A DNA stretch of 63,686 bases, filler included, from Bonamia ostreae (lineage: Eukaryota), in the NCBI GenBank assembly GCA_040357525.1. It is 54 parts of 54 records of this genome, joined end to end, with 100 filler letters (N's around TTAATTAATTAA, not from the genome) between each part and the next. Parts side by side here need not be neighbours in the genome. Positions count along the whole stretch, not along the records: positions 16,621 to 17,705 come from JBDODL010002765.1; 53 more parts are not named here. The stretch is one strand, 5' to 3'. Within the stretch, counting starts at the first letter, position 1, and every line of letters begins with the position of its first letter. This document shows positions 1-63,686 of the stretch, piece after piece. Both the position numbers and the translations under genes were made by a program. The notes below the pieces were generated by a model that ran no database searches, was not told the origin of the DNA, and saw only the letters and a list, made by a program, of their open reading frames with translations.

Positions 1-913
1 TATGATTTCGTCAGCTTGGTCCAAAATTTGCGGTTTTTCCTAAAATTTTACAAAATTTAGAATTTGAGATTACCAATTTTTCGTCTTTAAAATCCGCTTT
101 TTGGAATTTTTCGGTTAACAACTCGATCAAATTATCAATATTTTCGTCTTCTTCTAAAATTTAAAATTGTAAAACTTTTGGGAACTTTTTTGAAAATTTT
201 TCTGTCGATTGTGACAATTTTTGGATTAGTTCTATGTTCAGAAGATGACATAAATTTAGCCAAAATGTCGATATAGTCGTTATCGAGATCTTTATTGTCC
301 AAAATTTCTTTTTTCCGTTTGATGTTTTTTCTTCTTTTGAACAAGTTTTCCAATTCGGGCGAATCTTTGTTTTTAGAGGAACTGGTTTTATTCGCTTTCA
401 AATTTTGATCAAATTGTATTGTTGATCTTCTGTTGCTCAAAGTTAATAGTTTTGAGAATTTTCTTAGTCCGTCGTCCATTGTTAAACCTTTTGATTCTTC
501 GTTTTTCGGAGAATTTTTTGATTTTTGGTTTTTCGCAGAACTTTTTGATTTTTCTTCTTTTTTTGGGTTTTTGAGCGATTTTGCGATTTTGCGATTTTTT
601 TGTGATTTTTTGGAATAATTTGATGATTTTCTGCTAAACAATGAATTTTTTGATGATTTTCTTTTCCTTTTATTCTATTTTTACAAAAGTTAAAAAAAAT
701 TGCGATTAGTTATAAATCGGTCTATTAAAATTGTTTTCAAACTTCAATCCAATTCGTTAATTTCTTGCGTTCCTCTTTTTTCTTGATGACGCGACGTAAA
801 ATGGATTTGTCGATGTCGAAAAGATTTTCGATTGTTATCTGTTTCTCCTCAAATTTCTTCAAATATCGGTGGTCCAAATCACATTCGTCTAGCACATTTT
901 CAAGAGAAGACAT
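1..913 (-). CDS. SAM-domain-like protein with Lys/Ser-rich region, 3' partial
   Basis: ATG at 913 gives MSSLENVLDECDLDHRYLKKFEEKQITIENLFDIDKSILRRVI, a sterile-alpha-motif pattern. GT-AG introns at 675-742 and 154-175 (22 nt) join it in frame to ORF 135..641 and beyond. Confidence 0.55.
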
Positions 914-1089
914 AATTTTTTTATAATTATTACATATATTGGAAACAATTAGACTACGAATTTTATATAACAATATTATATATATTACAGATTTAGTTTT
1001 TTAGAGAGCTTATAAACATTATAATGGCGTTTTGGTGTTTCTGAGTAGATTAAATATTTATAAGATCAGTAAATATATTTAGAAATGGA

Positions 1090-1189
1090 NNNNNNNNNNN
1101 NNNNNNNNNNNNNNNNNNNNNNNNNNNNNNNNNTTAATTAATTAANNNNNNNNNNNNNNNNNNNNNNNNNNNNNNNNNNNNNNNNNNNN
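1090..1189. other. Artificial contig linker N44-TTAATTAATTAA-N44 (first of 53 copies)
   Basis: An identical 100-bp block recurs about every 1.18 kb, and its 12-mer places stop codons in all six frames. Contig lengths between linkers decrease monotonically from 1089 to 1074. Confidence 0.98.
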
Positions 1190-1480
1190 ACATGGGTTTC
1201 AACAGTCTTGTTTAAAATTTTATGGTTGCTATGATGATCTAAGTTACTAATGCAACTAACACTGGGTCATTGCTGTCTGACGTGCTTCATACGAATTGTC
1301 CTGTTGTTCTTTGCATTCTGAATTTGACTACAGATTACTCCGATTACGTGATTAAGATAAATGATTCATGGGTCTGTGACCAATTAAGAGGGGATGTTCA
1401 CTTTTCTATGCACCTAATCCCACTTCTCTTGTGGGTCCAGTGGTTCGTCTTTGATGTGTGTTATGTTGTAAGTTCCTTTT
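1190..1480 (+). mobile_element. Degenerate 3' end of an oyster-type Penelope-like retroelement (RT C-terminus plus terminal repeat)
   Basis: Decayed reading HGFQQSCLKFYGCYDDL...MLSDVLHTNC, followed by the GTGACC...GGGGATG...GCACCTAATCCCAC repeat also seen in five other contigs. A second copy lies at about 1605-1750. Confidence 0.65.
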
Positions 1481-2378
1481 CGAATGACGCAATTCATCAA
1501 AATTTAAGGTTTTGGATTTAAACACATTTGATATCTCAGTAAATGTGATGAATGAATTTAAATCATTGTACATATATCAAAGCTTCAAAAACCATCAAAA
1601 ATATGCGTGCTCACATTGTGGTGACCACTCAACCGGGGGATGCTTATTCCTCACAGGCGCATGGGTCCACCACCTATCCTTGTTGATTTTGTATTCTGTA
1701 TACGACATTGGAGATGGATCACTATACATTACCGTTTTCACTCCTATTTTTTCGTTCCAACTAAAAAAGGGCACTATATAATAAAACTATAACTACAGTA
1801 GTAAGCTATAACGAGGATTTATCTTTTTATCAATATTTTTCGAAATTTGATTATTCATTACCAATCATTTACATACAATCACAGACAATGGAGTAATACA
1901 ATGAAGTCAAGCTATAAACCGATATCAGTAAATACATATAAAGACAGTTCGATGATCATTTAAAAAATTTCCGAGATAAAGCATATGTATGAAATATAAT
2001 ACAATAACACAGAGAGGTCAGTTCTGAAGTTTTATCCACACGAATCACAGTAAATCAGATTGTAGATTTGACTTCCATTTCTGTTTTCTCAAATGCTTGT
2101 TTCTTCTCCGAAGGTTCGATACAATTCTTGGGCATTTTGTTACCTAAATTTCCTCTTCTCAGCCTGTGAAATGTAATGTAATGCATGATAATTTCACTCA
2201 AAGTAATTTGTCAAGTGACTGGCTAATTTGAATTATTCATATATTGTATATTTTTGTATAATATTTTCTTTTTTTTTTNNNNNNNNNNNNNNNNNNNNNN
2301 NNNNNNNNNNNNNNNNNNNNNNTTAATTAATTAANNNNNNNNNNNNNNNNNNNNNNNNNNNNNNNNNNNNNNNNNNNN

Positions 2379-3466
2379 AAATAAAGTACACTAATCTTCC
2401 TTTAGGAACAAAAATTCTCAGCCGTTCGGCCTCAAGACGATTTTTGCTTGCTCTTTTTATTTTTTTAATGCCGCGTTCCAATTCCTTCCTGCGCAAAACA
2501 CGCAATCGATTGATCACAACTTTGCTGAAACCATATTTTTCTATCAATCTCATCAACTCTCGATCTCGCAATCGACAAAAATTATAAGCGACCAACGGAG
2601 ACTCTAAAAGCACTCCAATTTTCGCAAAATAATCTGTTTGCAAATCGTAGAATGTCTTCGATTAAAATATTGTTATGTACACATTCAAAAAAATTGTTTG
2701 TAATGTACATATTCAACAAAATTGTAACATTTTTGTAATGTACATATTCAACAATTAAGTTAAAAAAAAACTTCATCTTTAACACCAAGAGCACTTAGTA
2801 ACATAACGGATTGAAGAGATAGATAAGTCAAATGAAACGGAGTTGAATAATTAACGATTCCGAGAAAATTCTTGTCATGTTTTCCTTCGAAAACGTTAAA
2901 CTTGAGCATCGATTCGCGAAACTGGATTTTGTTATGAAGACTTTTCTTGAGCAACAAAATCCCTTTGAAGCCAAGAAAACGTACTTGGATCACGGATGGC
3001 ATCGTTTCAACGATTTTTTTGTTGTCTTCTAAGATTTTGCACGCTTTGGAGATTATGTCTGCTGAGACGAATCCGCATCCGTCTGTGAAGTTGAAACCGT
3101 TCGATTTGATGTCCGGAATCTTTTCCCATTGAAGATGTTCTTTTAATTTTTTCGTTTTTGAATTAAGCGATTTTCAAATTTGGAAAACCGATTTCGAATC
3201 CAATTCTCAGAGACGAAAACAGCAAACCGATTCTTTTCGATCGTTTCTGTGTGTCTGGAATTAGTGAGAAATCTCCCAATTGGTGGATCATCTTAAAAAT
3301 CGTTTCCGGCGTGCCTCTGTAGAAGAAACATGCTTCGTTTCTTGAAGGAGACGATCCTGCAAAATTGTAAGCGCCGTCTTTTTTGTTAAAAAATATTGTA
3401 ACAACAAAAACAGTTAAAGCAAAAAATTTTGTTGGCAACAACAAAAATACCAAAAATCGAATTGAA
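2379..3466 (-). CDS. Cellular RNA-dependent RNA polymerase (RNAi-type RdRP), internal fragment
   Basis: The spliced translation contains LGDFSLIPDTQKRSKRIGLLFS, IPDIKSNGFNFTDGCGFVS, PSVIQVRFLGFKGIL, FRESMLKF, MLLSALGV and RIFVPKGRL. These are the ordered motifs of the eukaryotic RdRP family. Three GT-AG introns, including 2656-2771. Confidence 0.9.
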
Positions 3467-3622
3467 NNNNNNNNNNNNNNNNNNNNNNNNNNNNNNNNNN
3501 NNNNNNNNNNTTAATTAATTAANNNNNNNNNNNNNNNNNNNNNNNNNNNNNNNNNNNNNNNNNNNNAATAAATACAACAAACCCAAAATTAAATTTAAAT
3601 ACATTCTGTACTTTCAAAACTA

Positions 3623-4468
3623 ATGAACAAACTACTTGTTTTAATAATTCTGCTATTCCGTTATGTCTATCCATATCCTTTAGTGATATTAGTTTCTGAG
3701 CAGAAAGTAACGTATTGTGCTCATTTGGGTGATAAAGAAAAATCAAAGACAACAATTTCAAAATTTGTTGGAGAAGCAAATGTTTTTTCGCAGAGACATT
3801 TCGACTACATTGTTATCCTTGGTGAATTCCAATTTTACAATGAAAATGTTAAATAATTAAATATTAAACTTTAAATTTAAAACAAGTAAAAATTTTTTAT
3901 TTCTAATCATCAACTTAAAGTCTGCTGAATCAAATAACAACGCAAAGTTTTCTTTATCAAGATTAGTTGTGATAAACCAGGAAATCTCGAAAATTTACTT
4001 AATGTAAAAAATCGAAAAGTAAAAGACACCGAAAATATAAAAGATCGATTAGTTGCAATCTTCGCAACTTCTTCAAACAAGGGCCATTATCACTTTTTCC
4101 CAAATGTTGATACAGAAGAATATGTGATGGCTTACCAAATAACAAAATATCTCGAAAAAACACTTTTAGCATCTGTCGGAAAAGTAGCTGGAGCGCCTGT
4201 GATTTCTAAAACAACTTTAAACTACTTAATGGCGGATGTTGATTCTGACCAACCTATATTGGTATCAAAGGAAACAAATTTTGCTATTAACAATTTTTTC
4301 AGGTTGTTAAGAGATCGAAAACCCTCTCTTCCCTTCGTTCGGGTCCTAAGAGGAACGGATTACGTTTTGACCGAGTCTAAATATTTCATTCCGGCCATAG
4401 CATCCACACTTGGTGTTATCATCATTGCTGCTTTTACAGTTGTTCTGCAATTGTTTCTCAATAAATGA
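3623..4468 (+). CDS. Complete type I membrane protein (signal peptide plus C-terminal TM helix), about 250 aa, function unknown
   Basis: Exons 3623-3847, 3921-3946 and 3967-4468 (introns 73 and 20 nt) give 251 codons including the stop. N-terminus MNKLLVLIILLF, C-terminus IPAIASTLGVIIIAAFTVVLQLFLNK. Confidence 0.65.
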
Positions 4469-6288
4469 ACACAGAAAATTTTTGTTTACATTAAGTTGTT
4501 GTTTTGTGTGCACAACTCGTGAAGAATAAGCTTAACGAGTCAGTAGTTGGGACTAAGTGCGCATTCTTGAATGAATGGGTTTATCCGAGCTGATATCAAA
4601 ACGGAGAAGAAGATCTATCCGAACTCCTAATTTGACTGGGGTTGCCATAAAAGGNNNNNNNNNNNNNNNNNNNNNNNNNNNNNNNNNNNNNNNNNNNNTT
4701 AATTAATTAANNNNNNNNNNNNNNNNNNNNNNNNNNNNNNNNNNNNNNNNNNNNTCACCTTTCATTGTATGATCCTTTATTTTGTAACGAATGGATATTG
4801 GCTTAGTGGGTGATTGACGTAACTATCCACAGTCCTTATTGCAATTTAAGGATATGGTTATTTGTTAAAACACATTGTAGGATGCTCCCATCTGGTCAAG
4901 ATTAATATCAAGACTATTAGAGGTCAAAAATGGGCACGAGTTTCTAATGTTTCTGTACTTTACAGAAATTCCGTTGGTAAATTGACACAGGGAAATGTAC
5001 GACGTAAAATGTTCCTTCATCCAGTGTTAAGCATTTAGAATTGAGAGTTCCGTGAAAAGTCCCACCGTTGACACGATGGAGAACTTAAATTGATACTACC
5101 TTGAGCATACATAGTTCATGGGTCTAATAAAGTATTTTAATATTAATGAAAAATTCAGGACTCAGATGCACTTTGAAATAAATAAAAAATAAATGAAATT
5201 AATTTCTATATGAGCAAACAATATGCACTGATTGTGAACCAGGTGAAGGCATCTAGCATATGGAAAGTACAAATAAATGATTGATTATTTTATTGTGATG
5301 ACAAGGATTATTCTGACCCAAAAGCAGAATTTGGGGACCTCAGGAATAAGATAAAATATATCTTTTTCAAGCTTTATATTTCATTTATCTTTTTTTGGTC
5401 ATATATTTTCTTGCCTCGCGGAATGTTCAGCTTTTGATGTTTTGAAAAAAAAAACCATGAGTTGATAATATTAGTTGTGTACTAGAAGTTAGATATGAAA
5501 ACATCCATAAAATAAATAAAAAAGAGCTTCCATTTAAGTTTGCCAAAAATCATTACAGGAAAAATAATATTTACAAAAAAAAAAAGAAGTTCAGCGGTGA
5601 AATTGACAGATTGGAAATGGGACTATTAAAATTGGAAAAGTGAAATTGGAAAACAAAAACCGGAGAGAGAAAAGGTGAGGAAGAAAAAGAAAATAACGAG
5701 CAAAGCGATTAAAAAAATCAGAAAGGAAATTTGAAATTTTACCTGTCAGAGCAGAATGTTATGCTGCTAAGATATTAGACTAAAACTAAAACTAAAACGT
5801 CATCGTCATTTCGGATTTCAAGCATTTTGATTGAGTATCACTNNNNNNNNNNNNNNNNNNNNNNNNNNNNNNNNNNNNNNNNNNNNTTAATTAATTAANN
5901 NNNNNNNNNNNNNNNNNNNNNNNNNNNNNNNNNNNNNNNNNNTAAGTTTCATTGGATATATAAAAGAAAAGTAACTCAAACATATTTCATACCGAGTTTG
6001 TTAGAGCCAACTTTCCATTAAATGTACACAAAATTTTCCTTTTTTCCCCTGATTAAATACAAATATGAGAAGGAAACACAGACCAATGGAAATGCCCATA
6101 GGTTATTAACATTTTGTACTTGAAAAAGTTAATTAAAATTCATAAGTCTTTAAAAAGTCAATACAATAATTGATCAACATCGAAGTCTGTAGTAAGTCCA
6201 CTCTTACACACTCCACCAACTCACTCAGTGCGTCCAACTCTCTTCGAAGGGGGGAGGTACCAGGGGCCACACGGGTGAATCCATCACA

Positions 6289-6660
6289 CAATACGGTCGA
6301 ATACTCGTGAGAATTGGTGGCGGCGGATCCGTCACACGATACGGGTAGACACTCCCGTGATTGGGCCGAATACCCGTGAGAATTGGTGGCGGCGGATCCG
6401 TCACACGATACGAGTAGACACTCCGGTGATTGGACCGAATACCCGTGAGAATTGGTGGCTGTGGATCCGGCCTACGATACGGCTAGACACTCTGATGATT
6501 GGGCCGAATTGGCGTGATAATTGGTGGTGGCGGTGGAACCGTCCCACGATACGGCTAGACACTCTAAAGATGATTGGGACGACTTGGCGTGAGAATTGGT
6601 GGTAGCGGTGGATCCGTCCCACGATACAGCAAGATACTCGGGCGATTGGGCCGAATACCT
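6289..6660. repeat. GC-rich tandem minisatellite, about 5.3 units of 69-75 bp
   Basis: Units start near 6289, 6357, 6426, 6495 and 6570. Core GATTGGGCCGAATACCCGTGAGAATTGGTGGCGGCGGATCCGTCACACGATAC. No unique spacers. Confidence 0.9.
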
Positions 6661-7532
6661 TATAGTGGTGTCTGTCTTAATGGCGATAATTTGGCCGGTG
6701 ATGGGGACACACTTGTGAAACAAGATGGCGTTCCCCCTCTGTCATCCTCTTTTCCAGCTTCTCAAATCTTGGACGATTACTCTCTCTAAAAATAAATTAA
6801 TACAAAAAAAAATACAATTTTTAAATGCAGATTTTAATAAAGTTTAAATTGTTAGTATAAATGGAAAAAAATAATTGTATAAAATGGAAATTAAAGTCAT
6901 AACTTGTGTTACAAGCTATTAAAAAGAACAATAATCAACGTTACCTAAGATTTGTAAACGTGGTATTATCATCATCCTTCTTCCTATGCTGCGTTAATCT
7001 TCTGTAGATAAACAAATTTGTACATCACCANNNNNNNNNNNNNNNNNNNNNNNNNNNNNNNNNNNNNNNNNNNNTTAATTAATTAANNNNNNNNNNNNNN
7101 NNNNNNNNNNNNNNNNNNNNNNNNNNNNNNTATCTACAAACCGTTAATTAATAAATGTGATAATTGGATTTTTTGTCGATCAAATTCAGTCCGTTTACAA
7201 AATGGCTAATAGCTGTTGTCAATCTCCTCACTCGAGGTCGTATTTGACGTCCCACATAATGGCGCGTCAAATATCGAAAGTAAATGTGTATATTGCAAGA
7301 TTCGAATTTCGTCGCGTTAATACTCGAAATTTATGCAAAATATTTCATTTAAATCACATGTAAAGTCATTTTAGGCATGTAAAAATTGATTTTGTTAACA
7401 AATTTAAAAAAGTGTAGTAACATGCGATGTGTCCTTTAAGGAAATACCTCTTTGTTCAAATAATCACTTATGATCTTCATCTCTTCCTATTTCCCTCTCA
7501 ATTGGCTTTATCAGACTGATTCATTTCTACAG

Positions 7533-7670
7533 GCCATCTTTCAAGGAAGATGTGGTCATTTGCTCTGTGAGGGATGTGTGCATGATTTAAGCTGTACCAG
7601 CAATATCATAAGATGCAGCGTGAGGAATTGTACAGCATTACTGGAGGGTGACGTTCTTGCGGATGTAATA
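7533..7670 (+). CDS. Host-type exon encoding part of a RING-like zinc finger
   Basis: 138-nt phase-0 exon between TTTCTACAG and GTGAGT, reading AIFQGRCGHLLCEGC...RCSVRNC. Confidence 0.45.
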
Positions 7671-9504
7671 GTGAGTTATGTTTCGTATATTGATTTATGT
7701 CTCATTTGGAATACAGTAGTTCACTCAAGTAGAAACGTCTCCCACTTCGGTGAAATGCCCTGTAATGGGACCATATAAAAGGAACTTTCACTTCTAATAA
7801 CGGAACAGTCACTATCAAATACCTTATATTTGATGCACTAGATTGCTGTAAAATGATATTGAGAAAGAAATATATGTAATAAAGAAGCCGTGTATATCTT
7901 ATCAGTACACAGACAAAAACTCAAAACATCAAAAGAGTGCATATTTGCTTGTTTGAAAGCATGTGTTATGTCATTGTCGAAGTTCTTAACTTAGATATTG
8001 TGTCTCCATCTTTATTTTTTTTTTATGTTGCATGCACTAAAATTCAAAATGCTTTACTTTTGACATAATTGCAGATGTGGACAACTTTTAAGATTCCCAG
8101 ATTTCAATCTTGTATTCGTAGCCTCTGCAAGGAAAAGGTAAAACAGATGAAGAAAAACCCAACGGTTTCTAAACTTACTTATTACTCAGCAAAATTCAGA
8201 GATATTAACGTTTTAGCNNNNNNNNNNNNNNNNNNNNNNNNNNNNNNNNNNNNNNNNNNNNTTAATTAATTAANNNNNNNNNNNNNNNNNNNNNNNNNNN
8301 NNNNNNNNNNNNNNNNNGCAGAAAACATACTATCTAGGTTAAACCAGATGCAATGGGGAAAGTCATCTTCCGCATGCACAAGTTTTCACCGGAGCCATTT
8401 TGGAACATCGTTCGGCCTTTTCCGTCAAGCTGAGAAGAAACGAGGAGTTTTCTTCTCGACATGACGGAAAAGACCAAGCAATGTTCCGATTGCAACGGAG
8501 CTTAATTATGACGCAACGTTTAATTATAGTTTGAAACCTAAGAGGGTAGCACACAAATGTGGGCTCAGCTGTTTCATGCAAAATTGTCAAGGTAATTTTT
8601 TTCAAAATGTTTATGGTCTGTGAAAAACATATTTCTGTGTTCTTAATAAAAATGAATGTTATGGAATTTAATCTATTCATTCATATGTGTTGCAAGATTT
8701 ATATATTTGGATAAAGGTCTCTTGTTGTCAGATTTATATCATTTAATTACGGTATGAAACTCGCTCGGTATTACACAGACCAAATTGTGTCCACTNNNNN
8801 NNNNNTGACTCTTAATTCTGAAGTTAAAGGTCAAATATACAAATATGTCATATCATTACAGTTATAAGACTTATAATGACATATTTGCATGTTTCATGAT
8901 TGAAAATACACATTGATTTCAAAATAGAAGATTTCTGTTAGAGGCGCATTGTTATGGTTCACGTATTTTTCAACGTAGCAGACTTTGTCATTACAGTCTG
9001 ATACGGGTTTGTAACTTGTACATGCTTTTCTGCGGAATTAACAATTTCTTTTCTTTAGGATCTCCGGAGTTATGTGAGTTTAAGAAACGATAACTCTGGA
9101 TAGTGATTGTTTTAAGATATTTCCTAAATTAATGTAATTTTTACTTAATTGGGGATCGAAGTTATTTTTAATATCGGCTTTTGAGTTGTATAATTTTTAG
9201 AAATAAATCAAGTGCATTAAAATAAAATAGAAATGCAATAAATGTTAGCATTGTCAATTTGCACCACGTTTGTTTTGGGTTCAATTTATTTTCTTTATTG
9301 CTTTATATCTATTCAGTCACAGAATACAAAAATATGTGCAGTGTTTTACTTGTGCATTCAAGATAGTTTTTTTTTTCAGATTCAAAGCAATATATTCAGG
9401 TGGTNNNNNNNNNNNNNNNNNNNNNNNNNNNNNNNNNNNNNNNNNNNNTTAATTAATTAANNNNNNNNNNNNNNNNNNNNNNNNNNNNNNNNNNNNNNNN
9501 NNNN

Positions 9505-10528
9505 ACCATTGCACGAAATAACCCCTCGATTATCAACGGATTGTCTGATCCATACGCGTATAAATTCCTGGAGGACTTTGACAGATCAATGTTCTTATTT
9601 AAGTCCCAGACGGCGTTCCATACATTCCAGCTGACTACATTGCAGCTCGCGCCGGAGTCAATCAACATTGGCACTGTCGGAGCCTACATTCACATCTATC
9701 ATGGCACTGACATTTTTCCCATTTACAGAGAATGCATAATCATCATCTGATGAAGAACTGTCATGAATCAAACGTACATATTTTGCACCTTTATTCTTGT
9801 CTTATTTTACATTTTCAGACTTACACATTTTGGCAAAGTGTCCGACTTTTCTGCTTTTGTTGCAGGTTTTATCCTTTGTTATTAAACATTCCTTTGCGAT
9901 GTGTCCTTTACGGTCACAGCGAAAACAGATTCCAGTATCCTTTGACACTGCTCTGTGTTTTGGTTTGATAATTTTCTTGTTANNNNNNNNNNAATCAAAT
10001 TTGTCCGCTAGTCCGACAACAATTTCAGATGCACGTGTGATATCTAACAGGTTTTTAAGCGACAATTCTTTCTCTTTTAACAAACGTTTTCGTAGTTTTG
10101 ATGATCTGCACTTCTCCAATACTTGATCTCTAATGTTGTCATCTGTATTTTCGAATTCACAAGTTAATGCTAACTTGCTCAGTCTTGTAACAAACCCGTC
10201 AATCTTCTCCGACTCACCTTGAGCCGTTGTTCTGAAAATATGCCTCTCAAATGCCACATTGCGTTTTGGCTGAAAATATTCATCAAGTTTTTTACTTTCC
10301 CCATTGAGGTCATCCCCAGTGTCATCCATTGTGCTGAAAATTTCTTGGACATCTGCCCCTACCGAATGAAGGAAAAGAGCCCGTTTTTGTTGTTTTTCCG
10401 TTACTCCGGACGCTGTCAGGTAGAAATCAAATGTTTTTTTTCCACTTGTCCCACCTCTGGGAAACACTCGTTTGATCGCCATGTATATCGAATGGTCCGA
10501 TCGGTGGCAATTGTAGAGCTTTAGCCAT
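9505..10528 (-). mobile_element. Ty3/Gypsy LTR retrotransposon gag-protease relic (Mag-like), frameshifted
   Basis: MAKALQLPP...RWDKWKK, then KRALFLHSVG...FERHIF...IRDQVLEKCRSSKLRKRLL, two zinc knuckles (CFRCDRKGHIAKEC and CNKSRKVGHFAKMC) and the protease motif LIDSGASCNV. Frameshifts near 10435 and 9680. Confidence 0.9.
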
Positions 10529-10691
10529 GTTTGTAGTTCTCTTCTTTTTCTTCTTTTTAGGCGTTCATACACCAAACACAATCATTGTTTGNNNNNNNNN
10601 NNNNNNNNNNNNNNNNNNNNNNNNNNNNNNNNNNNTTAATTAATTAANNNNNNNNNNNNNNNNNNNNNNNNNNNNNNNNNNNNNNNNNNNN

Positions 10692-11535
10692 TAAAACTAA
10701 GATATAATAAAAATAGATTAAAAAATCCGAACATTGAGCTTGTGCTACTTGGAAGATTTTCGGAATGCAGTTCAAAGTTCTTGCTGTAAAAGCGTTTGCC
10801 TCTGCGTACGATGTCGCCGTAGCTGAGAGGTCGTGAATTTTTGTGCCCGCTCGATTTTGCGCTTGAGAGGTTTTCGCTCGTTTGGTCGCTATCGCTCGCC
10901 AGACTTAATTTGTCTGAAGAGAGGAGAGGGTCGCTTTTGACTTCTTTTGGATCTTCGGATTGTAACGATTTTAGACGAAGATCTTCTCCAATTCTGACTT
11001 CAGCAGAAAAAGGTTTTGTTGTTTTTTGCTTTTTGGCGCTTTGCGGAAACGCTTTTCGGCGGTTTTCGCCGATCTTTTTTAATTCGCTTTCCAAAGTTTC
11101 GCTTTTGTTTTTCGGGGATTTTTTGGGTGTTAATGGTTGCAACGCTCTTCTTTTCATTGTGTTGGGGGAATAGCTTTTGTCCTCAACACTGACATTGTTT
11201 TCTTTGTCTTCGAGCGTTTCCTCGATAGCTCTTTGTTCGGTTTCCTTCGTTGTCATTTTATTTTCCTTGTTTTCGAACATCTTTTTCGCTTCTTCGACTT
11301 TCTCCTTCGTTTCGTTGAGAACAGAAAGTCGCTCAATTTCGGAACGCTTTCTGTCTACGAAAGATCGTTTGTTGTCGATGGAGGCCAATGGTCTTCTGGC
11401 GACATTTTTAAGTACTAAATTCTTTTTCTTTTTCAGAAAGACAAATCGTCGTTTGTTTTGCGGTTTCTTGGTTGCAGAGCCGGAACCGCTATCTTTGCTC
11501 TGACCATGGATAGTTTTATTATGGTGTTTTTGCAT
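10692..11535 (-). CDS. Hypothetical Lys/Glu/Ser-rich protein, 3' partial
   Basis: About 270 uninterrupted codons from ATG 11535 in AT-rich DNA, with a coiled-coil-like segment and TP/SP sites. No family recognised. Confidence 0.7.
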
Positions 11536-12159
11536 AATAAATTAGGTTTTGAATTTTTGATTTAAAAATTAGACTAATGGCTCTTCCAGCCAATAAATGC
11601 CAGTTTAGGCCGTTTTAGCGTTGTTTCATGTTGCCGTTCTTACAACAACAAAAAATTGATAAAACTGTTAACCCGAAGACCAAAATTTTTTAGTCGACTA
11701 AATAAAATCATCTTTTATTATAAAGCCATCGAAACTCCGTTTCCGAAGTCGTTTTCGCATTTTAACCATTTCTAGATNNNNNNNNNNNNNNNNNNNNNNN
11801 NNNNNNNNNNNNNNNNNNNNNTTAATTAATTAANNNNNNNNNNNNNNNNNNNNNNNNNNNNNNNNNNNNNNNNNNNNGGTATATTCAGGCAATTCTAGAT
11901 TAAAAATGCGTTGCTTTGAAAAGAATTCGGAAGCACTTTCGAGTTATATAAATGAACACATTGATGAAAATTTAACGACATATGAAGATCGAAGATTTGT
12001 CTATCTTTTTTATGATCCCTGATGTGAGAAGATTGACTTCAATATTAAATAAACTTACAAAATATTTTTCCATTCTTTAAAAAATTTAAATACTTTTTAT
12101 TTTGATCGGAAAAGTCCCCATTCAACAGAAATTAAATTTTTTTTGTTAAGGCGCGTTTT

Positions 12160-12546
12160 TTGTTTGTTGTTGCGTTATGGTTTAAATGGTGGAGTACAGT
12201 GTGTTACATAAATAAAGATGTTGTTAGTAAATTTTATTTAAGATTTGATCGTATTACTTCATTTTTATTTCTTTTTTTGAGCGATGTTTTGTTTTCGAAG
12301 TTTAGTCGTATATTTATTCGCAAAAACATAAAAATTGCAAACTTTTTGATACCATCACGAAAAAAACTTTTTTGAGTGGCGATCATTTCGTCAAAGACGT
12401 TTTCTGTCTCAATTGCGGATTGATCGTCGGATGCTTCTACTCAAAATCGTTCGAAAATAGCCAATTTTACAAATTGGAAAAAGTGTTGCATTGAAAGAAA
12501 TTTGGTTGTTATTAAACTCAAAAATTATTTTTTGAAACCAATTTAA
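12160..12546 (+). pseudogene. Yippee/YPEL-like zinc-binding gene, apparently disrupted
   Basis: FLSGDHFVKDVFCLNCGLIVGCFYSKSFENSQFYK (12368-12473) matches the Yippee block LTGLHxVADIxCxxCxxxLGWKYxxAFExSQKYK. Upstream NKDVVSK. Frameshift in an A-run near 12480, and the first CxxC is not present. Confidence 0.6.
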
Positions 12547-13949
12547 TTTTGGACAATTTTAAATTCACAAAAAAGCGAAAAACCCCAAAAATGCCTATAA
12601 ATTAAATCACCAAATGCTTCGAAAAGAGGTCTTGACGAGCGAAAGAGAAGCTGATATTATGTTTAGTAAATCCCTTTCCCCAAAAAAACAATTTTTCTAA
12701 AAAAATAGTAGCAATTTATCAATCTCATTCTTTTGTTGTGTTAATGGTTATACACAATTTTTCTATTTTGACCAAAAATCTTGTTTTGAAGTTATTTTTG
12801 AATGTTCTATTCAGTTGATCATTGTTTTTACCAAAATTACAAAGTCCCAAATGTTATTTTAATAAACATGTTTTAAAGTTTAATAGCCGTTAAAGACAGG
12901 AAATCAAATATTATTATTGCTCAAATTAACAACCGAAAAAATTTTGTAAAAAATTGTAAATTTNNNNNNNNNNNNNNNNNNNNNNNNNNNNNNNNNNNNN
13001 NNNNNNNTTAATTAATTAANNNNNNNNNNNNNNNNNNNNNNNNNNNNNNNNNNNNNNNNNNNNGTGTGTGTGTGAGGGTGTGTGCGTGTGTGACAACAAA
13101 GAAACATAATATCAATTGCCAGGTTTTCGAGAAAACATCACACATCTTTTCTTCGGGAATTTACATAACACATTAAACAAAAGAAACTAGCGTTGATGAC
13201 AATAGAAAAATGAAGAAAACGCAGCGATCGATCGAACAAATCTTATAAAGGATACGAAATTCAAAGAAAGGTAAACACGAGCCACTGGACAGACTAGGAG
13301 TAGGATTAGGTACAAAGGACCTGTTAGTATTCCTTCTTAACCGGCCATATCCACTGTGAAAATATGACCAATTGACATGTGAAAAACTAGGCAGCTCGCT
13401 TCAGCGTAGAGCGGTAAAGTATGTCTCCTAATTTCGAACAAATTGATAAGATTATGTGGAATGTAAGTCGCTAATATACTTATTCTTCCATGAATTATAT
13501 TCCAAACGAATACTAGTAATTAAAATAAGACATAATTGCTGGTTAGTAAAATGCCTCTTAGTAAAAAAAAAAAAAAAAAACCAACAATTAACGGGGGGCA
13601 AAGGTTTGATGGGTCGCGGGGTGGGTTTTGGTGATGGTGTAACAACGTTAAAAGCATGATGAGTTTTCATNNNNNNNNNNAAAGCAGGATTCATTGTAAT
13701 CTATGTGTAACAAAGTTGCGATCAATCTATAGTTTAAGTCAGATTTCCGCAATGTCTATGGTCTTTTTAGTATTATTATTCACATCAGATAGGTTGGTTT
13801 TTTGTTAATTTTTTACTATCTCTGGTGTTTTCAGGCGCCCTGCTCTTATTTTTGTTATTCTGATGGGATTTTACAGATTGTACACTTTTCGTTATCTTCA
13901 CGTTTTCATGCTTATTTTCACCACAGGTTGCTCCTGTTTTTTTTATCAA

Positions 13950-14100
13950 CATATATGGTTCGCTGTGGGTGTGATGGATGAAGATAGACGGCTTATCCCT
14001 GATCCCACCTTTGGTGTTTCCATGGATATGCGTTGTACCTTTATCGATTTTGTATTCTTTGTAGGATATATTTAATCGATCATTATTTGTTATTTTCAAT
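13950..14100 (+). mobile_element. Penelope-like terminal repeat fragment (host type)
   Basis: GTGGGTGTGA...CCTGATCCCACCTTTGGTG...TTTTGTATTCTTTGTAGGA, shared with copies at 1360, 25262, 35680, 54685 and 57245. Confidence 0.65.
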
Positions 14101-14318
14101 TATCCTTGATGGAAGGTTCAATGATCATCGGTGAATTTATCCACTAACANNNNNNNNNNNNNNNNNNNNNNNNNNNNNNNNNNNNNNNNNNNNTTAATTA
14201 ATTAANNNNNNNNNNNNNNNNNNNNNNNNNNNNNNNNNNNNNNNNNNNNTCATTAAAAATCAACAAATGTTATTTGATATTTAAAAATGTTATTGATATT
14301 TAAAATTCAAAAATATAC

Positions 14319-15302
14319 TTCCAGCGACGAGTACATTGTTTTTATTTAAAGAAAGAGTATTTATGATATTTTGCGGACGAGTTAAATTGCGTTGAAATTG
14401 CCCCTGAGGCAATTTCCAATCTTTAATGGCATCTGCGGCACCGCTTATAAAAGCATTTTCAGTTTGGTGTATCAAAACGTCTCTAATGCTTTTTTTGTGG
14501 TGCGTCAATGTCTAATTATTAAATTCTCAAAACTGTTATCGATCTCCCATTTCTCAAATCCCAAAAACGAATCTGATCTGTTAAATTTATTAAACAGTGT
14601 GATCGTGGCTGCCTGTTATTACTTGTGGTTCGTATTCTTGAGTTTGAACGCTTGCCACAGTTGATTTGTGGCCACTTAAAACATGAATCTGCGCCTATTA
14701 TTTTTACATAACTAAAAGCTTCAAAAATATTAATTTTTCAATGATTTTAATTATTTGTTTATTGTTGTAACGACATGTTTATTAAAAATTTTTTGTTTAA
14801 AAAATCCGCATATAAAAAATTTACAAAATATATCAAACAGAAAGCTTTAAATACCGAAAATTTTAAAATGTCAAAAACTTTTGTTCGGACATCCCAGACT
14901 CTCCCACAAGAATCTCTGCCAACAGACACCAAAACGTCGAGCGTCGGGTGAAGAGACAATCCGTAGACACCACTCAAATGGCCGTGGTACTTTCTAATAA
15001 CTTTGTTCTGTTCAAAATCCCAACAACGAACAGATTTGTCATCTCCGCACGAAAAAATGTACGGATGTCTGTCGCTCACACAAATTCCTCTGACTCCGGT
15101 CGTGTGGCCAGTCAAAGTCAATTTGAGTACTCCGCTTGCCAAATCCCAACTGTTTTTGATTTTATCAGTAACAAAAAATTACATTTTGATCGTGCGATCG
15201 TTGCTACCTGTAACAAACCATTCGTTTGCGTAATCAACTGCAACTGCTCGCACCCAGCCAAAATGTCCAGATATTACTCTTTTTAGTTTCCAAGGCGCGT
15301 GC
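14319..15302 (-). CDS. PLRG1: Pleiotropic regulator 1 / Prp46 WD40 splicing factor, partial
   Basis: [18 protein letters not shown]...[21 protein letters not shown]...[11 protein letters not shown]...GSHDHTIRFWDL. Introns 15150-15182 (33 nt), one of about 185 nt, 14573-14595 (23 nt) and 14512-14533 (22 nt) restore the frame. Confidence 0.95.
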
Positions 15303-16720
15303 CTTTTTCGATTAAAATGGTTTTTCGATTTTCGANNNNNNNNNNNNNNNNNNNNNNNNNNNNNNNNNNNNNNNNNNNNTTAATTAATTAANNNNNNNNN
15401 NNNNNNNNNNNNNNNNNNNNNNNNNNNNNNNNNNNACCGCGAGCCTCGACTACAATGATAAAATATGTAAAGTGAGTGCATAACACAAAAACGAAAATGA
15501 TTTTGAAATTTGAAGCAAATTATACTTTGTTGCTACACCCACGTCCCATGCAATTTCCGATCGACACTTGAAAATGTAAGGGCATCTGTAACACATAAAA
15601 TAGACAACTATAAAAGCGACATAATATATGGTATGTATTACATTAAAGTAAAATCATTCGAAATATCAAACGAAGATTATTCTCTGCATCCGTTTACAAA
15701 ATATACATGCATGTTCATGTAAAATACCAAGAACAATTGGATACCTCAAGATGGAGGGTATGTTCCTTATTGATAAACTTCTGGAAAGTTTCCGTGTTAA
15801 TGAAAGACGAACAGCTCCATTTCGGACAGGCTATAATCAATTTCGATTTTTCAATTGATCCAACTGCAATCTGCAGACATTCCAGACAAAAGGAATGTGC
15901 GCAGTCTTGAATTACTGCTGTTGCCTAAAAAGAACAGGTTCCCAACACTTGCACCAATAGTTATTATATGCCTTTCTAAAAATCATTTGCAAAACATCTG
16001 TGAATCACACCGCCTTAAAGGCTTAACACTCGCTGATGGTACATAACCGGTGAAAGTACTAGGAGTTATATTCACTACAGTTTTGATTCACTCTTTCGGG
16101 AAAGTACCGAAAATGGAACTGCAACCATTGAAGGTTTTGAAAAGTTATACAGAAAATATTTTCTGGAAAGAACTCCCTCCAAAAGCTATCCATAGTGTGA
16201 CCTCTCGTTCAATTTAATCATTGTTTCACTATTCTGAGTAACCATAGGTCTGCATGTTTCTTATATTTGATTGTGGTTTGCACCTACTAAACTATTTGAT
16301 CTATATCCATTGCTAGTGTGTTTCCCCAGCCAAAAACTGAATGGAATTAAAGATACTAGATACACCCCTTGGCGGTGACATTTTCCATTACCTCCCTTCC
16401 ATAGTTAAAGTTCATTTATTTGAACTAAATTATTTTGATATACTCATTCGATCTACATTGATACATTTCTATATAGGTTTTGTAGAAAGTAAACATAGTT
16501 TCTAGATGAAAGGTAAAAATNNNNNNNNNNNNNNNNNNNNNNNNNNNNNNNNNNNNNNNNNNNNTTAATTAATTAANNNNNNNNNNNNNNNNNNNNNNNN
16601 NNNNNNNNNNNNNNNNNNNNTTTAAAAATTGTAAAAATTTGTTTTTGTCAAAAATCTTAAAAAATTTTTCTTTAAAAATCGTAAAAATTTTATTTTCCCG
16701 AAAAATTTTAATCGATAAGA

Positions 16721-16814
16721 TCTGGAGATTAAATCTCAACTTGGCGACGCCAAAGAAAGCAACACGGTAAAGAATGAAGATATTGAAAATTTACTCAAAA
16801 AATTTGCAGATTAA
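16721..16814 (+). CDS. Last exon of a gene, weakly resembling an ESCRT-III (CHMP2-like) C-terminus
   Basis: After an AG acceptor it reads LEIKSQLGDAKESNTVKNEDIENLLKKFAD-stop. Convergent with CNOT9. Confidence 0.3.
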
Positions 16815-16896
16815 ATGGCAAAATTTTACCATCTTGACAAAAATTTCTAATTTTCAAATTTGCGTTTTACAATAAAACAAAAAAATTAAAAACGAT

Positions 16897-17668
16897 TCAG
16901 TCCCTCAAACTAAGATTGTGAATTAACTGGTTGAGCCATTTCTGAGCATCGCTGTCTCTGCTCAGCAAATGTTCGAACGCATTTGTTCTCAACGCGCTCG
17001 GCAAACATTTTCTTAGAGCGTTCCTCGCTCTTAAAATTCAGCAAAAAACTTTCTGTTTGCCGAAAGACATAAATAACAGTGAATAATGTGTTTTAACAGT
17101 CGAATCGAGTTTTTGTTAATCATTTTCTCCACTGTTTCTCTTTAAGGAATTTTAGTAAATTTTGTCAGCAAAAATTTTGCAAAACATCAACACGTCGCTG
17201 ACGGAGAAAAATCTATCCGACGTGGCACAAACGTATTCGAGACCTTGTCGATCGATGAGGATTTTCTGGATGATGTAGGCTGCGACGGTCTGTGAAATTT
17301 CTGTTGCTTCCCTTAAGATCTTCAGACAAAGCGGGACGATTTCTGTTTGGATGAGATATTTTACGACTTCGGGGTCGTTTGACTAATTTATATCTATTGA
17401 ACTTGCAACAGCGACCCGAAAACGCCGAGCCCAGTTAATCTTATTTTCTCCAAATTAACGCTTTTGTGATGGCGAATGTTTATAAACGGGAAGATGTACA
17501 GAGGAACATTGGCTAAATTAGGAGTAGAAAACATTCTATGAAAACGGTTCTGGTTTCCGGGTGCATTGCTATGCATTGCATTATTGCCAGAGAGTTACAA
17601 CAACGAGTCGAAATTTCCATTTGGAGTTTCTCGGGATAATGGAGATAAGGATAAACCGACAGCAACTC
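16897..17668 (-). CDS. CNOT9: CCR4-NOT subunit 9 (Rcd1/Caf40), 5' partial
   Basis: RCCNSLAIMQCIAMHPETR...RLTGLGVFGSL...TEIVPLCLKI...RLLKHIIHCYLCLS...ARNALRKCLP. Introns 17513-17532, 17383-17402 and 17030-17049 (each 20 nt) and 17140-17185. Confidence 0.93.
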
Positions 17669-17805
17669 CTTTGTAAAATGTCGGGAAATTGTTACAAAAA
17701 ATATTNNNNNNNNNNNNNNNNNNNNNNNNNNNNNNNNNNNNNNNNNNNNTTAATTAATTAANNNNNNNNNNNNNNNNNNNNNNNNNNNNNNNNNNNNNNN
17801 NNNNN

Positions 17806-18479
17806 TTTTATCAATTTTATCGATTTTTTGTTTGTTTTTTGTCTTTTTATCAATTTTATCTTTTTTCTTGCGATTTTCTTTAATTGTGAATTTTGAAGGA
17901 TCCCAAATTAATTTTCTGCGACTTTCGTACTCTTCATCACTTTGACCTTCTTGAGCAGATGACGAATTTTCTTCATTTTTAAATTTTCGTGTTGGCCGTC
18001 GATACTTATTTTAACAAAAATTCAAAATTTTCTTCAAAAATAATATAAAAAGACGCCATTTTATATAAAACACGCAAAACAACCAAATTTCAAAAATACT
18101 TTTTAAGCGCTCATTTTCCAAACCTTTTTTACATGATCACACCGCAATATTCTCCCATTTATTTTTGTTCCATTAAAATTATCAACAGCTAAGACAGTAC
18201 TCCTTTGATCTTCAAAAGCAACAAAAGCGTATCCAAGAGAATTCCCCTTTTCTTTGTCTTTGACGAGATTGCAATCGACGATTTCCCCGAATTGGCTAAA
18301 AATGCAAATAATGTCGCCCTCTGAAAATTGATAGTCAATTCCACTTACAAAGACATAAGAACTGTTTTTGTAAGCCGCGTGCCATGAAGCTGATTCCGGT
18401 GTGTTAAGCCGTAATTCCTTTTTGTTGATTTTTTCTATTTCTTTTATAATGTTCTTTAAATTAATTTGTGATTTACCAT
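17806..18479 (-). CDS. RBMX2: RBMX2/Snu17/Ist3 RRM protein (RES complex), 3' partial
   Basis: SWHAAYKNSSYVFV...EGDIICIFSQFGEIVD...FEDQRSTVLAVDNFNG...RILRCDHV. A 23-nt intron follows the ATG directly (18454-18476); second intron 18005-18123. Confidence 0.95.
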
Positions 18480-18629
18480 TTTCGTGTTTGTAGTTTAACG
18501 TTTTTTATATAATTGTAAATTTCTTTTTGTTATTAATGGCGATTTTGAAATATTGTGAATAGCAGTTTTAAATTTATTATGTAAAATAAAACGAAAAAGA
18601 AAATTTGAAAAATATTTACAAAAAATCTT

Positions 18630-18890
18630 TTAAAAAGTCCTATTATTCTCACATTCTCTGTTTTTAAGCTTTAAAAGTTGTTTTTTCTCGTTTAAAATGC
18701 ATTTAATTTTTTCGATATTTTCGCAAATTTGGATTATTTGGGTTGATGCCAAATTTTCTTCAATGGAATTTAATATTTTAATCAAATTATTTTTCGCTGT
18801 TTTCATCAAAATCGCTTCGTTTTCAAAAGAAGCTTTGTTCTTTTTCCAACCGATTTCTTTCGCTGATTTTTTCAATTTTAAGTACTCGAT
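18630..18890 (-). CDS. 3' end of a hypothetical coiled-coil protein
   Basis: Open frame from the contig edge to the stop at 18630, 150 bp upstream of the RBMX2 ATG. Confidence 0.45.
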   Translation of the reverse strand: MEYLKLKKSAKEIGWKKNKASFENEAILMKTAKNNLIKILNSIEENLASTQIIQICENIEKIKCILNEKKQLLKLKNRECENNRTF

Positions 18891-19679
18891 NNNNNNNNNN
18901 NNNNNNNNNNNNNNNNNNNNNNNNNNNNNNNNNNTTAATTAATTAANNNNNNNNNNNNNNNNNNNNNNNNNNNNNNNNNNNNNNNNNNNNCACTTTTTGC
19001 CCTTCCAAAGATATCTGTTGAATCACATCGAATTCCCAATCGAATTTCCAACTCTAATCTGGTGCAATATAAAAATCTAAAATGAGAGATAATCTGAAAT
19101 TTAATATGGTGCGTAGAATCATATAAAAACTAAAATTTTTTCTAATAATCTGGTTCGTAGAATAATCTCTAATTTGAAATTTAAAAATCTATGATCTCTA
19201 ATAATCTCGGCGAAACAATCATAAGAAATATCTTTAAAACAATGAGATCTTTTAATGCGCGTTATTGGTCTATACAAGTTCTGGCCAGAAGGCATTGAAT
19301 GTTTCCCCTTATTATTCAAAGGCGTAACAGGAGATGTTTGGTTAATTAATTCAAAGGCGTTAATTCTTGGTTAATATGCGTGGCCAGCGCAACGCAAAGG
19401 GAGACATTAGGTACCTTTTACTTCCGTTTCGTTTTTAGGGCAAATAACTTTTACTTCCGATGCGAAAATTGTTCAGACGATATGAAGACAATGAAATGAA
19501 TAATTGTACTGACGGATTTCGNNNNNNNNNNTGCAGCAAAAAGATGCGAAAAATCACAATGAGCATTCGAAAAAATTCAACTTTTTTGTGTGTTAACCGT
19601 GGTTTAGAAAGAAAGATTTTTATTTTGTCAAAGACAAAATTAATTTAATAAATTTTATGTTTCCACCGATAAATGCATT

Positions 19680-19905
19680 TTTTATTTTAATTTGGAATTT
19701 GGGGGCTCACGACTCCGACCTGACATTCAAATTTTGACCGTCCATCGACTAGCGCAGACATTCAAGTTTCAAAGATTTTAGCGCCACCTCAGTGAAATTT
19801 ATGTCTCTTGTTTACTGACATTACTTTGGAAACACAGTACCGAGATTCGAACCCATGCACGCGAAATGCGAATTCTAAGTTGGAACAACTGAGCCGTCGT
19901 GCTCG
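19680..19905 (-). mobile_element. tRNA-derived SINE-like element
   Basis: On the minus strand: A-box-like CGGCTCAGTTG, B-box GGTTCGAATCTC (19842-19853), a body of about 150 nt and an A-rich tail. Tail and head sequences recur in another contig (40021-40167). Confidence 0.65.
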
Positions 19906-20411
19906 GATAAAACAAAAAAATTGAAAAGAAAAGGAAACATAAAAAAGAATCATTAAAAAATAAACAGAACAGATTTTGATAAAATTTAGAGATCAAATAT
20001 TAGATTTGAAAGATATGGCAAGATAAAGAAGCAAAGAAATCTTCTTATAGAAGCATCTTACCACGAGCGAAAACGNNNNNNNNNNNNNNNNNNNNNNNNN
20101 NNNNNNNNNNNNNNNNNNNTTAATTAATTAANNNNNNNNNNNNNNNNNNNNNNNNNNNNNNNNNNNNNNNNNNNNGATTTTTGTGTTTGCAATAATGTTT
20201 ATTTATTGATAACGCAATCGGTTCTTACTTTATTTAGGACGGATAAACAACTTTTTGTCTTTGCACAAAATTGCAATTTAAACAAAAAATCACAACGATA
20301 TCCAAAGAATTGGTTCGTTAAACATGACAAGACGACAATTTTTGCATTTTTGGCACTTACAAAAACGCAATTTTGCAAAATTTCAAATATACAATTAAAG
20401 CTAAACAAAAC

Positions 20412-21185
20412 CCCGCCGATAATGGACACAGTTCTAACTCCCAACGGTTTCGCAAAACGCTCTGTTTCTCGCTCGATCTGTTCGGCGAGTTCCCGCGACG
20501 GCGCCAAAATGACCGCGTACGGCCCGTCCGCCGAGTTTTGCGGTGTCAGCGGCGGCAACTTCAAAATGTATTCCAACATCGGAATCACAAACGCGCATGT
20601 CTTCCCCGAACCCGTTTCCGCGATCCCCACTATGTCGCGGCGAGCGAGCCCGATCGGGATCGCCATCCGTTGGACCGGCGTCGGATCGCGATACCGCGCG
20701 CGCCGCAGTTCTTCTTTGATGCGCTTGTCCAGAGCGCTTTCTTCCCAATAGCGAATCGGCGTGAACTTGCCGATTCCGCGAGTGCTGATTCCAAAGTCTT
20801 CTCTGAAAATCCGCCAGTCGCGGTCTGTCATGTCTTCGAGCTTCTTGTGTTTCCAAAGATGGTGCGCCGACTTGCGGGCGAGTCTTTTTTCTTTTAAGCG
20901 GCGGATGCGCTCCTCTTTGCGCTCGATTATGCGAGCCATCCTCCGCGGCTCGCGGGCTTTGTGTTTGCGGAGCATCTCGAGGAACGCGCTGTTGCGCGTT
21001 TTCTGGGCCTCGCGATCGACGCCGGCGACGAAGCCGCGGCCGAAAGCAAGCGAGACGTCTGCTTTTTTGGCGTAGAGCTCGTTCGGGTCGACGGAGGTGT
21101 CCTCGGTGGGTTCCCAGTCAAAGTTGAATCTTTGTCTGTGGTCGAGAGGAATCACCCGTTTCTCTCTCTTCTTTCTGCCCAAGTA
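20412..21185 (-). CDS. DDX23: U5 snRNP DEAD-box helicase Prp28/DDX23, internal exon
   Basis: FNFDWEPTEDTS, MTDRDWRIFREDFGI, PTPVQRMAIPIGL, DIVGIAETGSGKT and DGPYAVILAPSRELAEQI. The exon is bounded by AG (21186) and GT (20411). Confidence 0.96.
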
Positions 21186-21359
21186 CTTATTTGTCGCAAA
21201 ATTATTTTTGGACTAAAGATTTTTGGGGTTAATGTTTTTATTTCTTTGTTTAAAGAAATNNNNNNNNNNNNNNNNNNNNNNNNNNNNNNNNNNNNNNNNN
21301 NNNTTAATTAATTAANNNNNNNNNNNNNNNNNNNNNNNNNNNNNNNNNNNNNNNNNNNN

Positions 21360-21944
21360 AACTCTCTGTTCTCGATGTTAATATCGTCTTCAAAACAAGA
21401 TATCGGAGTTTGGATATCATACTCCAAATTCCTGTTCAAACACTCCGATGAAATCCCTCCAGAAAGCGTTCTGAAGCGATCGCGGTTTCTAACCGAAAGT
21501 CCGGTCTCCAAAAAAGACAAAACAGAAAAATCGAAAAACGCGAAAAAACTGCTTTCGAAAGCGTTGAACGTTCTCGACAAAAGACTTCATTTTCAGTTTT
21601 TGTTGCGATTCGCCAAAACAGAATTCCTTTTCGGCTCCAAAATCGAAGCTCGACAGACTTTTTCGGACTTGCTGCAAGCTCATCAACGCAACTCGCGCGC
21701 ATGGGGCACATTGATAGATCTGGAAACAGATTTGCTGAAGAAAAACAGTGGGAGCAGCGACCAGAAGGAGATTTGCAGAGTCATCTTCGAAAAGGCGTTG
21801 TCCGCGGATTTGCCGTTGAAAGAAGTGAAATTTGTTTTTTCGCGTTATTTGGATTTCGCCGATCAGTTTTGCTCTGAAAAAGAAGTTTTGGAAGTCAAGA
21901 ACAAAGCGAGAGAATACGCTCTGAAAATGAAGAATAAAAATTGA
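21360..21944 (+). CDS. RRP5: Rrp5/PDCD11 C-terminal HAT-repeat region, 5' partial
   Basis: RFAKTEF.FG....ARQTF...W..LIDLE...RVIFEKAL...LPLKEVKFVFSRYLDF...VKNKAREY-end matches the Rrp5 C-terminus. Confidence 0.85.
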   Translation, partial: NSLFSMLISSSKQDIGVWISYSKFLFKHSDEIPPESVLKRSRFLTESPVSKKDKTEKSKNAKKLLSKALNVLDKRLHFQFLLRFAKTEFLFGSKIEARQTFSDLLQAHQRNSRAWGTLIDLETDLLKKNSGSSDQKEICRVIFEKALSADLPLKEVKFVFSRYLDFADQFCSEKEVLEVKNKAREYALKMKNKN

Positions 21945-22270
21945 TCAAACTTTTTATTAACAAAAATTGGTTTTTGAGATTTTGTTCAAAATGGATTTCT
22001 TTGAAAAGATTTCTTTGTGTTGAACGAGATTAAAAAATTTCAAATTTTGTCTCTCAGAACTTCAATAAAATTTCAGGTTTTTTGTGAACTTTAAAATACA
22101 ACTAAAATACAAGTTTAGAGCTTAGGACTATATAAACTTTAAAGGTTTAAGCTTTAATGTATTTAAAAGTTACAATATATTTTATAAAATATATTATAAC
22201 TTTTAAGGTTTGAGCTTAAATATTAATACTAAATTTTCGTATTAATTAAACTCGTAGATTAAAAATCGCC

Positions 22271-22443
22271 ATGGGCTGCACATCAAGCAAACTAAAGATT
22301 GATTTGACGGGGCTGGACATGGGAAAACCTCTCAAGAAAGGGAAAGAGATCTCGGAGGAAGTGAGTCTGGTAATTCAAGAATGGGAAGAACATGCTGGAA
22401 TTTTGAAAACCTGGGAAACTAAAAAAGAGTACAGACAAGCCAT
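22271..22443 (+). CDS. N-acylated protein, probable CYRI/FAM49 family, 3' partial
   Basis: MGCTSS myristoylation/palmitoylation motif. KEISEEVSLVIQEWEEHAGILKTW...RQA aligns by eye with FAM49 [24 protein letters not shown]...REA. Confidence 0.5.
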
Positions 22444-22543
22444 NNNNNNNNNNNNNNNNNNNNNNNNNNNNNNNNNNNNNNNNNNNNTTAATTAATTAAN
22501 NNNNNNNNNNNNNNNNNNNNNNNNNNNNNNNNNNNNNNNNNNN

Positions 22544-22680
22544 ACAAAAAGTTTTATCGAGAACGACTAGAAAAGTCGCTTTTGTTATTACAATTAATGG
22601 CCAAAATTGCAACAAAAAGTTTTATCGAGAACGACTAGAAAAGTCGCTTTTGTTATTACAATTAATTAATGGCCAATTTG
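22544..22680. repeat. 68-bp tandem duplication in a TFIIB intron
   Basis: ACAAAAAGTTTTATCGAGAACGACTAGAAAAGTCGCTTTTGTTATTACAATTAAT occurs at 22544 and 22612. Confidence 0.85.
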
Positions 22681-22746
22681 CTAAAAATTGGGACTAATGT
22701 TTATTTGGAAAAATATCTTAAAAAATTGCGAAAAATGGCTAAAAAC

Positions 22747-23560
22747 CACGAAGCGATGGCTATTTTTTTCAGCCAAACTGTCGCCTTTAGATCGCCTTAT
22801 TTTAATTTTCCCGTTTTGCTGCAGTCTTTGAATATTCAGATAACTTCTCCCGACATCCCTTCTCCTCATTCCCGAATTCGCGCAAAGCTCTTTAATCGTT
22901 CTCGGAACGCCGTCTAATTTACACGCGATGTAGGAGCACGCAACAATCAGGTTGTCTTTGTTTCTTCCTTTAACTTCACCAAGATCGAAGAGCTGCTTAA
23001 AAATCGATTGTGTTATCACCTTTAGAACAACATTATATTGTCATTCGATAAACTTTTACAGATCCGGAAAGCTTTAGTTTATAGTTGATTTCGTCGATCG
23101 TTTTGTAATGGTTGAAAAGTTGTTGCGATTTGCCCGACTAGTTGATTAATTTTACAAGCAAAATTTGAATCGCTATAAGCGAACTATATTTAGTTTGAAA
23201 GTCCGTTCCGTTTAATGGATTAAAAACAGATGCTCTGATTTGGTTTCTGGTCAAAATGTGGTTGTTGTTGGCTCCTTTGCCAATTTGGGTCGAACCGACT
23301 TCCTCTTCTTCCAAAAGAGGGTGAGAAGGCCCGCCGACTCTGTTCATATCGACTCCTTTGTCATTGGCTAATAAATCGCAAAAATTACATTCCGAAAAAG
23401 TTCTCCATTCGGTGTCGTCTGATATAATCCTGTGCCCCAATACAAGTCCACAGGAAGTGCACACGTTTTGGCCTTCCCTCGTATCTTTAACAACGACCGA
23501 CTGTACGCATTCAGGGCAAGTCGGTTGAATGGGCTCAACGTATTTGCTAAACTTTGGCAT
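22747..23560 (-). CDS. GTF2B: Transcription initiation factor IIB, 3' partial
   Basis: Zinc ribbon CPEC...CTSCGLVL, B-reader EWRTFS...NRVGGP and cyclin fold KGRNKDNLIVACSYIACKLDGVPRTIKEL. Three introns, including 23368-23388 (21 nt). Confidence 0.95.
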
Positions 23561-25261
23561 AAGAATAAACTAATTCGATTTTTAAAAGCTAAATTTTTTT
23601 GGTTATATAGCAAAAGCTTATACAAACNNNNNNNNNNNNNNNNNNNNNNNNNNNNNNNNNNNNNNNNNNNNTTAATTAATTAANNNNNNNNNNNNNNNNN
23701 NNNNNNNNNNNNNNNNNNNNNNNNNNNGCCATGGCTCGGGGCGACCTATACATGATATACTGAGATACACACACACAAGGATATATTTAACTTTATCGAT
23801 AAACTTCTGTGATTTGTATCTACTACTAATAGAAAATGGCTTTTTTGTATTTGTCATCATCCTATAGTTCAAAATGCTGTTTTAAGGATTATAATTTGTC
23901 CATTGTTTCTTCCAACACGTATAAAAATAAAATAAAAAATATTACACTTGGCATCTCCACAAACCACGGATAAAGACCAATGACAATATCCCCAGTGTGT
24001 TCCTAGAGACCTACTACCGTTTTGCATGGTGTCACATGCATGGACTATTCTAAATTACTAATATGGTGACAGTGCTATTGTTGATGCAAGTGAAATAAGT
24101 TAAATGGTGCGCGGTGAGCAGGTTGTTTAGGACCTAAACATTTTTCAAAGGTTTGGTGAAGACACATATCATTGTTAGTTCAAAGTGGAGGAGAGGCGGA
24201 TGAGATGACTCCACAACTGTATAAAATGTTTGACAGGTTTTATAGTCCTAAACCATATACAGCTTAATTTGTCTTTGATTTCTTAAAATTTTGGAAGGGC
24301 AATGTACACTCTTCAGTACATGGGTTCAATTGATAACATTGAGCCTAGAAGCAATACCTACTGCTATAATGGTGGTTGAGGCACTCAATATATTTTCAAA
24401 ATTTGTAGACAACGGAATCGGAACTTTGTTAGAATGATTTGATGCAATTACTTCAAGCATTGTAAATACCTTAAGAATTTGCTAGACCTCACTGGTTTTC
24501 AACTTAGATACACATCAGCGAGTCCAAGGCCGAATTCTTTCACAGAACATTTTAGAATTGACCCCAAAATGTATTTCTAACTCATGAATATTCTTTTTTA
24601 GTTTAATAGAATTGGGCCTGCAAGAAAATAGAGATAATTTTTTGATAAAGACACCTTCGTTTTTGGGAATCACAGACGCAGATTTAGTCCTATCATTCTA
24701 CTCATAACGGGTGTGATGTCTAAGTCTCAGGCTGGCTTTAAAAGGGTGAATAAACGATCGTTTACTTTTCCAATAAAAGACACAGTGTAGTTCAATGTTC
24801 ATTGCATTATTNNNNNNNNNNNNNNNNNNNNNNNNNNNNNNNNNNNNNNNNNNNNTTAATTAATTAANNNNNNNNNNNNNNNNNNNNNNNNNNNNNNNNN
24901 NNNNNNNNNNNTTTAATTCCATGTTACGTTATGAATGTATGACTGAAAATTTCCGAAAGCATATCCTACGCTAGATCGACTCAATGAAAATTGGATGTTC
25001 GCAGTTTGTATGGCGTGATGTAGTGCTCTTAAATCATTTGACATATGTGTTCACCTCTTTTCCCGTTATAAGATTTGATTAAGTATGCATTGATTTTAAG
25101 ATTTACAAAGCTATCGATCCTGAGTTTATAGTGAAAAAGAATGTAATTAGCCTAATATACCGATATGTAAACCACTAAAGGATACTCACCAGTTATATAA
25201 GTAGAAGAATTGATAGGAAAATAGCACATGTTATGTTAATAAGTCGGTCAGATATATAAAG

Positions 25262-25400
25262 AAATGGGACTCAGGGCGAGTGTGACCGGTCTACAGGGAA
25301 TTATTCTACTCCTAGGCACCTGCGCCCACCTCTGCTATATGCAGGGAGTCCGTGTTTTCTAAATTCTCTAGTCCGTATTACCTATACGAGGTTTAAGATC
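25262..25400 (+). mobile_element. Penelope-like terminal repeat fragment (host type)
   Basis: GGGCGAGTGTGACCGGTCTACAGGG...CTCCTAGGCACCTGCGCCCACCTCTG, same family as the other copies. Confidence 0.7.
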
Positions 25401-27477
25401 TTCACATTTCATGAAGAAATAAAACTACATTTTAAATGCTGTTGGAATCGTTTGTTAAGACATATTTATATGAAAACTCTCGAAATCAGTTTAAATTGTA
25501 AAACATTGAAATTGTTGCGTGTTTAGATGTTTGGTGATAATGTTTTACCGAAAGCGTCAGGATGTTAGCTGTATTTTGATGAATTTTGTGTTTTACCAAC
25601 AGTTGTGCTTGTCAATGTTTATACCCTAAGAGTAGCGTTGAAGTTTTTTTTTTGTATTTCTAATGATATATTGATAGCAGCCATATAGTGATGTGCCCAA
25701 AGCGCTTGTTTATCATGGTGTTATGATACGCATTGTCCTCAAGTAAACACCAATGCAGTGGGGTCAGTAGCTCCCTACCTTTGTATGAGACAGATTATAA
25801 AGACTGCAGTGTACATGCATGTATTAAATATGGCCTGACCTAACAAACCTGCATGTTCTTAACACTACTTTGAAAATTCATATTTTATCTCTCTGTTATA
25901 TTATTGTGTATAAAGTATATTACCAAAACAGATCTCATGATCAGTGATGTTATGGTTTTTCGTATTTGATTTTCGTAGATACTATATCACGGGACNNNNN
26001 NNNNNNNNNNNNNNNNNNNNNNNNNNNNNNNNNNNNNNNTTAATTAATTAANNNNNNNNNNNNNNNNNNNNNNNNNNNNNNNNNNNNNNNNNNNNGAATT
26101 AAACTGTTTAAATTATTTTAATATTTTCATCATGTAATTGCAAATTCATGATTATCATTACACATCTTGATGTAATATTTTAACAATATATTTTATAATG
26201 TTATGAGATAATAATTGAGAAAAAATGTGTTCGTTTCAAACCAATCTACAGAAGATAGTGTATAGAGCATGTCTTTTTTTAAATTATAGAAATTAGACAA
26301 AATGAGGAAAAACTTCCAAAACAATGTAATTGTGAAAAAAATGAAGGGAAAAATTATTTGGAGTGATCAAGTTGAAATAGTTGTTTCGTAATTCGTTTCA
26401 TTGTGGCTTTGGAATGATAAAGAGTGTAAACAACAAGAAATAATCATATGATTATTGCAATAGCACGATTAAAATACAAAATCAACACAGCAAATCAATA
26501 AGCAAATAAGCCTCGCACCACGGATGAGTGGAAAAGAAGTGTAGAGATAAGATTCAAGGTCAGTACACTTTTTTTCAAGGTGAAACAAATCAAAGCAAGA
26601 ATCATGAAATTCTAAAATCAAAACATAGAACTATTTGTATCCGTGCATNNNNNNNNNNTTTGAATTTTTTTTATTTTTTTTTGTTTTAATTTAATTTTTG
26701 TATTAATATTAAATTGTTTTAAATTTTTTTAATTTGTTTAACTTTATACTTTTAACTTTTTTTAATGTTTTAATTTTTGTATATTGAATTGATTGAATTT
26801 TTTCTTTATATTTTTTTGATTTTTATTTTATTTATGTTAATATGTTATTTTTTTTTCAGATTTTTTTTATTCTATTTTGTAAGGTCTATTTTGTTTTCTT
26901 TTTTCTTTTTTATCAATTTTAAGATGAAAAAAATAAAATCTAATCTTGAGACCAGAATATGAAAAGTAGAAAGTTACAAATCCGTAACTATGCTTATTTC
27001 TAATAATGTTTGAACTTAATTTGAAAGTTTTGAAGTTAAAAAAATAGCGTAGTTTTGCAAATGCTAATTATGGCTAAGATAAGGAAGTATAGGTAAAAAC
27101 CTTGCAACGAGAAATAAAATCGTGTCTTTCTGTTGTTAATGTGTTTTCAGTTCCAGCGTTATATTGCTTAATGTGATGGNNNNNNNNNNNNNNNNNNNNN
27201 NNNNNNNNNNNNNNNNNNNNNNNTTAATTAATTAANNNNNNNNNNNNNNNNNNNNNNNNNNNNNNNNNNNNNNNNNNNNAGTAGTAAAAGTTTCGTTGAA
27301 AGCAGTTTTTTTCCAACTCCAAATGGCAGGTCTCTTTATCAAAAAAAAAAAAAAAAGAAATATTTTCCCCCCAAATTTTTTCAAACAAATCCGTCTCTTA
27401 AAATTTCTTCAGCATATATCTTGATCAAAAGAATAAAAAATGCTGTTATAATTAGCAGTTAAAAGTCCAAAAATATA

Positions 27478-28350
27478 ATAATTCTAATAAATGCAATTAG
27501 ACACAAGAAAATCAAGAAAATGCTCCCAGAATGCAACATCTTGGGTGTTTGGGGGTCCCCCTATGAACGGCACCTACTGTTTTCGCTTTGCGCCGTAGTG
27601 AGGCCGGTGCCCTTTAATTGCAACTCCTGGATCCACTCCTGAAAAGAAATGCACCCTACACACGTATAGAAATCTCTATAAATACTACAGTGTGTGTACA
27701 CTTGTATTTTAAAAATGCCCCCGAAATAGAAATGATAAAGACACTATTAAAGGTATCAAAATAAACAAGCGATCAAGTTATATTCATGACTGTAATGGCA
27801 TGTTTTATTACAAATATAACTTTAAAAACATATTTCATTTCTATTTGAGGTATAGTGATATTGTGTTAAATTGTGGAGTGATTTTCAATTATTAGGGTAA
27901 GTCAAGGTTTAGACTGTTTGCGGCTGCGCATGGAAATATTGTACTATGGAATACCTGACGATATGTTTAGATGTTTGGATTCGGTAAAACTGTTTTTGGA
28001 TTTAAATTCTTCAAACTACGATAATTGAATATCTCCAGTATCAATTAAGGTATATTACAAAGAGATTGAAAGATAACGAAAATTCACTTGTATTGAATTA
28101 CGATAGTGTACTTTCGTTTTGAAACAGTAATCTGAATGCAGTTTGAAACCGAAAGAGGTGTATGGATATGGAATAATACATGTAACCATGTATACATGTA
28201 TGTATCATGGGCGTGTGTATCGGAAGCAAAATACGTGTAAACCTCTGTTTGTGTGTGTTTTCTAAAAGTAAAAAAAAAATTATTATTCTAATAAATGCCT
28301 TTAGACACAGGAAAATCAATAAAATGGGTGTTTGGGGTTCCCCCTATTCT
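27478..28350. repeat. Two direct partial copies of a dispersed host repeat (about 27478-27565 and 28281-28348)
   Basis: ATTCTAATAAATGC..TTAGACACA.GAAAATCAA...GGGTGTTTGGGG.TCCCCCTAT occurs twice. The first copy is followed by CCTGGATCCACTCCTG, which resembles mollusc MITE ends. Confidence 0.55.
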
Positions 28351-28462
28351 CGTTAGAGAAGTNNNNNNNNNNNNNNNNNNNNNNNNNNNNNNNNNNNNNN
28401 NNNNNNTTAATTAATTAANNNNNNNNNNNNNNNNNNNNNNNNNNNNNNNNNNNNNNNNNNNN

Positions 28463-29419
28463 GAGAACATCGTCCATGATCTGAAACGACAGCCCCAAAT
28501 TTTTCCCGTATCGAAAAGCGTTTTCGACCGTCTCATCGTCGCAGCCCTTCAAAACAGCGACGGATTTGCAAGAATTGGCGATCAGAGAAGCCGTTTTCAG
28601 AAAGTTTTTGTGACAATAAGTGTTGAGCACTGTCTCCAAATCAAAGCCGTCACCTATTTCTATCCGAATCAGTTCGCCGTTCACCAGATCTTCGATCGAA
28701 CTCGAAATCAGTTTTATGACTTCGTTGTCGCCCAAAATCGCCAAACTTATTGAAGCTTTGGCCAGAAAGTAGTCTCCGCCGAGAATGGCTACTTTGTTGC
28801 CGTATCGTTTTCTCACCGACTCTCCGCCGCGACGAGAATCCGCTTCATCGATCACGTCGTCGTGGAGGATGGAACCGGTGTGCACCAATTCGACTATTTC
28901 GGAGAGCCGCTTTTGTCTCTCGAAAACGCCGCGATAGTCCAATCCGTTCGTGTCGGCGAGGTCGGCCGTCCGCGCGACTTTTTCGGATCGGGTCGGAGAG
29001 CAGTTCTGGAGCGCTTTCGATAGCAACAGAGTGATGCTCGGACGCAGTTTTTTGCCTGACCGCTCTACGATGTGGCGCATTATCGCAGACAAAGACGGGT
29101 TTTGCCCGGAAACGATTTTGCTTTGGTTGGCGAAGAAAACGTGAAGTTGTGAGTGAACTCGTTGAGACTGGCTTTGATCAAATGGAATGGGTTTGAGTTG
29201 ATGTCTAGAGCGTCCATCTTCGAGGCCAGGTTTCTGGCTTTGGCTCTGTTGATCGCTTTAATGTAATTTTCGGGGGAAATCGCTTTTTTGGAAAGGCTTT
29301 TTAGAGTGGATAATCCAAAGTTCTCGGCGAGCATCATCAAGTTTTTAAAGCTAAATTTGGTCTGCTCGAATTTTTACGTTCTTTGTATAAAAGCTGTTTT
29401 GGGCGGTTTGGATTTTTGT
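28463..29419 (-). CDS. COQ1: Long-chain trans-polyprenyl diphosphate synthase (Coq1/PDSS1), partial
   Basis: SGKKLRP, ELVHTGSILHDDVID (FARM), RRG, GNKVAILGGDYFLAKAS, KTASLIANSC and FQIMDDVL (SARM). Introns 29121-29140 (20 nt) and 29351-29377 (27 nt). Confidence 0.92.
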
Positions 29420-29645
29420 CTAAATTGAAAGTTTTATTTTCGCGGACAAAATTTTATTTTATTTTCTATTTTAGTCGAAAAAATGTTTTATGTTTAGAGG
29501 ACAAAATTTTATTTTATTTTCTATTTTAGTCGAAAAAATGTTTTTNNNNNNNNNNNNNNNNNNNNNNNNNNNNNNNNNNNNNNNNNNNNTTAATTAATTA
29601 ANNNNNNNNNNNNNNNNNNNNNNNNNNNNNNNNNNNNNNNNNNNN

Positions 29646-30479
29646 GCCGTTTCCTGCATTCGAATCAGAGTCATTTTTCATAGTCTGTTTTCCTAACACC
29701 ATTTTTAAATCTTTTCGTTATTAAAAATTGCTATTTGAAACAAATCCAGCAATATAATTAGACATTTAGCAAAAAAATTTAGCCAAAAATAATTTTTATT
29801 TTCCAAAATTAAAAAAAAATCGAAGAAAAAAGGTTACACATAAAATAATTTTACTTTCCAATAATTATCTCGAAGATAATTACCGTTGAAAATTTCATTG
29901 CGCGCATTTTTGCTTTCACAAACTCGTTTCACTAATTGTTCGTACCATTTGTCCCGTTCGTCTTGATTTTTGAACTTTATTTCAAAAATTCTTGTTTTTA
30001 ATGGCTTTACATGTAATTGAGTGTATCCAAATTTTTCTATTTTCACAATGCAAAAATGGGGCACTATTGCTTTTTTTTAATTGTAAAAATTAATTTATGG
30101 AGAAAGTTTTGTCTGGCTAATTAAACCACAGGGCGAATTATTTGAAGTTGGAGTTTTCCAAAGAAAGGCGTCGTCGAAGAGATAGAATATCCTCTTTTGC
30201 CAAAACGTGAAAATGGTGTTTCTTTTTGGCTTTTTCTTTTTTGCTTCGATTTTCAAAATCGGCTCCTAAATTTTTTTAATTCGTAAAACAAAAAATCTTG
30301 TAGAACAAAAAGAAATTAATAAAAACGACTCCAATATATTTGAGCTCTTTATATTTTTCGAAAATGCTCCGAACGTCTTTAATACTTTGAGAAAAATTTT
30401 GATATTCATCCTTCTTTTCTGGACACACTAAATCTATGCTTGGATTCTCATAACTCTTTAAAACAATAAAAATTACCAT
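29646..30479 (-). CDS. PH-domain protein, 3' partial
   Basis: The spliced product has TFWQKRIFYLFDD...PCAIVP...RIFEIKFKNQDERDKWYEQL, a PH fold with the terminal Trp helix. Four inferred GT-AG introns. Confidence 0.75.
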
Positions 30480-33301
30480 TGATAAGCTTAAAGATTTGAA
30501 TATAATCCGATTTTTCGTTTTGTTTATAATATTATAACAAATTTAAGTTGACTAAATAACAGTTTTTCATAATAACAGTTTTTGTTTAATAACAGAAAAT
30601 ATAGTTTTTCAGTGTTTTTTCCATTTTTGCATTTTTTTCCCTCAAATTCGTTTCAAAGTAATTATTGTTCTTTAAAATGCAGAATATTGTAGCAATGATT
30701 TCACCCTTTTTCATCACAAATATTTTTANNNNNNNNNNNNNNNNNNNNNNNNNNNNNNNNNNNNNNNNNNNNTTAATTAATTAANNNNNNNNNNNNNNNN
30801 NNNNNNNNNNNNNNNNNNNNNNNNNNNNACCCTGCCAGTGAGCTGTCCAAAATCGAGTCTGAAGTCGCACAGTGTACATCCTGTCCAATTTCTGAGATGC
30901 ATGACATCAATGTGCGAACAATCCTGAGTTTCTGGGAAAAGGTAATTTTACACCATAAACCTAGAATATATCTGCAACACAATATTTCATTTTCATAACT
31001 TTTCTAAGATAATGAAATGTGTATGCCCCATCATGCAAAGACCGGGACATATACCCATTTCATTCTGTCTGTCATAGTTGTGATTTTACATACTGTTTAA
31101 GTTCACATGAGGTGAAATTGCTATTTAGTTCCAGTGTTTGATATTTATCTTTCTTAAGAACAACTAGCCTAAGACTAATTCTAAGCAGACTTATAGTATG
31201 CATTGAATATATGGGGATCGGGCCACCTTTCAAAGAAACATACTGTCATAAACAAAAAATGATCTTATGGTAATGTTTTTCAGTAAAATTCCCAAAACCT
31301 GCTGAGGGAGAAAATAGTCTTAAATTTTATGACGTTGCTTTGTATAATGAAGATTCAAGTTTGTTGGAGTTCGGAGACCTGGTGTGTTGGGAATGTTAAC
31401 ATATTTTGTACTAGAGATAATCACACAATAATAGTGAATGTTGATTTTGTACTACTGGGTATACCAAGGATTTGAAACTAGAGTTATCCTGTGTTTGTTA
31501 GTTTTACATCTTGTTGCATTTATCTTATCTCTTGTAAGTCTTCTACAATTTATATAAAATGATAAATAATCACATTGGATTCCATACTTCATGTGACCTA
31601 TGAAAACATAGAAGATATTCTCATGCTGTGTCTTGACTCGGCACCAATTCACTTGGAGAGGAAGGTGCATCATTGTTGTCCATGCCTTGTCATTGCGACA
31701 CAAACATTTCTTTTGATCCAGAGGTATGACATGCTCTGAGTCTAGGTCATTAGTCCAAGGTTATAGATTAAAAGATGTTCAGTTTAAAGAATTATTTTCA
31801 TATGACCCTGAACTGACGGATTTTGACCAAGATCGGGATCACTGATTAAAATGTTGAAAATATTTTGGCTAGAGGATGATATTGTAATGGAATCATTAGA
31901 AAAATATTCANNNNNNNNNNNNNNNNNNNNNNNNNNNNNNNNNNNNNNNNNNNNTTAATTAATTAANNNNNNNNNNNNNNNNNNNNNNNNNNNNNNNNNN
32001 NNNNNNNNNNTGCAGAAATTTATTTTTAAGCAATCAGGACCACACATGTCATTTTAAATATTATATAGGAATATACAGATATTTACCCTACGCTTTCTTT
32101 ACATTTGGATATTCATTAAGATCGATGTGTTAGTAAGTGTCGTAGTTCAAATGATAATAAGTATTCGGAAATTATGGCAACGTATTGTTGATTTTTTCCC
32201 TCATGTATGGTTCATAGATTGTATGTATATGGAGTTTTCGATGTTTGAATGCTAGTTCGACATTGATACTACTGCAGGTGTTAATTACAGTAGTTGGACA
32301 AATACCTCAGAGACAATTTCTTCATTTAGTTTTACATGATGATATCTGTCACTCGACCGGATATGATTTCGCTTTTTCGCATACAAACGATGCCGCAACA
32401 TTGAAATATATGGTTATTAGGAGAGATAAAACGTTGTTATATATTCTTGCAAAAGAACATGGATATCATGAAAATGCATCGCATCGTTAATATTTTGCCA
32501 TATCCATCGCATATCGTCAATTCGGGGTGTATTATGTAGCAAAGAACGATTACCTACATTGTCTAACAGCAATAAAAAGCACCTTCTTTTTACCACAACC
32601 ATTTATGTTTCTTTTGCTTATTTCAAATAAATTTCAACAAACAATTCTAATAATGCACTTGTGCCTAGTCGTTGTCGAGAAGCAAAGACTTTTCTTATTC
32701 GACCTGCTTACATTAGGTGCGATTTTCAAACCACAAAATAGTATCAAATTTCCGTAACGGATATCATAAATCAAAACCTGAAGACTTATAAAATTTCAAA
32801 GTAAACATAAAATACATTTGACAAGCAGAAATGATGGAAACTGACTAAATAGATATTTACACCTTGACACAGTGATAAAATTCAATGTTAAGACAACGTG
32901 TCATGTTCACGTCATATAGATTAGTATGAATAAAATCAATGTACTTTCTTCCACTGCATTGTGATTTTTTAGAACTTTATCTTAGCTGCAAAATAGATGA
33001 CATTTTAAGAAAGAAAGTAGTGATATAAAGTGGGATAATGAAATGATGTCATGCGTCAAACTATGTCGGTTTGTTAGTAAATGTTACAAAANNNNNNNNN
33101 NNNNNNNNNNNNNNNNNNNNNNNNNNNNNNNNNNNTTAATTAATTAANNNNNNNNNNNNNNNNNNNNNNNNNNNNNNNNNNNNNNNNNNNNCCTAAAAAA
33201 TTTCGTTAAAAAATCGGTTTTATTGACAAAAAGGCTCTTTTTGTCCGAAATTGAAATTTTGTTCACAAAATTTTTTATTTGATCAGTTCATAAAAATAAA
33301 T

Positions 33302-33805
33302 TTATTTATTGAGATATTTGGACAAAACGGATCGCAATTTCGATTTCTTTTTATTTTTCAAAATTTTTTTCGATTTCTTCAAAATCGGATCTTCTCTCAA
33401 CTTTCTTTCTGAATCCAAAATCAAATTTCCTTTCTCGCTAAATGGACATTCTCTGTCCGCTTGAACAAATTTTTATTAGCAAAATTTACTTTTAAAATTC
33501 GAATTAGAAACCGGCTCGATGGCCGAAATTCTTGCAACGCCAACATTGCATGATTTTAACTTCTTTTCCGAGTGGCTGGAAAAGCCCTTTGCTCGGCGCT
33601 TTCTCCAAAAATCGTTTCACTTCTCTGTTTTCTCTAAACTTTAAAATTTCTACTTTGTGTCGGGAATGTGTTCGGCCGATTTGATCCTTTCTTCTTTCGA
33701 GTCACTTTTTCGAAGTCCGTAATTTTTCCTTTTTACTCCGATTTCGGACTTTTCTTCCAATAAATCTTTATATCCTTTGCTCCTCTTCAATTCCGAATAT
33801 TCCAT
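33302..33805 (-). CDS. RP9: RP9/PAP-1 splicing-associated zinc-knuckle protein
   Basis: IPD...FLEKAPSKGLFQPLGKEVKIMQCWRCKNFGHRAADRECPF...GN...EDP matches RP9. Introns 33634-33653 (20 nt) and one of about 50 nt. The 3' end is uncertain. Confidence 0.9.
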
Positions 33806-34100
33806 TTTTTGCTTTGCGGTACAAATTATTATTAGGGCCTTTTAATATAAAACGATGCAACAAAAATTTGATTATAAACGGTTTCTGTTTCTCTCTTTTT
33901 TGTTAAATTCTTTTATCAAATAAAAATTTGTTAGTAATAAATCAACAAAAGACTAAACGTGCTTTTTATGTAAATTGTTTAATATTTTAAAGTTTAGTGA
34001 ACGGCGTTTGATAAAAATATATTTGATTTTACTAAAACCTTTATCGAGCTTATTCCGTTTATGATCCAAAAATTAAGTTTCTGGGCCGAAAAGATTGCAG

Positions 34101-34272
34101 TTCCAAGTTTCACATTAAAATTCGTTATAAAGCCAAATGTTATTCCAATTTGGTCAAAAAACTCAATCGGCTGCGGAACATTGGCATTTGCGCCCACATC
34201 GATTCCGGAAAAACCACTTTGACTGAACGCGTTCTTTTTTACACCGGGAAAATCAAGAAAATGCACGAAGTC
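34101..34272 (+). CDS. GFM1: Mitochondrial elongation factor G, N-terminal GTPase fragment
   Basis: [34 protein letters not shown]. The start codon lies upstream across an unresolved intron (candidate ATG at 33855). Confidence 0.9.
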
Positions 34273-35594
34273 NNNNNNNNNNNNNNNNNNNNNNNNNNNN
34301 NNNNNNNNNNNNNNNNTTAATTAATTAANNNNNNNNNNNNNNNNNNNNNNNNNNNNNNNNNNNNNNNNNNNNAGTTTGTCAACATAGAAATGGCGAAACA
34401 ATTAATCCCTTTGAAAACCCCAAAATCGTCTGCGCCGTCTCACAGTGTTGAAAAATTAAAACATTCATCACCAGACTTAACATTGATTCATTGAGATATC
34501 AATTTTAAAGAAATGGATCCGATTTCAATCATATTCAACTAAGAATGTGACATGAAACTTTCAAAGAATTCATAAACATAAGAATATTTTATCTGTTCAT
34601 CATCACATTTTCCCATTTCAGAGAAGCATTATAAGCATCATATTTGTATGGCATCTAGGGAAGAGTTTGACGGAGAAATTCACTTCATAAGAGTGTTTAC
34701 AGACGGATTCAACCAATGTTACATCTTCAACCAGACACAACCTAAAACTTAAAACCTTACCAGACGCGAACATTCCCTAAACAATCTCTGCTTTGCGTCT
34801 GATTTTGAGTTCACTAAAACCCAGATTCAGCTGATCTAGCCGTGTCTGATGTTTGCTGCCGGCCGGCACAGTCTGTCCCCTGTGCATTCCAGATTCACAC
34901 TTTTTATATATCAATATATATCGATATTTATTTTGCCATTTGAATTACAAAATTGTGGAAGATGCATACTATATGTCTGATATTTTTGTCTATATATTTC
35001 ACATATATATTGTCAAACTTAAAGGTCACTTCCTGAAGCCTCTTGGAAAGTATGTTACGGACTTTCTTCATATTGGGCCAACATAAACGTTGAATTTGCA
35101 TTCTCGTGCTGGATGACTTGGCGTTCATTCATTCTAATACAGTGTTCATTGATATTTTAATTTTGAAAATGTATAAATTGCTTATTTATTAATTCCTGTT
35201 GTATTTCTATCAGGCTCATAATTCTTCATTTATATTGTATATCTTCTGCCTGTTTTGCATAATTCTCTCATAATTCCCAGAAGCAATATAAAATAGATAG
35301 TAGGGCACACACAGCCCCTGGATGTTCATAGTTGGGGTAACATGATACACGTAGAAGATATACCAAACACAAATGGACAATTACAGAATACAAATAAAAT
35401 ATAATGCAATACAATTTGTGAAATATAAAACACAAAGAAACAATTATCGAAANNNNNNNNNNNNNNNNNNNNNNNNNNNNNNNNNNNNNNNNNNNNTTAA
35501 TTAATTAANNNNNNNNNNNNNNNNNNNNNNNNNNNNNNNNNNNNNNNNNNNNCGTTGAAACGATCTGCATGTAATTTACTAATATGTCATTGAT

Positions 35595-35825
35595 TCAAAT
35601 GGCGTGTTTCATGCGAATTGTTAGGCCACTTTTTACACACTTATTTTAGCTATCGATAACTTCGTTTACCTGATCGATATATAGGGTTCACGATGAGTGT
35701 GAACTGTTGACAAGGGATGGATACTCCTCCTATGCACCTCTGGTATGCCCACGGGTCCATATTTGCCCAACTACTAATTTTGTATACTTTATAGGAGATA
35801 TGAGATTGTTCAATGGTTTTCTACT
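35595..35825 (+). mobile_element. Penelope-like 3' end fragment (host type)
   Basis: GTTTACCTGATCGATATATAGGGTTCACG...TTTGCCCAACT...TTTATAGGAGATATGAGATTG. Confidence 0.7.
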
Positions 35826-35926
35826 TGTCTGATCATACGTTTAACTTGCTTAATCATTTGATTTTACTACTCAATGAATGCAGAAAATGATGAAATCACA
35901 GCGATGAATACGATGACATTGCGTAC

Positions 35927-36110
35927 CTGCTGAGCAGACTCCATTAGTGGAGCAGTTACCTGGACACACCATTTTCCCAATTGTATCGATCACTGATTCT
36001 GTTTGTGTATCATTTGGTGAGTAGAAAATCTCGTAGTTCTTTATTTGGTCGAAACATAATCGGTTAAGTGATTCAGCGGTGTAGCTAACAAATTCTGTTG
36101 TTCCGGAATC
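35927..36110 (-). CDS. Host-type exon of a VWDE-like (vWF-D/EGF) protein
   Basis: 184-nt exon between AG and GTACG, reading DSGTTEF...LC...IGKMVCPGNCSTNGVCSA, the start of an EGF-like repeat typical of mollusc VWDE proteins. Confidence 0.55.
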
Positions 36111-37910
36111 CTTAAGAAGAAATATTTTATAGTTTAGTTTATGTTAGTGAACTGAAATGAATAGGTTATCCCATTTGCTAAATATTCACGTACAGACAAC
36201 ACATTCCAGCAAATTATACCAATATATATTGGTATTCTTTTTAGCGAGTAATGAACTATATATATATATAAATGAAAATAAGTGACCTAGTATTTCTAAC
36301 CATTTGCAATCAATTCTCTGAGCGTTATCCTATGTTTATTTTGAATAGGGAGTGTGGTGATTCTAATGATACCGAACTTACTTTGGTACTAGTAACGAGT
36401 ATTTATATCCATTATTGCTATGGCGTTGAAACGAGTTGAAACGTTTTGAAATTAGTATTCTTAGAAAAGGGTCCTTAATATCCTGTGTGGCATCTTTCAT
36501 CAACATGAAATACTGAGGACATCTAGGATTTGGTATCACAAAAGAATTAATTTTGGATATGTACCCGCCAATAGAGGTTATCAAAAATATATGATCACAT
36601 CAATATGATGGGATTGACCCCTTCAACGAAANNNNNNNNNNNNNNNNNNNNNNNNNNNNNNNNNNNNNNNNNNNNTTAATTAATTAANNNNNNNNNNNNN
36701 NNNNNNNNNNNNNNNNNNNNNNNNNNNNNNNTGATTATCAATCCTGGAAGCCAACCCTGTCAACCCGTAACAGTATGGGCAAGTATTTTGGAAATCCTCT
36801 TCATTTTGGTATCGCCTTGTTGGCACTATGAGGCGAATAAGGATCAGTGACATGATTGATTTAAATTACAATCATGACATTCTCTACAAACGTTCCTATT
36901 AAAAAATTAAAATATTGACTCAAACAGAAACATAGAGAAACAGTCGGGAAATTATAATCAAATACCCCTGCAGGAATCGAAATCAATCACACAATAATAG
37001 TCAGGCGCTTATCCGCTTAAAGTTGCCAGAACACCTCATTCAAAATATTTTTTTTAAACTTAAAATGCTAACACGTATTCCGGTGTTTGGGGAAAGTCCA
37101 TACTGGACTCTAGGAGGAACTATGCTTTCAGGGTTAAGTCAATATTCACAAATTCAATCAAACCTAGAATTAAAATACTGAAACCATCAACTCCTAAACC
37201 ATCAACATCCCTCACTTACCATTGAGATCAAAAGTTGGATTTAGCAATTTTATAATTGCAAGAATCCTATCCGAAATATATAGAAAAGTTATGAATTGGG
37301 AATTACAGACTTAACAATTCTTTTGCCCACTTTGGATGAGCATCTTGTTGTATTCCTATAACCATCGATGATAATATTTTAAAAATTTATCAACACGCTG
37401 TATTCCCTCAAAACGTTTCCTCGGAAGTCAATGACACGTGCAGACGCATTAATTAATCAGAATGACATAATTGAAAATTGATGCAAACCCAAAGGAGTCC
37501 GGAATGCTGGAAATTTATCGTCAGTATATCGGATTGTTTCACGATCAATTCAGTTAGACAAGAGTAAAGGCACAAGATCACACAAGCTCTTACCAGTTTC
37601 CAAACTTGATTCCGGACTATTCTATGAGAAACAAATGAAAAAGAATATGGACTTCCCAGTACATGTGCGTGTCTATCATTGCTTAGTTTAATATGGTGAT
37701 TTCTCAACCCCACAATTAAGTAATGTACCAATTTCATGTTCTCCATCGTTAGTCAGACCATGACACTTTCTGATATCAATTTCTGATGTCACGTTTGATT
37801 CACTTTTGCCNNNNNNNNNNNNNNNNNNNNNNNNNNNNNNNNNNNNNNNNNNNNTTAATTAATTAANNNNNNNNNNNNNNNNNNNNNNNNNNNNNNNNNN
37901 NNNNNNNNNN

Positions 37911-38989
37911 TCGCAGCGAAAAGTTGGAAATGCCGAAAATGTAAACTTTACCTTCCAAATCCAGCAAAACAGCGTGATTGTTGCCCGAAGAAATGTCCAC
38001 TATCTTCGGACTTTTGGGAATTTTTAGTTTATATGGAATATTCTGCTCTTTCACGATTTTGTTCTTTTCCAAATGATGTCCCACTCTGCCGCTACTGCTT
38101 TTGAAGGAACCCCACGAAAAAACGGTCCCGTCTTCGAGGAGAGCGACCATATGTTCGTCTCCCACAGAAATTTTAGTGGTTTTGGGAGGTTTGTTTTTAA
38201 AGCTTTTTTCGAAGCTTACTTTTTTTGGAAAATATTCCAAATCGGTGTTTTTTGATGTGTCCCTTCCCAATACTCCGCCGTCGTTCTAATAAAATTTTAA
38301 AAATTCTAAAAATTCTAAAAATGGCTTTTTGCGAAACAAAATTTTTACACAATTCTTAAATTTTTATACAATTCTTAAATGATATGAAATTAGAGTCTGT
38401 TCATTAAAATATTCAAAAGTTGGCAATATGAACAAAATTGTTAATAAAGCGAGTTCCAAACAGCTTTAAATTAACATAAATTGCTGCAATAAATGTCCGA
38501 TTACGTTGACAGATAAAAATTGTTGCAATATAAAAATGGACGTTTTTTAAGACTTTTATACAATTGGCATATAATATTTAAAGCTCGATTGATAATGTTG
38601 CGAGCAATCTTAAATAGAAACGGGTCCCCAAGTCCAGACGTCTCCGTCGGAATCGATGGCGGCCATGCAAAAAGATCCGCACGCGACAGACACAAAATGG
38701 ATTCTCAGCGAATCTTTTTGCAAAAATGGTCTTTTGACGTCGGCTTCGCCATTTGGACCTAATCCGAGCGTTCCAAATGAGTTGTTTCCAAAAACAAATA
38801 AACCAGTCTTCCCATTTTCAATTTTTTCTAGACTTTTGGCAAAATTGGATTTAAATTCATTTTTCTCGACCGTTTTTTCCTTCTTCGATTCAATATTTTC
38901 GTCGAAAAAGCCAAAAGTAAATTTTGACGGATTTGTCTTTTCGCCGAAAATATTAGTTTTCGCAGAATTTTTGTTGTTTTCTGTTGTTT
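37911..38989 (-). CDS. RCC1: RCC1 (RanGEF) beta-propeller, internal fragment
   Basis: LFVFGNNSFGTLGLG...VACGSFC...GDVWTWGP|NDGGVLGR...ISVGDEHMVALLEDGTVFSWGSFK...ISSGNNH. Intron 38286-38621. Confidence 0.85.
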
Positions 38990-39089
38990 NNNNNNNNNNN
39001 NNNNNNNNNNNNNNNNNNNNNNNNNNNNNNNNNTTAATTAATTAANNNNNNNNNNNNNNNNNNNNNNNNNNNNNNNNNNNNNNNNNNNN

Positions 39090-39321
39090 ACATAGAAACC
39101 GAAAAAAAACTGTTGTTGATTGGTGCAGATTTTTAAGAGAAGTCCTTGTATTTAAATACGAAAATAAAGAAAAGAAAATCGGGGGTGAAAATAGGATCGT
39201 TGAAATTGACGAATCGGTTACCAGTCGACGTAAATACAAAAAAGACCGTATAACAAAAATATTCTGTCATTATCATTGCACTTCTGTACCGATTTTGACA
39301 TATACTGGGGCCGATCACTAA
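39090..39321 (+). mobile_element. Merlin (IS1595/ISXO2-like) transposase fragment, truncated after the first catalytic Asp
   Basis: TVVDWCRFLREV...KIGGENRIVEIDES..SRRKY..DR matches the Merlin motif KIGGxGxxVEIDESxFxKRKYxxGR. Confidence 0.85.
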
Positions 39322-39481
39322 GAAAAGCATAACCTTCCTCCCCTGACCTGTCTCTTATTACAAATACAGTAAATTTAAAAAAATCTGTCAATGTTCTGTA
39401 TGCGGTCTTATTACTCTAACATACATACGCCATTTAGCAATTTACAATTAAGAAAACACCATAAGCTCGGTTAAATTGAGA

Positions 39482-40011
39482 ATGGCGATTCTACACACTG
39501 ATGTTTTAAATAATAATTTAGATCGAAGTTTTGTGTAATAAGGAATTGAAACAAACAAACATCCTTGAAATCGATAAAGATCTACTCGACATAAAAAACA
39601 AAATCTTGAAGGCTCACCAGGAGAACAAAGAATTTAAATCCGATCTCAAAATGGATTTGATCGGGAGTTTTCTTTTGGGCAGCATAATTTTCGACAACAA
39701 ATTAGGTGTAGACATTGCTGTATACACCGAAAAAGTTTATTTTGCCAATATAGGACTTCTTCGAAGAACTTGATATATATTCTCGTGTATATTTTGAAAA
39801 AAGAAAACGTTTTGCTGCGTTTATTCAAAACGCTCTAAAGAATATATTTGACCAAATCGACTTAATTGAAGATTCTGCTTTTTATCGCCCTATTTTGACT
39901 ATCCAACATCTAGTTAATGGCAGAATGGTCACTTATAATTTCTTTATGTGCACTTATTATTCAAGTGTAGACTTCGCTAATATAACGCCATTAAATTCTA
40001 AGCTAATAAAA
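39482..40011 (+). CDS. NOL6: NOL6/Utp22 (Nrap) N-terminal region, 3' partial
   Basis: LIGSFLLGS...VDIAV...FFEELDIYSRVYFEKRKRFAAFI...RPIL. Two 19-nt introns (39503-39521 and 39735-39753) restore the frame. Confidence 0.75.
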
Positions 40012-40020
40012 GTTTATTTA

Positions 40021-40167
40021 TTTAATTTGGAATTTGGGGCTCACGTCTCGACCTGACCATTCATCGTCTAGCGCAGATATTCAAAGTTCGAAATTTTCAG
40101 TAGCAACAATAAATTTTATAAATATGCGCGATGGCTCAGTGATTCTGAATAACTGTACGCATTCGTG
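40021..40167. mobile_element. Second locus of the SINE-like family: tail on the minus strand plus head on the plus strand, inside a NOL6 intron
   Basis: TTTGGAATTTGGGGCTCACG.CTCGACCTGAC...CATCGTCTAGCGCAGATATTCAA matches 19691-19770. GCGCGATGGCTCAGTG...GCATTCGTG (40126-40167) resembles the tRNA-like head. Confidence 0.6.
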
Positions 40168-40334
40168 NNNNNNNNNNNNNNNNNNNNNNNNNNNNNNNNN
40201 NNNNNNNNNNNTTAATTAATTAANNNNNNNNNNNNNNNNNNNNNNNNNNNNNNNNNNNNNNNNNNNNTGTAAGATATTGTGATAATAATTACTGTTTTAA
40301 ATTAAGAAGTATTTATAGAAAACTTACTAAAAAC

Positions 40335-40845
40335 CTACTCCTTTCGCAGCCCCGTTTGGGCCCCTAAAAACAACGGGCACTTTTGTTGCGCCTCCTGTCA
40401 TGTAGCAAGCTTTCGCAGCCGAATTAACGATCTGATCGATTGCCTGTAAACTGAAATTGAACGACATAAATTCGCAGATCGGCCGTAATCCGTTCATCGC
40501 TGCTCCCTTTGTTATGAAGACAATATTTTAAACGCAATCGATCCAATCGTTTTGGCAAAAATAAAAAACGACAGAAATTCCTGTGAACCCCATTTCCGTA
40601 ATTGGAGTGTCGAGCACTCTTTTGTCGGAGAAGCGGTCCAAAAGACCTTGAGTGATCTTATACGCGCCATTGTAGTCGGCGACTTCTTCGCCAATAACGA
40701 ACACATTTTCGTCTCGTTCCATTTCTTCGCGAATAGAGCTGTTTAAAGCTGCACGTACTGTCATTTCTTTAGAGCTGAAATATCGTGAAAATCCGAATTT
40801 CGTTTTGTTGTTTTTCAGCATCTTTTTCGTTAAATTTTTGAGCAT
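40335..40845 (-). CDS. PDHB: Pyruvate dehydrogenase E1 beta subunit, mitochondrial, 3' partial
   Basis: Basic presequence, then MTVRAALN...[17 protein letters not shown]...[25 protein letters not shown]...FRGPNGAA. Intron 40507-40569. Confidence 0.96.
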
Positions 40846-42623
40846 TTTCGTTTATTTGTATTTTCTTAAAAAATTTTTTAAGAACTTTTATATAAAAAAT
40901 TATTTAAATCGACCGACGAAAAAATTTGTCAGAAGAATGGCAAAGTGGATTAATTAAACCATTATATATATCTTTTTTATGGAAGAAACGCTTTTATAAA
41001 CTAAAAATGGCTTGCAGCAATTTAAAGACTTTTGATTAAATTTTTGCTGTTCTTTTGTAATTTTTTCCTGGACAAATGTTCATTAAAAGAACCGCTTTAC
41101 TTTGACAAATTGATCTGTTGCGAAGAATTTTGGTCTCGTCATTTTCTCATATAAACTGAGAATATCTACACATTTTAGAAGTACAACTTCCAATTTTTAA
41201 CTTAAAAAACTATTCAAATATCGATCAACAAAATTTGCAGAAAAAATATTCGAACGTAAAGGACTTTTTGCAAAAAACTTATTCCAAATCATTTACAGTT
41301 TTTGAGTGACCGCGTCGAGAATGGAAACCGCCGACTCGCAAGTGTNNNNNNNNNNNNNNNNNNNNNNNNNNNNNNNNNNNNNNNNNNNNTTAATTAATTA
41401 ANNNNNNNNNNNNNNNNNNNNNNNNNNNNNNNNNNNNNNNNNNNNTGTTTACCAGTTCGTCTTAATTAATGAAAGCCATATCGCAAACAGATTGGAAAGT
41501 AAATGTACTATATAAGATCAATTGAACATACATAACGTACACAATAATGCCCCTGTGAAAGGTGAAATACCCTGGTAAATGTGAAGGCCAGTAGAAAGTG
41601 GACCACCATCTCCTCCCATTTTTTGTGAATAATTTGGTTTAAATTGATTCGTCTGTTAAACACTGCATGTGCAAAACTACTATTTGGTCTTGGGTGAAGG
41701 CAAAATTTATATCAAATCACCTAAACGATTCATTTTAGGAAGTTTGGATTGACTACCACATGTTCCTCAACGTTTTCGTGAAAGTTTGAATAGACCGCCT
41801 CTGAATTGTTCTATACAACTGATGTTGTGTATTGATAGTTTAACGATGAATCATGGCGCTAGAAAATCTTTAAGATGCATAGAGAATATATTTTAAGATG
41901 TACAGAAGTTTCTTCTTCAATATAGGTAACTGATAGTTTAGCTTTTATGAATGATTTATTGAGAATGTGAGGAAAAAAATAAAGCCCCAATATTCCTTCT
42001 GAATCTACCATCTACTGTTCTTTTGACAAATTTGGGCGCGTACTGCTAACCAACTATTATATGCGAGCGAGAAATAGTAGTTGACGAATTTTTCATCGGT
42101 CATTCGGGAATAAAAAATGACGCGTATAATAATTGGTTCACAGCATTTATCATGGGGAAATGTAACCTTATTAGATTTTCCAACGAAGAGTGAGAAAGTT
42201 TGACCTCCCTACCATTAAAACATTGTTTTGTTCTCTTTTAAACTACACAAATTGACGTAAGTTGTTAAATGAGAGGATAATGTGATTGATAGTTTGCTTT
42301 GTAATTTTCAGCTTTCATCTTTAAAATCAATGACTTACGGATATAAACTTTATACACAATGTACAACAAAATTCAAACTTATCTTTACTTATTCGGTATG
42401 TTTAATGCATTTATATTAGAGGTACATGTATACTTGTAGGTTTTGTAAAAAAGTGATTGAATCATACAAATGCAATGATAGTATTTTCTGAAATGTTGAG
42501 AGTTGATGAGGACAAAAAACAAGNNNNNNNNNNNNNNNNNNNNNNNNNNNNNNNNNNNNNNNNNNNNTTAATTAATTAANNNNNNNNNNNNNNNNNNNNN
42601 NNNNNNNNNNNNNNNNNNNNNNN

Positions 42624-43191
42624 CTTAATGACTTTGCACGCGAAGCGATAACCCAATCAGTCGCCGGCACTGTCGTCGGCGCGTACGTGCTGGGGATCGA
42701 GATCAAACCTCAATTTTTTCGTTTCACCAAAAAAGGAAAAATTTATCTTTTGGACTTCGACTCTCTTTTCGGCTGTCCCATCGTCGACGCGCCTCTCTCT
42801 GCTGGGAGTAAACCCAAAATACACTTAGAACACAGTTTGATAATTTTCCATTAAAAACTAATATACGAAAAAAAGTTAAAATGTTTTTCCCGGGAGCTTT
42901 ATTGAGTTATTTTGGTCGTGTTGGAACATCGGAAATGAATGCGGCGTGTATCGTGGCATTTTTGAATCTGAGGAAATATAGCGGCACTGTTATTCGATTT
43001 GGTTAAATTTGGCAATTTTAGTGAAAATGATGTTCGGGAATTGTTACGACAGCAGAGATTTGGAAAAGTTCGTTTCGATGATGTTAATGGCGGATGCGGA
43101 ATTCAAAGAAGTGGAAAAGAACATAAAGAAGACAATCAAAACAAGTTCAAAGTACTATCAAAGGCTACTTCTCAGTTTGCTGGAACAATAA
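42624..43191 (+). CDS. PI3K/PI4K-family kinase-domain C-terminus with degenerate catalytic motifs, 5' partial
   Basis: TQSVAGTVVGAYVLGIEIKPQFFRFTKKGKIYLLDFD...CIVAFLNLRKY...MMF. Introns 42835-42875 and 43002-43021 (20 nt), stop at 43191. Confidence 0.75.
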
Positions 43192-43350
43192 AACACCATT
43201 TTTTGTATATCAATACAAAAAAAAATATTAATTGTTTACAATATAATAGTTTTAGTCATATCGAGCTTATTTGAAATGGAGAAGTAATGACCTTAAATTT
43301 ATAAGACATAATATAAGGCAAAATTTATAGCACTCGTTTATAAAGTTCAG

Positions 43351-43701
43351 ATGCAAATGGACACTTCCAGTCTTCTCGCAACTGCGTTTTTGATTTTGCT
43401 TTTGGTCGCCCTTTCGCTTGTCCTGAAAAGACTTCATTTTGTCGATATCTCGGCTTCTTTTAAAAATAACTTTTTTTACGAAAAGCTGATAAAGAGCTTT
43501 AAAACTATGTCGGTAGAGATCGCTTTCTCTGAATTGAATAACGATATAAAGTTTAAAAAATATAGTATAATAAGAAACAGGGTTTGTCGAAAAAAGGCCA
43601 AATTAAAAATGGATCGAAAAAACATTAATTCTGTTAGTTTTGATGATTACGCCAAAACGAAGAAAATCGTTCCCATTTTCTACATTTTTATTGTCAAATT
43701 G
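43351..43701 (+). CDS. Hypothetical protein with N-terminal membrane anchor, 3' partial
   Basis: Open frame of more than 100 codons with the hydrophobic segment LLATAFLILLLVALSLVL followed by KR. Confidence 0.55.
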
Positions 43702-43827
43702 NNNNNNNNNNNNNNNNNNNNNNNNNNNNNNNNNNNNNNNNNNNNTTAATTAATTAANNNNNNNNNNNNNNNNNNNNNNNNNNNNNNNNNNNNNNNNNNN
43801 NAAAAGAATTTGATAAAAACGGAATAT

Positions 43828-44295
43828 ATGGAAAAGAAACAAGTCGAGAGACTGATAAAAAAAACTCTTAAGGGAATAGGGCTATATTCAAAAGAAGCTC
43901 TACTTCTTCTGATGGGTACAATGGCACAAGAAAGTGCTTTTGGTCGTTACATTCGACAATTGAACGGTGGTCCTGCACTTGGTGTATTCCAATGTGAGCC
44001 AGGAACATTTAATTATGATCTTGAGAAGTTGAAAGCAAAACCTCATTTGTACACTAAAGTTCTGAAAGTTTCCGGATGCAGAGAAATGACTTTTGAGCAA
44101 CTTGAAACCAATTTGGCTTTAGCTATTTGTTTTGCTCGACTTCATTACTATTTCTATCCAAAGGCTATCCCTCGAACACTAGAAGAGCAATACAACTACT
44201 ATAAAGTTTATTACAACTCTGTACAGGGAGCAGCAACAAAAGATCAGTATTTGACAAATTACAAAAAGTATATTGGTGAATTTAAAATCGATTAA
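43828..44295 (+). CDS. Phage lysozyme-like protein (putative endolysin)
   Basis: Intronless. LLMGTMAQES, GPALGVFQCEP, ARLHY and YKVYYNS form a lysozyme-fold pattern (catalytic Glu in AQES, GxxQ) seen in marine phage proteins. Confidence 0.75.
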   Translation: MEKKQVERLIKKTLKGIGLYSKEALLLLMGTMAQESAFGRYIRQLNGGPALGVFQCEPGTFNYDLEKLKAKPHLYTKVLKVSGCREMTFEQLETNLALAICFARLHYYFYPKAIPRTLEEQYNYYKVYYNSVQGAATKDQYLTNYKKYIGEFKID

Positions 44296-44297
44296 TC

Positions 44298-44879
44298 ATG
44301 TCAAAAATACCGAAATGGTTAACAAAAGAGAGAGTGATATTTTTAATCATTCTTATACTCTTATCGATATTGTTTGAGAGTATCATTATTAGAACTAAAA
44401 ATGAGACGATGGAGGCTATTAAAACGGCATCTATGTATGATAAAACGTCTCAAGAATTTGAGGTTGTTAAATCAAAAGGAAAGGAGGTGATTGTGAAGCA
44501 GGACCAGGTGTTAATAACCGAAAAACATGCTTTGCAATCTAAATTAATAACCAAAAAGGAATACAGGGATAATAAAATAAAAAATCTAAAATCAAAAATC
44601 AACATATCTCAAAGTGTGGAGGTTAAAAAGAAAATTGCCAATTACAATAAAGAACCGATTTTAAAAAATGTCGATTCACTTAAATACCTGGCAATACCTA
44701 GAAAATTCACATTTGAGGATAGCCTTCTTTTCTTTAGCGGTACAATAACAAATAAGGCCGTAATACTCGATAGCTTAAAGATGAAGAATGATTTTAGTAT
44801 TTATGTCGCAGATGATGTTAAATTGCTCAAAAAACGCAATCCAGTGATTAAATATATCTCAAACAATCCTAATGTATCA
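44298..44879 (+). CDS. Phage membrane-anchored protein (putative spanin-like), 3' partial
   Basis: Starts 2 nt after the lysin stop. N-terminal TM segment VIFLIILILLSILF followed by a helical and then beta-rich region. The arrangement resembles Bacteroidota phage lysis cassettes. Confidence 0.55.
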
Positions 44880-45130
44880 NNNNNNNNNNNNNNNNNNNNN
44901 NNNNNNNNNNNNNNNNNNNNNNNTTAATTAATTAANNNNNNNNNNNNNNNNNNNNNNNNNNNNNNNNNNNNNNNNNNNNCTGTACAGATATTGGCAAAAT
45001 CATCACTTAGTGCCAATACCTTAGCTGCATTTTATCCTGTAGAGAATGATGATACACCTAATTATCTTAAAAACTATTAATTATTTATTTGATAAATAAT
45101 TAAACTTTAAACAAAATCTTACTTCACGAT

Positions 45131-45159
45131 AAAGTCTTCAAAATATTTTGAGGGCTTTT
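45131..45159. terminator. Putative rho-independent terminator hairpin
   Basis: AAAGTCTTCAAAA-TA-TTTTGAGGGCTTT inverted repeat about 50 nt after a plus-strand stop at 45080, between convergent genes. Confidence 0.5.
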
Positions 45160-45365
45160 CATTATAGAAGTAGTATAAAAAAGCTATAACTCCCTAAAAA
45201 AATAGTTATAAATCATTAAAGATATAATTACATGGGAAGAAAATAAAAAATTAGATTCCAATATTAATCTCTTAAACTATAATAATCTGAGATTATAAAA
45301 AAGTTATATAATCATGAAGAGTAGAGGGAAAAGTGATTGTTTTGAAGATTCAAGGGCATAATAAA

Positions 45366-45704
45366 TCAACAGAATATAATTTTTTGTACTAACAGATGAC
45401 TCTTTTGTAAATCAATATTAAAATTATAGTTTGAATTGTTGGTATTTTTAATTGTTTTGTATGAAACTACACTATCATCTTCTAAATACAAGTCAAATTT
45501 AATGTATGCATTTTTTAAGATGTGTTCTTTATGTTTTAGTTTAACAATAATCTCATTTTTTCCTAACTCAAGCTTATGTTTAGCTTTTATATTAATTCTA
45601 TAATCGCCAGATCTTATTTTTTTAATGCTCATTTCATTTTCTTGAGCATATACACTCCCTAACAAGAGAGTAGTTATTAAAATTATATTTCGTAAAGTTT
45701 TCAT
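45366..45704 (-). CDS. Bacterial secreted FixH/YtkA-like Ig-fold protein with C-terminus deleted
   Basis: RBS AAGGA upstream of the ATG and signal peptide MKTLRNIILITTLLLGSVYA. The intact C-terminus (KGQYGYLLTFRKKDGVTHSVRGNFRI) is present in a duplicate at about 45924-46057. The style suggests Campylobacterota, which is an inference. Confidence 0.55.
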   Translation of the reverse strand: MKTLRNIILITTLLLGSVYAQENEMSIKKIRSGDYRINIKAKHKLELGKNEIIVKLKHKEHILKNAYIKFDLYLEDDSVVSYKTIKNTNNSNYNFNIDLQKSHLLVQKIIFC

Positions 45705-46960
45705 GTCTTTCCTTTTTTTATAAATTATATATATTTAATATTTGGAGAAGAGGAATTTATTCCAATTCTCCATGAAGCAATCTTTTACTTGAATGATCAT
45801 GAACTTTTTTATGATGATCATTTTTATAAAATAAAAAATATGTAGAACTAATAACTCCTCCTATAATAATCAATTATAAAGACGTAAATAATTATTAAAA
45901 TAGGAACAGATGACTCTTTTATTTAAATTCTAAAATTACCTCTTACAGAATGAGTTACTCCATCTTTCTTCCTAAAGGTCAACAAATAGCCGTACTGACC
46001 CTTCTTTTGTAAATCAATATTAAAATTATAGTTTGAATTGTTGGTATTTTTAATTGTNNNNNNNNNNNNNNNNNNNNNNNNNNNNNNNNNNNNNNNNNNN
46101 NTTAATTAATTAANNNNNNNNNNNNNNNNNNNNNNNNNNNNNNNNNNNNNNNNNNNNTTTGGAATCTCAAAAGAAACACACCATGTCGAATGTGCTTGAA
46201 ACTACACAATAGAAAGAAATAGATTCGGTGATTATGTATTCAAGGTTTCGGTCATTTCATGGTGGCTAATTATATATGTTCGGTATTCAGTTTTGGAATT
46301 TCTCTGACGGCTCCCAATGAGGCTACTCTTTTTCGGAAACCATAGTTTTGAATTCCATATCATGCACATCTAAAAAAAAAATTCATCTTTAAACAGAAAC
46401 GTTATACAATATTGTCATCCGGAACATGCATACACAGATTCTTCCATCATTCATTTTTTCTTTGTTTACTAAATAATGTTATATGGTAGGTTATAGTCGT
46501 TTTAGATTCCCTTCCTGCATTGTTTATGCATTCTGGCAGAGTATCAAGCTCTCCCATTTCTGCCCAATATCTAACATAATCTTCGACAGAAAGATATTTA
46601 GAGATTAAGTTTTGGCGCCACTTCAAATAGCGGGGTTCTTGAATTAATCCAGATATAATCTGGTCTAGATCCAGTTACAAGTAACAGGGACTACTATGAA
46701 GCATACAGTCATGGCTATCATTGTTACTGCTTGTAAAAATAAGGGGGGAATAGAACACGCATTTTAAATATGTAGAAAACTTGTCTAGCAGGAAGTTGAT
46801 TTCAAAATGATTACTCATCCAGTCATACAGAGGTGCACCAGTTACCATTGCAGTGAAAATGGTTGGGTACAATTTAAGCTGTGAAATATGATCCGTGTCT
46901 TGCTACCTCAAATGTGAGGGATATTCTCCTGTTAAAGTTCCATTTGGATTCTATTCCCTC

Positions 46961-47234
46961 AACAACAGGTCCACAGGCCTTATCGGTCACCTGAGAATTA
47001 GTTGTATCACTAGTGCCAAGGGCTATGGAATCTACAATTGTTTTTCCTGCTTTGAATGCTAATATTCAACGACAGTATATGTATCAGTTTTAAGATCACA
47101 CATTTCTTTTAACTGCCCCCAATAGTGCCTATAAAAATAAAAGGTTTTACATAATATAACATATGTAACATTATCATAATATTTATTAATTTGGACCCAT
47201 CTAAGGGTCAATACCCCGGGGGTACTTCTGCTTT
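46961..47234 (+). mobile_element. Terminus of an oyster-type non-autonomous Helentron/Helitron
   Basis: AACAACAGGTCCACAGGCCTTATCGGTCACCTGAG resembles the AACAAGAGGCCCATGGGCCACATCGCTCACCTGAG end I recall for bivalve Helentron-like elements. Confidence 0.5.
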
Positions 47235-47334
47235 NNNNNNNNNNNNNNNNNNNNNNNNNNNNNNNNNNNNNNNNNNNNTTAATTAATTAANNNNNNNNNN
47301 NNNNNNNNNNNNNNNNNNNNNNNNNNNNNNNNNN

Positions 47335-47460
47335 GACATTTAAAAACAAAAATTTGACATTTAAAAAACAAAAATTTGACATTTAAAAACAAAAATTTGA
47401 CATTTAAAAACAAAAATTTGACATTTAAAAAACAAAAATTTGACATTTAAAAAACAAAAA
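47335..47460. repeat. 21-22 bp tandem repeat x6 (GACATTTAAAAACAAAAATTT), intronic
   Basis: Directly visible at the contig start, ending about 40 nt before an AG acceptor at 47501. Confidence 0.92.
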
Positions 47461-47501
47461 GAAATTTGAAAGTCACAAATTTGCAATAACAATTCTAAAA
47501 G

Positions 47502-48411
47502 CGCCTCTTAAAACACAAATTTTGACAATCCAAAATTTCCATTCGCTCTTAAAATGGCTTTTATTCATTTGCAAAGGATGCGATCAACTCAAAAGTTTCG
47601 TCCAGAAATCTTTGTCACAGCCGCTCAAACTTCACCAGAAATTGCGGATATCGCCATTAACGCGATTGGAAAGAAAACTGCAAATCGAAAATCAGTTCAA
47701 ATCCGATTTGAGAGCCGTCACAGAATATTTTCGGCCCTTTTACGACAAAATTAATAATTTTGTCACTGCCGTTGCGCCGTTCGACGAAGATTTTGAGAAA
47801 AAAGCCGAACGATTTTTGCTTAACGAAATCAATGCGAAAGTTTATTTTTTGACCAACTTTTAAAATTTAATTTGCAAAAATTTTATACAGAAAGTAAACG
47901 ATTATTTTATTATGCGAACAACAAAAACTGGAGAAAAAATTTACGCAAAAATTTTTTCGGACACAATAAAATGGTGCTCTCATATTCCGATACAATATAA
48001 AGTTAAAAACAATTTTAAATTTAGAACAAAATATAAATTTAGCCAAATTTTGGAAAAATAGATTTTTAAATCGTTCAATTTGATAATTAAAAAAATTGTA
48101 GAAAAGCTAAATTTTAAAAAAAAGTCATTATTATACGACGAAAACGAAATCGATTTTGAAAATTCGGTTTTAAAAACAAAAAAAAATTTGCCGAAAACTT
48201 CAAAATTGGATTTGTGGATCGATTATCATTTTATGATCATCGGTTCCAAGTTTTTTTTGTTGATTGATAATAAAAAAGAGATTTGCAGAGACTGTACAAT
48301 GACCTAACTTTCCAATTAATAACGGGAAACCAATTTAAAGTGTTTTGGGGAAGGAGATTTATGAAACTTTATAGCAAAATTATCTCCAAATATAATCATT
48401 CGATCGTTTCA
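47502..48411 (+). CDS. Probable UBR-family (UBR1/PRT6-like N-recognin) E3 ligase, internal fragment
   Basis: Spliced LLKWLLFICKGCDQLKSFV and SKLDLWIDYH...LQRLYNDLTFQLITGNQFKVFWGRRFMKLYSKI resemble the helical region after the UBR box. Three inferred introns. Confidence 0.5.
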
Positions 48412-50354
48412 NNNNNNNNNNNNNNNNNNNNNNNNNNNNNNNNNNNNNNNNNNNNTTAATTAATTAANNNNNNNNNNNNNNNNNNNNNNNNNNNNNNNNN
48501 NNNNNNNNNNNTATCCGGGATATTATTTGCAAATAAGGCATTGTCTTCATGATTCCACTTTAGTAACACATTATTTTCAATTGTATTTTGCATTCCCTAC
48601 ATTTACATATTCAACAAGAAGCGTATTTCAAAACTGGTGTATGGATTAATGTGCCCATCAAGTCAATTATTGCTTTAATCAATGTTAAATTAATGAGCGG
48701 AATAAATCAAGTAATGTGCGTAACATGATGAATTGTTGAAAACAATGAGTGAATCGACGACCACTTTCAATTATTGCGCATAATAGTTGAATCGATGATT
48801 TCTTTAATTATTTGAGTCACGTTGATTTCGCGCTAACCAATGTTGCATTTAAAGACTGTATAATGAATGTCATTTATGTTGAAGTTTGATCCCAAGTCAT
48901 TTGAAGATGAAGATACAGGCAATATCCAGAGCAATACAGTGCTTTGGTTTTTTTTAAATATCTAAATGCAGGCACTTTTCAGTAACTGAAATAACTTGTG
49001 CTAAGGACTACTGTATGTCCCCGTATCTTTCATGAATTGAATTGTTCAAAGTTTCAGGATGTGTAGTTCTAATTGTTTTGTTTTTTGCAATTTCACAAGA
49101 AACACCGAATTTATAAAATGAAAATCGATTCATTTATCTCAATTTCCCATTCGTATCCCATTCGTATCTGGGAAGACAATGAGCAAAATATTCCTAATTC
49201 AATTTGTCACTTGTAAAAGCCAAACCTGAAGACAATTATATCAGTATCTTTTTTAAGATATCTTGAAAGCAAAATATAATCAGCTGTTAAAATGTAGGTG
49301 CATATGTTTATTTCATAAGCATACAACGCTTTTTTGATTTAGCTCAAACAATCAGTTAGTATAGCAAAAGGTTACTCTTAAAATATTAGACAATTTTGTT
49401 CATTCAAACTTGCCAATTTGAATTGGTTATCACTAATAAAAATGAAAAACAGTTACAAGGAAAACTGTGGTATTATCAATTACACCATCGATATGGTACA
49501 TGAATATAAAGCTCTGGCATATCATCAAACATATTGTTCAGTTCAGTTCAGTTCAGATTATACATAAATGATGATTTTTTTTCAAAAANNNNNNNNNNNN
49601 NNNNNNNNNNNNNNNNNNNNNNNNNNNNNNNNTTAATTAATTAANNNNNNNNNNNNNNNNNNNNNNNNNNNNNNNNNNNNNNNNNNNNAATTGATCTTAA
49701 AGTTTGTATGTGTTGTTTTAGATCGGTGTTTACTTTATTTTCCATGCAAGGAAAGTTTCTGCATTTAATAATAGTTTTCGATTGCAGCTTGTTTCTTCCC
49801 CTTACTGCATATATTCTTTATCAACACCTGGTTCCCTCTTTTTAAAGTCGTTCCCATCGCAGTTACATAGCGTTATTGTTAAGAAATCGTGTGCATTTTG
49901 GTTGTTTACACTATTATCTTAAAATGATCACCAAACGAAACGACATGGACCCCAAAATGTCCAGGTTCATGCAGGTATTCTTGTAGTATTGATGTCATAT
50001 CAAATAATTTTTGTTTCATTCATTTTAAGCTTTAAACTGTTAACTTTCGAGAGAAATTTTTTGTTTAGCCTAACACTACGTACAATTTTTAACAGGATAT
50101 AGCTCCTTTCATCTACAGTATCCACGTTTCCGGTTGAAGATTATCAAGGTCAGAAAAATGAAAATTCCAACTACCTTGAATTTATTCTCAGTACAATAAT
50201 TGACATGCTAATTTTTTGTTGCAAACCACTTTGAATATGAATGTATTAGATCCCCCGAGCTGGTATTTACCCACTGACAAAATTGAACATATCTTCATAA
50301 AAAGATGTAACATTAATGAAATATAAGGTGCATTACAGCAAAATTATTCATTTA

Positions 50355-50640
50355 TTTAATTCTTAAATCCAACAAATTGCATGCATACACTCAATCAATG
50401 TTTAAAGCAAACAAATTGGACTCAAGCATTTAGTTATTTTCTAAACCCAAAATGGTATACTCATACATTCACTTAATTTCTAATCCAACAAATCATACTT
50501 GTGCACTTAGTTACTATCTAAATGGTACTCTAACATTTAGTTAAATTTAAACTCAGACAACTTGTACTCATGCATTCGGGTATTTCATTTATTCAAACAA
50601 ATCTAACTCATACATTCAGTTAGTTTTTAAATCCAACAAA
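50355..50640. repeat. Degenerate tandem repeat of about 39 bp, roughly 7 units
   Basis: Recurring AATCCAACAAAT..TACTCAT.CATT.AGTTA pattern. Confidence 0.55.
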
Positions 50641-52533
50641 CTTTTAAAGAAATGAAACAAAAGCAATATGAGATGTACTGCATTTGTAATTTATGCATAT
50701 CTAAACTATGTACATTGGGACCTCGTTAATCCAGACACTTTGGTTCCCTGCACAATCGTCCGAANNNNNNNNNNNNNNNNNNNNNNNNNNNNNNNNNNNN
50801 NNNNNNNNTTAATTAATTAANNNNNNNNNNNNNNNNNNNNNNNNNNNNNNNNNNNNNNNNNNNNTACCATGACCCTTTCAGTATACGTTGAAGCCACAAA
50901 ATGACTTTAATTTTTATAGCACATGTATATGATATGATATACCTGGAGCATCTTGACATCGATAAATTCAATGGAGTGCGTTCTCCATAAAAATACCGTA
51001 TGTCACTAGTGTCGTATTATTGATGATCCGTTATGTACATGTAGCAGAGTGGAGAATGCATTTGTCCATATTGGAGTTAAAATGACAAGTGATATATTAC
51101 ATTCAGTCAAATTAAAATTCTGCAATTTGTGACTTGATCCCGCCCATGTGACATTCACCTGTTGTTGTAAGGGACTATGAAATTTTTCAAATACATAATC
51201 CCTCTAGATATAGACATTCAATGTCAATCTAACAAAAGAGATCAAAGTCAAACCACATCCGACATCGCCCTGACCCCTGCCCCAAGTGTATTGAATTCTT
51301 TGATGTTTGTTTGAAAATATATTCCCTACTTTATAGTGAATTCAGTTTTCTGTCAACTTAAAAAGTCATTGCAAAACAGTGTCCACTAATAATCGTTTAA
51401 AACATGACCGACCATTTCTGACAACACATCGTCAACAGACCTTCACACGACAACACAACTAACGGAACTATTAACAATTAACAAATTATGTCAAATTAAA
51501 AATTAACAATTGAACTTCATGATAGGGCGTATCATCGTAGGACAGTTTCTCAAATATTGAAACGTCTTGGGGTTCTCTGTAGAAAGTTTCCAATTCTGTT
51601 ACAGAGTACAGTGGGTCCGATAGTAGTTGAATCAACTCCAAGATATAACATGAGTCTTATTTCTGACGAAACAAGATCCAATGTCAGTAATGCGGGCAGA
51701 AGAATATGACTTTATCGACACGTGCATGAACGCTACATACACAATTGATTGCTTAAACGAGACAGACTCGGCATAGTTTGGGGCGCGATTATAGCACATT
51801 TTTGCTCCCAATTTCTTATTTTGCACAGCATCCTAACTGCTCAGTGATATATGGATAATGTTGTACAGCCTGTGTAGGCACTGTTGATAAGCAGCGCAGA
51901 TTAGTTTTCAGCGTGGTCTTGTTCGGGCACACACTGCGTGNNNNNNNNNNNNNNNNNNNNNNNNNNNNNNNNNNNNNNNNNNNNTTAATTAATTAANNNN
52001 NNNNNNNNNNNNNNNNNNNNNNNNNNNNNNNNNNNNNNNNCCATTTCATATCAAAAGCTGTCCAATGAGTAAATTGCACAAAAGCAGCATTGTTTCGCTT
52101 TATTTTTCAAAACTGTTTCGTGTATTATTAGTTATATCAATCAGTGTTTTAAATAATTTAGCTATTTAATTATGTTGAAATGTTTGTTTTTTTTTAATAT
52201 AACTAATTATTTTTCAATGATTCTGAGTTCTACCTGTAAAAGTTTTATTAAAATATATAAGAACTTTAATCAACTGTCAAATAGTTGTGTTGTACACTGT
52301 TATCATTATAAGACTAATATGTATCGCTAATTTCTCAGAATAAACATACTTTACTACATATTTTTCTACATTTATGAGAATTCGTTTACATATTTATTTT
52401 TCTACATATTACTTCTTTTATGTTTGTGTTTATAATTCTTACTCGTTACATTTACATCTTCATTAAACCATTGGAAGCTTTTTTATCCCTTCAATATTCT
52501 TTTACAGATGTTCTTTCGGGAATTGATATACTT

Positions 52534-53116
52534 TCATGAGGGTGTGTGAATCGCAAAAAATTTTATATCGGAGATTGTATAATTATTTTTTTCAACATAC
52601 TTCCACCATTTTTTATTTTTAAGAAATTTTAAATAGAAACTTATAAAACATTTATGGATAGTGCCGTCTAATTTTTTGTAATGCGCTTTGCAACTTTTTA
52701 TCAATGGTTCCAGAATCATGTTCATTATAATGCGCTTGTAATCTATCAAGCCATGTTTGAGTATTTTTATCTGTAAGCTTCTATCAACAAAAGCTCTCCA
52801 CAAACGTTGACTACGTTATTATCACTTTTTTGATCAGAACTCTGGACTTTTTTTGTTTATATGTGTTCAGAAATATTTTTCGATGATCTTTCAATACCCC
52901 CAATTATCCAAAACTTTCAATGGCCCTTTTTCTTCCTACTCGATGCTTGTTTGAATATAAATAACACTCATCAATTTTCAAAATCATTTTTAGTAGGGCC
53001 AATTATGATTGGGGTAAACTTTTTTAAACAGTCATTTATCATGGTTAAGGGCACTCCGCATTCTTCTGAAGTTTTTCTTAATGTCAATCTCTGTAAAAAG
53101 CAGCATAATAATCTAA
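52534..53116 (-). mobile_element. Highly decayed Merlin transposase pseudogene
   Basis: Across frameshifts: IIGPTK/MILKIDECLL...KHRVGR/WIIGGIERSSK...LWRAF...KHGLIDYK, following the motif order IGG-EIDES-KY.GR-WVFGGIER-WRAY-H..VNH. Confidence 0.65.
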
Positions 53117-54639
53117 NNNNNNNNNNNNNNNNNNNNNNNNNNNNNNNNNNNNNNNNNNNNTTAATTAATTAANNNNNNNNNNNNNNNNNNNNNNNNNNNN
53201 NNNNNNNNNNNNNNNNCTTACGTGGAATCTCTACATTTCGTTGGTCTTATCCAATAAAATACTCACCATTCATTATTTTCTTACAATAATGCATGAGTGT
53301 ATTCTCCTACAAGCTTACTCCTACAATTCTTAATTATCTCACAATCCATGTACCATTTCCCGACTTTTGAATTTTCTTACAATAACTTGCGTATATTTCT
53401 TCTTTTACTCAAGGTAGTATCGTCTATCATCATGTTGTGACTAAGTTCAACAATCAGAAAATGAAGAAAATACTCGTAATATACATGTACACGTTAAATA
53501 CCCATGCAAACACTATGTACCATACGATGTACTAAAGGATGACACTATACTATTCAGTAAGCTGAAAGGTGTAGGACTGGTTACTAAAAGTAGATTGAAT
53601 GAAAAAGCCCTGACATTCACCTTTCCATATCTTTCCTTCGAATGAATGGCACAATTTTGTCCTGTGTACATAGCTTTGAAACTGCGAGAGACGTTGGAAG
53701 TGTATACTTAATATTTCCTTAAAACTGTTCAACCTGTAATTGCCCGAGGCATACCTTCGATGTTAATACATATACTCTGTAAAAAGGAAGGTACTAACTT
53801 AAAGACTGTATAGAAAGTTAAACCCACAAATTATGTGCCCTTCATATCACAAATTTCAAAGGGAAAAATTCCTGCTGATCGAGATGGATACAACTGCAAC
53901 ATGATCTAACTTACTTGAAAGAAACAACATAGCATGTTTTAGCTTGATACGGGACAGAAAATAGCAAATAGGAACAGAAAAGCATACATGTAGATGGATG
54001 GACAGACATACGTGGACAGAGAGGTGCAAGGACGTGCAGACATATTACATCCTGTCTAAAGACGGGCAAATAACAATGTGGAGGTGATATCGTAAGAGAA
54101 TACAGAAATATTGGGATACTATTGTTATAGGAAAGGAAATCCAGAAATGTTATTGTCGAAAACTCGTCCTGTGATGGTTGTTATTTCAATTCGTTTTAAA
54201 ATAATCTAGAACTACAGTTTCCCAATATACAAGGCACTGAACGACACGAGTTGGAACTGAACAAATTCAATTGCATGTTTATAATTGAGTGNNNNNNNNN
54301 NNNNNNNNNNNNNNNNNNNNNNNNNNNNNNNNNNNTTAATTAATTAANNNNNNNNNNNNNNNNNNNNNNNNNNNNNNNNNNNNNNNNNNNNAAACAAAGA
54401 AGCACTTACTCCTATATTACTAACATAATCAAAAGGTTTAAACTGCTAGGGAAAAAATGGAGCCGATTGAACTGGTTACTCATGAGGCAGGCAATTGGCA
54501 CACCCGTTCATGTTACAGGGTTTTCAATAGTGTCGTTTAAAGTTAACAATTTGCAAATTTTATTTCCCGTATAACGGACGAGTAAAACAAATCAACATTT
54601 CGCATCGGTGTGGTTCAGATCAATAGTTAAACCCGTCAG

Positions 54640-54855
54640 TTCACAGCGATTTTGTCTGTGGGTTGCTCCCGTTTCCGGTTCAAGACCTCGGGCGCCCTGC
54701 GGAGGTGGCCCGGTCACAGGGACAGCTGTCGCCGCCTAGGCTCCCGGTCCCCCTCCGGGTCTGCCCAGGGGTCCGTGTGTGCCCAACTCTTGTGTCTGTC
54801 TTCCTTCTAGGAGTTAGGCGTTTACTCACTGTTCGTTATCTTTACCTGTTCTTTA
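54640..54855 (+). mobile_element. Penelope-like terminal repeat fragment (host type)
   Basis: CCTAGGC...CCAGGGGTCCGTGTGTGCCCAACTCT...TAGGAGTTA...TCACTGTTCGTTATCTT. Confidence 0.7.
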
Positions 54856-54992
54856 TAAGCATGCTTACTGTACATTCTCATCTTGAATTTGGGTAAATCA
54901 ACAATTCAATTAGTCTTTCTGAATTTTACTGCAGAATATTTCACAAGGTGACATGTAAGTAGAGGAATCTTTCATATTATTTATGATTTCAG

Positions 54993-55466
54993 AATGGTAG
55001 AAGGTATACTGAAGAGTGTGTTAGAAATCCTCAATGACGGAGGCAGTGTTAAAGACATACTCGAAGATCTGCAGAAAACAAATACTGTGGAATTTGCAAA
55101 GATAGTGTTTACAAAGGCAGCAAACTGCATGAAAACAAAACACGACACGATTGAAAGTATCCTGAACCTAGTTTCATTTGCTGTAACCCTTTTCAACGTG
55201 ACGTGCTTCGACACAATACGTAACATTCTAAAACTTATTGGTAAAATTTTTTTATTTATCACAGGAAGAATGACTTCATTTTCTATGATATCAGAGAATT
55301 TATATTCGGAGTTGTCAGAGAAAATGAAATGTATCGAGGAAAAACTTCATGCTTTTTGTTCATGTTTTGATGCACGGATTGGTGAATTAATCACTTTCAA
55401 TAAACAAGAAGAGAAAAGAAAAAAACGTATTGAGAAGCTGTTAGATGATGTCAACTACAAAGAAAT
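54993..55466 (+). CDS. Host-type long coding exon, helical protein of unknown function
   Basis: Follows a TTTCAG acceptor and stays open for about 157 codons to the contig end. Contains an amphipathic/hydrophobic helical hairpin. Confidence 0.5.
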
Positions 55467-57159
55467 NNNNNNNNNNNNNNNNNNNNNNNNNNNNNNNNNN
55501 NNNNNNNNNNTTAATTAATTAANNNNNNNNNNNNNNNNNNNNNNNNNNNNNNNNNNNNNNNNNNNNGTGAGACCCAACTGGGGAAAGACTGGCTCTGGAG
55601 CAGAGGAGCCTGCAAAGAAATATCTCTCTATAGCCATATTTCTCTAAAAGTCCTACTTTATCACTAGTTAAAGAGTCAGACTTGCCCATAGTAGGTCTTC
55701 CTCTCATTTTATCTTGCTTCCACTAGTGTTACAGTAAATCAAGAGACCATTTTAAGAAAAATTATAAACCTCACTACAAGTAATTAATTACAAAAATTAT
55801 AAATCTAATGGAAATAATGCTGTTATTAGCATACATACAAGTTAATCCTCCTTAACTTTAGAAACGGATCTGCATAGATAACCCATCCAATGATTCATAT
55901 ATAATGGTATCACACACTTCTTCGGCCATGTGAACCTGGTCATCATTTTTGACTTTAAACTTAGTTTTTGCATATCAAACATCCCTTCTTATAGTAATGT
56001 GCATTCTGCATTTTGAATGAATTACATTTATGTTTATTTCATATCTAAATGTTGATATTGTGTGATTGCTTCAAAATCTTTTCTTCATCCGATTGTGTGA
56101 TCATATTATTTTACTTTGAGATTACAAATTAAAGTTCCTGTCATCATCAAGGTCATGTTTTGGAAGGTTCAATGATCAGACAAACAGGCAGAGGAACGAA
56201 ACTCTAGATGGATATGAGATGTTATTTTGATATAATGTACGCTTATTAAGTTTGATGAAAGTAGATTTCACAAGCGCAACATGGTCTGTACCCTAAATAC
56301 GTTTTCTCCATATGATTACCCATGCAAGAATAGTATAGTAATGAATGTTCTTGAAAAAAATAAACATGAACTTCGTACACAGAATCAATACATCACTATT
56401 AGGTATCTTCTTTTCACAAACCATATAAATACAATTCGTTCTAAACTACCTCAGCAGTTTTGAAAGTAAACCCATTTAAATTAACATTTTATACATTGAT
56501 GTAAGTTAATCAATTGGAATCCGACTTCAGGAATTTACATCTTCTATACACTCCCACTTTTCTTTGATAATGTACAATACTTAAGATATAGAATTTCAGC
56601 CTATTCGATACGCCAGATCATGTTCTGCAAATGATCAGTTTNNNNNNNNNNNNNNNNNNNNNNNNNNNNNNNNNNNNNNNNNNNNTTAATTAATTAANNN
56701 NNNNNNNNNNNNNNNNNNNNNNNNNNNNNNNNNNNNNNNNNACCATTGGATCAAGCCCTTATCTTATCAATAGTATGACACCCACATTAATCGTTTTTCT
56801 TGTTACTGTGTAGTTAGGAACTTGTCTACACAAGAATCACGTTTTCATAAACTGTACGATCATGTTCCGTAGCATACTTAAGGTCCCAAAAGTTGCTCTC
56901 ATGTCTTTAGTAATCTTTTTGATTATCATTTGAACATACATTTTAAAAAATGACGAGAAATAAGTTAACAACACATGTGTTCGTCTGAAAAGCTTATAGG
57001 ATTTGTCATATTGTTGCAATCAAAATAATCATAACTGTTTTCAGAACGAAATATAATATGAAACAATTGGTAAAAATCTTCCCTGAATAGGTTTGTAAAC
57101 AGCAAAATACTTATATACACTTTACATCATTTAACATAAGGTTGGGTGTTCTAAATATC

Positions 57160-57405
57160 TTGCGTGTTTCATATCACTAGTTAGGGCGTTCTATCCACAC
57201 TGAGTTTGGCTATGGATTTTTTTTACCTGGCCAAAACTATTGAGCTCAAGGTGGGTGTGACCGGTAAACAAGGGAAGCTTCCTTCTTCTAGACATCTGAT
57301 CTCACTTCTGATATGTTCATCGGTCAGTGATTCTTCTACTATCAATCTTGTATTGTTTAAAAGATTGATGAAACTCATCACTGTTAATTATCTTCTTCTA
57401 TTTTC
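57160..57405 (+). mobile_element. Penelope-like 3' end fragment (host type)
   Basis: GAGCTCAAGGTGGGTGTGACCGGT...CTAGACATCTGATCTCACTTCTG...ATCACTGTTAATTATCTTC. Confidence 0.7.
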
Positions 57406-60400
57406 CATCAAATGTTTTGGCTCAGATCAATGAATAGTACAACACAATTACATGTGTATTCATATTAACATGGGTAACTTTAAGCAAATTATACAGCGAC
57501 ATAGTCTTTAAAGACTATCTTGTACACATATCTACTGTATGGATAGTTTCTAGATATTTATTGTTCATGCTCTTCCCCCTCTCGAGCCCCCAAATAAATA
57601 TAATTCCAAATATTGTTTCCGGAACATGTAATTCCCTCGTCTAGCGACCTTTGTAAACCGTTCTGAATAGTTTGGTGAGAGCAAACGCGTACATAAAACA
57701 TAAACTGAGTATTTAACGCTGCATGAAGTGATCAGCGGCGATATCACACACATATTTAGGAGACATAATTGCTTTTATCTATATTTTTAGCATCGTATAT
57801 ATTAGTATATATATATNNNNNNNNNNNNNNNNNNNNNNNNNNNNNNNNNNNNNNNNNNNNTTAATTAATTAANNNNNNNNNNNNNNNNNNNNNNNNNNNN
57901 NNNNNNNNNNNNNNNNTTACTTCATACATATTTATGTATCAATAGTTTTTTCTAAACTTTTGACATTAAAATTTGCTATTTTAACAAGTTTTTTTTAAAA
58001 TGTTTGATTGTGTTTTACGAAAATGTGTGATTTTCTGTTTTTGTATGTGTGACATCTTAGAAAAGATGGAAACATATGTATTTGCTTTGGTTATTGATTA
58101 AAACAAGCTATATTGAGTAGAAATTAATTCAATTGTACCACTTACAGCCACTGATATTAATAAGTCAAATGAGGGTGGAACTACTTTAGATATTTTGAAT
58201 TCATTTAGTATATGCCTTGATGCTGCAGGTTAATTGGTTTTATATATTGTGTAGGTATCTGTCTTAATCTAGAACATCTTATGCAGGTCAGATACTGTAG
58301 ACTCATTGAAATTTTTAGGGGCAATATTAGTGGATTTTAAGATTTTGATAGTTGCATAAGAATGTGATTTCGTGATAAGATTTCTGAATATTAAAAATAT
58401 GCTGAACTGTGTATTTGGTACTGGTTTTGAATTCATGGGATAAAGTAACCCACAACACTCATACAAGGCATCAAAAGTCTCCATGGTATTTAAAGCACAA
58501 CGCTACGGCAAATAGAACTCTTTTTTTTTCTTTTATTCTTGCATGAGTTCAACTTGCAACGCCACCGGTTGCAAAAGTCATGCTTTCACAAATCAGACGC
58601 AAGAGGTAGAGCCACCAGAGACACTTAGACATATTTTTGTATGAAATACTTTAAACCTTAAAAATCTGCAACATCAGCGTTACTTCATGAAACAAAAATA
58701 CAAAGTAACAAAAATACCGTCGTCATTTAAAACTAAATATATCTTAGAAATACCCATCTCTGATTTCGAATTAGATACGTTTTAAGAGTCACTTACTATG
58801 CATTCATCGTTTGATTCAATGCCGTAAAGTAATTCAAATCAAGAGTTGCACTTATACACTGTCTTTTCTCGATTTCTAAAATTACCTTCTTTAAAGAGTA
58901 AACCTTTGGAGAAGTATGGTACTATAATATACGATCCAAATAGTTTCCGAATACACAAGATAAACGATTTTCACGACAAAACCTGATACANNNNNNNNNN
59001 NNNNNNNNNNNNNNNNNNNNNNNNNNNNNNNNNNTTAATTAATTAANNNNNNNNNNNNNNNNNNNNNNNNNNNNNNNNNNNNNNNNNNNNTGTACCTCTA
59101 AGGAAAGATGAGATAATATATATTTTAAAAAAACACACACATTGAGAAGAAAACTTTTGAAAAAAACAAATATTGACCCTGACAACATGCTCGAGATTTG
59201 CAAGTGTCAGGGAAATTCAAGTATCTTTATAGCATGTGTATTTCTATTAATAAAAGTTATCATACGCTATCAATAAAAGGAGCAACTTTTAAGTACTTTA
59301 AACGGTTTGTGACTGTAGTTTGGTGCCATGTTTGGATTTTGACAAAGGAAAAGTACATTTTGGGCTAACGGTATCTGAAACCAAATACATAATAAAGTAT
59401 CAATGTAGAACTACTACTACTACTGTGTAACATGAACATCAACGGAATACTACTGTTACTATAAAACAATGAAAAAAGTACTGAAACATCCAGTTTTTAC
59501 AAAGTAACATAAACTAATACATGCTTATTCAAGTCTGCAAAACAAACGCCACCAAACACAAAAATTCATTCTATCGATCTACTGTATGGTAGTAAAGACT
59601 CTGTAATTTACTATGCAAAATATTACTTTGACTTATTTTGATATTTTGAAGAAAGAAGTGGAAGTAATTACTTTAAACAATTAAGGCTTACAACATCGAA
59701 ATGTTTGATACCTTGACCTGTTGTATTGGGAATCTGATACTATTGTCAACTATTGTAAACACTTTGCCACAAGTACTTTGAATTGTAAACACTTTTTACA
59801 AGTGCTTCGAATTGCTATTGTAAAGTCTTTGATGACTCAAATAAGAATAATATGTACTATTATTAACTTAAATTATCATGTTTTCGTATTTCATTATTAC
59901 TTCAATTTTTTTTCTCCTTTTTTATACTACAATCCTAATATTTTAAGTTTCTGTACATTCAATATAACACCCTTACCTGGGTTTCAAGTTGCTAGTTGAT
60001 GACTTGAATATGATAAATATCATCATTTATATATACCATTGTGACGTGGGTAAAACGTGGACATGCATGGTATTAGATAGCGATTACCGAGAAATTTGAA
60101 ATGTGCTGATTCTGCCAGGTCGAGCTCAGATATATAATGTACATTTGTACCATGATAACAGTTTNNNNNNNNNNNNNNNNNNNNNNNNNNNNNNNNNNNN
60201 NNNNNNNNTTAATTAATTAANNNNNNNNNNNNNNNNNNNNNNNNNNNNNNNNNNNNNNNNNNNNGAATGACAACTCTGCATGGATAAACGAAGGCTAAAA
60301 CAGGGTTATGCAACTTAGATCAAGCATTTAAAGTTTTATGTCTAAAGTTTTCTGAGGGGAAAATCCCATTTTATTTATCTCTACTTGAGAATATTTGGTT

Positions 60401-61447
60401 AAAACTATATATGCCGTATATTTTATGTATCACCGTAAGAATAAATTATAAACTATATGAATTATATTATCCATTGAACTCAACCGGATTAAAAAGTATC
60501 CCAGCGAATTAAGTAGAGTAGAATATTTGGTTAGATAATGATTGAAAAATCTGAATATCTGACTATTTCATTTACAGTTGTTAATAAATACACTCCTATA
60601 TCAAAATGCCTCTGGTAAGTCGGATATTGGCGCTAGAGGTTCATTAACCTACTTGTAGGCCTNNNNNNNNNNCACAACGAAGAGAAGCGAGGTCCTCTCT
60701 GGAATTTGCAAAATAGATACCATGAAAAAAACCTTGGTTATTATGGGGAGGTAAGAGCTGTCCATTCTGAGAAGTTGTGTGCCAAAATCTTAAACATATG
60801 TGAAAGAATTATCACTACTCGGCTAAGGAAACTGCTAAGAACAGTGTGCTTTTCTCGCGCTAGTAACCTACGTCATAAATGAACAAGCAAAGGATTATCA
60901 TTGACAATACATAATGACATTAATGAATGTAGATATAAACAATCAATCATAGTCACGTGGCAAGAAATCCATGCAATTTTTATGTTGCTATTTTTCCTGG
61001 TGTATAGCAGAAATTTTGAGAATTTTTCTATCCTATGTTGTGGCAGTTGAACAAAAATCTTTACTACATAAGGATGCTTGTAAATTAAATTAACACTTGT
61101 ATATATTACATTATATTTATGTTAGAGTGTTTCACTGAAATTATCTTGTATGTATACAATCCCTATTCTATAGTTTGAACAAACTTGAATGTTTTTGGAT
61201 TGAAACTTGTGTTGCAAGGTTTGGTTGATGTTAAGGTCATAGGATACTCAGAGTTTTGGACACATCAAATGACGCAACATTGTGTTGATTTTCTGTTATT
61301 TAATTAAACAACAACGTGAATTGCTATTGATGCACGTANNNNNNNNNNNNNNNNNNNNNNNNNNNNNNNNNNNNNNNNNNNNTTAATTAATTAANNNNNN
61401 NNNNNNNNNNNNNNNNNNNNNNNNNNNNNNNNNNNNNNTTAAAATAT

Positions 61448-61726
61448 TTATTGAATTTTATGTTTTTCTGCAGAATCTTTATCACTTCCATTTTGATCTC
61501 TTCCGTTCATTTCTTTGCTATTTTCATTCTCGTGAAAAATGCAACAAACATTAGATTTCTTCTTATTCATAAATTCGTTGTTTATCACATTTTTGTCCCA
61601 TTTTACTTTACTTCAAAATGACAAAATTTGAAACTTTTTCTTTTTAAGTGTTAATTCGATCGTCTCGAATTCTTTTTCTACTTTACAGCTTTCAACAATA
61701 CCATTTCCGTTTTTGTTATTGCTCAT
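61448..61726 (-). CDS. PPP1R11: Protein phosphatase 1 inhibitor-3 (PPP1R11/Ypi1), complete, 84 aa
   Basis: [26 protein letters not shown] contains the RVxW motif and the conserved NE/CCI block. One 24-nt intron, 61611-61634, contains an in-frame stop. Confidence 0.92.
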
Positions 61727-61767
61727 TTTGTCTAAATAAAATAATTATTGAAACACTTTAAAATTTT

Positions 61768-62184
61768 ATGAAAATGAAGAACAAGATGAAAGCAGCTTCT
61801 TCGACCCTTAAATGGATCTTATTGTTCAGTCTAAATATTGCTGGATCTACAAATTTAGACGATTATCTCGCGACGTGCGCAATCTACATGGCAATAAGTT
61901 TTAAAAATATTTAGCCAATAATTGCTTAATTTTAAAAATTTTTAGCCGAAACTCTTTTATATTTATGGAAACTTTACGCAAAATTTAGCTCTGTTCGACA
62001 TTTCGTAATAATTGTCTTTATTTTGTTATATTTTAATCCTTTCTGCGTTTTTCTTTATGCTTCGATGCTCACCAGATCGATCAGAATAGGCGAAAATTAC
62101 TTTGTCGTTGCAATGAGTATCAACATCGCTTTGAAGATACTTGAAATTGTCACAAATATCGTACAATTATATATGCTCAAATAA
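61768..62184 (+). CDS. Small multi-pass membrane protein, complete, 122 aa
   Basis: Exons 61768-61897 and 61946-62184 (48-nt intron) join in frame. About four hydrophobic segments. Confidence 0.6.
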
Positions 62185-62612
62185 ATTTTTCCTCATTTTT
62201 TTATAGTTTTGGTCTTTTTAAATCTCTAATAAACATTGTTTTTCAATTTTATCAATTTGCAAAAAACGGCAATCATTTCACAATTTTATATTTTAAAAGC
62301 AAAAAATGACGATTGTTTTGCAATTTTATCAATTTGCAAAAAAACGGAAATCATTTCACAATTTTAACTTTTCCCTTATCGCGCCAAAAAAGTTACGGAA
62401 CGAAACAATCCATTTTTCGCAGTTTATGTGGAGAATCTTTTTGGTAAATCAAATTTTTAAAATTAATTTTGCTGTTTGTAGTTCCAATAAGAAATCTCAA
62501 TGAAATTTTTAANNNNNNNNNNNNNNNNNNNNNNNNNNNNNNNNNNNNNNNNNNNNTTAATTAATTAANNNNNNNNNNNNNNNNNNNNNNNNNNNNNNNN
62601 NNNNNNNNNNNN

Positions 62613-63011
62613 GGCTGCGGCTCAACTTTCTTCATTTTTTGAAGTTTTGTTGTCTCGTATGATTTTACAGAGATAACAAATCTGACTTTAGACTCTCTCT
62701 CCTAAAAAGAGATCATTCGCCTTTACGTTGTCGTTGCAGGTTATGTTGTCATTTAAAATCTTGTTTATAAATTTCTAAAAGTAAAAATCGATAAGATCTT
62801 AAAATTACAAACATCTACATTTGACTCTGATTTGAAAATTTTTGTACTTAGAATTCTGACAATTATTCAAAGTCTTAGACGGAATAGGCATACTAAAGTC
62901 GTTAAATATCTAAAAATAAGTACTCAAACGACCAAAGCACTTCAGAATAACGGAAAAGAAGTAGATCCCAAGATGTTTGTGACGCATTTAAGAAAATTTA
63001 ATATGAACTAA
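62613..63011 (+). CDS. 3' end of a hypothetical protein
   Basis: Two phase-0 GT-AG introns join AAAQLSSFFE|TLSPKKRSFAFTLSLQ|ILKLQ...RKFNMN-stop. Confidence 0.45.
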
Positions 63012-63686
63012 AAAATAGTTAAAGAAAATTCCAAAATACTCAAATGCAATAATAAAAATCCAATCACAAAGCAGAAAGAATCAACAATAAGGCAGATTTC
63101 GCAAACAACAATGATGATAACAATCTCAAAGCGTCAGGACTGGCTCGAACTTTGCAGACATGCTTTTATCAGTATTCGATCACATAATTTTGAAGGAAGA
63201 ATGGTTGCAAATAAGGAACAATCAATACTGTAAAAAAGAAACTTCAAAGGAGACGACGAGACGCATTCACTATATCATCTGTTGAACAGAAGAAACTCGC
63301 AAGAAGTTAAATGGCCTAAAAGTCGATTTTGGGTAACATACACAAAATGTTTAAGAAAAGCATTCAAAGAAATGGAGATCGGAATGTGGAATTCAGAAAA
63401 CCCAAAATATCAACATGCCGTAATAACAAAAGCATCGATAGCTAAATTTGGCGCATCGCCTTTCAAAAGTTTAAATTCGAAGGATAATTTCTTTTTCATA
63501 AGCGCTCTCTTTGGCACTTTTATAATAAGTCAAAACTGATAGAGAACCTAAATCAGAAAAAATGGAACCACCAACCACATCCTATTCACTCGAAGGAGAT
63601 AAATCCGGAGAAAGCCTTAGTTTATGGGGACAAAAATGGCGCTTTAACAATATGGCAGTCACTCTTCAAAAGTCAAAGACTTTCAG

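Follow-up and report, generated by a model that had tools for sequence, protein, structure and literature searches.

The DNA analysed here, a window of 63,686 nt from Bonamia ostreae, raises the question of whether 14 very short segments (19-24 nt, with GT..AG ends) that interrupt its open frames are genuine introns. We can confirm that B. ostreae genes carry real spliceosomal introns with a commonest length of about 20 nt. The individual segments differ in their support, and we will therefore discuss them by the kind of evidence that bears on each. It should be said beforehand that the window is made up of 54 separate contigs of about 1.08 kb, sorted by length from 1089 down to 1074 nt and with N44-TTAATTAATTAA-N44 spacers between them (N50 of the assembly, 1417 bp; Table 1 of PMC11069148). 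The 14 claimed introns are spread over 10 of these contigs. The preliminary description presented 154-61634 as a single genome stretch, but this span is a concatenation of unrelated contigs and forms no locus.

Reading frames, splice-site scores and the level of chance

All 14 segments start with GT and end with AG on the strand of the interrupted frame, with lengths of 19 nt (two), 20 nt (seven), 22 nt (two), 23 nt (two), and 24 nt (one). GT..AG ends were also present in all 8 further introns or candidates examined. For each of the 14 there is one phase in which removal links two stop-free frames, and reading through meets a stop within 1-20 codons, in keeping with the original claim that spliceosomal GT-AG micro-introns exist. 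Flanks are weakest at 18454, where the ATG alone makes up the upstream exon, at 39503, with 17 upstream codons, and at 3947, which is preceded by a 26-nt micro-exon.

Frame restoration by itself scarcely exceeds chance in the AT-rich DNA of the window. GT..AG segments of 18-24 nt link two frames of at least 40 codons at 40 places, the strand-mirrored decoy CT..AC does so at 33, and base composition predicts 26.6. When 7 of the 54 contigs, which are GC-rich or phage-like, are set aside, the count is 30 for GT..AG against 15-29 for five decoy pairs. Since the frame criterion lies so near to chance, the intron claim rests on independent evidence. This comes in three kinds, namely a transcript-like contig lacking 4 introns, public gene models that remove 7, and collinearity with orthologues for 6 more. 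Support is accordingly strong for 7 of the 14 claims (17030, 17383, 17513, 3947, 29121, 14512, and 14573) and partial for 2 (18454 and 61611), and it consists of open frames and motif for 5 (154, 33634, 39503, 39735, and 43002). The host protein was recognised for 8 of the 14, i.e., CNOT9 (three), PLRG1 (two), RBMX2, polyprenyl synthase, and Ypi1.

The candidates resting on frames and motif, together with two outside the original 14, are the following (rank fractions are explained below).

154..175, minus strand: 22-nt candidate, phase 1, in a lysine-rich orphan gene; frames of 166 + 46 codons, splice-site rank 5th of 2657
33634..33653, minus strand: 20-nt candidate, phase 2; frames of 62 + 42 codons, rank fraction 0.057
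39503..39521, plus strand: 19-nt candidate, phase 0, in an orphan gene; frames of 17 + 83 codons, rank fraction 0.006
39735..39753, plus strand: 19-nt candidate, phase 0, in the same orphan gene; frames of 71 + 100 codons, rank fraction 0.007
43002..43021, plus strand: 20-nt candidate, phase 1, weakest among the 14 claims; frames of 63 + 55 codons, rank fraction 0.43
42808..42828, plus strand: 21-nt candidate upstream of 43002 on the same contig, joining frames of 58 + 58 codons
23368..23388, minus strand: 21-nt stop-free, in-frame candidate with GT..AG ends inside a TFIIB open frame, where the alignment to yeast TFIIB has a 7-residue gap

Splice sites were scored with a matrix trained on 12 verified introns, and segments were ranked among the 2657 GT..AG segments. 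The motif is weak, as verified introns left out of the training rank from 0.006 to 0.45. The 8 claims outside the training set have rank fractions of 0.002-0.43, and 5 of the 8 fall below 0.08. Combining frames and matrix leaves 7 real against 2-3 decoy loci in the 19-24 nt bin, and the longer bins are without excess.

Family assignments do little to anchor these genes. A Pfam search with the lysine-rich gene gave no match, the gene around 33634..33653 has only a weak zinc-knuckle match (zf-CCHC, E 0.1), and family searches with the gene around 43002..43021 gave none. The orphan gene at 39503-39753 had been labelled NOL6, a name for which homology and profile searches gave no support; the ESM Atlas points weakly, with scores below 0.9, to families of the nucleotidyltransferase fold.

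Some of the 14 segments, above all these five, might be chance GT..AG occurrences, the gene there being built differently (with a different junction or a longer intron) or absent altogether. The decoy counts given above point that way, both for frames alone and for the 2-3 decoy loci that survive the matrix, and so does the lack of a homologue anchoring any of the five in profile and homology searches. The case is clearest for 43002..43021, where a rival 90-codon read-through frame exists and the score is no better than that of a random GT..AG segment. Against this, all claims open to testing were borne out (seven of seven strongly and two more in part), and a matrix that was blind to the five puts three of them within the top 0.7% of GT..AG segments. 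Moreover, at about 3 introns per kb of coding sequence, dozens would be expected in 58 kb; the published figures are 2 introns per mRNA and a mean coding sequence of 658 bp (Table 1 of PMC11069148). On balance, we consider chance an unlikely source for these segments, albeit one that keeps real weight for this group.

Introns supported by a transcript-like contig, gene models, or orthologues

Transcript-like evidence for splicing comes from CNOT9, an exon of which matches "RCD1 [Bonamia ostreae]". Four introns interrupt the gene.

17030..17049, minus strand: 20-nt intron, phase 2
17383..17402, minus strand: 20-nt intron, phase 0
17513..17532, minus strand: 20-nt intron, phase 1
17140..17185, minus strand: 46-nt intron, missed by the preliminary description

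A contig of 1306 nt and depth 2103 from run X1 (presumed RNA, the label being a guess) lies on 16718-17661 and lacks exactly these four segments, three of which belong to the 14 claims; the unspliced form is the assembly itself. For the longest, the joint 17139>17186 skips 46 nt, reading CT..AC on the plus strand. All four are also removed in the public model P0001, and the junctions of the three 20-nt introns align with human CNOT9 without an indel. Against residues 75-271 of the human protein, the spliced product shows a single 1-residue gap, distant from all 4 junctions.

One could also imagine that such segments are lost from DNA, in the manner of the internal eliminated sequences of ciliates, or are indels between copies or strains. 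Besides the guessed label, what speaks for this is a low-depth X1 contig (16.5) that follows the genomic form without a break at 16621-16729, but the segment-free form is about 130 times deeper than that collinear piece. In addition, the 46-nt and the three 20-nt segments are missing jointly from one molecule, whose product is collinear with human CNOT9, all segments run GT..AG in the sense of the interrupted gene, and RNA-seq served to train the public gene models (PMC11069148). We deem loss from DNA very improbable and hold to excision from RNA.

Two genes for spliceosome proteins, PLRG1/Prp46 and RBMX2/Ist3, fall within the same contig sample.

14512..14533, minus strand: 22-nt intron of PLRG1, phase 0
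14573..14595, minus strand: 23-nt intron of PLRG1, phase 0
14695..14878, minus strand: 184-nt intron of PLRG1, phase 0, also overlooked at first
15150..15182, minus strand: 33-nt intron of PLRG1, phase 2
18454..18476, minus strand: 23-nt putative intron of RBMX2, right after the ATG
18005..18123, minus strand: 119-nt candidate intron of RBMX2, from a reading of the DNA and the open-frame map (ends checked)

With its 4 introns removed, PLRG1 is collinear without gaps with human PLRG1 (5xjc_T; 189-229, 231-320, 321-353, and 367-431). The 33-nt intron, whose length is a multiple of 3 and which contains an in-frame stop, separates the first two of these exons, and its split codon supplies residue 230; the 184-nt intron separates 231-320 from 321-353. 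Between the 23-nt and 22-nt introns, 14534-14572 would form a micro-exon of 13 codons equivalent to 354-366, exactly filling the gap up to 367, and the WD40 profile ends at position 34 of 39 where the exon beside 14573-14595 ends. In RBMX2, exon residue 3 aligns with human residue 7 and the read-through frame has no ATG upstream of the conserved part, which suggests that 18454-18476 is an intron of this gene. The high local density claimed at the outset is evident here, CNOT9 having 4 introns in 205 codons and PLRG1 4 in about 260.

Support extends to five other genes.

3848..3920, plus strand: 73-nt intron of MHBO_003927, an orphan membrane-protein gene
3947..3966, plus strand: 20-nt intron of MHBO_003927, phase 2
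29121..29140, minus strand: 20-nt intron of polyprenyl-diphosphate synthase MHBO_003937, phase 2
40507..40569, minus strand: 63-nt intron of pyruvate dehydrogenase E1-beta (PDHB)
38286..38621, minus strand: 336-nt intron of an RCC1-like gene
61611..61634, minus strand: 24-nt intron of a Ypi1/PPP1R11-like gene, phase 2

Only when 3947..3966 is taken out does the DNA give 100% identity to the model P0002, which likewise implies the 73-nt intron (GT..AG ends checked) and leaves a 26-nt micro-exon at 3921-3946 between the two. Residues 1-66 and 54-285 of P0003 map on either side of 29121..29140; in a comparison of the N-terminal exon with 9 homologues the junction is without an indel, and no start codon occurs in the read-through frame. 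In PDHB, Transket_pyr positions 2-64 lie in the upstream exon and 66-115 downstream of an intron that contains an in-frame stop and is a multiple of 3 long, and in the RCC1-like gene (GT..AG checked) WD40_RLD positions 2-56 and 58-170 flank the 336 nt; Pfam profile coordinates continue across both. Removal thus gives an orthologue-collinear product for the polyprenyl synthase, PDHB, and RCC1 genes as it does for CNOT9 and PLRG1. For the Ypi1-like gene, the downstream exon begins at PPI_Ypi1 position 16 of 57, and a profile search gave no match of its own for the upstream exon.

Finally, assembly or sequencing errors, or programmed frameshifting, have next to no probability as the source of the frame breaks: the assembly is highly fragmented and built from short reads, with the short contigs and N50 noted above (PMC11069148), but errors would not form blocks of 19-24 nt with GT..AG ends, nor would an independent contig lack them so exactly or orthologue alignments stay free of gaps; the 7 strongly supported cases already contradict this source.

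A short intron class within one population

We conclude that the nuclear genome of B. ostreae (Haplosporida, Ascetosporea, Rhizaria) very probably carries these segments as ordinary U2-type GT-AG spliceosomal introns, most of them shrunk to about 20 nt. Of the initial proposal of a 19-24 nt class, the dominance and the mode of 20 nt stand (20 nt is the exact length of 5 of the 7 introns in three public models), but the class is not exclusive. At most 24 nt are found in 7 of the 13 strongly supported introns, the remaining 6 measuring 33, 46, 63, 73, 184, and 336 nt. The longer introns (33-336 nt) occur in the same genes and share the same GTTT start, so there is a single population with a sharp 20-nt mode and a long tail rather than a separate system.

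The usual 5' splice site is GTAAGT or GTATGT; that of B. ostreae is rich in GTTT instead. Among 20 introns, T stands at +3 in 17 and at +4 in 14, and none has G at -9 to -7; their A+T content is 78%, against 61% in the 30-nt exon flanks. The short class is compact and rather constant in layout. The exon closes A-rich, the 5' splice site that follows is U-rich (10 of 14 begin with GTTT), and at 7-9 nt from the 3' end comes an A/C-A-A patch (AA within -9 to -7 in 8 of 14), after which a short T run leads to the AG. Each intron would be transcribed with its gene and then excised from the pre-mRNA, presumably through snRNA reading of the U-rich 5' site and lariat formation at the A/C-A-A patch as putative branch point, and the joined exons would yield a protein collinear with its orthologues. 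No snRNA genes were found in the window.

More broadly, it is possible, though we put it forward tentatively, that haplosporidians have an intron population in two parts, both processed by a spliceosome that retains factors such as PLRG1 and RBMX2. The dominant part would be 20 nt long, with GUUUU as its 5' site and a branch region just 7-9 nt short of the 3' end; the other, a tail of greater lengths, would share that 5' site. In that case, the miniaturisation of introns in Ascetosporea either preceded mikrocytid spliceosome reduction or arose independently of it, and Bonamia would be a living intermediate on which to test the model that sets deletion bias against a functional minimum length. 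With near-minimal introns in a second ascetosporean order, one that also shows a long tail and a U-rich 5' site, there is a comparison point for the course and causes of intron shrinkage to a floor.

There is a practical side as well. Common RNA-seq aligners set a default minimum intron length that introns of 19-24 nt just reach or fall short of. STAR, for instance, treats gaps of less than 21 nt as deletions. In the B. ostreae assembly, with its pieces of about 1 kb, the handling of short introns decides whether gene content, and with it inferred gene loss, is judged correctly, and stop-free in-frame candidates such as 23368-23388 would silently insert residues into predicted proteins. A related genome project, which used a bacterial gene finder, reported no introns (PMC9998036), and a later study of that species found introns of 16-17 nt (PMC10245619).

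Comparison with known systems

One comparison is with the public B. ostreae models of the same DNA (MHBO_003927, MHBO_003937, and "RCD1"), which already leave out 7 introns of this analysis, including 5 of the 14 claims. Translated with the standard code, the exons of the window match P0001, P0002, and P0003 with 100% identity. These models are predictions and no proof of splicing, and they come from funannotate at default settings with RNA-seq training (PMC11069148). The expectation that default gene finders would miss many such introns is not supported, as 5 of 5 comparable claims had been excised. The genome paper speaks of "canonical introns", a mean of 2 per mRNA, and gives no length in the passages searched, although its supplementary files may hold length statistics (PMC11069148). 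Our literature search found no paper describing introns of about 20 nt in B. ostreae; they are already excised in public gene models yet seemingly undescribed in the searchable literature.

As in mikrocytids, heterotrichs, and nucleomorphs, the typical intron is shorter than about 25 nt. Nearly all introns of a uniform tiny-intron system fall within a range of 1-4 nt, which 6 of the 13 strongly supported ones (33-336 nt) exceed. Such systems are also expected to show strongly conserved intron sequence; in Bonamia a GTTT start and an A-rich patch are present, but a matrix built on them spreads verified introns over rank fractions of 0.006 to 0.45. Chlorarachniophyte nucleomorph introns measure 18-21 nt (Gilson et al. 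2006, summarised in PMC10245619) and come close to those of Bonamia in length, with a similarly high density in AT-rich DNA. The nucleomorph is, however, the relic nucleus of an alga in a rhizarian host, with narrow lengths and no long tail (PMC10245619). In Bonamia, the introns belong to the parasite's own nucleus and coexist with longer ones.

Among ciliates, the genome of the heterotrich Stentor uses the standard code. Its GT-AG introns of 15-16 nt are likewise tiny and read by the spliceosome, but Stentor is free-living and its introns are shorter and uniform in length (cited in PMC10245619).

The closest known case is that of the mikrocytids Mikrocytos mackini and Paramikrocytos canceri, with spliceosomal introns of 16-17 nt (PMC10245619). 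The comparison, already drawn in the preliminary description, is apt because B. ostreae itself belongs to Ascetosporea (PMC10245619). Both have numerous introns near the lower limit of known lengths in housekeeping genes, including those for splicing factors. Mikrocytid introns measure 16 (217 of 224) or 17 nt, whereas those of Bonamia have a mode of 20 (19-24) and are non-uniform, with six supported at 33-336 nt. Metabolic enzyme genes carry introns in Bonamia (polyprenyl synthase and PDH E1-beta), while the passages on M. mackini report none found there, and mikrocytids retain a reduced spliceosome of 17-19 proteins (PMC10245619).

Joined contigs and the weight of frame restoration

The DNA under study is AT-rich (G+C about 30%), and its 4724 N's follow a strictly regular pattern. 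Its 54 pieces are sorted by length, from 1089 down to 1074 nt, with an identical spacer, N44-TTAATTAATTAA-N44, between all of them (e.g., at 1090-1189). The window is thus a set of concatenated contigs, and its treatment as a single stretch in the preliminary description is not borne out; the 14 micro-introns of 19-24 nt claimed there are spread over 10 different contigs. As the pieces are non-contiguous, genes break off at piece ends, and downstream exons of the DDX23 and EF-G fragments are absent anywhere in the window. The short open frames are due to the spacers and introns, and three public proteins fit the standard code, which led us to reject an alternative genetic code. The contigs belong to a fragmented B. 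ostreae assembly; for a published one, the reported N50 is 1417 bp, G+C amounts to 33.3%, and mRNAs carry 2 introns on average (PMC11069148). Neither an Rfam search of the window (at the gathering score and also at E 0.1) nor a tRNA search returned anything.

Some pieces deserve separate mention. Piece 38 (43802-44879) opens with a frame at 43804-44292 (+) whose 163 residues match the phage family phrog_3108 over the full length (E 1e-35), and a second long intron-free frame follows; this piece, and perhaps also 44980-46057, resembles a contaminant contig of bacterial or phage origin in the parasite assembly. Piece 18 (20176-21259) has a 337-codon intron-free frame that encodes a DDX23-like domain and the first part of a DEAD helicase. 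Its G+C is 49% versus 23-39% in most pieces, and it may derive from a different organism present in the sample. The 196-codon open frame at 9994-10581 (-) resembles a retroelement gag protein by eye, but matches no Pfam or PHROGs family; it may stem from the parasite, the host, or another source.

All 14 claimed segments are GT..AG on the strand given for them and have the lengths claimed. Moreover, removal of each links two stop-free frames in one phase, and reading through it soon runs into a stop. Critically speaking, a short GT..AG segment that restores the frame is, alone, not evidence in DNA of this composition. When GT..AG segments of 18-24 nt linking frames of at least 40 codons were collected over the whole window, we counted 40 loci, versus 33 for the mirrored decoy CT..AC (a non-GT..AG dinucleotide pair used as control) and 26.6 predicted from composition. 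Without 7 of the 54 pieces, which are GC-rich or phage-like, 30 GT..AG loci remained, versus 15-29 for five decoys. With a splice-site scoring matrix added, the 19-24 nt bin contained 7 real loci versus 2-3 of the mirrored decoy, and in the other bins the real loci did not exceed the decoy; the combined scan is too noisy for an intron census. A tandem repeat at 6298-6659 (period 69, 5.1 copies, 82% matches, in a piece of 41% G+C) gives rise, on either strand, to long open frames that overlap, and thereby inflates the decoy counts. A dynamic-programming gene finder based on codon usage was abandoned as too weak, since with 2008 training codons it recovered only one of the 14 claims (154-175). 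Because decoys join frames nearly as often, the claim must rest on independent evidence.

Evidence from a transcript-like contig, gene models, and orthologues

Such evidence is at hand for the CNOT9 gene, an exon of which matches "Cell differentiation protein RCD1 [Bonamia ostreae]" (P0001, a public gene-model protein). We compared its contig (16621-17705), and this contig only, with X1, a public sequencing run stored as contigs and whose RNA label is a guess. One X1 contig (1306 nt, depth 2103), presumed to be RNA, aligns to 16718-17661 and is without exactly the segments 17030-17049, 17383-17402, and 17513-17532. It also skips the 46-nt segment 17140-17185, which had been missed in the preliminary description; this reads CT..AC on the plus strand and hence GT..AG in the sense of CNOT9, a minus-strand gene. 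The public model P0001, 100% identical to five exons in the window, leaves out the same four segments, and its product aligns to human CNOT9 residues 75-271; the only gap, of 1 residue, lies away from the four junctions.

The same X1 contig departs from the genomic sequence at 16718 and continues unlike the genome, with 468 of its 1306 letters unaligned (median length of the loose end, 255 letters). A separate low-depth X1 contig is collinear with the genome at 16621-16729. The departure may mark one more intron, located in the 3' untranslated region and extending past the end of the piece; alternatively, the contig may be chimeric.

Two other public proteins, the orphan membrane protein P0002 and the polyprenyl-diphosphate synthase P0003, are also 100% identical to the window. 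They yield the following features:

3848-3920 (+), 73-nt intron in the P0002 gene, its removal also required by P0002
3921-3946 (+), micro-exon of 26 nt in the P0002 gene, between the 73-nt and 20-nt introns
3947-3966 (+), 20-nt intron in the P0002 gene (MHBO_003927); P0002 fits the DNA only with this segment removed
29121-29140 (-), 20-nt intron in the polyprenyl synthase gene (MHBO_003937); P0003 maps to 29337-29140 and 29158-28463

In an alignment with nine homologues (MAFFT), the N-terminal exon of P0003 continues as the domain and the junction shows no indel; the read-through frame at 29121-29140 has no start codon. Altogether, public models splice out five of the 14 claimed introns, that is, all five that could be compared, and five of the seven introns in the three models are exactly 20 nt long.

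Collinearity with orthologues and domain profiles forms a further line of evidence. Five successive coding pieces correspond to human PLRG1 (chain 5xjc_T), four of them by direct match (residues 189-229, 231-320, 321-353, and 367-431). The gaps in between are filled exactly, namely by a split codon for residue 230 and by a 13-codon micro-exon for residues 354-366. This gap-free fit speaks for the claimed introns of 23 and 22 nt and, together with two profile matches, adds longer ones:

14534-14572 (-), micro-exon of 39 nt in PLRG1, between two introns
14695-14878 (-), 184-nt intron in PLRG1, from the fit to 5xjc_T
15150-15182 (-), 33-nt intron in PLRG1, from the fit to 5xjc_T
38286-38621 (-), 336-nt intron in an RCC1-like gene (WD40_RLD profile positions 2-56, then 58-170)
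40507-40569 (-), 63-nt intron in the pyruvate dehydrogenase E1-beta gene (Transket_pyr profile positions 2-64, then 66-115)

Two more claims concern gene starts or domain borders. The RBMX2 exon after 18454-18476 begins four residues from the human N-terminus. There is no ATG in the read-through frame, so an ATG with an immediate 23-nt intron is the only visible start; the putative RBMX2 start codon would lie directly before 18454-18476. The Ypi1 exon after 61611-61634 begins at profile position 16 of 57, and part of the domain must therefore lie upstream, where the exon has no profile match of its own.

Intron lengths, anatomy, and the less secure candidates

The 13 strongly supported introns measure 20 nt (five introns), 22, 23, 33, 46, 63, 73, 184, and 336 nt; seven of them are at most 24 nt long. 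The mode of 20 nt in the preliminary description is therefore right (five of 13 supported introns, five of seven in the models), whereas the 19-24 nt class is not closed, with supported introns of 33-336 nt making it open-ended. The first list is also biased to short, frame-shifting introns: a length divisible by three is seen in one of its 14 introns versus three of the six additional ones. A further candidate is the following:

23368-23388 (-), 21-nt candidate intron inside the TFIIB frame, GT..AG, in-frame, and stop-free

Aligned with yeast TFIIB, the frame shows a gap of 7 residues right there. If spliced, this would be a micro-intron invisible to any frame-based reading.

The short introns start with GTT in 12 of 14 cases and with GTTT in 10, and the longer introns also begin with GTTT. 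Among 20 introns, T occupies position +3 in 17 and position +4 in 14, the exon ends are A-rich, and positions -9 to -7 are mostly A and never G. A T-rich stretch precedes the 3' AG, and A+T amounts to 78% in introns versus 61% in the 30-nt exon flanks. The A-rich patch is a putative branch region; if so, a 20-nt intron would have it about 13 nt downstream of its 5' end, leaving 7-9 nt to the 3' end.

For the genes of five claims (154-175, 33634-33653, 39503-39521, 39735-39753, and 43002-43021), we found no usable homologues. Ranked by the matrix, trained on 12 verified introns only, against 2657 GT..AG segments 17-26 nt long, they fall at fractions of 0.002, 0.057, 0.006, 0.007, and 0.43, respectively. 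Verified introns left out of the training rank from 0.006 to 0.45, making the matrix a weak judge. The segment at 43002 has a competing 90-codon read-through frame, and we rate it the least secure of the claims.

Several identities and one intron had to be given up. No search supports the label NOL6 for the gene around 39503-39753: neither exon has a Pfam match, exon 39522-39734 has no PDB match, exon 39754-40053 has zero matches among 1.84 billion representatives, and the Atlas offers sub-threshold leads only (<0.9), to nucleotidyltransferase-fold families. The contig 42624-43701 as a PI-kinase-like gene found support in neither Pfam nor PDB. Finally, a 49-nt intron proposed by script at 3140-3188 in the RdRP contig was rejected, as the exon upstream gives no match to RdRP and the profile match continues inside the proposed intron.

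Bonamia introns among known tiny-intron systems

The finding of tiny introns in Bonamia is real, and their mechanism is very probably ordinary splicing. They are so far undescribed, yet already implicit in public gene models. Our search of the literature on Bonamia, Haplosporidium, and Ascetosporea introns gave no intron length for B. ostreae or any haplosporidian. The accessible text of the comparative Ascetosporea paper ascribes "canonical introns" to B. ostreae with the length unstated (PMC11069148), that of a 2026 paper describes ascetosporean intron numbers and sizes as drastically reduced, in general terms only (PMC13746701), and in PMC9329632 the word "intron" does not occur. Those who build on the finding need to take two corrections along, namely the concatenated contigs and the insufficiency of frame restoration by itself.

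The closest comparison is with the mikrocytids, which belong to the same class, Ascetosporea, as B. ostreae and are reported to have a much reduced spliceosome (PMC10245619). For M. mackini, that paper gives 224 predicted introns with a highly conserved sequence; 217 have a length of 16 nt, the best-spliced size in this species, and the other 7 measure 17 nt. It also quotes intron lengths of 18-21 nt in the nucleomorphs of chlorarachniophytes and of 15-16 nt in heterotrich ciliates. The Bonamia introns work like those of the known tiny-intron systems but do not keep to a narrow length range such as defines those systems. They also occur in metabolic genes, whereas no M. mackini intron is placed in a metabolic enzyme gene (PMC10245619).

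Follow-up and report, generated by a model that had tools for sequence, protein, structure and literature searches.

Bonamia ostreae is an unculturable parasite which has devastated flat-oyster stocks, and we know of no genetic tools for it. Whether such an organism owns a cellular RdRP, and exploits it to amplify RNA silencing, is the question raised by a short contig located at positions 2379-3466 of the window, i.e. the whole stretch of 63,686 nt analysed here. An RdRP hints at a small-RNA pathway, which may keep transposons or viruses of the parasite in check, and might permit knock-down by double-stranded RNA in B. ostreae. The fragment is a real, expressed and constrained internal part of a cellular RdRP gene, and the gene most probably is of the parasite. 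Since the evidence is a fragment of 274 codons, it is to be taken as a lead, and as no demonstration of a pathway. The gene is new to the literature searched, and has been deposited only as a partial hypothetical protein; it belongs to a known and widespread subgroup of RdRPs, functionally unstudied.

The window (1-63686) consists of some 55 contigs, each 1,074-1,089 nt long, arranged in descending size order and separated by runs of N around TTAATTAATTAA; internal gaps of 10 N occur in some of the contigs. As contigs adjoin by concatenation, neighbours in the window are not genomic neighbours.

Gene structure, expression and family

The region 2379-3466 is a single whole contig of 1,088 nt (GC 0.347), flanked at both ends by N linkers. 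Three stop-free stretches are found on its minus strand, and the RdRP gene resides on this strand. By motif scan, the RdRP motif order is kept along the minus strand, with YNFAGSS at 3349-3369, KRSKRIGLLFS at 3214-3246, FTDGCG at 3072-3089, PSVIQVRFLGFKG at 2961-2999, LLSALGVKDE at 2772-2801 and RIFVPKGRL at 2392-2418. Ordered motifs had been claimed in an earlier, sequence-only reading of this DNA, and they are not due to chance. Taken alone, the middle ORF (2760-3173), which holds exon B (see below), matches the eukaryotic RdRP family PF05183 of Pfam with an E value of 3.5e-29 and 102 bits (cut-off 23.8); neither of the two outer ORFs, each compared alone with Pfam, gave an RdRP match. P0001, a protein of 246 aa, matches positions 106-347 of the 582 of the same profile with an E value of 4.7e-39 and 135 bits (cut-off 23.8), a result which answers positively the profile check proposed along with the earlier reading. 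P0001 is the NCBI entry 'hypothetical protein MHBO_003926, partial [Bonamia ostreae]', recorded for a contig likewise of 1,088 nt, and is the sole near-identical protein found in collections of 5.8 and 1.8 billion sequences.

Among solved structures, Arabidopsis and maize RDR2 (PDB 7eu0, 7roz, 7w82 and 7w84) are matched significantly by the Bonamia fragment, both by profile (positions 106-347) and by sequence, E values for RDR2-type chains ranging from 8e-15 to 2e-14. QDE-1 gave no match at E<=10 in the sequence search of solved structures. The order of the motifs YxFxG, KxxxRxGxxFS, F[ST]DGxG, PSxxQxRxxGxKG and LLSxLGVxDE is shared with RDR2. In turn, Bonamia carries RIGLLFS and FTDGCG, whereas RMGQLFS and FSDGIG are of the RDR2 type, and the fragment, unlike RDR2, corresponds to the middle of the RdRP domain only, with no DxDGD visible. 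The ESM Atlas model of P0001 could be aligned to RdRP clusters with TM values, by query, from 0.84 to 0.58. A viral RdRP, deemed unlikely from the beginning, is ruled out because PF05183 is a cellular family and the gene is interrupted by spliceosomal introns. We are highly confident that the fragment is a eukaryotic double-psi beta-barrel RdRP (PF05183) of the KRxKRIGLLFS/FTDGCG subgroup and, jointly, that it originates from the parasite.

The gene model, all on the minus strand, starts with the 3' part of an intron (3380-3466) of 87 nt or more, truncated where the contig stops; its limit is set by a loose end of the transcript described below at 3379 (+/- 2 nt), and an AT-rich tail, ...AACAAAAA, precedes the AG. 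Exon A (3189-3379), identified by transcript, open frame and motifs, encodes YNFAGSS and KRSKRIGLLFS, and is followed by an intron of 49 nt (3140-3188; GTTTTC...AAAAG, GC 0.22). Exon B (2772-3139), identified by transcript and Pfam, encodes FTDGCG, PSVIQVRFLGFKG and LLSALGVKDE, and is the core of the Pfam match. The second complete intron (2656-2771) measures 116 nt (GTTTTT...TCGAAG, GC 0.20). Exon C (2390-2655), identified by transcript and motifs, ends with RIFVPKGRL and two bases of the next codon. The first 11 nt (GTACTTTATTT) of the next intron are found at 2379-2389, next to the other loose end of the transcript at 2390, the remainder being cut by the contig end, and the catalytic exon is expected beyond this intron start, off the contig. 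The three exons sum to 825 nt and 274 open codons, with a GC of 0.39 versus 0.20-0.22 for the introns. The GT..AG introns of the sequence-only reading are real, with GTTTTC and GTTTTT as donors; of the GTTT/GTAT-AG style described there, the GTAT variant is found at no donor of this gene, the next intron beginning with GTACTT. Inspection by eye revealed, in the intron at 2656-2771, a direct repeat (TTGTTGAATATGTACATTACAAA...) of about 35 nt with imperfect copies.

Splicing is documented by a transcript contig of 2,515 nt (word depth 187) from run X3, which is coded organism B, and for which the RNA type ('RNA?') is a guess. The transcript covers 2390-2655, 2772-3139 and 3189-3379, and omits both 2656-2771 (116 nt) and 3140-3188 (49 nt), the CT..AC borders of which on the plus strand read GT..AG on the gene strand. 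Such a pattern is expected of a spliced mRNA, the only alternative, still formally conceivable, being a processed DNA copy. The transcript departs from the window contig at 3379, where the contig has the context of an AG acceptor, and at 2390, where it has a GTAC donor; it extends 984 nt upstream and 706 nt downstream of the contig. Hand translation of the loose ends (30 nt each), in frame, gives NGIIIIESNA ahead of DGAYNF, and V-YGVCDPFGL behind ...KGRL. Both ends fit homologous proteins, such as ...DGIQVVNSNCDGHYRFAG in Nonionella, and RVVYGVADPSGML and ...YGVADPSGML in P0002. Transcript and window differ at five positions (3075, 3301, 3310, 3313, 3325), all of them synonymous third positions, which argues for purifying selection. 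The gene is thus expressed, spliced and under constraint, because one transcript skips both introns and the differences are synonymous in five cases out of five. An identical 205-nt piece of exon C was found in a second RNA library, X6, labelled as a mollusc metagenome. Run X2 shares 0.89 of the sampled words, yet only short pieces were obtained on 3406-3466, and the whole contig is not independently confirmed by this run. The start methionine annotated at 3291 is internal. The frame upstream of it (3274-3379) is open and homologous (KKDGAYNFAGSS...), and the transcript runs through it as well; the deposited model therefore lacks part of the 5' end.

Relatives and origin of the gene

According to the genome paper (PMC11069148), the B. 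ostreae assembly consists of 12.24 Mb in 9,705 scaffolds, with an N50 of 1,417 bp and a GC of 33.3%; the sample sequenced was a mixture of host and parasite, and contamination was subsequently recognised in 4.7% of the gene models. For these reasons, the origin of the gene had to be tested.

HMMER comparison with 1.84 billion representatives returned 674 relatives at E<=1e-3, and the best of them, P0001 excepted, are 45-51% identical in exon B. Over the full fragment the best relative is P0008 from Diversispora eburnea, a member of Glomeromycota (39.0% identity over 249 aa). Beside it stands P0023 (EukProt EP01083_P152814; 37.8% over 246 aa) from Nonionella stella, a foraminifer, which belongs to Rhizaria as Bonamia does. 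The alignment with the foraminiferal protein (38% identity in round figures over the 246 aa, hence 62% divergence) contains 6 gapped positions, and RdRP is the only domain detected in the 696 aa of P0023. The two proteins share YL....VMLLS in place of the usual LNxQ..LLS. This variant has been found only in P0001, Nonionella and P0054, LN(K/R)Q occurring in 127 of 159 sequences, and such small characters are consistent with a rhizarian link. With P0054 the identity reaches 76% over 46 aa, and the match stops at the same exon boundary, GVKDE.

The homologue of the bivalve Mya arenaria (P0025) is 32.0% identical to the fragment over 253 aa, and a host origin is unlikely because the identity of the bivalve protein is so low. 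Identity to Mya over the RdRP region amounts to 48-58% for the named bivalves among the matches listed (Mercenaria, Dreissena, three Mytilus). No oyster-named protein occurs among the matches listed, 120 of the 423 retrieved in a search seeded with the Mya protein. The GC of the contig, 0.35, does not discriminate between parasite and other sources. Run X10 gave 0 matches among 9,211,280 records, a result which counts neither for nor against a host origin.

In a quick maximum likelihood tree of 74 rows and 241 columns, Bonamia groups with Nonionella and with P0122, which has a long branch, at an SH-aLRT of 80, a weakly supported grouping on long branches. The group falls on the 28-row side of a split labelled 97*, opposite to a 46-row clade which includes canonical RdRPs and the helicase-fused proteins of animals. 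The AU test did not reject the tree in which Bonamia is forced with the 22-row Mya/Ephydatia clade (bivalve and sponge; p 0.32), and only marginally disfavoured that in which it is forced with the Mya subclade of three (p 0.071). In phylogeny, one of the checks originally envisaged, the fragment joins a rhizarian protein in the free tree with weak support, and a placement with the bivalve-holding clade is not formally rejected. The view of the sequence-only reading that the gene is unlikely to be host is sustained by the low identity to Mya and by the rhizarian found among the best relatives, and gains nothing significant from the AU tests.

Helicase-fused relatives and the catalytic loop

The KRIGLLFS and FTDGCG variants had suggested a subgroup of RdRPs, some of them fused to SF1 helicases. 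The subgroup exists. Among 151 homologues, 98 carry FTDGCG, and 62 a motif of the RIGLL type; KRSKRIGLLFS and FTDGCG in the Bonamia fragment conform to the signature K[RK]x[KA]RIGLL[FL]S plus FTDGCG. In the 30 long relatives scanned, the RdRP domain was always found (30/30), accompanied by the C-terminal AAA_11/AAA_12 domains of an Upf1-like SF1 helicase in 15, and by an N-terminal AAA_28 domain in 10. A search seeded with the Mya protein identified 423 such long proteins at E<=1e-10. The subgroup had been associated with fungi. Fungi are included, but it is not specifically fungal, since named members have been found in Glomeromycota and Ascomycota as well as in sponges, cnidarians, bivalves, a crinoid, a diatom and a foraminifer. 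It may correspond to the RRP-3 clade of fungi.

The signature motifs of Mya arenaria LOC128209691, Ephydatia muelleri EMCRGX_G018482 and Diversispora eburnea CAG8483906 are as in Bonamia, and these AAA_28-RdRP-SF1 fusions rank among the best matches, with 42-51% identity in exon B. In the tree, Bonamia stands outside the clade of the Mya and Ephydatia fusions, without decisive support. The 984 nt of mRNA upstream of exon A would leave room for an AAA_28 domain. Elsewhere in the 63,686-nt window, no match to a helicase or to a second RdRP was found. The literature search returned no functional study of the RdRP-helicase architecture; an RdRP with AAA_12 is the subject of a side remark on Branchiostoma in one article (PMC6396948).

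In 86 homologues the DxDGD loop is located 245-303 aa (median 271.5) after F[ST]DGxG, and it is present in 83 of the 88 homologues which reach far enough. The contig ends 193 aa after FTDGCG, and DxDGD is therefore expected 52-110 aa past the last codon. The predicted site would fall well inside the 706-nt downstream stretch of the transcript. Recovery of the downstream exon had been proposed as a check, and failed. The exon is off the contig, and residues 478-696 of Nonionella P0023, used as a query against shorter proteins, retrieved 12 short RdRP pieces out of 111 candidates, none of them named Bonamia; tblastn of 9 homologues against the 63,686-nt window found matches on the 2379-3466 contig only.

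P0167 (148 aa, NCBI, contig of 1,112 nt), which carries DLDGD, is not claimed as the catalytic piece of Bonamia, as its residue composition seems to call for more G+C in the codons than is found in the Bonamia exons. Two unnamed Logan records, P0002 and P0003, are RdRP fragments of 464-481 aa which both end with ...FPVQGLYSN, just before the expected DxDGD. The common end suggests that an intron, or the end of a contig, is found at the same place in their source organism.

Possible roles in RNA silencing

As predicted from the RdRP family, the full protein would copy single-stranded RNA into double-stranded RNA, or make short antisense RNAs, and the products would feed a silencing process guided by small RNAs and directed at transposons, viruses or aberrant transcripts. 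That the Bonamia enzyme may act in an Argonaute-dependent pathway is, by analogy with the family, a proposal to which we give even chances. Partner proteins were sought in the window. The Pfam scan covered 48 of the 65 ORFs with a length of 90 aa or more, the three ORFs of the RdRP and 14 alternative frames in overlap being set aside, and no Piwi, PAZ or RNase III domain was found in these 48. RNAi, Argonaute, Dicer and RdRP are unmentioned in the main texts of the Bonamia genome paper (PMC11069148) and of the transcriptome paper, and Argonaute, Piwi, Dicer and PF05183 gave no match in four supplementary files of the former. No mention of a Bonamia RdRP, Argonaute or Dicer emerged from the literature search, where articles naming both 'Bonamia' and 'Argonaute' concern molluscs, to judge from their listing.

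RNAi in Rhizaria is called largely unexplored in a 2026 study on Plasmodiophora brassicae (PMC13547706), the only rhizarian parasite with characterised RNAi. According to the same source, P. brassicae owns two AGOs and one Drosha-like enzyme, and lacks both Dicer and RdRP. RNAi thus operates there in the reported absence of an RdRP, whereas Bonamia has an RdRP gene, and an expressed RdRP in Ascetosporea would therefore show that the pathway differs within Rhizaria.

Other readings of the locus must be set against that of a silencing enzyme of the parasite. The mixed sample and the 4.7% of contaminant models make it legitimate to ask whether the contig derives from the oyster, as the host, or belongs to a different eukaryote present in the sample (PMC11069148), but the near-identical protein is a Bonamia entry only, and the next best matches drop to 45-51% identity. 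Bivalves such as Mya, Mercenaria, Dreissena and Mytilus do own an RdRP-helicase family; yet Mya is 32% identical to the fragment over 253 aa, whereas bivalves are 48-58% identical to Mya, and none of the matches listed (120 of 423) is oyster-named. Similarly, the AU tests allow a place with the bivalve-holding clade (p 0.32 and 0.071), but in the free tree the fragment is found outside the 46-row clade (97*) with the animal proteins, and a rhizarian is among its best relatives. The introns of 49 and 116 nt, and the word depth of 187 which the transcript reaches in a small run labelled with another organism, also speak against a foreign source, which we judge highly improbable. Very unlikely, in turn, is that we deal with an RdRP copy which is decaying or devoid of catalysis, either a pseudogene or a source of truncated products devoid of DxDGD. 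A precedent is provided by rdr4 of Cryphonectria parasitica, a family member with transcripts reported to lack DxDGD. The visible part of the Bonamia gene is the non-catalytic part only, the SQLR-type motif after YxFxG is degenerate (SSPSRNE), and LSLQ replaces the usual LN(K/R)Q. A decayed copy is, however, hard to reconcile with 274 open codons over three exons, precise splicing, strain differences synonymous in all five cases, and an mRNA in which the conserved YGVxDPxG motif follows in frame; moreover, nearly all the homologues which reach far enough (83/88) have DxDGD.

A real RdRP of Bonamia might also not amplify canonical RNAi, and work as an Argonaute- and Dicer-independent RdRP-helicase module, for example in RNA surveillance, or be the leftover of a lost pathway. 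The closest family is rich in Upf1-like SF1 helicase (15/30) and AAA_28 (10/30) domains, with 423 such long proteins, and the fungal RRP-3 clade is described as having no known function. On the 'B.ostr. losses' sheet of Additional file 10 of the genome paper, GO:0031047, 'gene silencing by RNA', stands at 2/328 versus 2/12517 (PMC11069148). Both of the orthogroups with this term, OG0000093 and OG0000457, are on the sheet, and both therefore had a loss event on the Bonamia branch. An ALE 'loss', however, denotes one gene copy lost at a frequency >0.3, and is not proof of the absence of a family (PMC11069148). In addition, the assembly is very incomplete, with its N50 of 1,417 bp and 65.9% of a conserved gene set present, as given in the same paper, and all the established functions of eukaryotic RdRPs are reported to be tied to small-RNA pathways (PMC6396948). 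A role outside canonical RNAi is in our opinion possible, if unlikely. A bolder and rather improbable version is that Bonamia, and perhaps Rhizaria ancestrally, given the link to Nonionella, keeps an expressed member of the AAA_28-RdRP-SF1-helicase type, used without Argonaute and Dicer as a self-contained machine which would copy and unwind RNA for surveillance or defence. If this were true, RdRPs would have a function outside RNAi. The explanation which we favour overall, with some reserve, is that of a genuine, transcribed and spliced cellular RdRP gene of B. ostreae, holding the role of its family in RNA silencing.

Other contigs of the window deserve mention. The GC of most of them ranges from 0.27 to 0.40. 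The contigs at 20176-21259 (GC 0.49), which carries a fragment of a DDX23-like DEAD-box helicase, and at 28463-29545 (GC 0.44), which carries a fragment of a polyprenyl synthetase, may come from another organism in the sample. Long overlapping open frames of a repeated unit (e.g. ...IRHTIRVDTPVIGPNTRENWW...) are found on both strands of the contig at 5943-7030 (GC 0.41), where 6133-6741 is a tandem repeat without a Pfam match. Fragments of housekeeping genes occur in other contigs (14762-15178, 18106-18504, 22684-23569, 37911-38987 and 40531-40851), and include WD40, RRM, TFIIB, RCC1 repeats and the pyrimidine-binding domain of transketolase. In the TFIIB fragment, the zinc ribbon and the cyclin repeat are encoded by two ORFs.

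Follow-up and report, generated by a model that had tools for sequence, protein, structure and literature searches.

Two U1 snRNA genes and two coupled classes of 5′ splice site in the tiny introns of Bonamia ostreae

Bonamia ostreae is a haplosporidian (Ascetosporea) and a parasite of oysters. The window that we analyzed, a stretch of 63,686 nucleotides, is a chain of contigs of approximately 1.08 kb with N and linker sequence between them. On the minus strand, positions 16621–17705 encode a CNOT9/Rcd1/Caf40 protein (match to Caf40 in the PDB, E = 9.3e-19). Joining of open reading frames across GT...AG, performed blind to the donor sequence, placed four introns of 20, 20, 46, and 20 nt within positions 17030–17532 of this strand, and the Pfam profile for Rcd1 is tiled by the five resulting exons with neither gap nor overlap. 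The first visible exon (17533–17705; Rcd1 42–88, E = 1.2e-10), in front of which the start of the gene is cut off by the contig end, is followed by intron 1 (17513–17532), a 20-nt intron with a GTTTT donor, a TAG acceptor, and A at –7 and –6. Exon 2 (17403–17512; Rcd1 90–124) is separated by intron 2 (17383–17402; 20 nt, GTTCA donor, TAG acceptor) from exon 3 (17186–17382; Rcd1 126–189), which yielded the Caf40 match. Intron 3 (17140–17185) is 46 nt long and has an AAG acceptor and a branch-like run of A from –14 to –11. Exon 4 (17050–17139; Rcd1 192–219), intron 4 (17030–17049; 20 nt, GTTTT donor, AAG acceptor, A at –9 and –8), and a last exon whose translation ends at a TGA stop (16897–17029; Rcd1 222–260) complete the gene, with all of these features lying on the minus strand.

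A first-pass annotation of the window had described atypical splice signals at 17030–17532. The four introns at these positions are real, but the third of the sequences it quoted lies outside this range, in another contig of the window, where ORF joining predicts a 19-nt intron with a GTTTA donor and a TAG acceptor (39735–39753, plus strand). The gene finder described below predicts one further 20-nt intron, with a GTTTT donor and an AAG acceptor, at 29121–29140 on the minus strand. Within 1190–2278 (plus strand), GTAAGT was noted as the donor of one trial intron, which may represent contaminating DNA or a false prediction.

The genome assembly (G000) comprises 10,293,246 bases in 7,503 contigs. 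One of its exons, from a NOG1 gene, is 100% identical to a protein labeled Bonamia ostreae at NCBI, and the identity of the next matches does not exceed 71%. RNA confirmation of introns comes from one of these, contig L016, with the CNOT9 introns resting on ORF joining and Pfam. Nine stretches of 19 to 24 nt in L016 are missing from RNA contigs of two runs from two studies, seven of them in run X1, whose RNA nature is presumed, and two in run X2. All nine have GT...AG ends, so that the ends and the removal from mRNA that characterize U2-type (major) introns were both found; eight start with GTT and one with GTAAA, and one RNA contig lacks the GTAAA intron and GTT introns together. A single RNA contig over L016:2855–5046 covers introns of both strands (3273–3293, plus; 4137–4941, minus), suggesting that convergent genes overlap here at their 3′ ends.

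Raw counts of GT...AG distances were barely raised at 19 to 21 nt and were set aside in favor of a gene finder, which was trained on retrieved DNA, scored coding content, and demanded no more of a splice site than GT and AG. When the length penalty was flat, introns of 19 or 20 nt made up 74 of the 231 predicted, a peak that is consistent with dependence of splicing on intron length. The main run, which covered 770,621 of the 10,293,246 bases with a milder penalty for lengths of 17 to 26 nt, predicted 377 introns and recovered seven of the nine RNA-confirmed introns exactly. From these we took a high-confidence set of 161 introns of 18 to 24 nt for which both flanking exons were at least 45 nt long and had a score of at least 8 (84 genes, 47 loci), and compared it with a control set of 6,587 GT..AG stretches of 19 to 20 nt. 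A Pfam scan of 138 exons found 19 neighboring pairs that share a family, of which 14 join to within two residues, two to within five, and three are uninformative; continuity was counted by hand with one WD40-repeat pair excluded, and most junctions of the GTA class lie outside Pfam cover. An in-frame alternative GT is present no more than 6 nt away in 24 of the 161 introns.

Donors of the high-confidence set began with GTT in 139 cases and with GTA in 15. The frequency of T at +3 (139/161, 86%) far exceeded both that in the controls (45%, p = 6e-27) and that in the intron interior (37%), and T at +4 was present in 96 of the 161 donors (60% versus 36% in controls). The first-pass annotation had listed GTTTT, GTTTA, GTTCA, GTTAA, and GTTTC in place of GTRAGT; these pentamers account for 89 of the 161 donors and GTRAG for a single one, so that the core of the description is real. 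Its statement that +5 G is lacking holds in the sense that G is not selected at this position (15% versus 17% in controls), but not literally, given that 24 donors carry it. Only one of the 15 GTA donors has G at +5, and the lack of selection in both donor classes indirectly favors a relaxed check of +5 G and hence the altered or relaxed U6 ACAGAGA pairing that the first-pass annotation proposed. T at +5 was likewise unenriched (61/161, 38% versus 35%), as were G at +6 (20% versus 17%) and C at +7. On the exon side, A at –2 (95/161) and G at –1 (67/161) were both enriched, with G the commonest base at –1, whereas T at –1 was depleted (17/161, 11% versus 36%).

The acceptors were AAG (63), TAG (53), CAG (40), and GAG (5), with AAG at its background frequency (39% versus 40%) and GAG depleted. 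Pyrimidine bias was limited to two bases, –6 and –5 (72% and 71%, compared with 51% and 52% in controls), in agreement with the earlier description of TAG and AAG acceptors that lack a polypyrimidine tract. A was enriched at –8 (106/161, 66% versus 34%) and was present at –7 in 84 introns. An expectation-maximization (EM) fit to the 161 introns assigned 72% of the branch weight to –8 and –7 and approximately 2% to –5 and –6, with a weak context of Y-(A/C)-A, and the branch A is therefore likely, as modeled, to lie at –8 or –7. The earlier claim of a branch A only a few nucleotides before the AG fits the tiny introns alone: in the 46-nt CNOT9 intron, A is absent from the stretch –10 to –5, and a set of 25 longer introns showed no sharp peak of branch A. 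The claim of a CTAA/CCAA/TAA/CTGA-like element was overstated as to the motifs, CTAA occurring in 12, CCAA in eight, and CTGA, at the control level, in two of the 161 introns. Lariat loops of 12 to 15 nt, also proposed earlier, are predicted by the branch fit for 129 of the 161 introns. T occupies –13 in 57% of 20-nt introns.

Positions +3 and +4 were not independent. GTAA, GTAT, GTTA, and GTTT numbered 13, 0, 11, and 93, respectively, among the 161 donors, corresponding to an odds ratio of approximately 220; the same ratio was 5.0 for the controls and 4.9 for sequence inside introns. A broader set, of 233 introns, gave 23, 0, 16, and 134. GTA donors have A at +4 in 13 of 15 cases and T in none, even though these introns contain more T than any other base, and a result of 13 of 13 for GTAA over GTAT has a probability of 0.002 at the control rate. 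The coupling was maintained in the flat-penalty run, in introns whose length is not a multiple of three, and under stricter cut-offs until the numbers run out, with a single GTAA donor left at the strictest (p = 0.08). The GTAA class consists of only 13 donors, all predicted; RNA confirms one of these, and Pfam continuity another. The two classes were not separated by intron length, acceptor, branch position, or contig GC content, and among genes with at least two confident introns, all eight that have a GTA intron contain a GTT intron as well.

The first-pass annotation had suggested that the 5′ end of U1 is altered in this organism, and an Rfam search of the genome revealed one U1 gene, complete and with such an end; a second U1 gene, with an ordinary end, was located through an upstream element that it shares with the first. 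The first gene (L035:766–924, minus strand; contig G000:C1288; E = 3.5e-10 in the genome search) covers the full Rfam U1 model (RF00003, 1–166) with E = 7e-11 and 47.4 bits, which falls short of the gathering score (69.5). It possesses the four-way junction, stems I to III, the 70K and U1A loops, the Sm site, and stem IV at the 3′ end, with loop I (GAUCAAGAAG) identical to the consensus and the U1A-type loop containing one change; its fold has a z score of –2.5. The 5′ arm reads (GC)AAAACAU, compared with the consensus ACUUACCU, and, given that it is not ACUUAC, we refer to this copy as the variant U1. The standard register places AAAAC opposite GUUUU. The donor and flank of CNOT9 intron 3 (GAT/GTTTTGC, exon/intron) are the full complement of the variant arm.

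The second gene (L101:1560 to the contig end; contig G000:C414) starts AAACUUACCUG and contains the ACUUAC arm, stems I and II, and the U1A loop. It is visible for 116 nt, with the Sm site and stem IV lying beyond the contig end, and this truncated piece matched the Rfam U1 model with E = 1.6e-4 and 23.5 bits. Its loop I (GAUCAACAAU) differs from the consensus at three places and its stem I carries a 17-nt insert. Outside the arm the two copies are identical at 64 of 87 positions; 11 of 19 comparable base pairs are the same, seven are changed on one side and yet still paired, and one is broken, so that pairing is retained in 18 of the 19. Because of this identity and these retained pairs, the comparison of the two sequences indicates a duplication within this lineage rather than acquisition of host DNA. 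When metagenomes were searched for sequences related to the variant U1, 11 matches were obtained, but U1 features did not follow downstream in any of them.

U11, which has neither a 70K nor a U1A loop and whose donors are RUAUCCUU, does not account for the variant gene, for which U1 gave the best score and in which both loops are present; no donor in the set starts with GTATC (0/161). Candidate U12-type donors were rejected, the 64 matches to the U12-type motif (versus 23 for the reversed motif) being paralleled by equally frequent neighboring words and showing no evident intron context. A short zf-U1 protein is encoded at L150:676–810 (plus strand; G000:C1044), which we take to resemble ZMAT5 (U11/U12-20K); such a ZMAT5-like sequence might hint at the presence of a minor spliceosome.

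Both U1 genes share a promoter with other small RNA genes. A 15-nt element has five exact matches in the genome, all upstream of small RNA genes (U3, U4, U5, and both U1s), and TATATA lies 16 to 18 nt behind it in all five. The ordinary arm begins 44 nt behind the element, and the promoter spacing suggests that the first nucleotide of the variant U1 is either the G or the first A of the arm. The promoter, a TCCCATAA element plus TATA, was observed on G000:C238, C308, C414, C1288, C1871, C280, C3561, and C34, and its layout resembles the USE-TATA arrangement of plants. It is also found upstream of RNase P RNA (L154, E = 4.4e-17), of a C/D-box snoRNA-like RNA (L164), and of an RNA-like stretch from L062:6970 onward.

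Pairing energies calculated in a fixed register divided along the donor classes. GTTT donors had a mean energy of –2.95 with the variant arm and –1.30 with the ordinary arm, whereas the values for GTAA donors were –0.38 and –4.83, respectively. The variant arm paired better with 69 GTTT donors and the ordinary arm with 23, and for GTAA donors the ordinary arm was preferred 11 to 2. Averaged over all donors the two arms were nearly equal (–2.09 and –2.02). The 46 GTT[ACG] donors pair weakly with either arm (–1.2 and –2.4); G is present at –1 in 26 of them, compared with eight of 44 GTTTT donors, an excess that suggests assistance on the exon side, either by U5 loop 1 or by the ordinary U1. Our own prediction from the variant arm, that T would be favored at –1, G at +6, and C at +7, failed among the 161 donors.

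Other components of the spliceosome were also sought. U4 (94 bits), U5 (68 bits), and a candidate U2 (21 bits) were identified in addition to the two U1 genes, so that the genome search for U1, U2, and U6 proposed in the first-pass annotation succeeded for U1, yielded a candidate for U2, and found no U6. U5 (L102:227–368, minus strand; G000:C1871) has a conserved loop 1. An extra 5′ hairpin of approximately 33 nt precedes its Rfam match, and two promoter elements stand in tandem. The U2 candidate (L021:368–514, minus strand; G000:C951) has an intact GUAGUA, a longer stem I, GCC in place of GCU, and two extra U residues between GAUCAA, which pairs with U6, and the branch-pairing region; no snRNA promoter element was detected nearby. 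The candidate may represent a relic or one of two copies; alternatively, the additional residues may provide slack for tiny lariats. The protein U1-C is conserved and was found once, and Luc7 is present. A very AT-rich contig with sequence similar to small- and large-subunit rRNA (L022:1–2932; G000:C7503) is probably mitochondrial.

For U6, the Rfam search of the genome gave no match at E = 0.001 and 20 at E = 10 (best E = 0.2), five of which were read and none of which resembled U6. A catalytic-core pattern gave 12 matches in the genome, none convincing, and a pattern complementary to the 5′ end of U4 gave 10, one being U4 itself and none U6. Two promoter-led searches likewise revealed no U6, either among 30 sequences read and 20 scanned with Rfam from 100 listed of 247 matches, or among 17 loci read and 12 scanned from 29 matches at 20 places. 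The most likely explanation is that U6 is absent from this fragmented assembly, and these negative results are not evidence of its loss. Two of the weak matches, L089 (G000:C197) and L091 (G000:C12), are alike over approximately 90 nt and probably represent a small repeat or paralogous gene ends rather than U6. METTL16 is present, with a match to PF05971 (E = 1.5e-35) on G000:C606, the NH2-terminal part on G000:C1632, and an NPPF motif. The METTL16-like gene thus extends over two contigs (L166, corresponding to G000:C606, and G000:C1632), and its methyltransferase domain probably contains an intron that starts with GTTCT.

On the basis of these comparisons, the variant U1 is probably a reader that has co-evolved with GUUU donors, and we consider it reasonably probable that the two U1 RNAs divide donor reading between them, the derived one serving GUUU and the ancestral one GUAA. 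The introns would be ordinary GT-AG introns of the major spliceosome that have shrunk to approximately 20 nt. The U1 gene would have been duplicated, with the arm of one copy (G000:C1288) changing to AAAAC and so pairing with GUUU(U) donors, now the majority, and the other copy (G000:C414) retaining ACUUAC and reading the GUAA donors, which are in the minority, together perhaps with weak GUU donors that have G at –1. Both RNAs would be expressed. The U1 duplex would be short and rich in A-U pairs, extending from +1 to approximately +4 or +5 and leaving G at +5 unchecked, so that even within 20 nt U2 would have space to pair around the branch A. A branch A at –8 or –7, approximately intron position 13, would give a lariat loop of 12 to 15 nt, and U2 pairing might extend over approximately +8 to +14, the first base of such a helix being matched by the T that 57% of 20-nt introns have at –13. 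Pairing with the exon end is an established role of U5 loop 1, and A at –2 and G at –1 are probably paired with the conserved loop here. Intron length and a nearby AG may carry much of the specificity. Several observations count against division of reading between two U1 RNAs: T is depleted at –1; +5 T, +6 G, and +7 C are at background; the 46 GTT[ACG] donors are poorly paired; the two arms score alike over all donors; the ordinary-arm copy has an altered loop I, an insert in stem I, and a 3′ half beyond the contig end; and the GTAA class is small, with one donor left at the strictest cut-off. In its most specific form, with two co-essential U1 snRNPs serving GUUU and GUAA codes in the same transcripts, the derived one leading, +5 G checking dropped, and U2 and U6 altered for 13-nt lariats, the proposal is tentative, and we give it slightly less than an even chance.

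We also considered whether the AAAAC copy might be the sole working U1, as in Entamoeba, with the ordinary-arm copy a decaying relic and the GUAA donors leftovers that are spliced with the help of proteins or exon-side pairing. This replacement appears unlikely. The altered loop I and insert of the ordinary-arm copy, its score of only 23.5 bits, the position of its 3′ half beyond the contig end, and the small share of GTA donors (15/161) would all suit a relic, but its promoter element is exact, TATA is at the same spacing, and 18 of 19 pairs are kept; the GTA donors, moreover, have A at +4 in 13 of 15 cases and never T, despite the T-richness of the introns. Nor does the genome show the single replaced U1 and strict GUUUG donors of the Entamoeba type, given that there are two U1 genes and that GTTTG accounts for 12 of 161 donors.

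Donor choice might instead depend little on U1, with length, branch A, and AG defining the intron, U5 holding the exon end, and both the GTTT bias and the variant arm reflecting drift in AT-rich DNA. The low information beyond +4, the background level of +5 T, the conflict of –1 with the variant arm, the weakness of the predicted duplexes, and the sharpness of the length peak all accord with such a scheme. We nevertheless regard it as improbable: T at +3 is far above both control and intron interior, the arm differs from its paralog exactly where it faces +3, +4, and +5, in an RNA whose structure is otherwise preserved, and drift does not predict two coupled classes.

An equally small probability attaches to a donor code set by U6, in which an altered or unmethylated ACAGAGA box would favor U at +3 and +4, as in species that have lost METTL16. 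G at +5 is unselected in both classes, as such a code would have it; loss of METTL16 or SNRNP27K accompanies a preference for +4 U in the available account (PMC10581693), and GUUUGU in Entamoeba could pair better with U6 ACAGA, according to the corresponding part of the Entamoeba study (bioRxiv 10.1101/2022.06.08.495308). Against this stands the presence of METTL16 with its NPPF motif, as a result of which the route to +4 U through METTL16 loss is inapplicable, and a single U6 would explain neither two coupled classes nor a rewritten U1. Finally, an artifact, in which the GTA donors and the ordinary-arm U1 derive from host or contaminant DNA or the GTT bias is created by the gene finder, is suggested by the fragmentation of this parasite assembly (7,503 contigs) and by the in-frame alternative GT in 24 of 161 introns, but is largely refuted and highly improbable, given that the two U1 genes are mutually homologous and share the promoter of U3, U4, and U5, that the contig of the ordinary-arm copy carries a gene with predicted GTTTC and GTAAA introns, that the gene finder is blind beyond GT and AG, and that the nine RNA-confirmed introns comprise eight GTT and one GTAAA.

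The pairing arm of U1 is among the most conserved RNA sequences of eukaryotes, and how a genome with thousands of introns changes both this arm and its targets is an open question. Two U1 arms together with two coupled donor classes are the intermediate to be expected if the gene is duplicated, the copies diverge, and introns shift from one to the other, a course that is testable across related genomes. If the most specific form of the proposal, with two co-essential U1 snRNPs, is true, B. ostreae would show in nature a splice code that is in the course of change after duplication of an snRNA, and splicing might be controlled separately for each class; the findings also bear on the minimum size of introns and on gene annotation in this group of parasites.

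Most lineages with odd donors retain the standard U1 arm, according to the available part of a preprint by Roy and Bowser that covers Entamoeba (bioRxiv 10.1101/2022.06.08.495308). Entamoeba itself has GUUUGU(U) donors and a co-evolved U1 arm, ACAAAC, with one U1 candidate per species; as in Bonamia, U occupies +3 and +4 and the U1 arm has A at the facing positions, and the branch of E. invadens lies at approximately –8. Entamoeba differs in that +5 G and the facing C are kept, the donors are strict (97–98% GUUUGN), and intron density is low, whereas Bonamia has two U1 genes, has lost the facing C (AAAAC), and has degenerate donors in two coupled classes and introns of approximately 20 nt. The same source remarks, without data in that passage, that standard and modified U1 variants coexist in Physarum polycephalum, as they do in Bonamia, and describes U1 with ACGUAC in Mastigamoeba, a compensatory change in the arm of the kind seen here; unlike in Bonamia, these are single-base changes at +4 (bioRxiv 10.1101/2022.06.08.495308). 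No analysis of donor classes in Physarum or Mastigamoeba was found in the literature searched.

The diplonemid Sulcionema specki also has two U1 genes with differing arms, the 5′ end of the alternative U1 being rich in C, but the part of the study available describes both as comparably complementary to the canonical donor logo (PMC12621601), whereas the two arms of Bonamia fit separate donor classes, the larger class being that of the variant. Mikrocytos mackini, another member of Ascetosporea, shares tiny uniform introns (16–17 nt) with Bonamia but has 224 introns in total and a reduced spliceosome, with only U2, U4, and U6 identified in the account consulted (PMC10245619); Bonamia genes are, in contrast, intron-rich, and the components found include two U1 genes, U4, U5, a U2 candidate, U1-C, and Luc7. 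Fritillaria borealis resembles Bonamia in that duplication of a splice-site reader serves a new class of intron, although the duplicated reader is U2AF and both versions of U1 have identical 5′ ends, and the authors of that study suggest in the text available that duplicated U1 genes may be limited in how far they can diverge (PMC13326754); in Bonamia it is the U1 arm itself that has diverged. The switch linked to METTL16 and SNRNP27K shares the preference for +4 U, but there METTL16 is lost and the available text describes it as occurring without compensatory change in U1 or U6 (PMC10581693), whereas Bonamia retains METTL16, is changed at +3 as well, and has one altered U1 arm. The main text of a genomics paper on the clade terms Bonamia introns "canonical" and does not contain the word snRNA (PMC11069148). 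In the main texts of the literature searched, we found no account of Bonamia donors, donor classes, or two U1 genes. The precedent for GUUU donors with a co-evolved U1 is thus Entamoeba, and what is new here is the pair of U1 genes whose arms match two coupled classes of donor.
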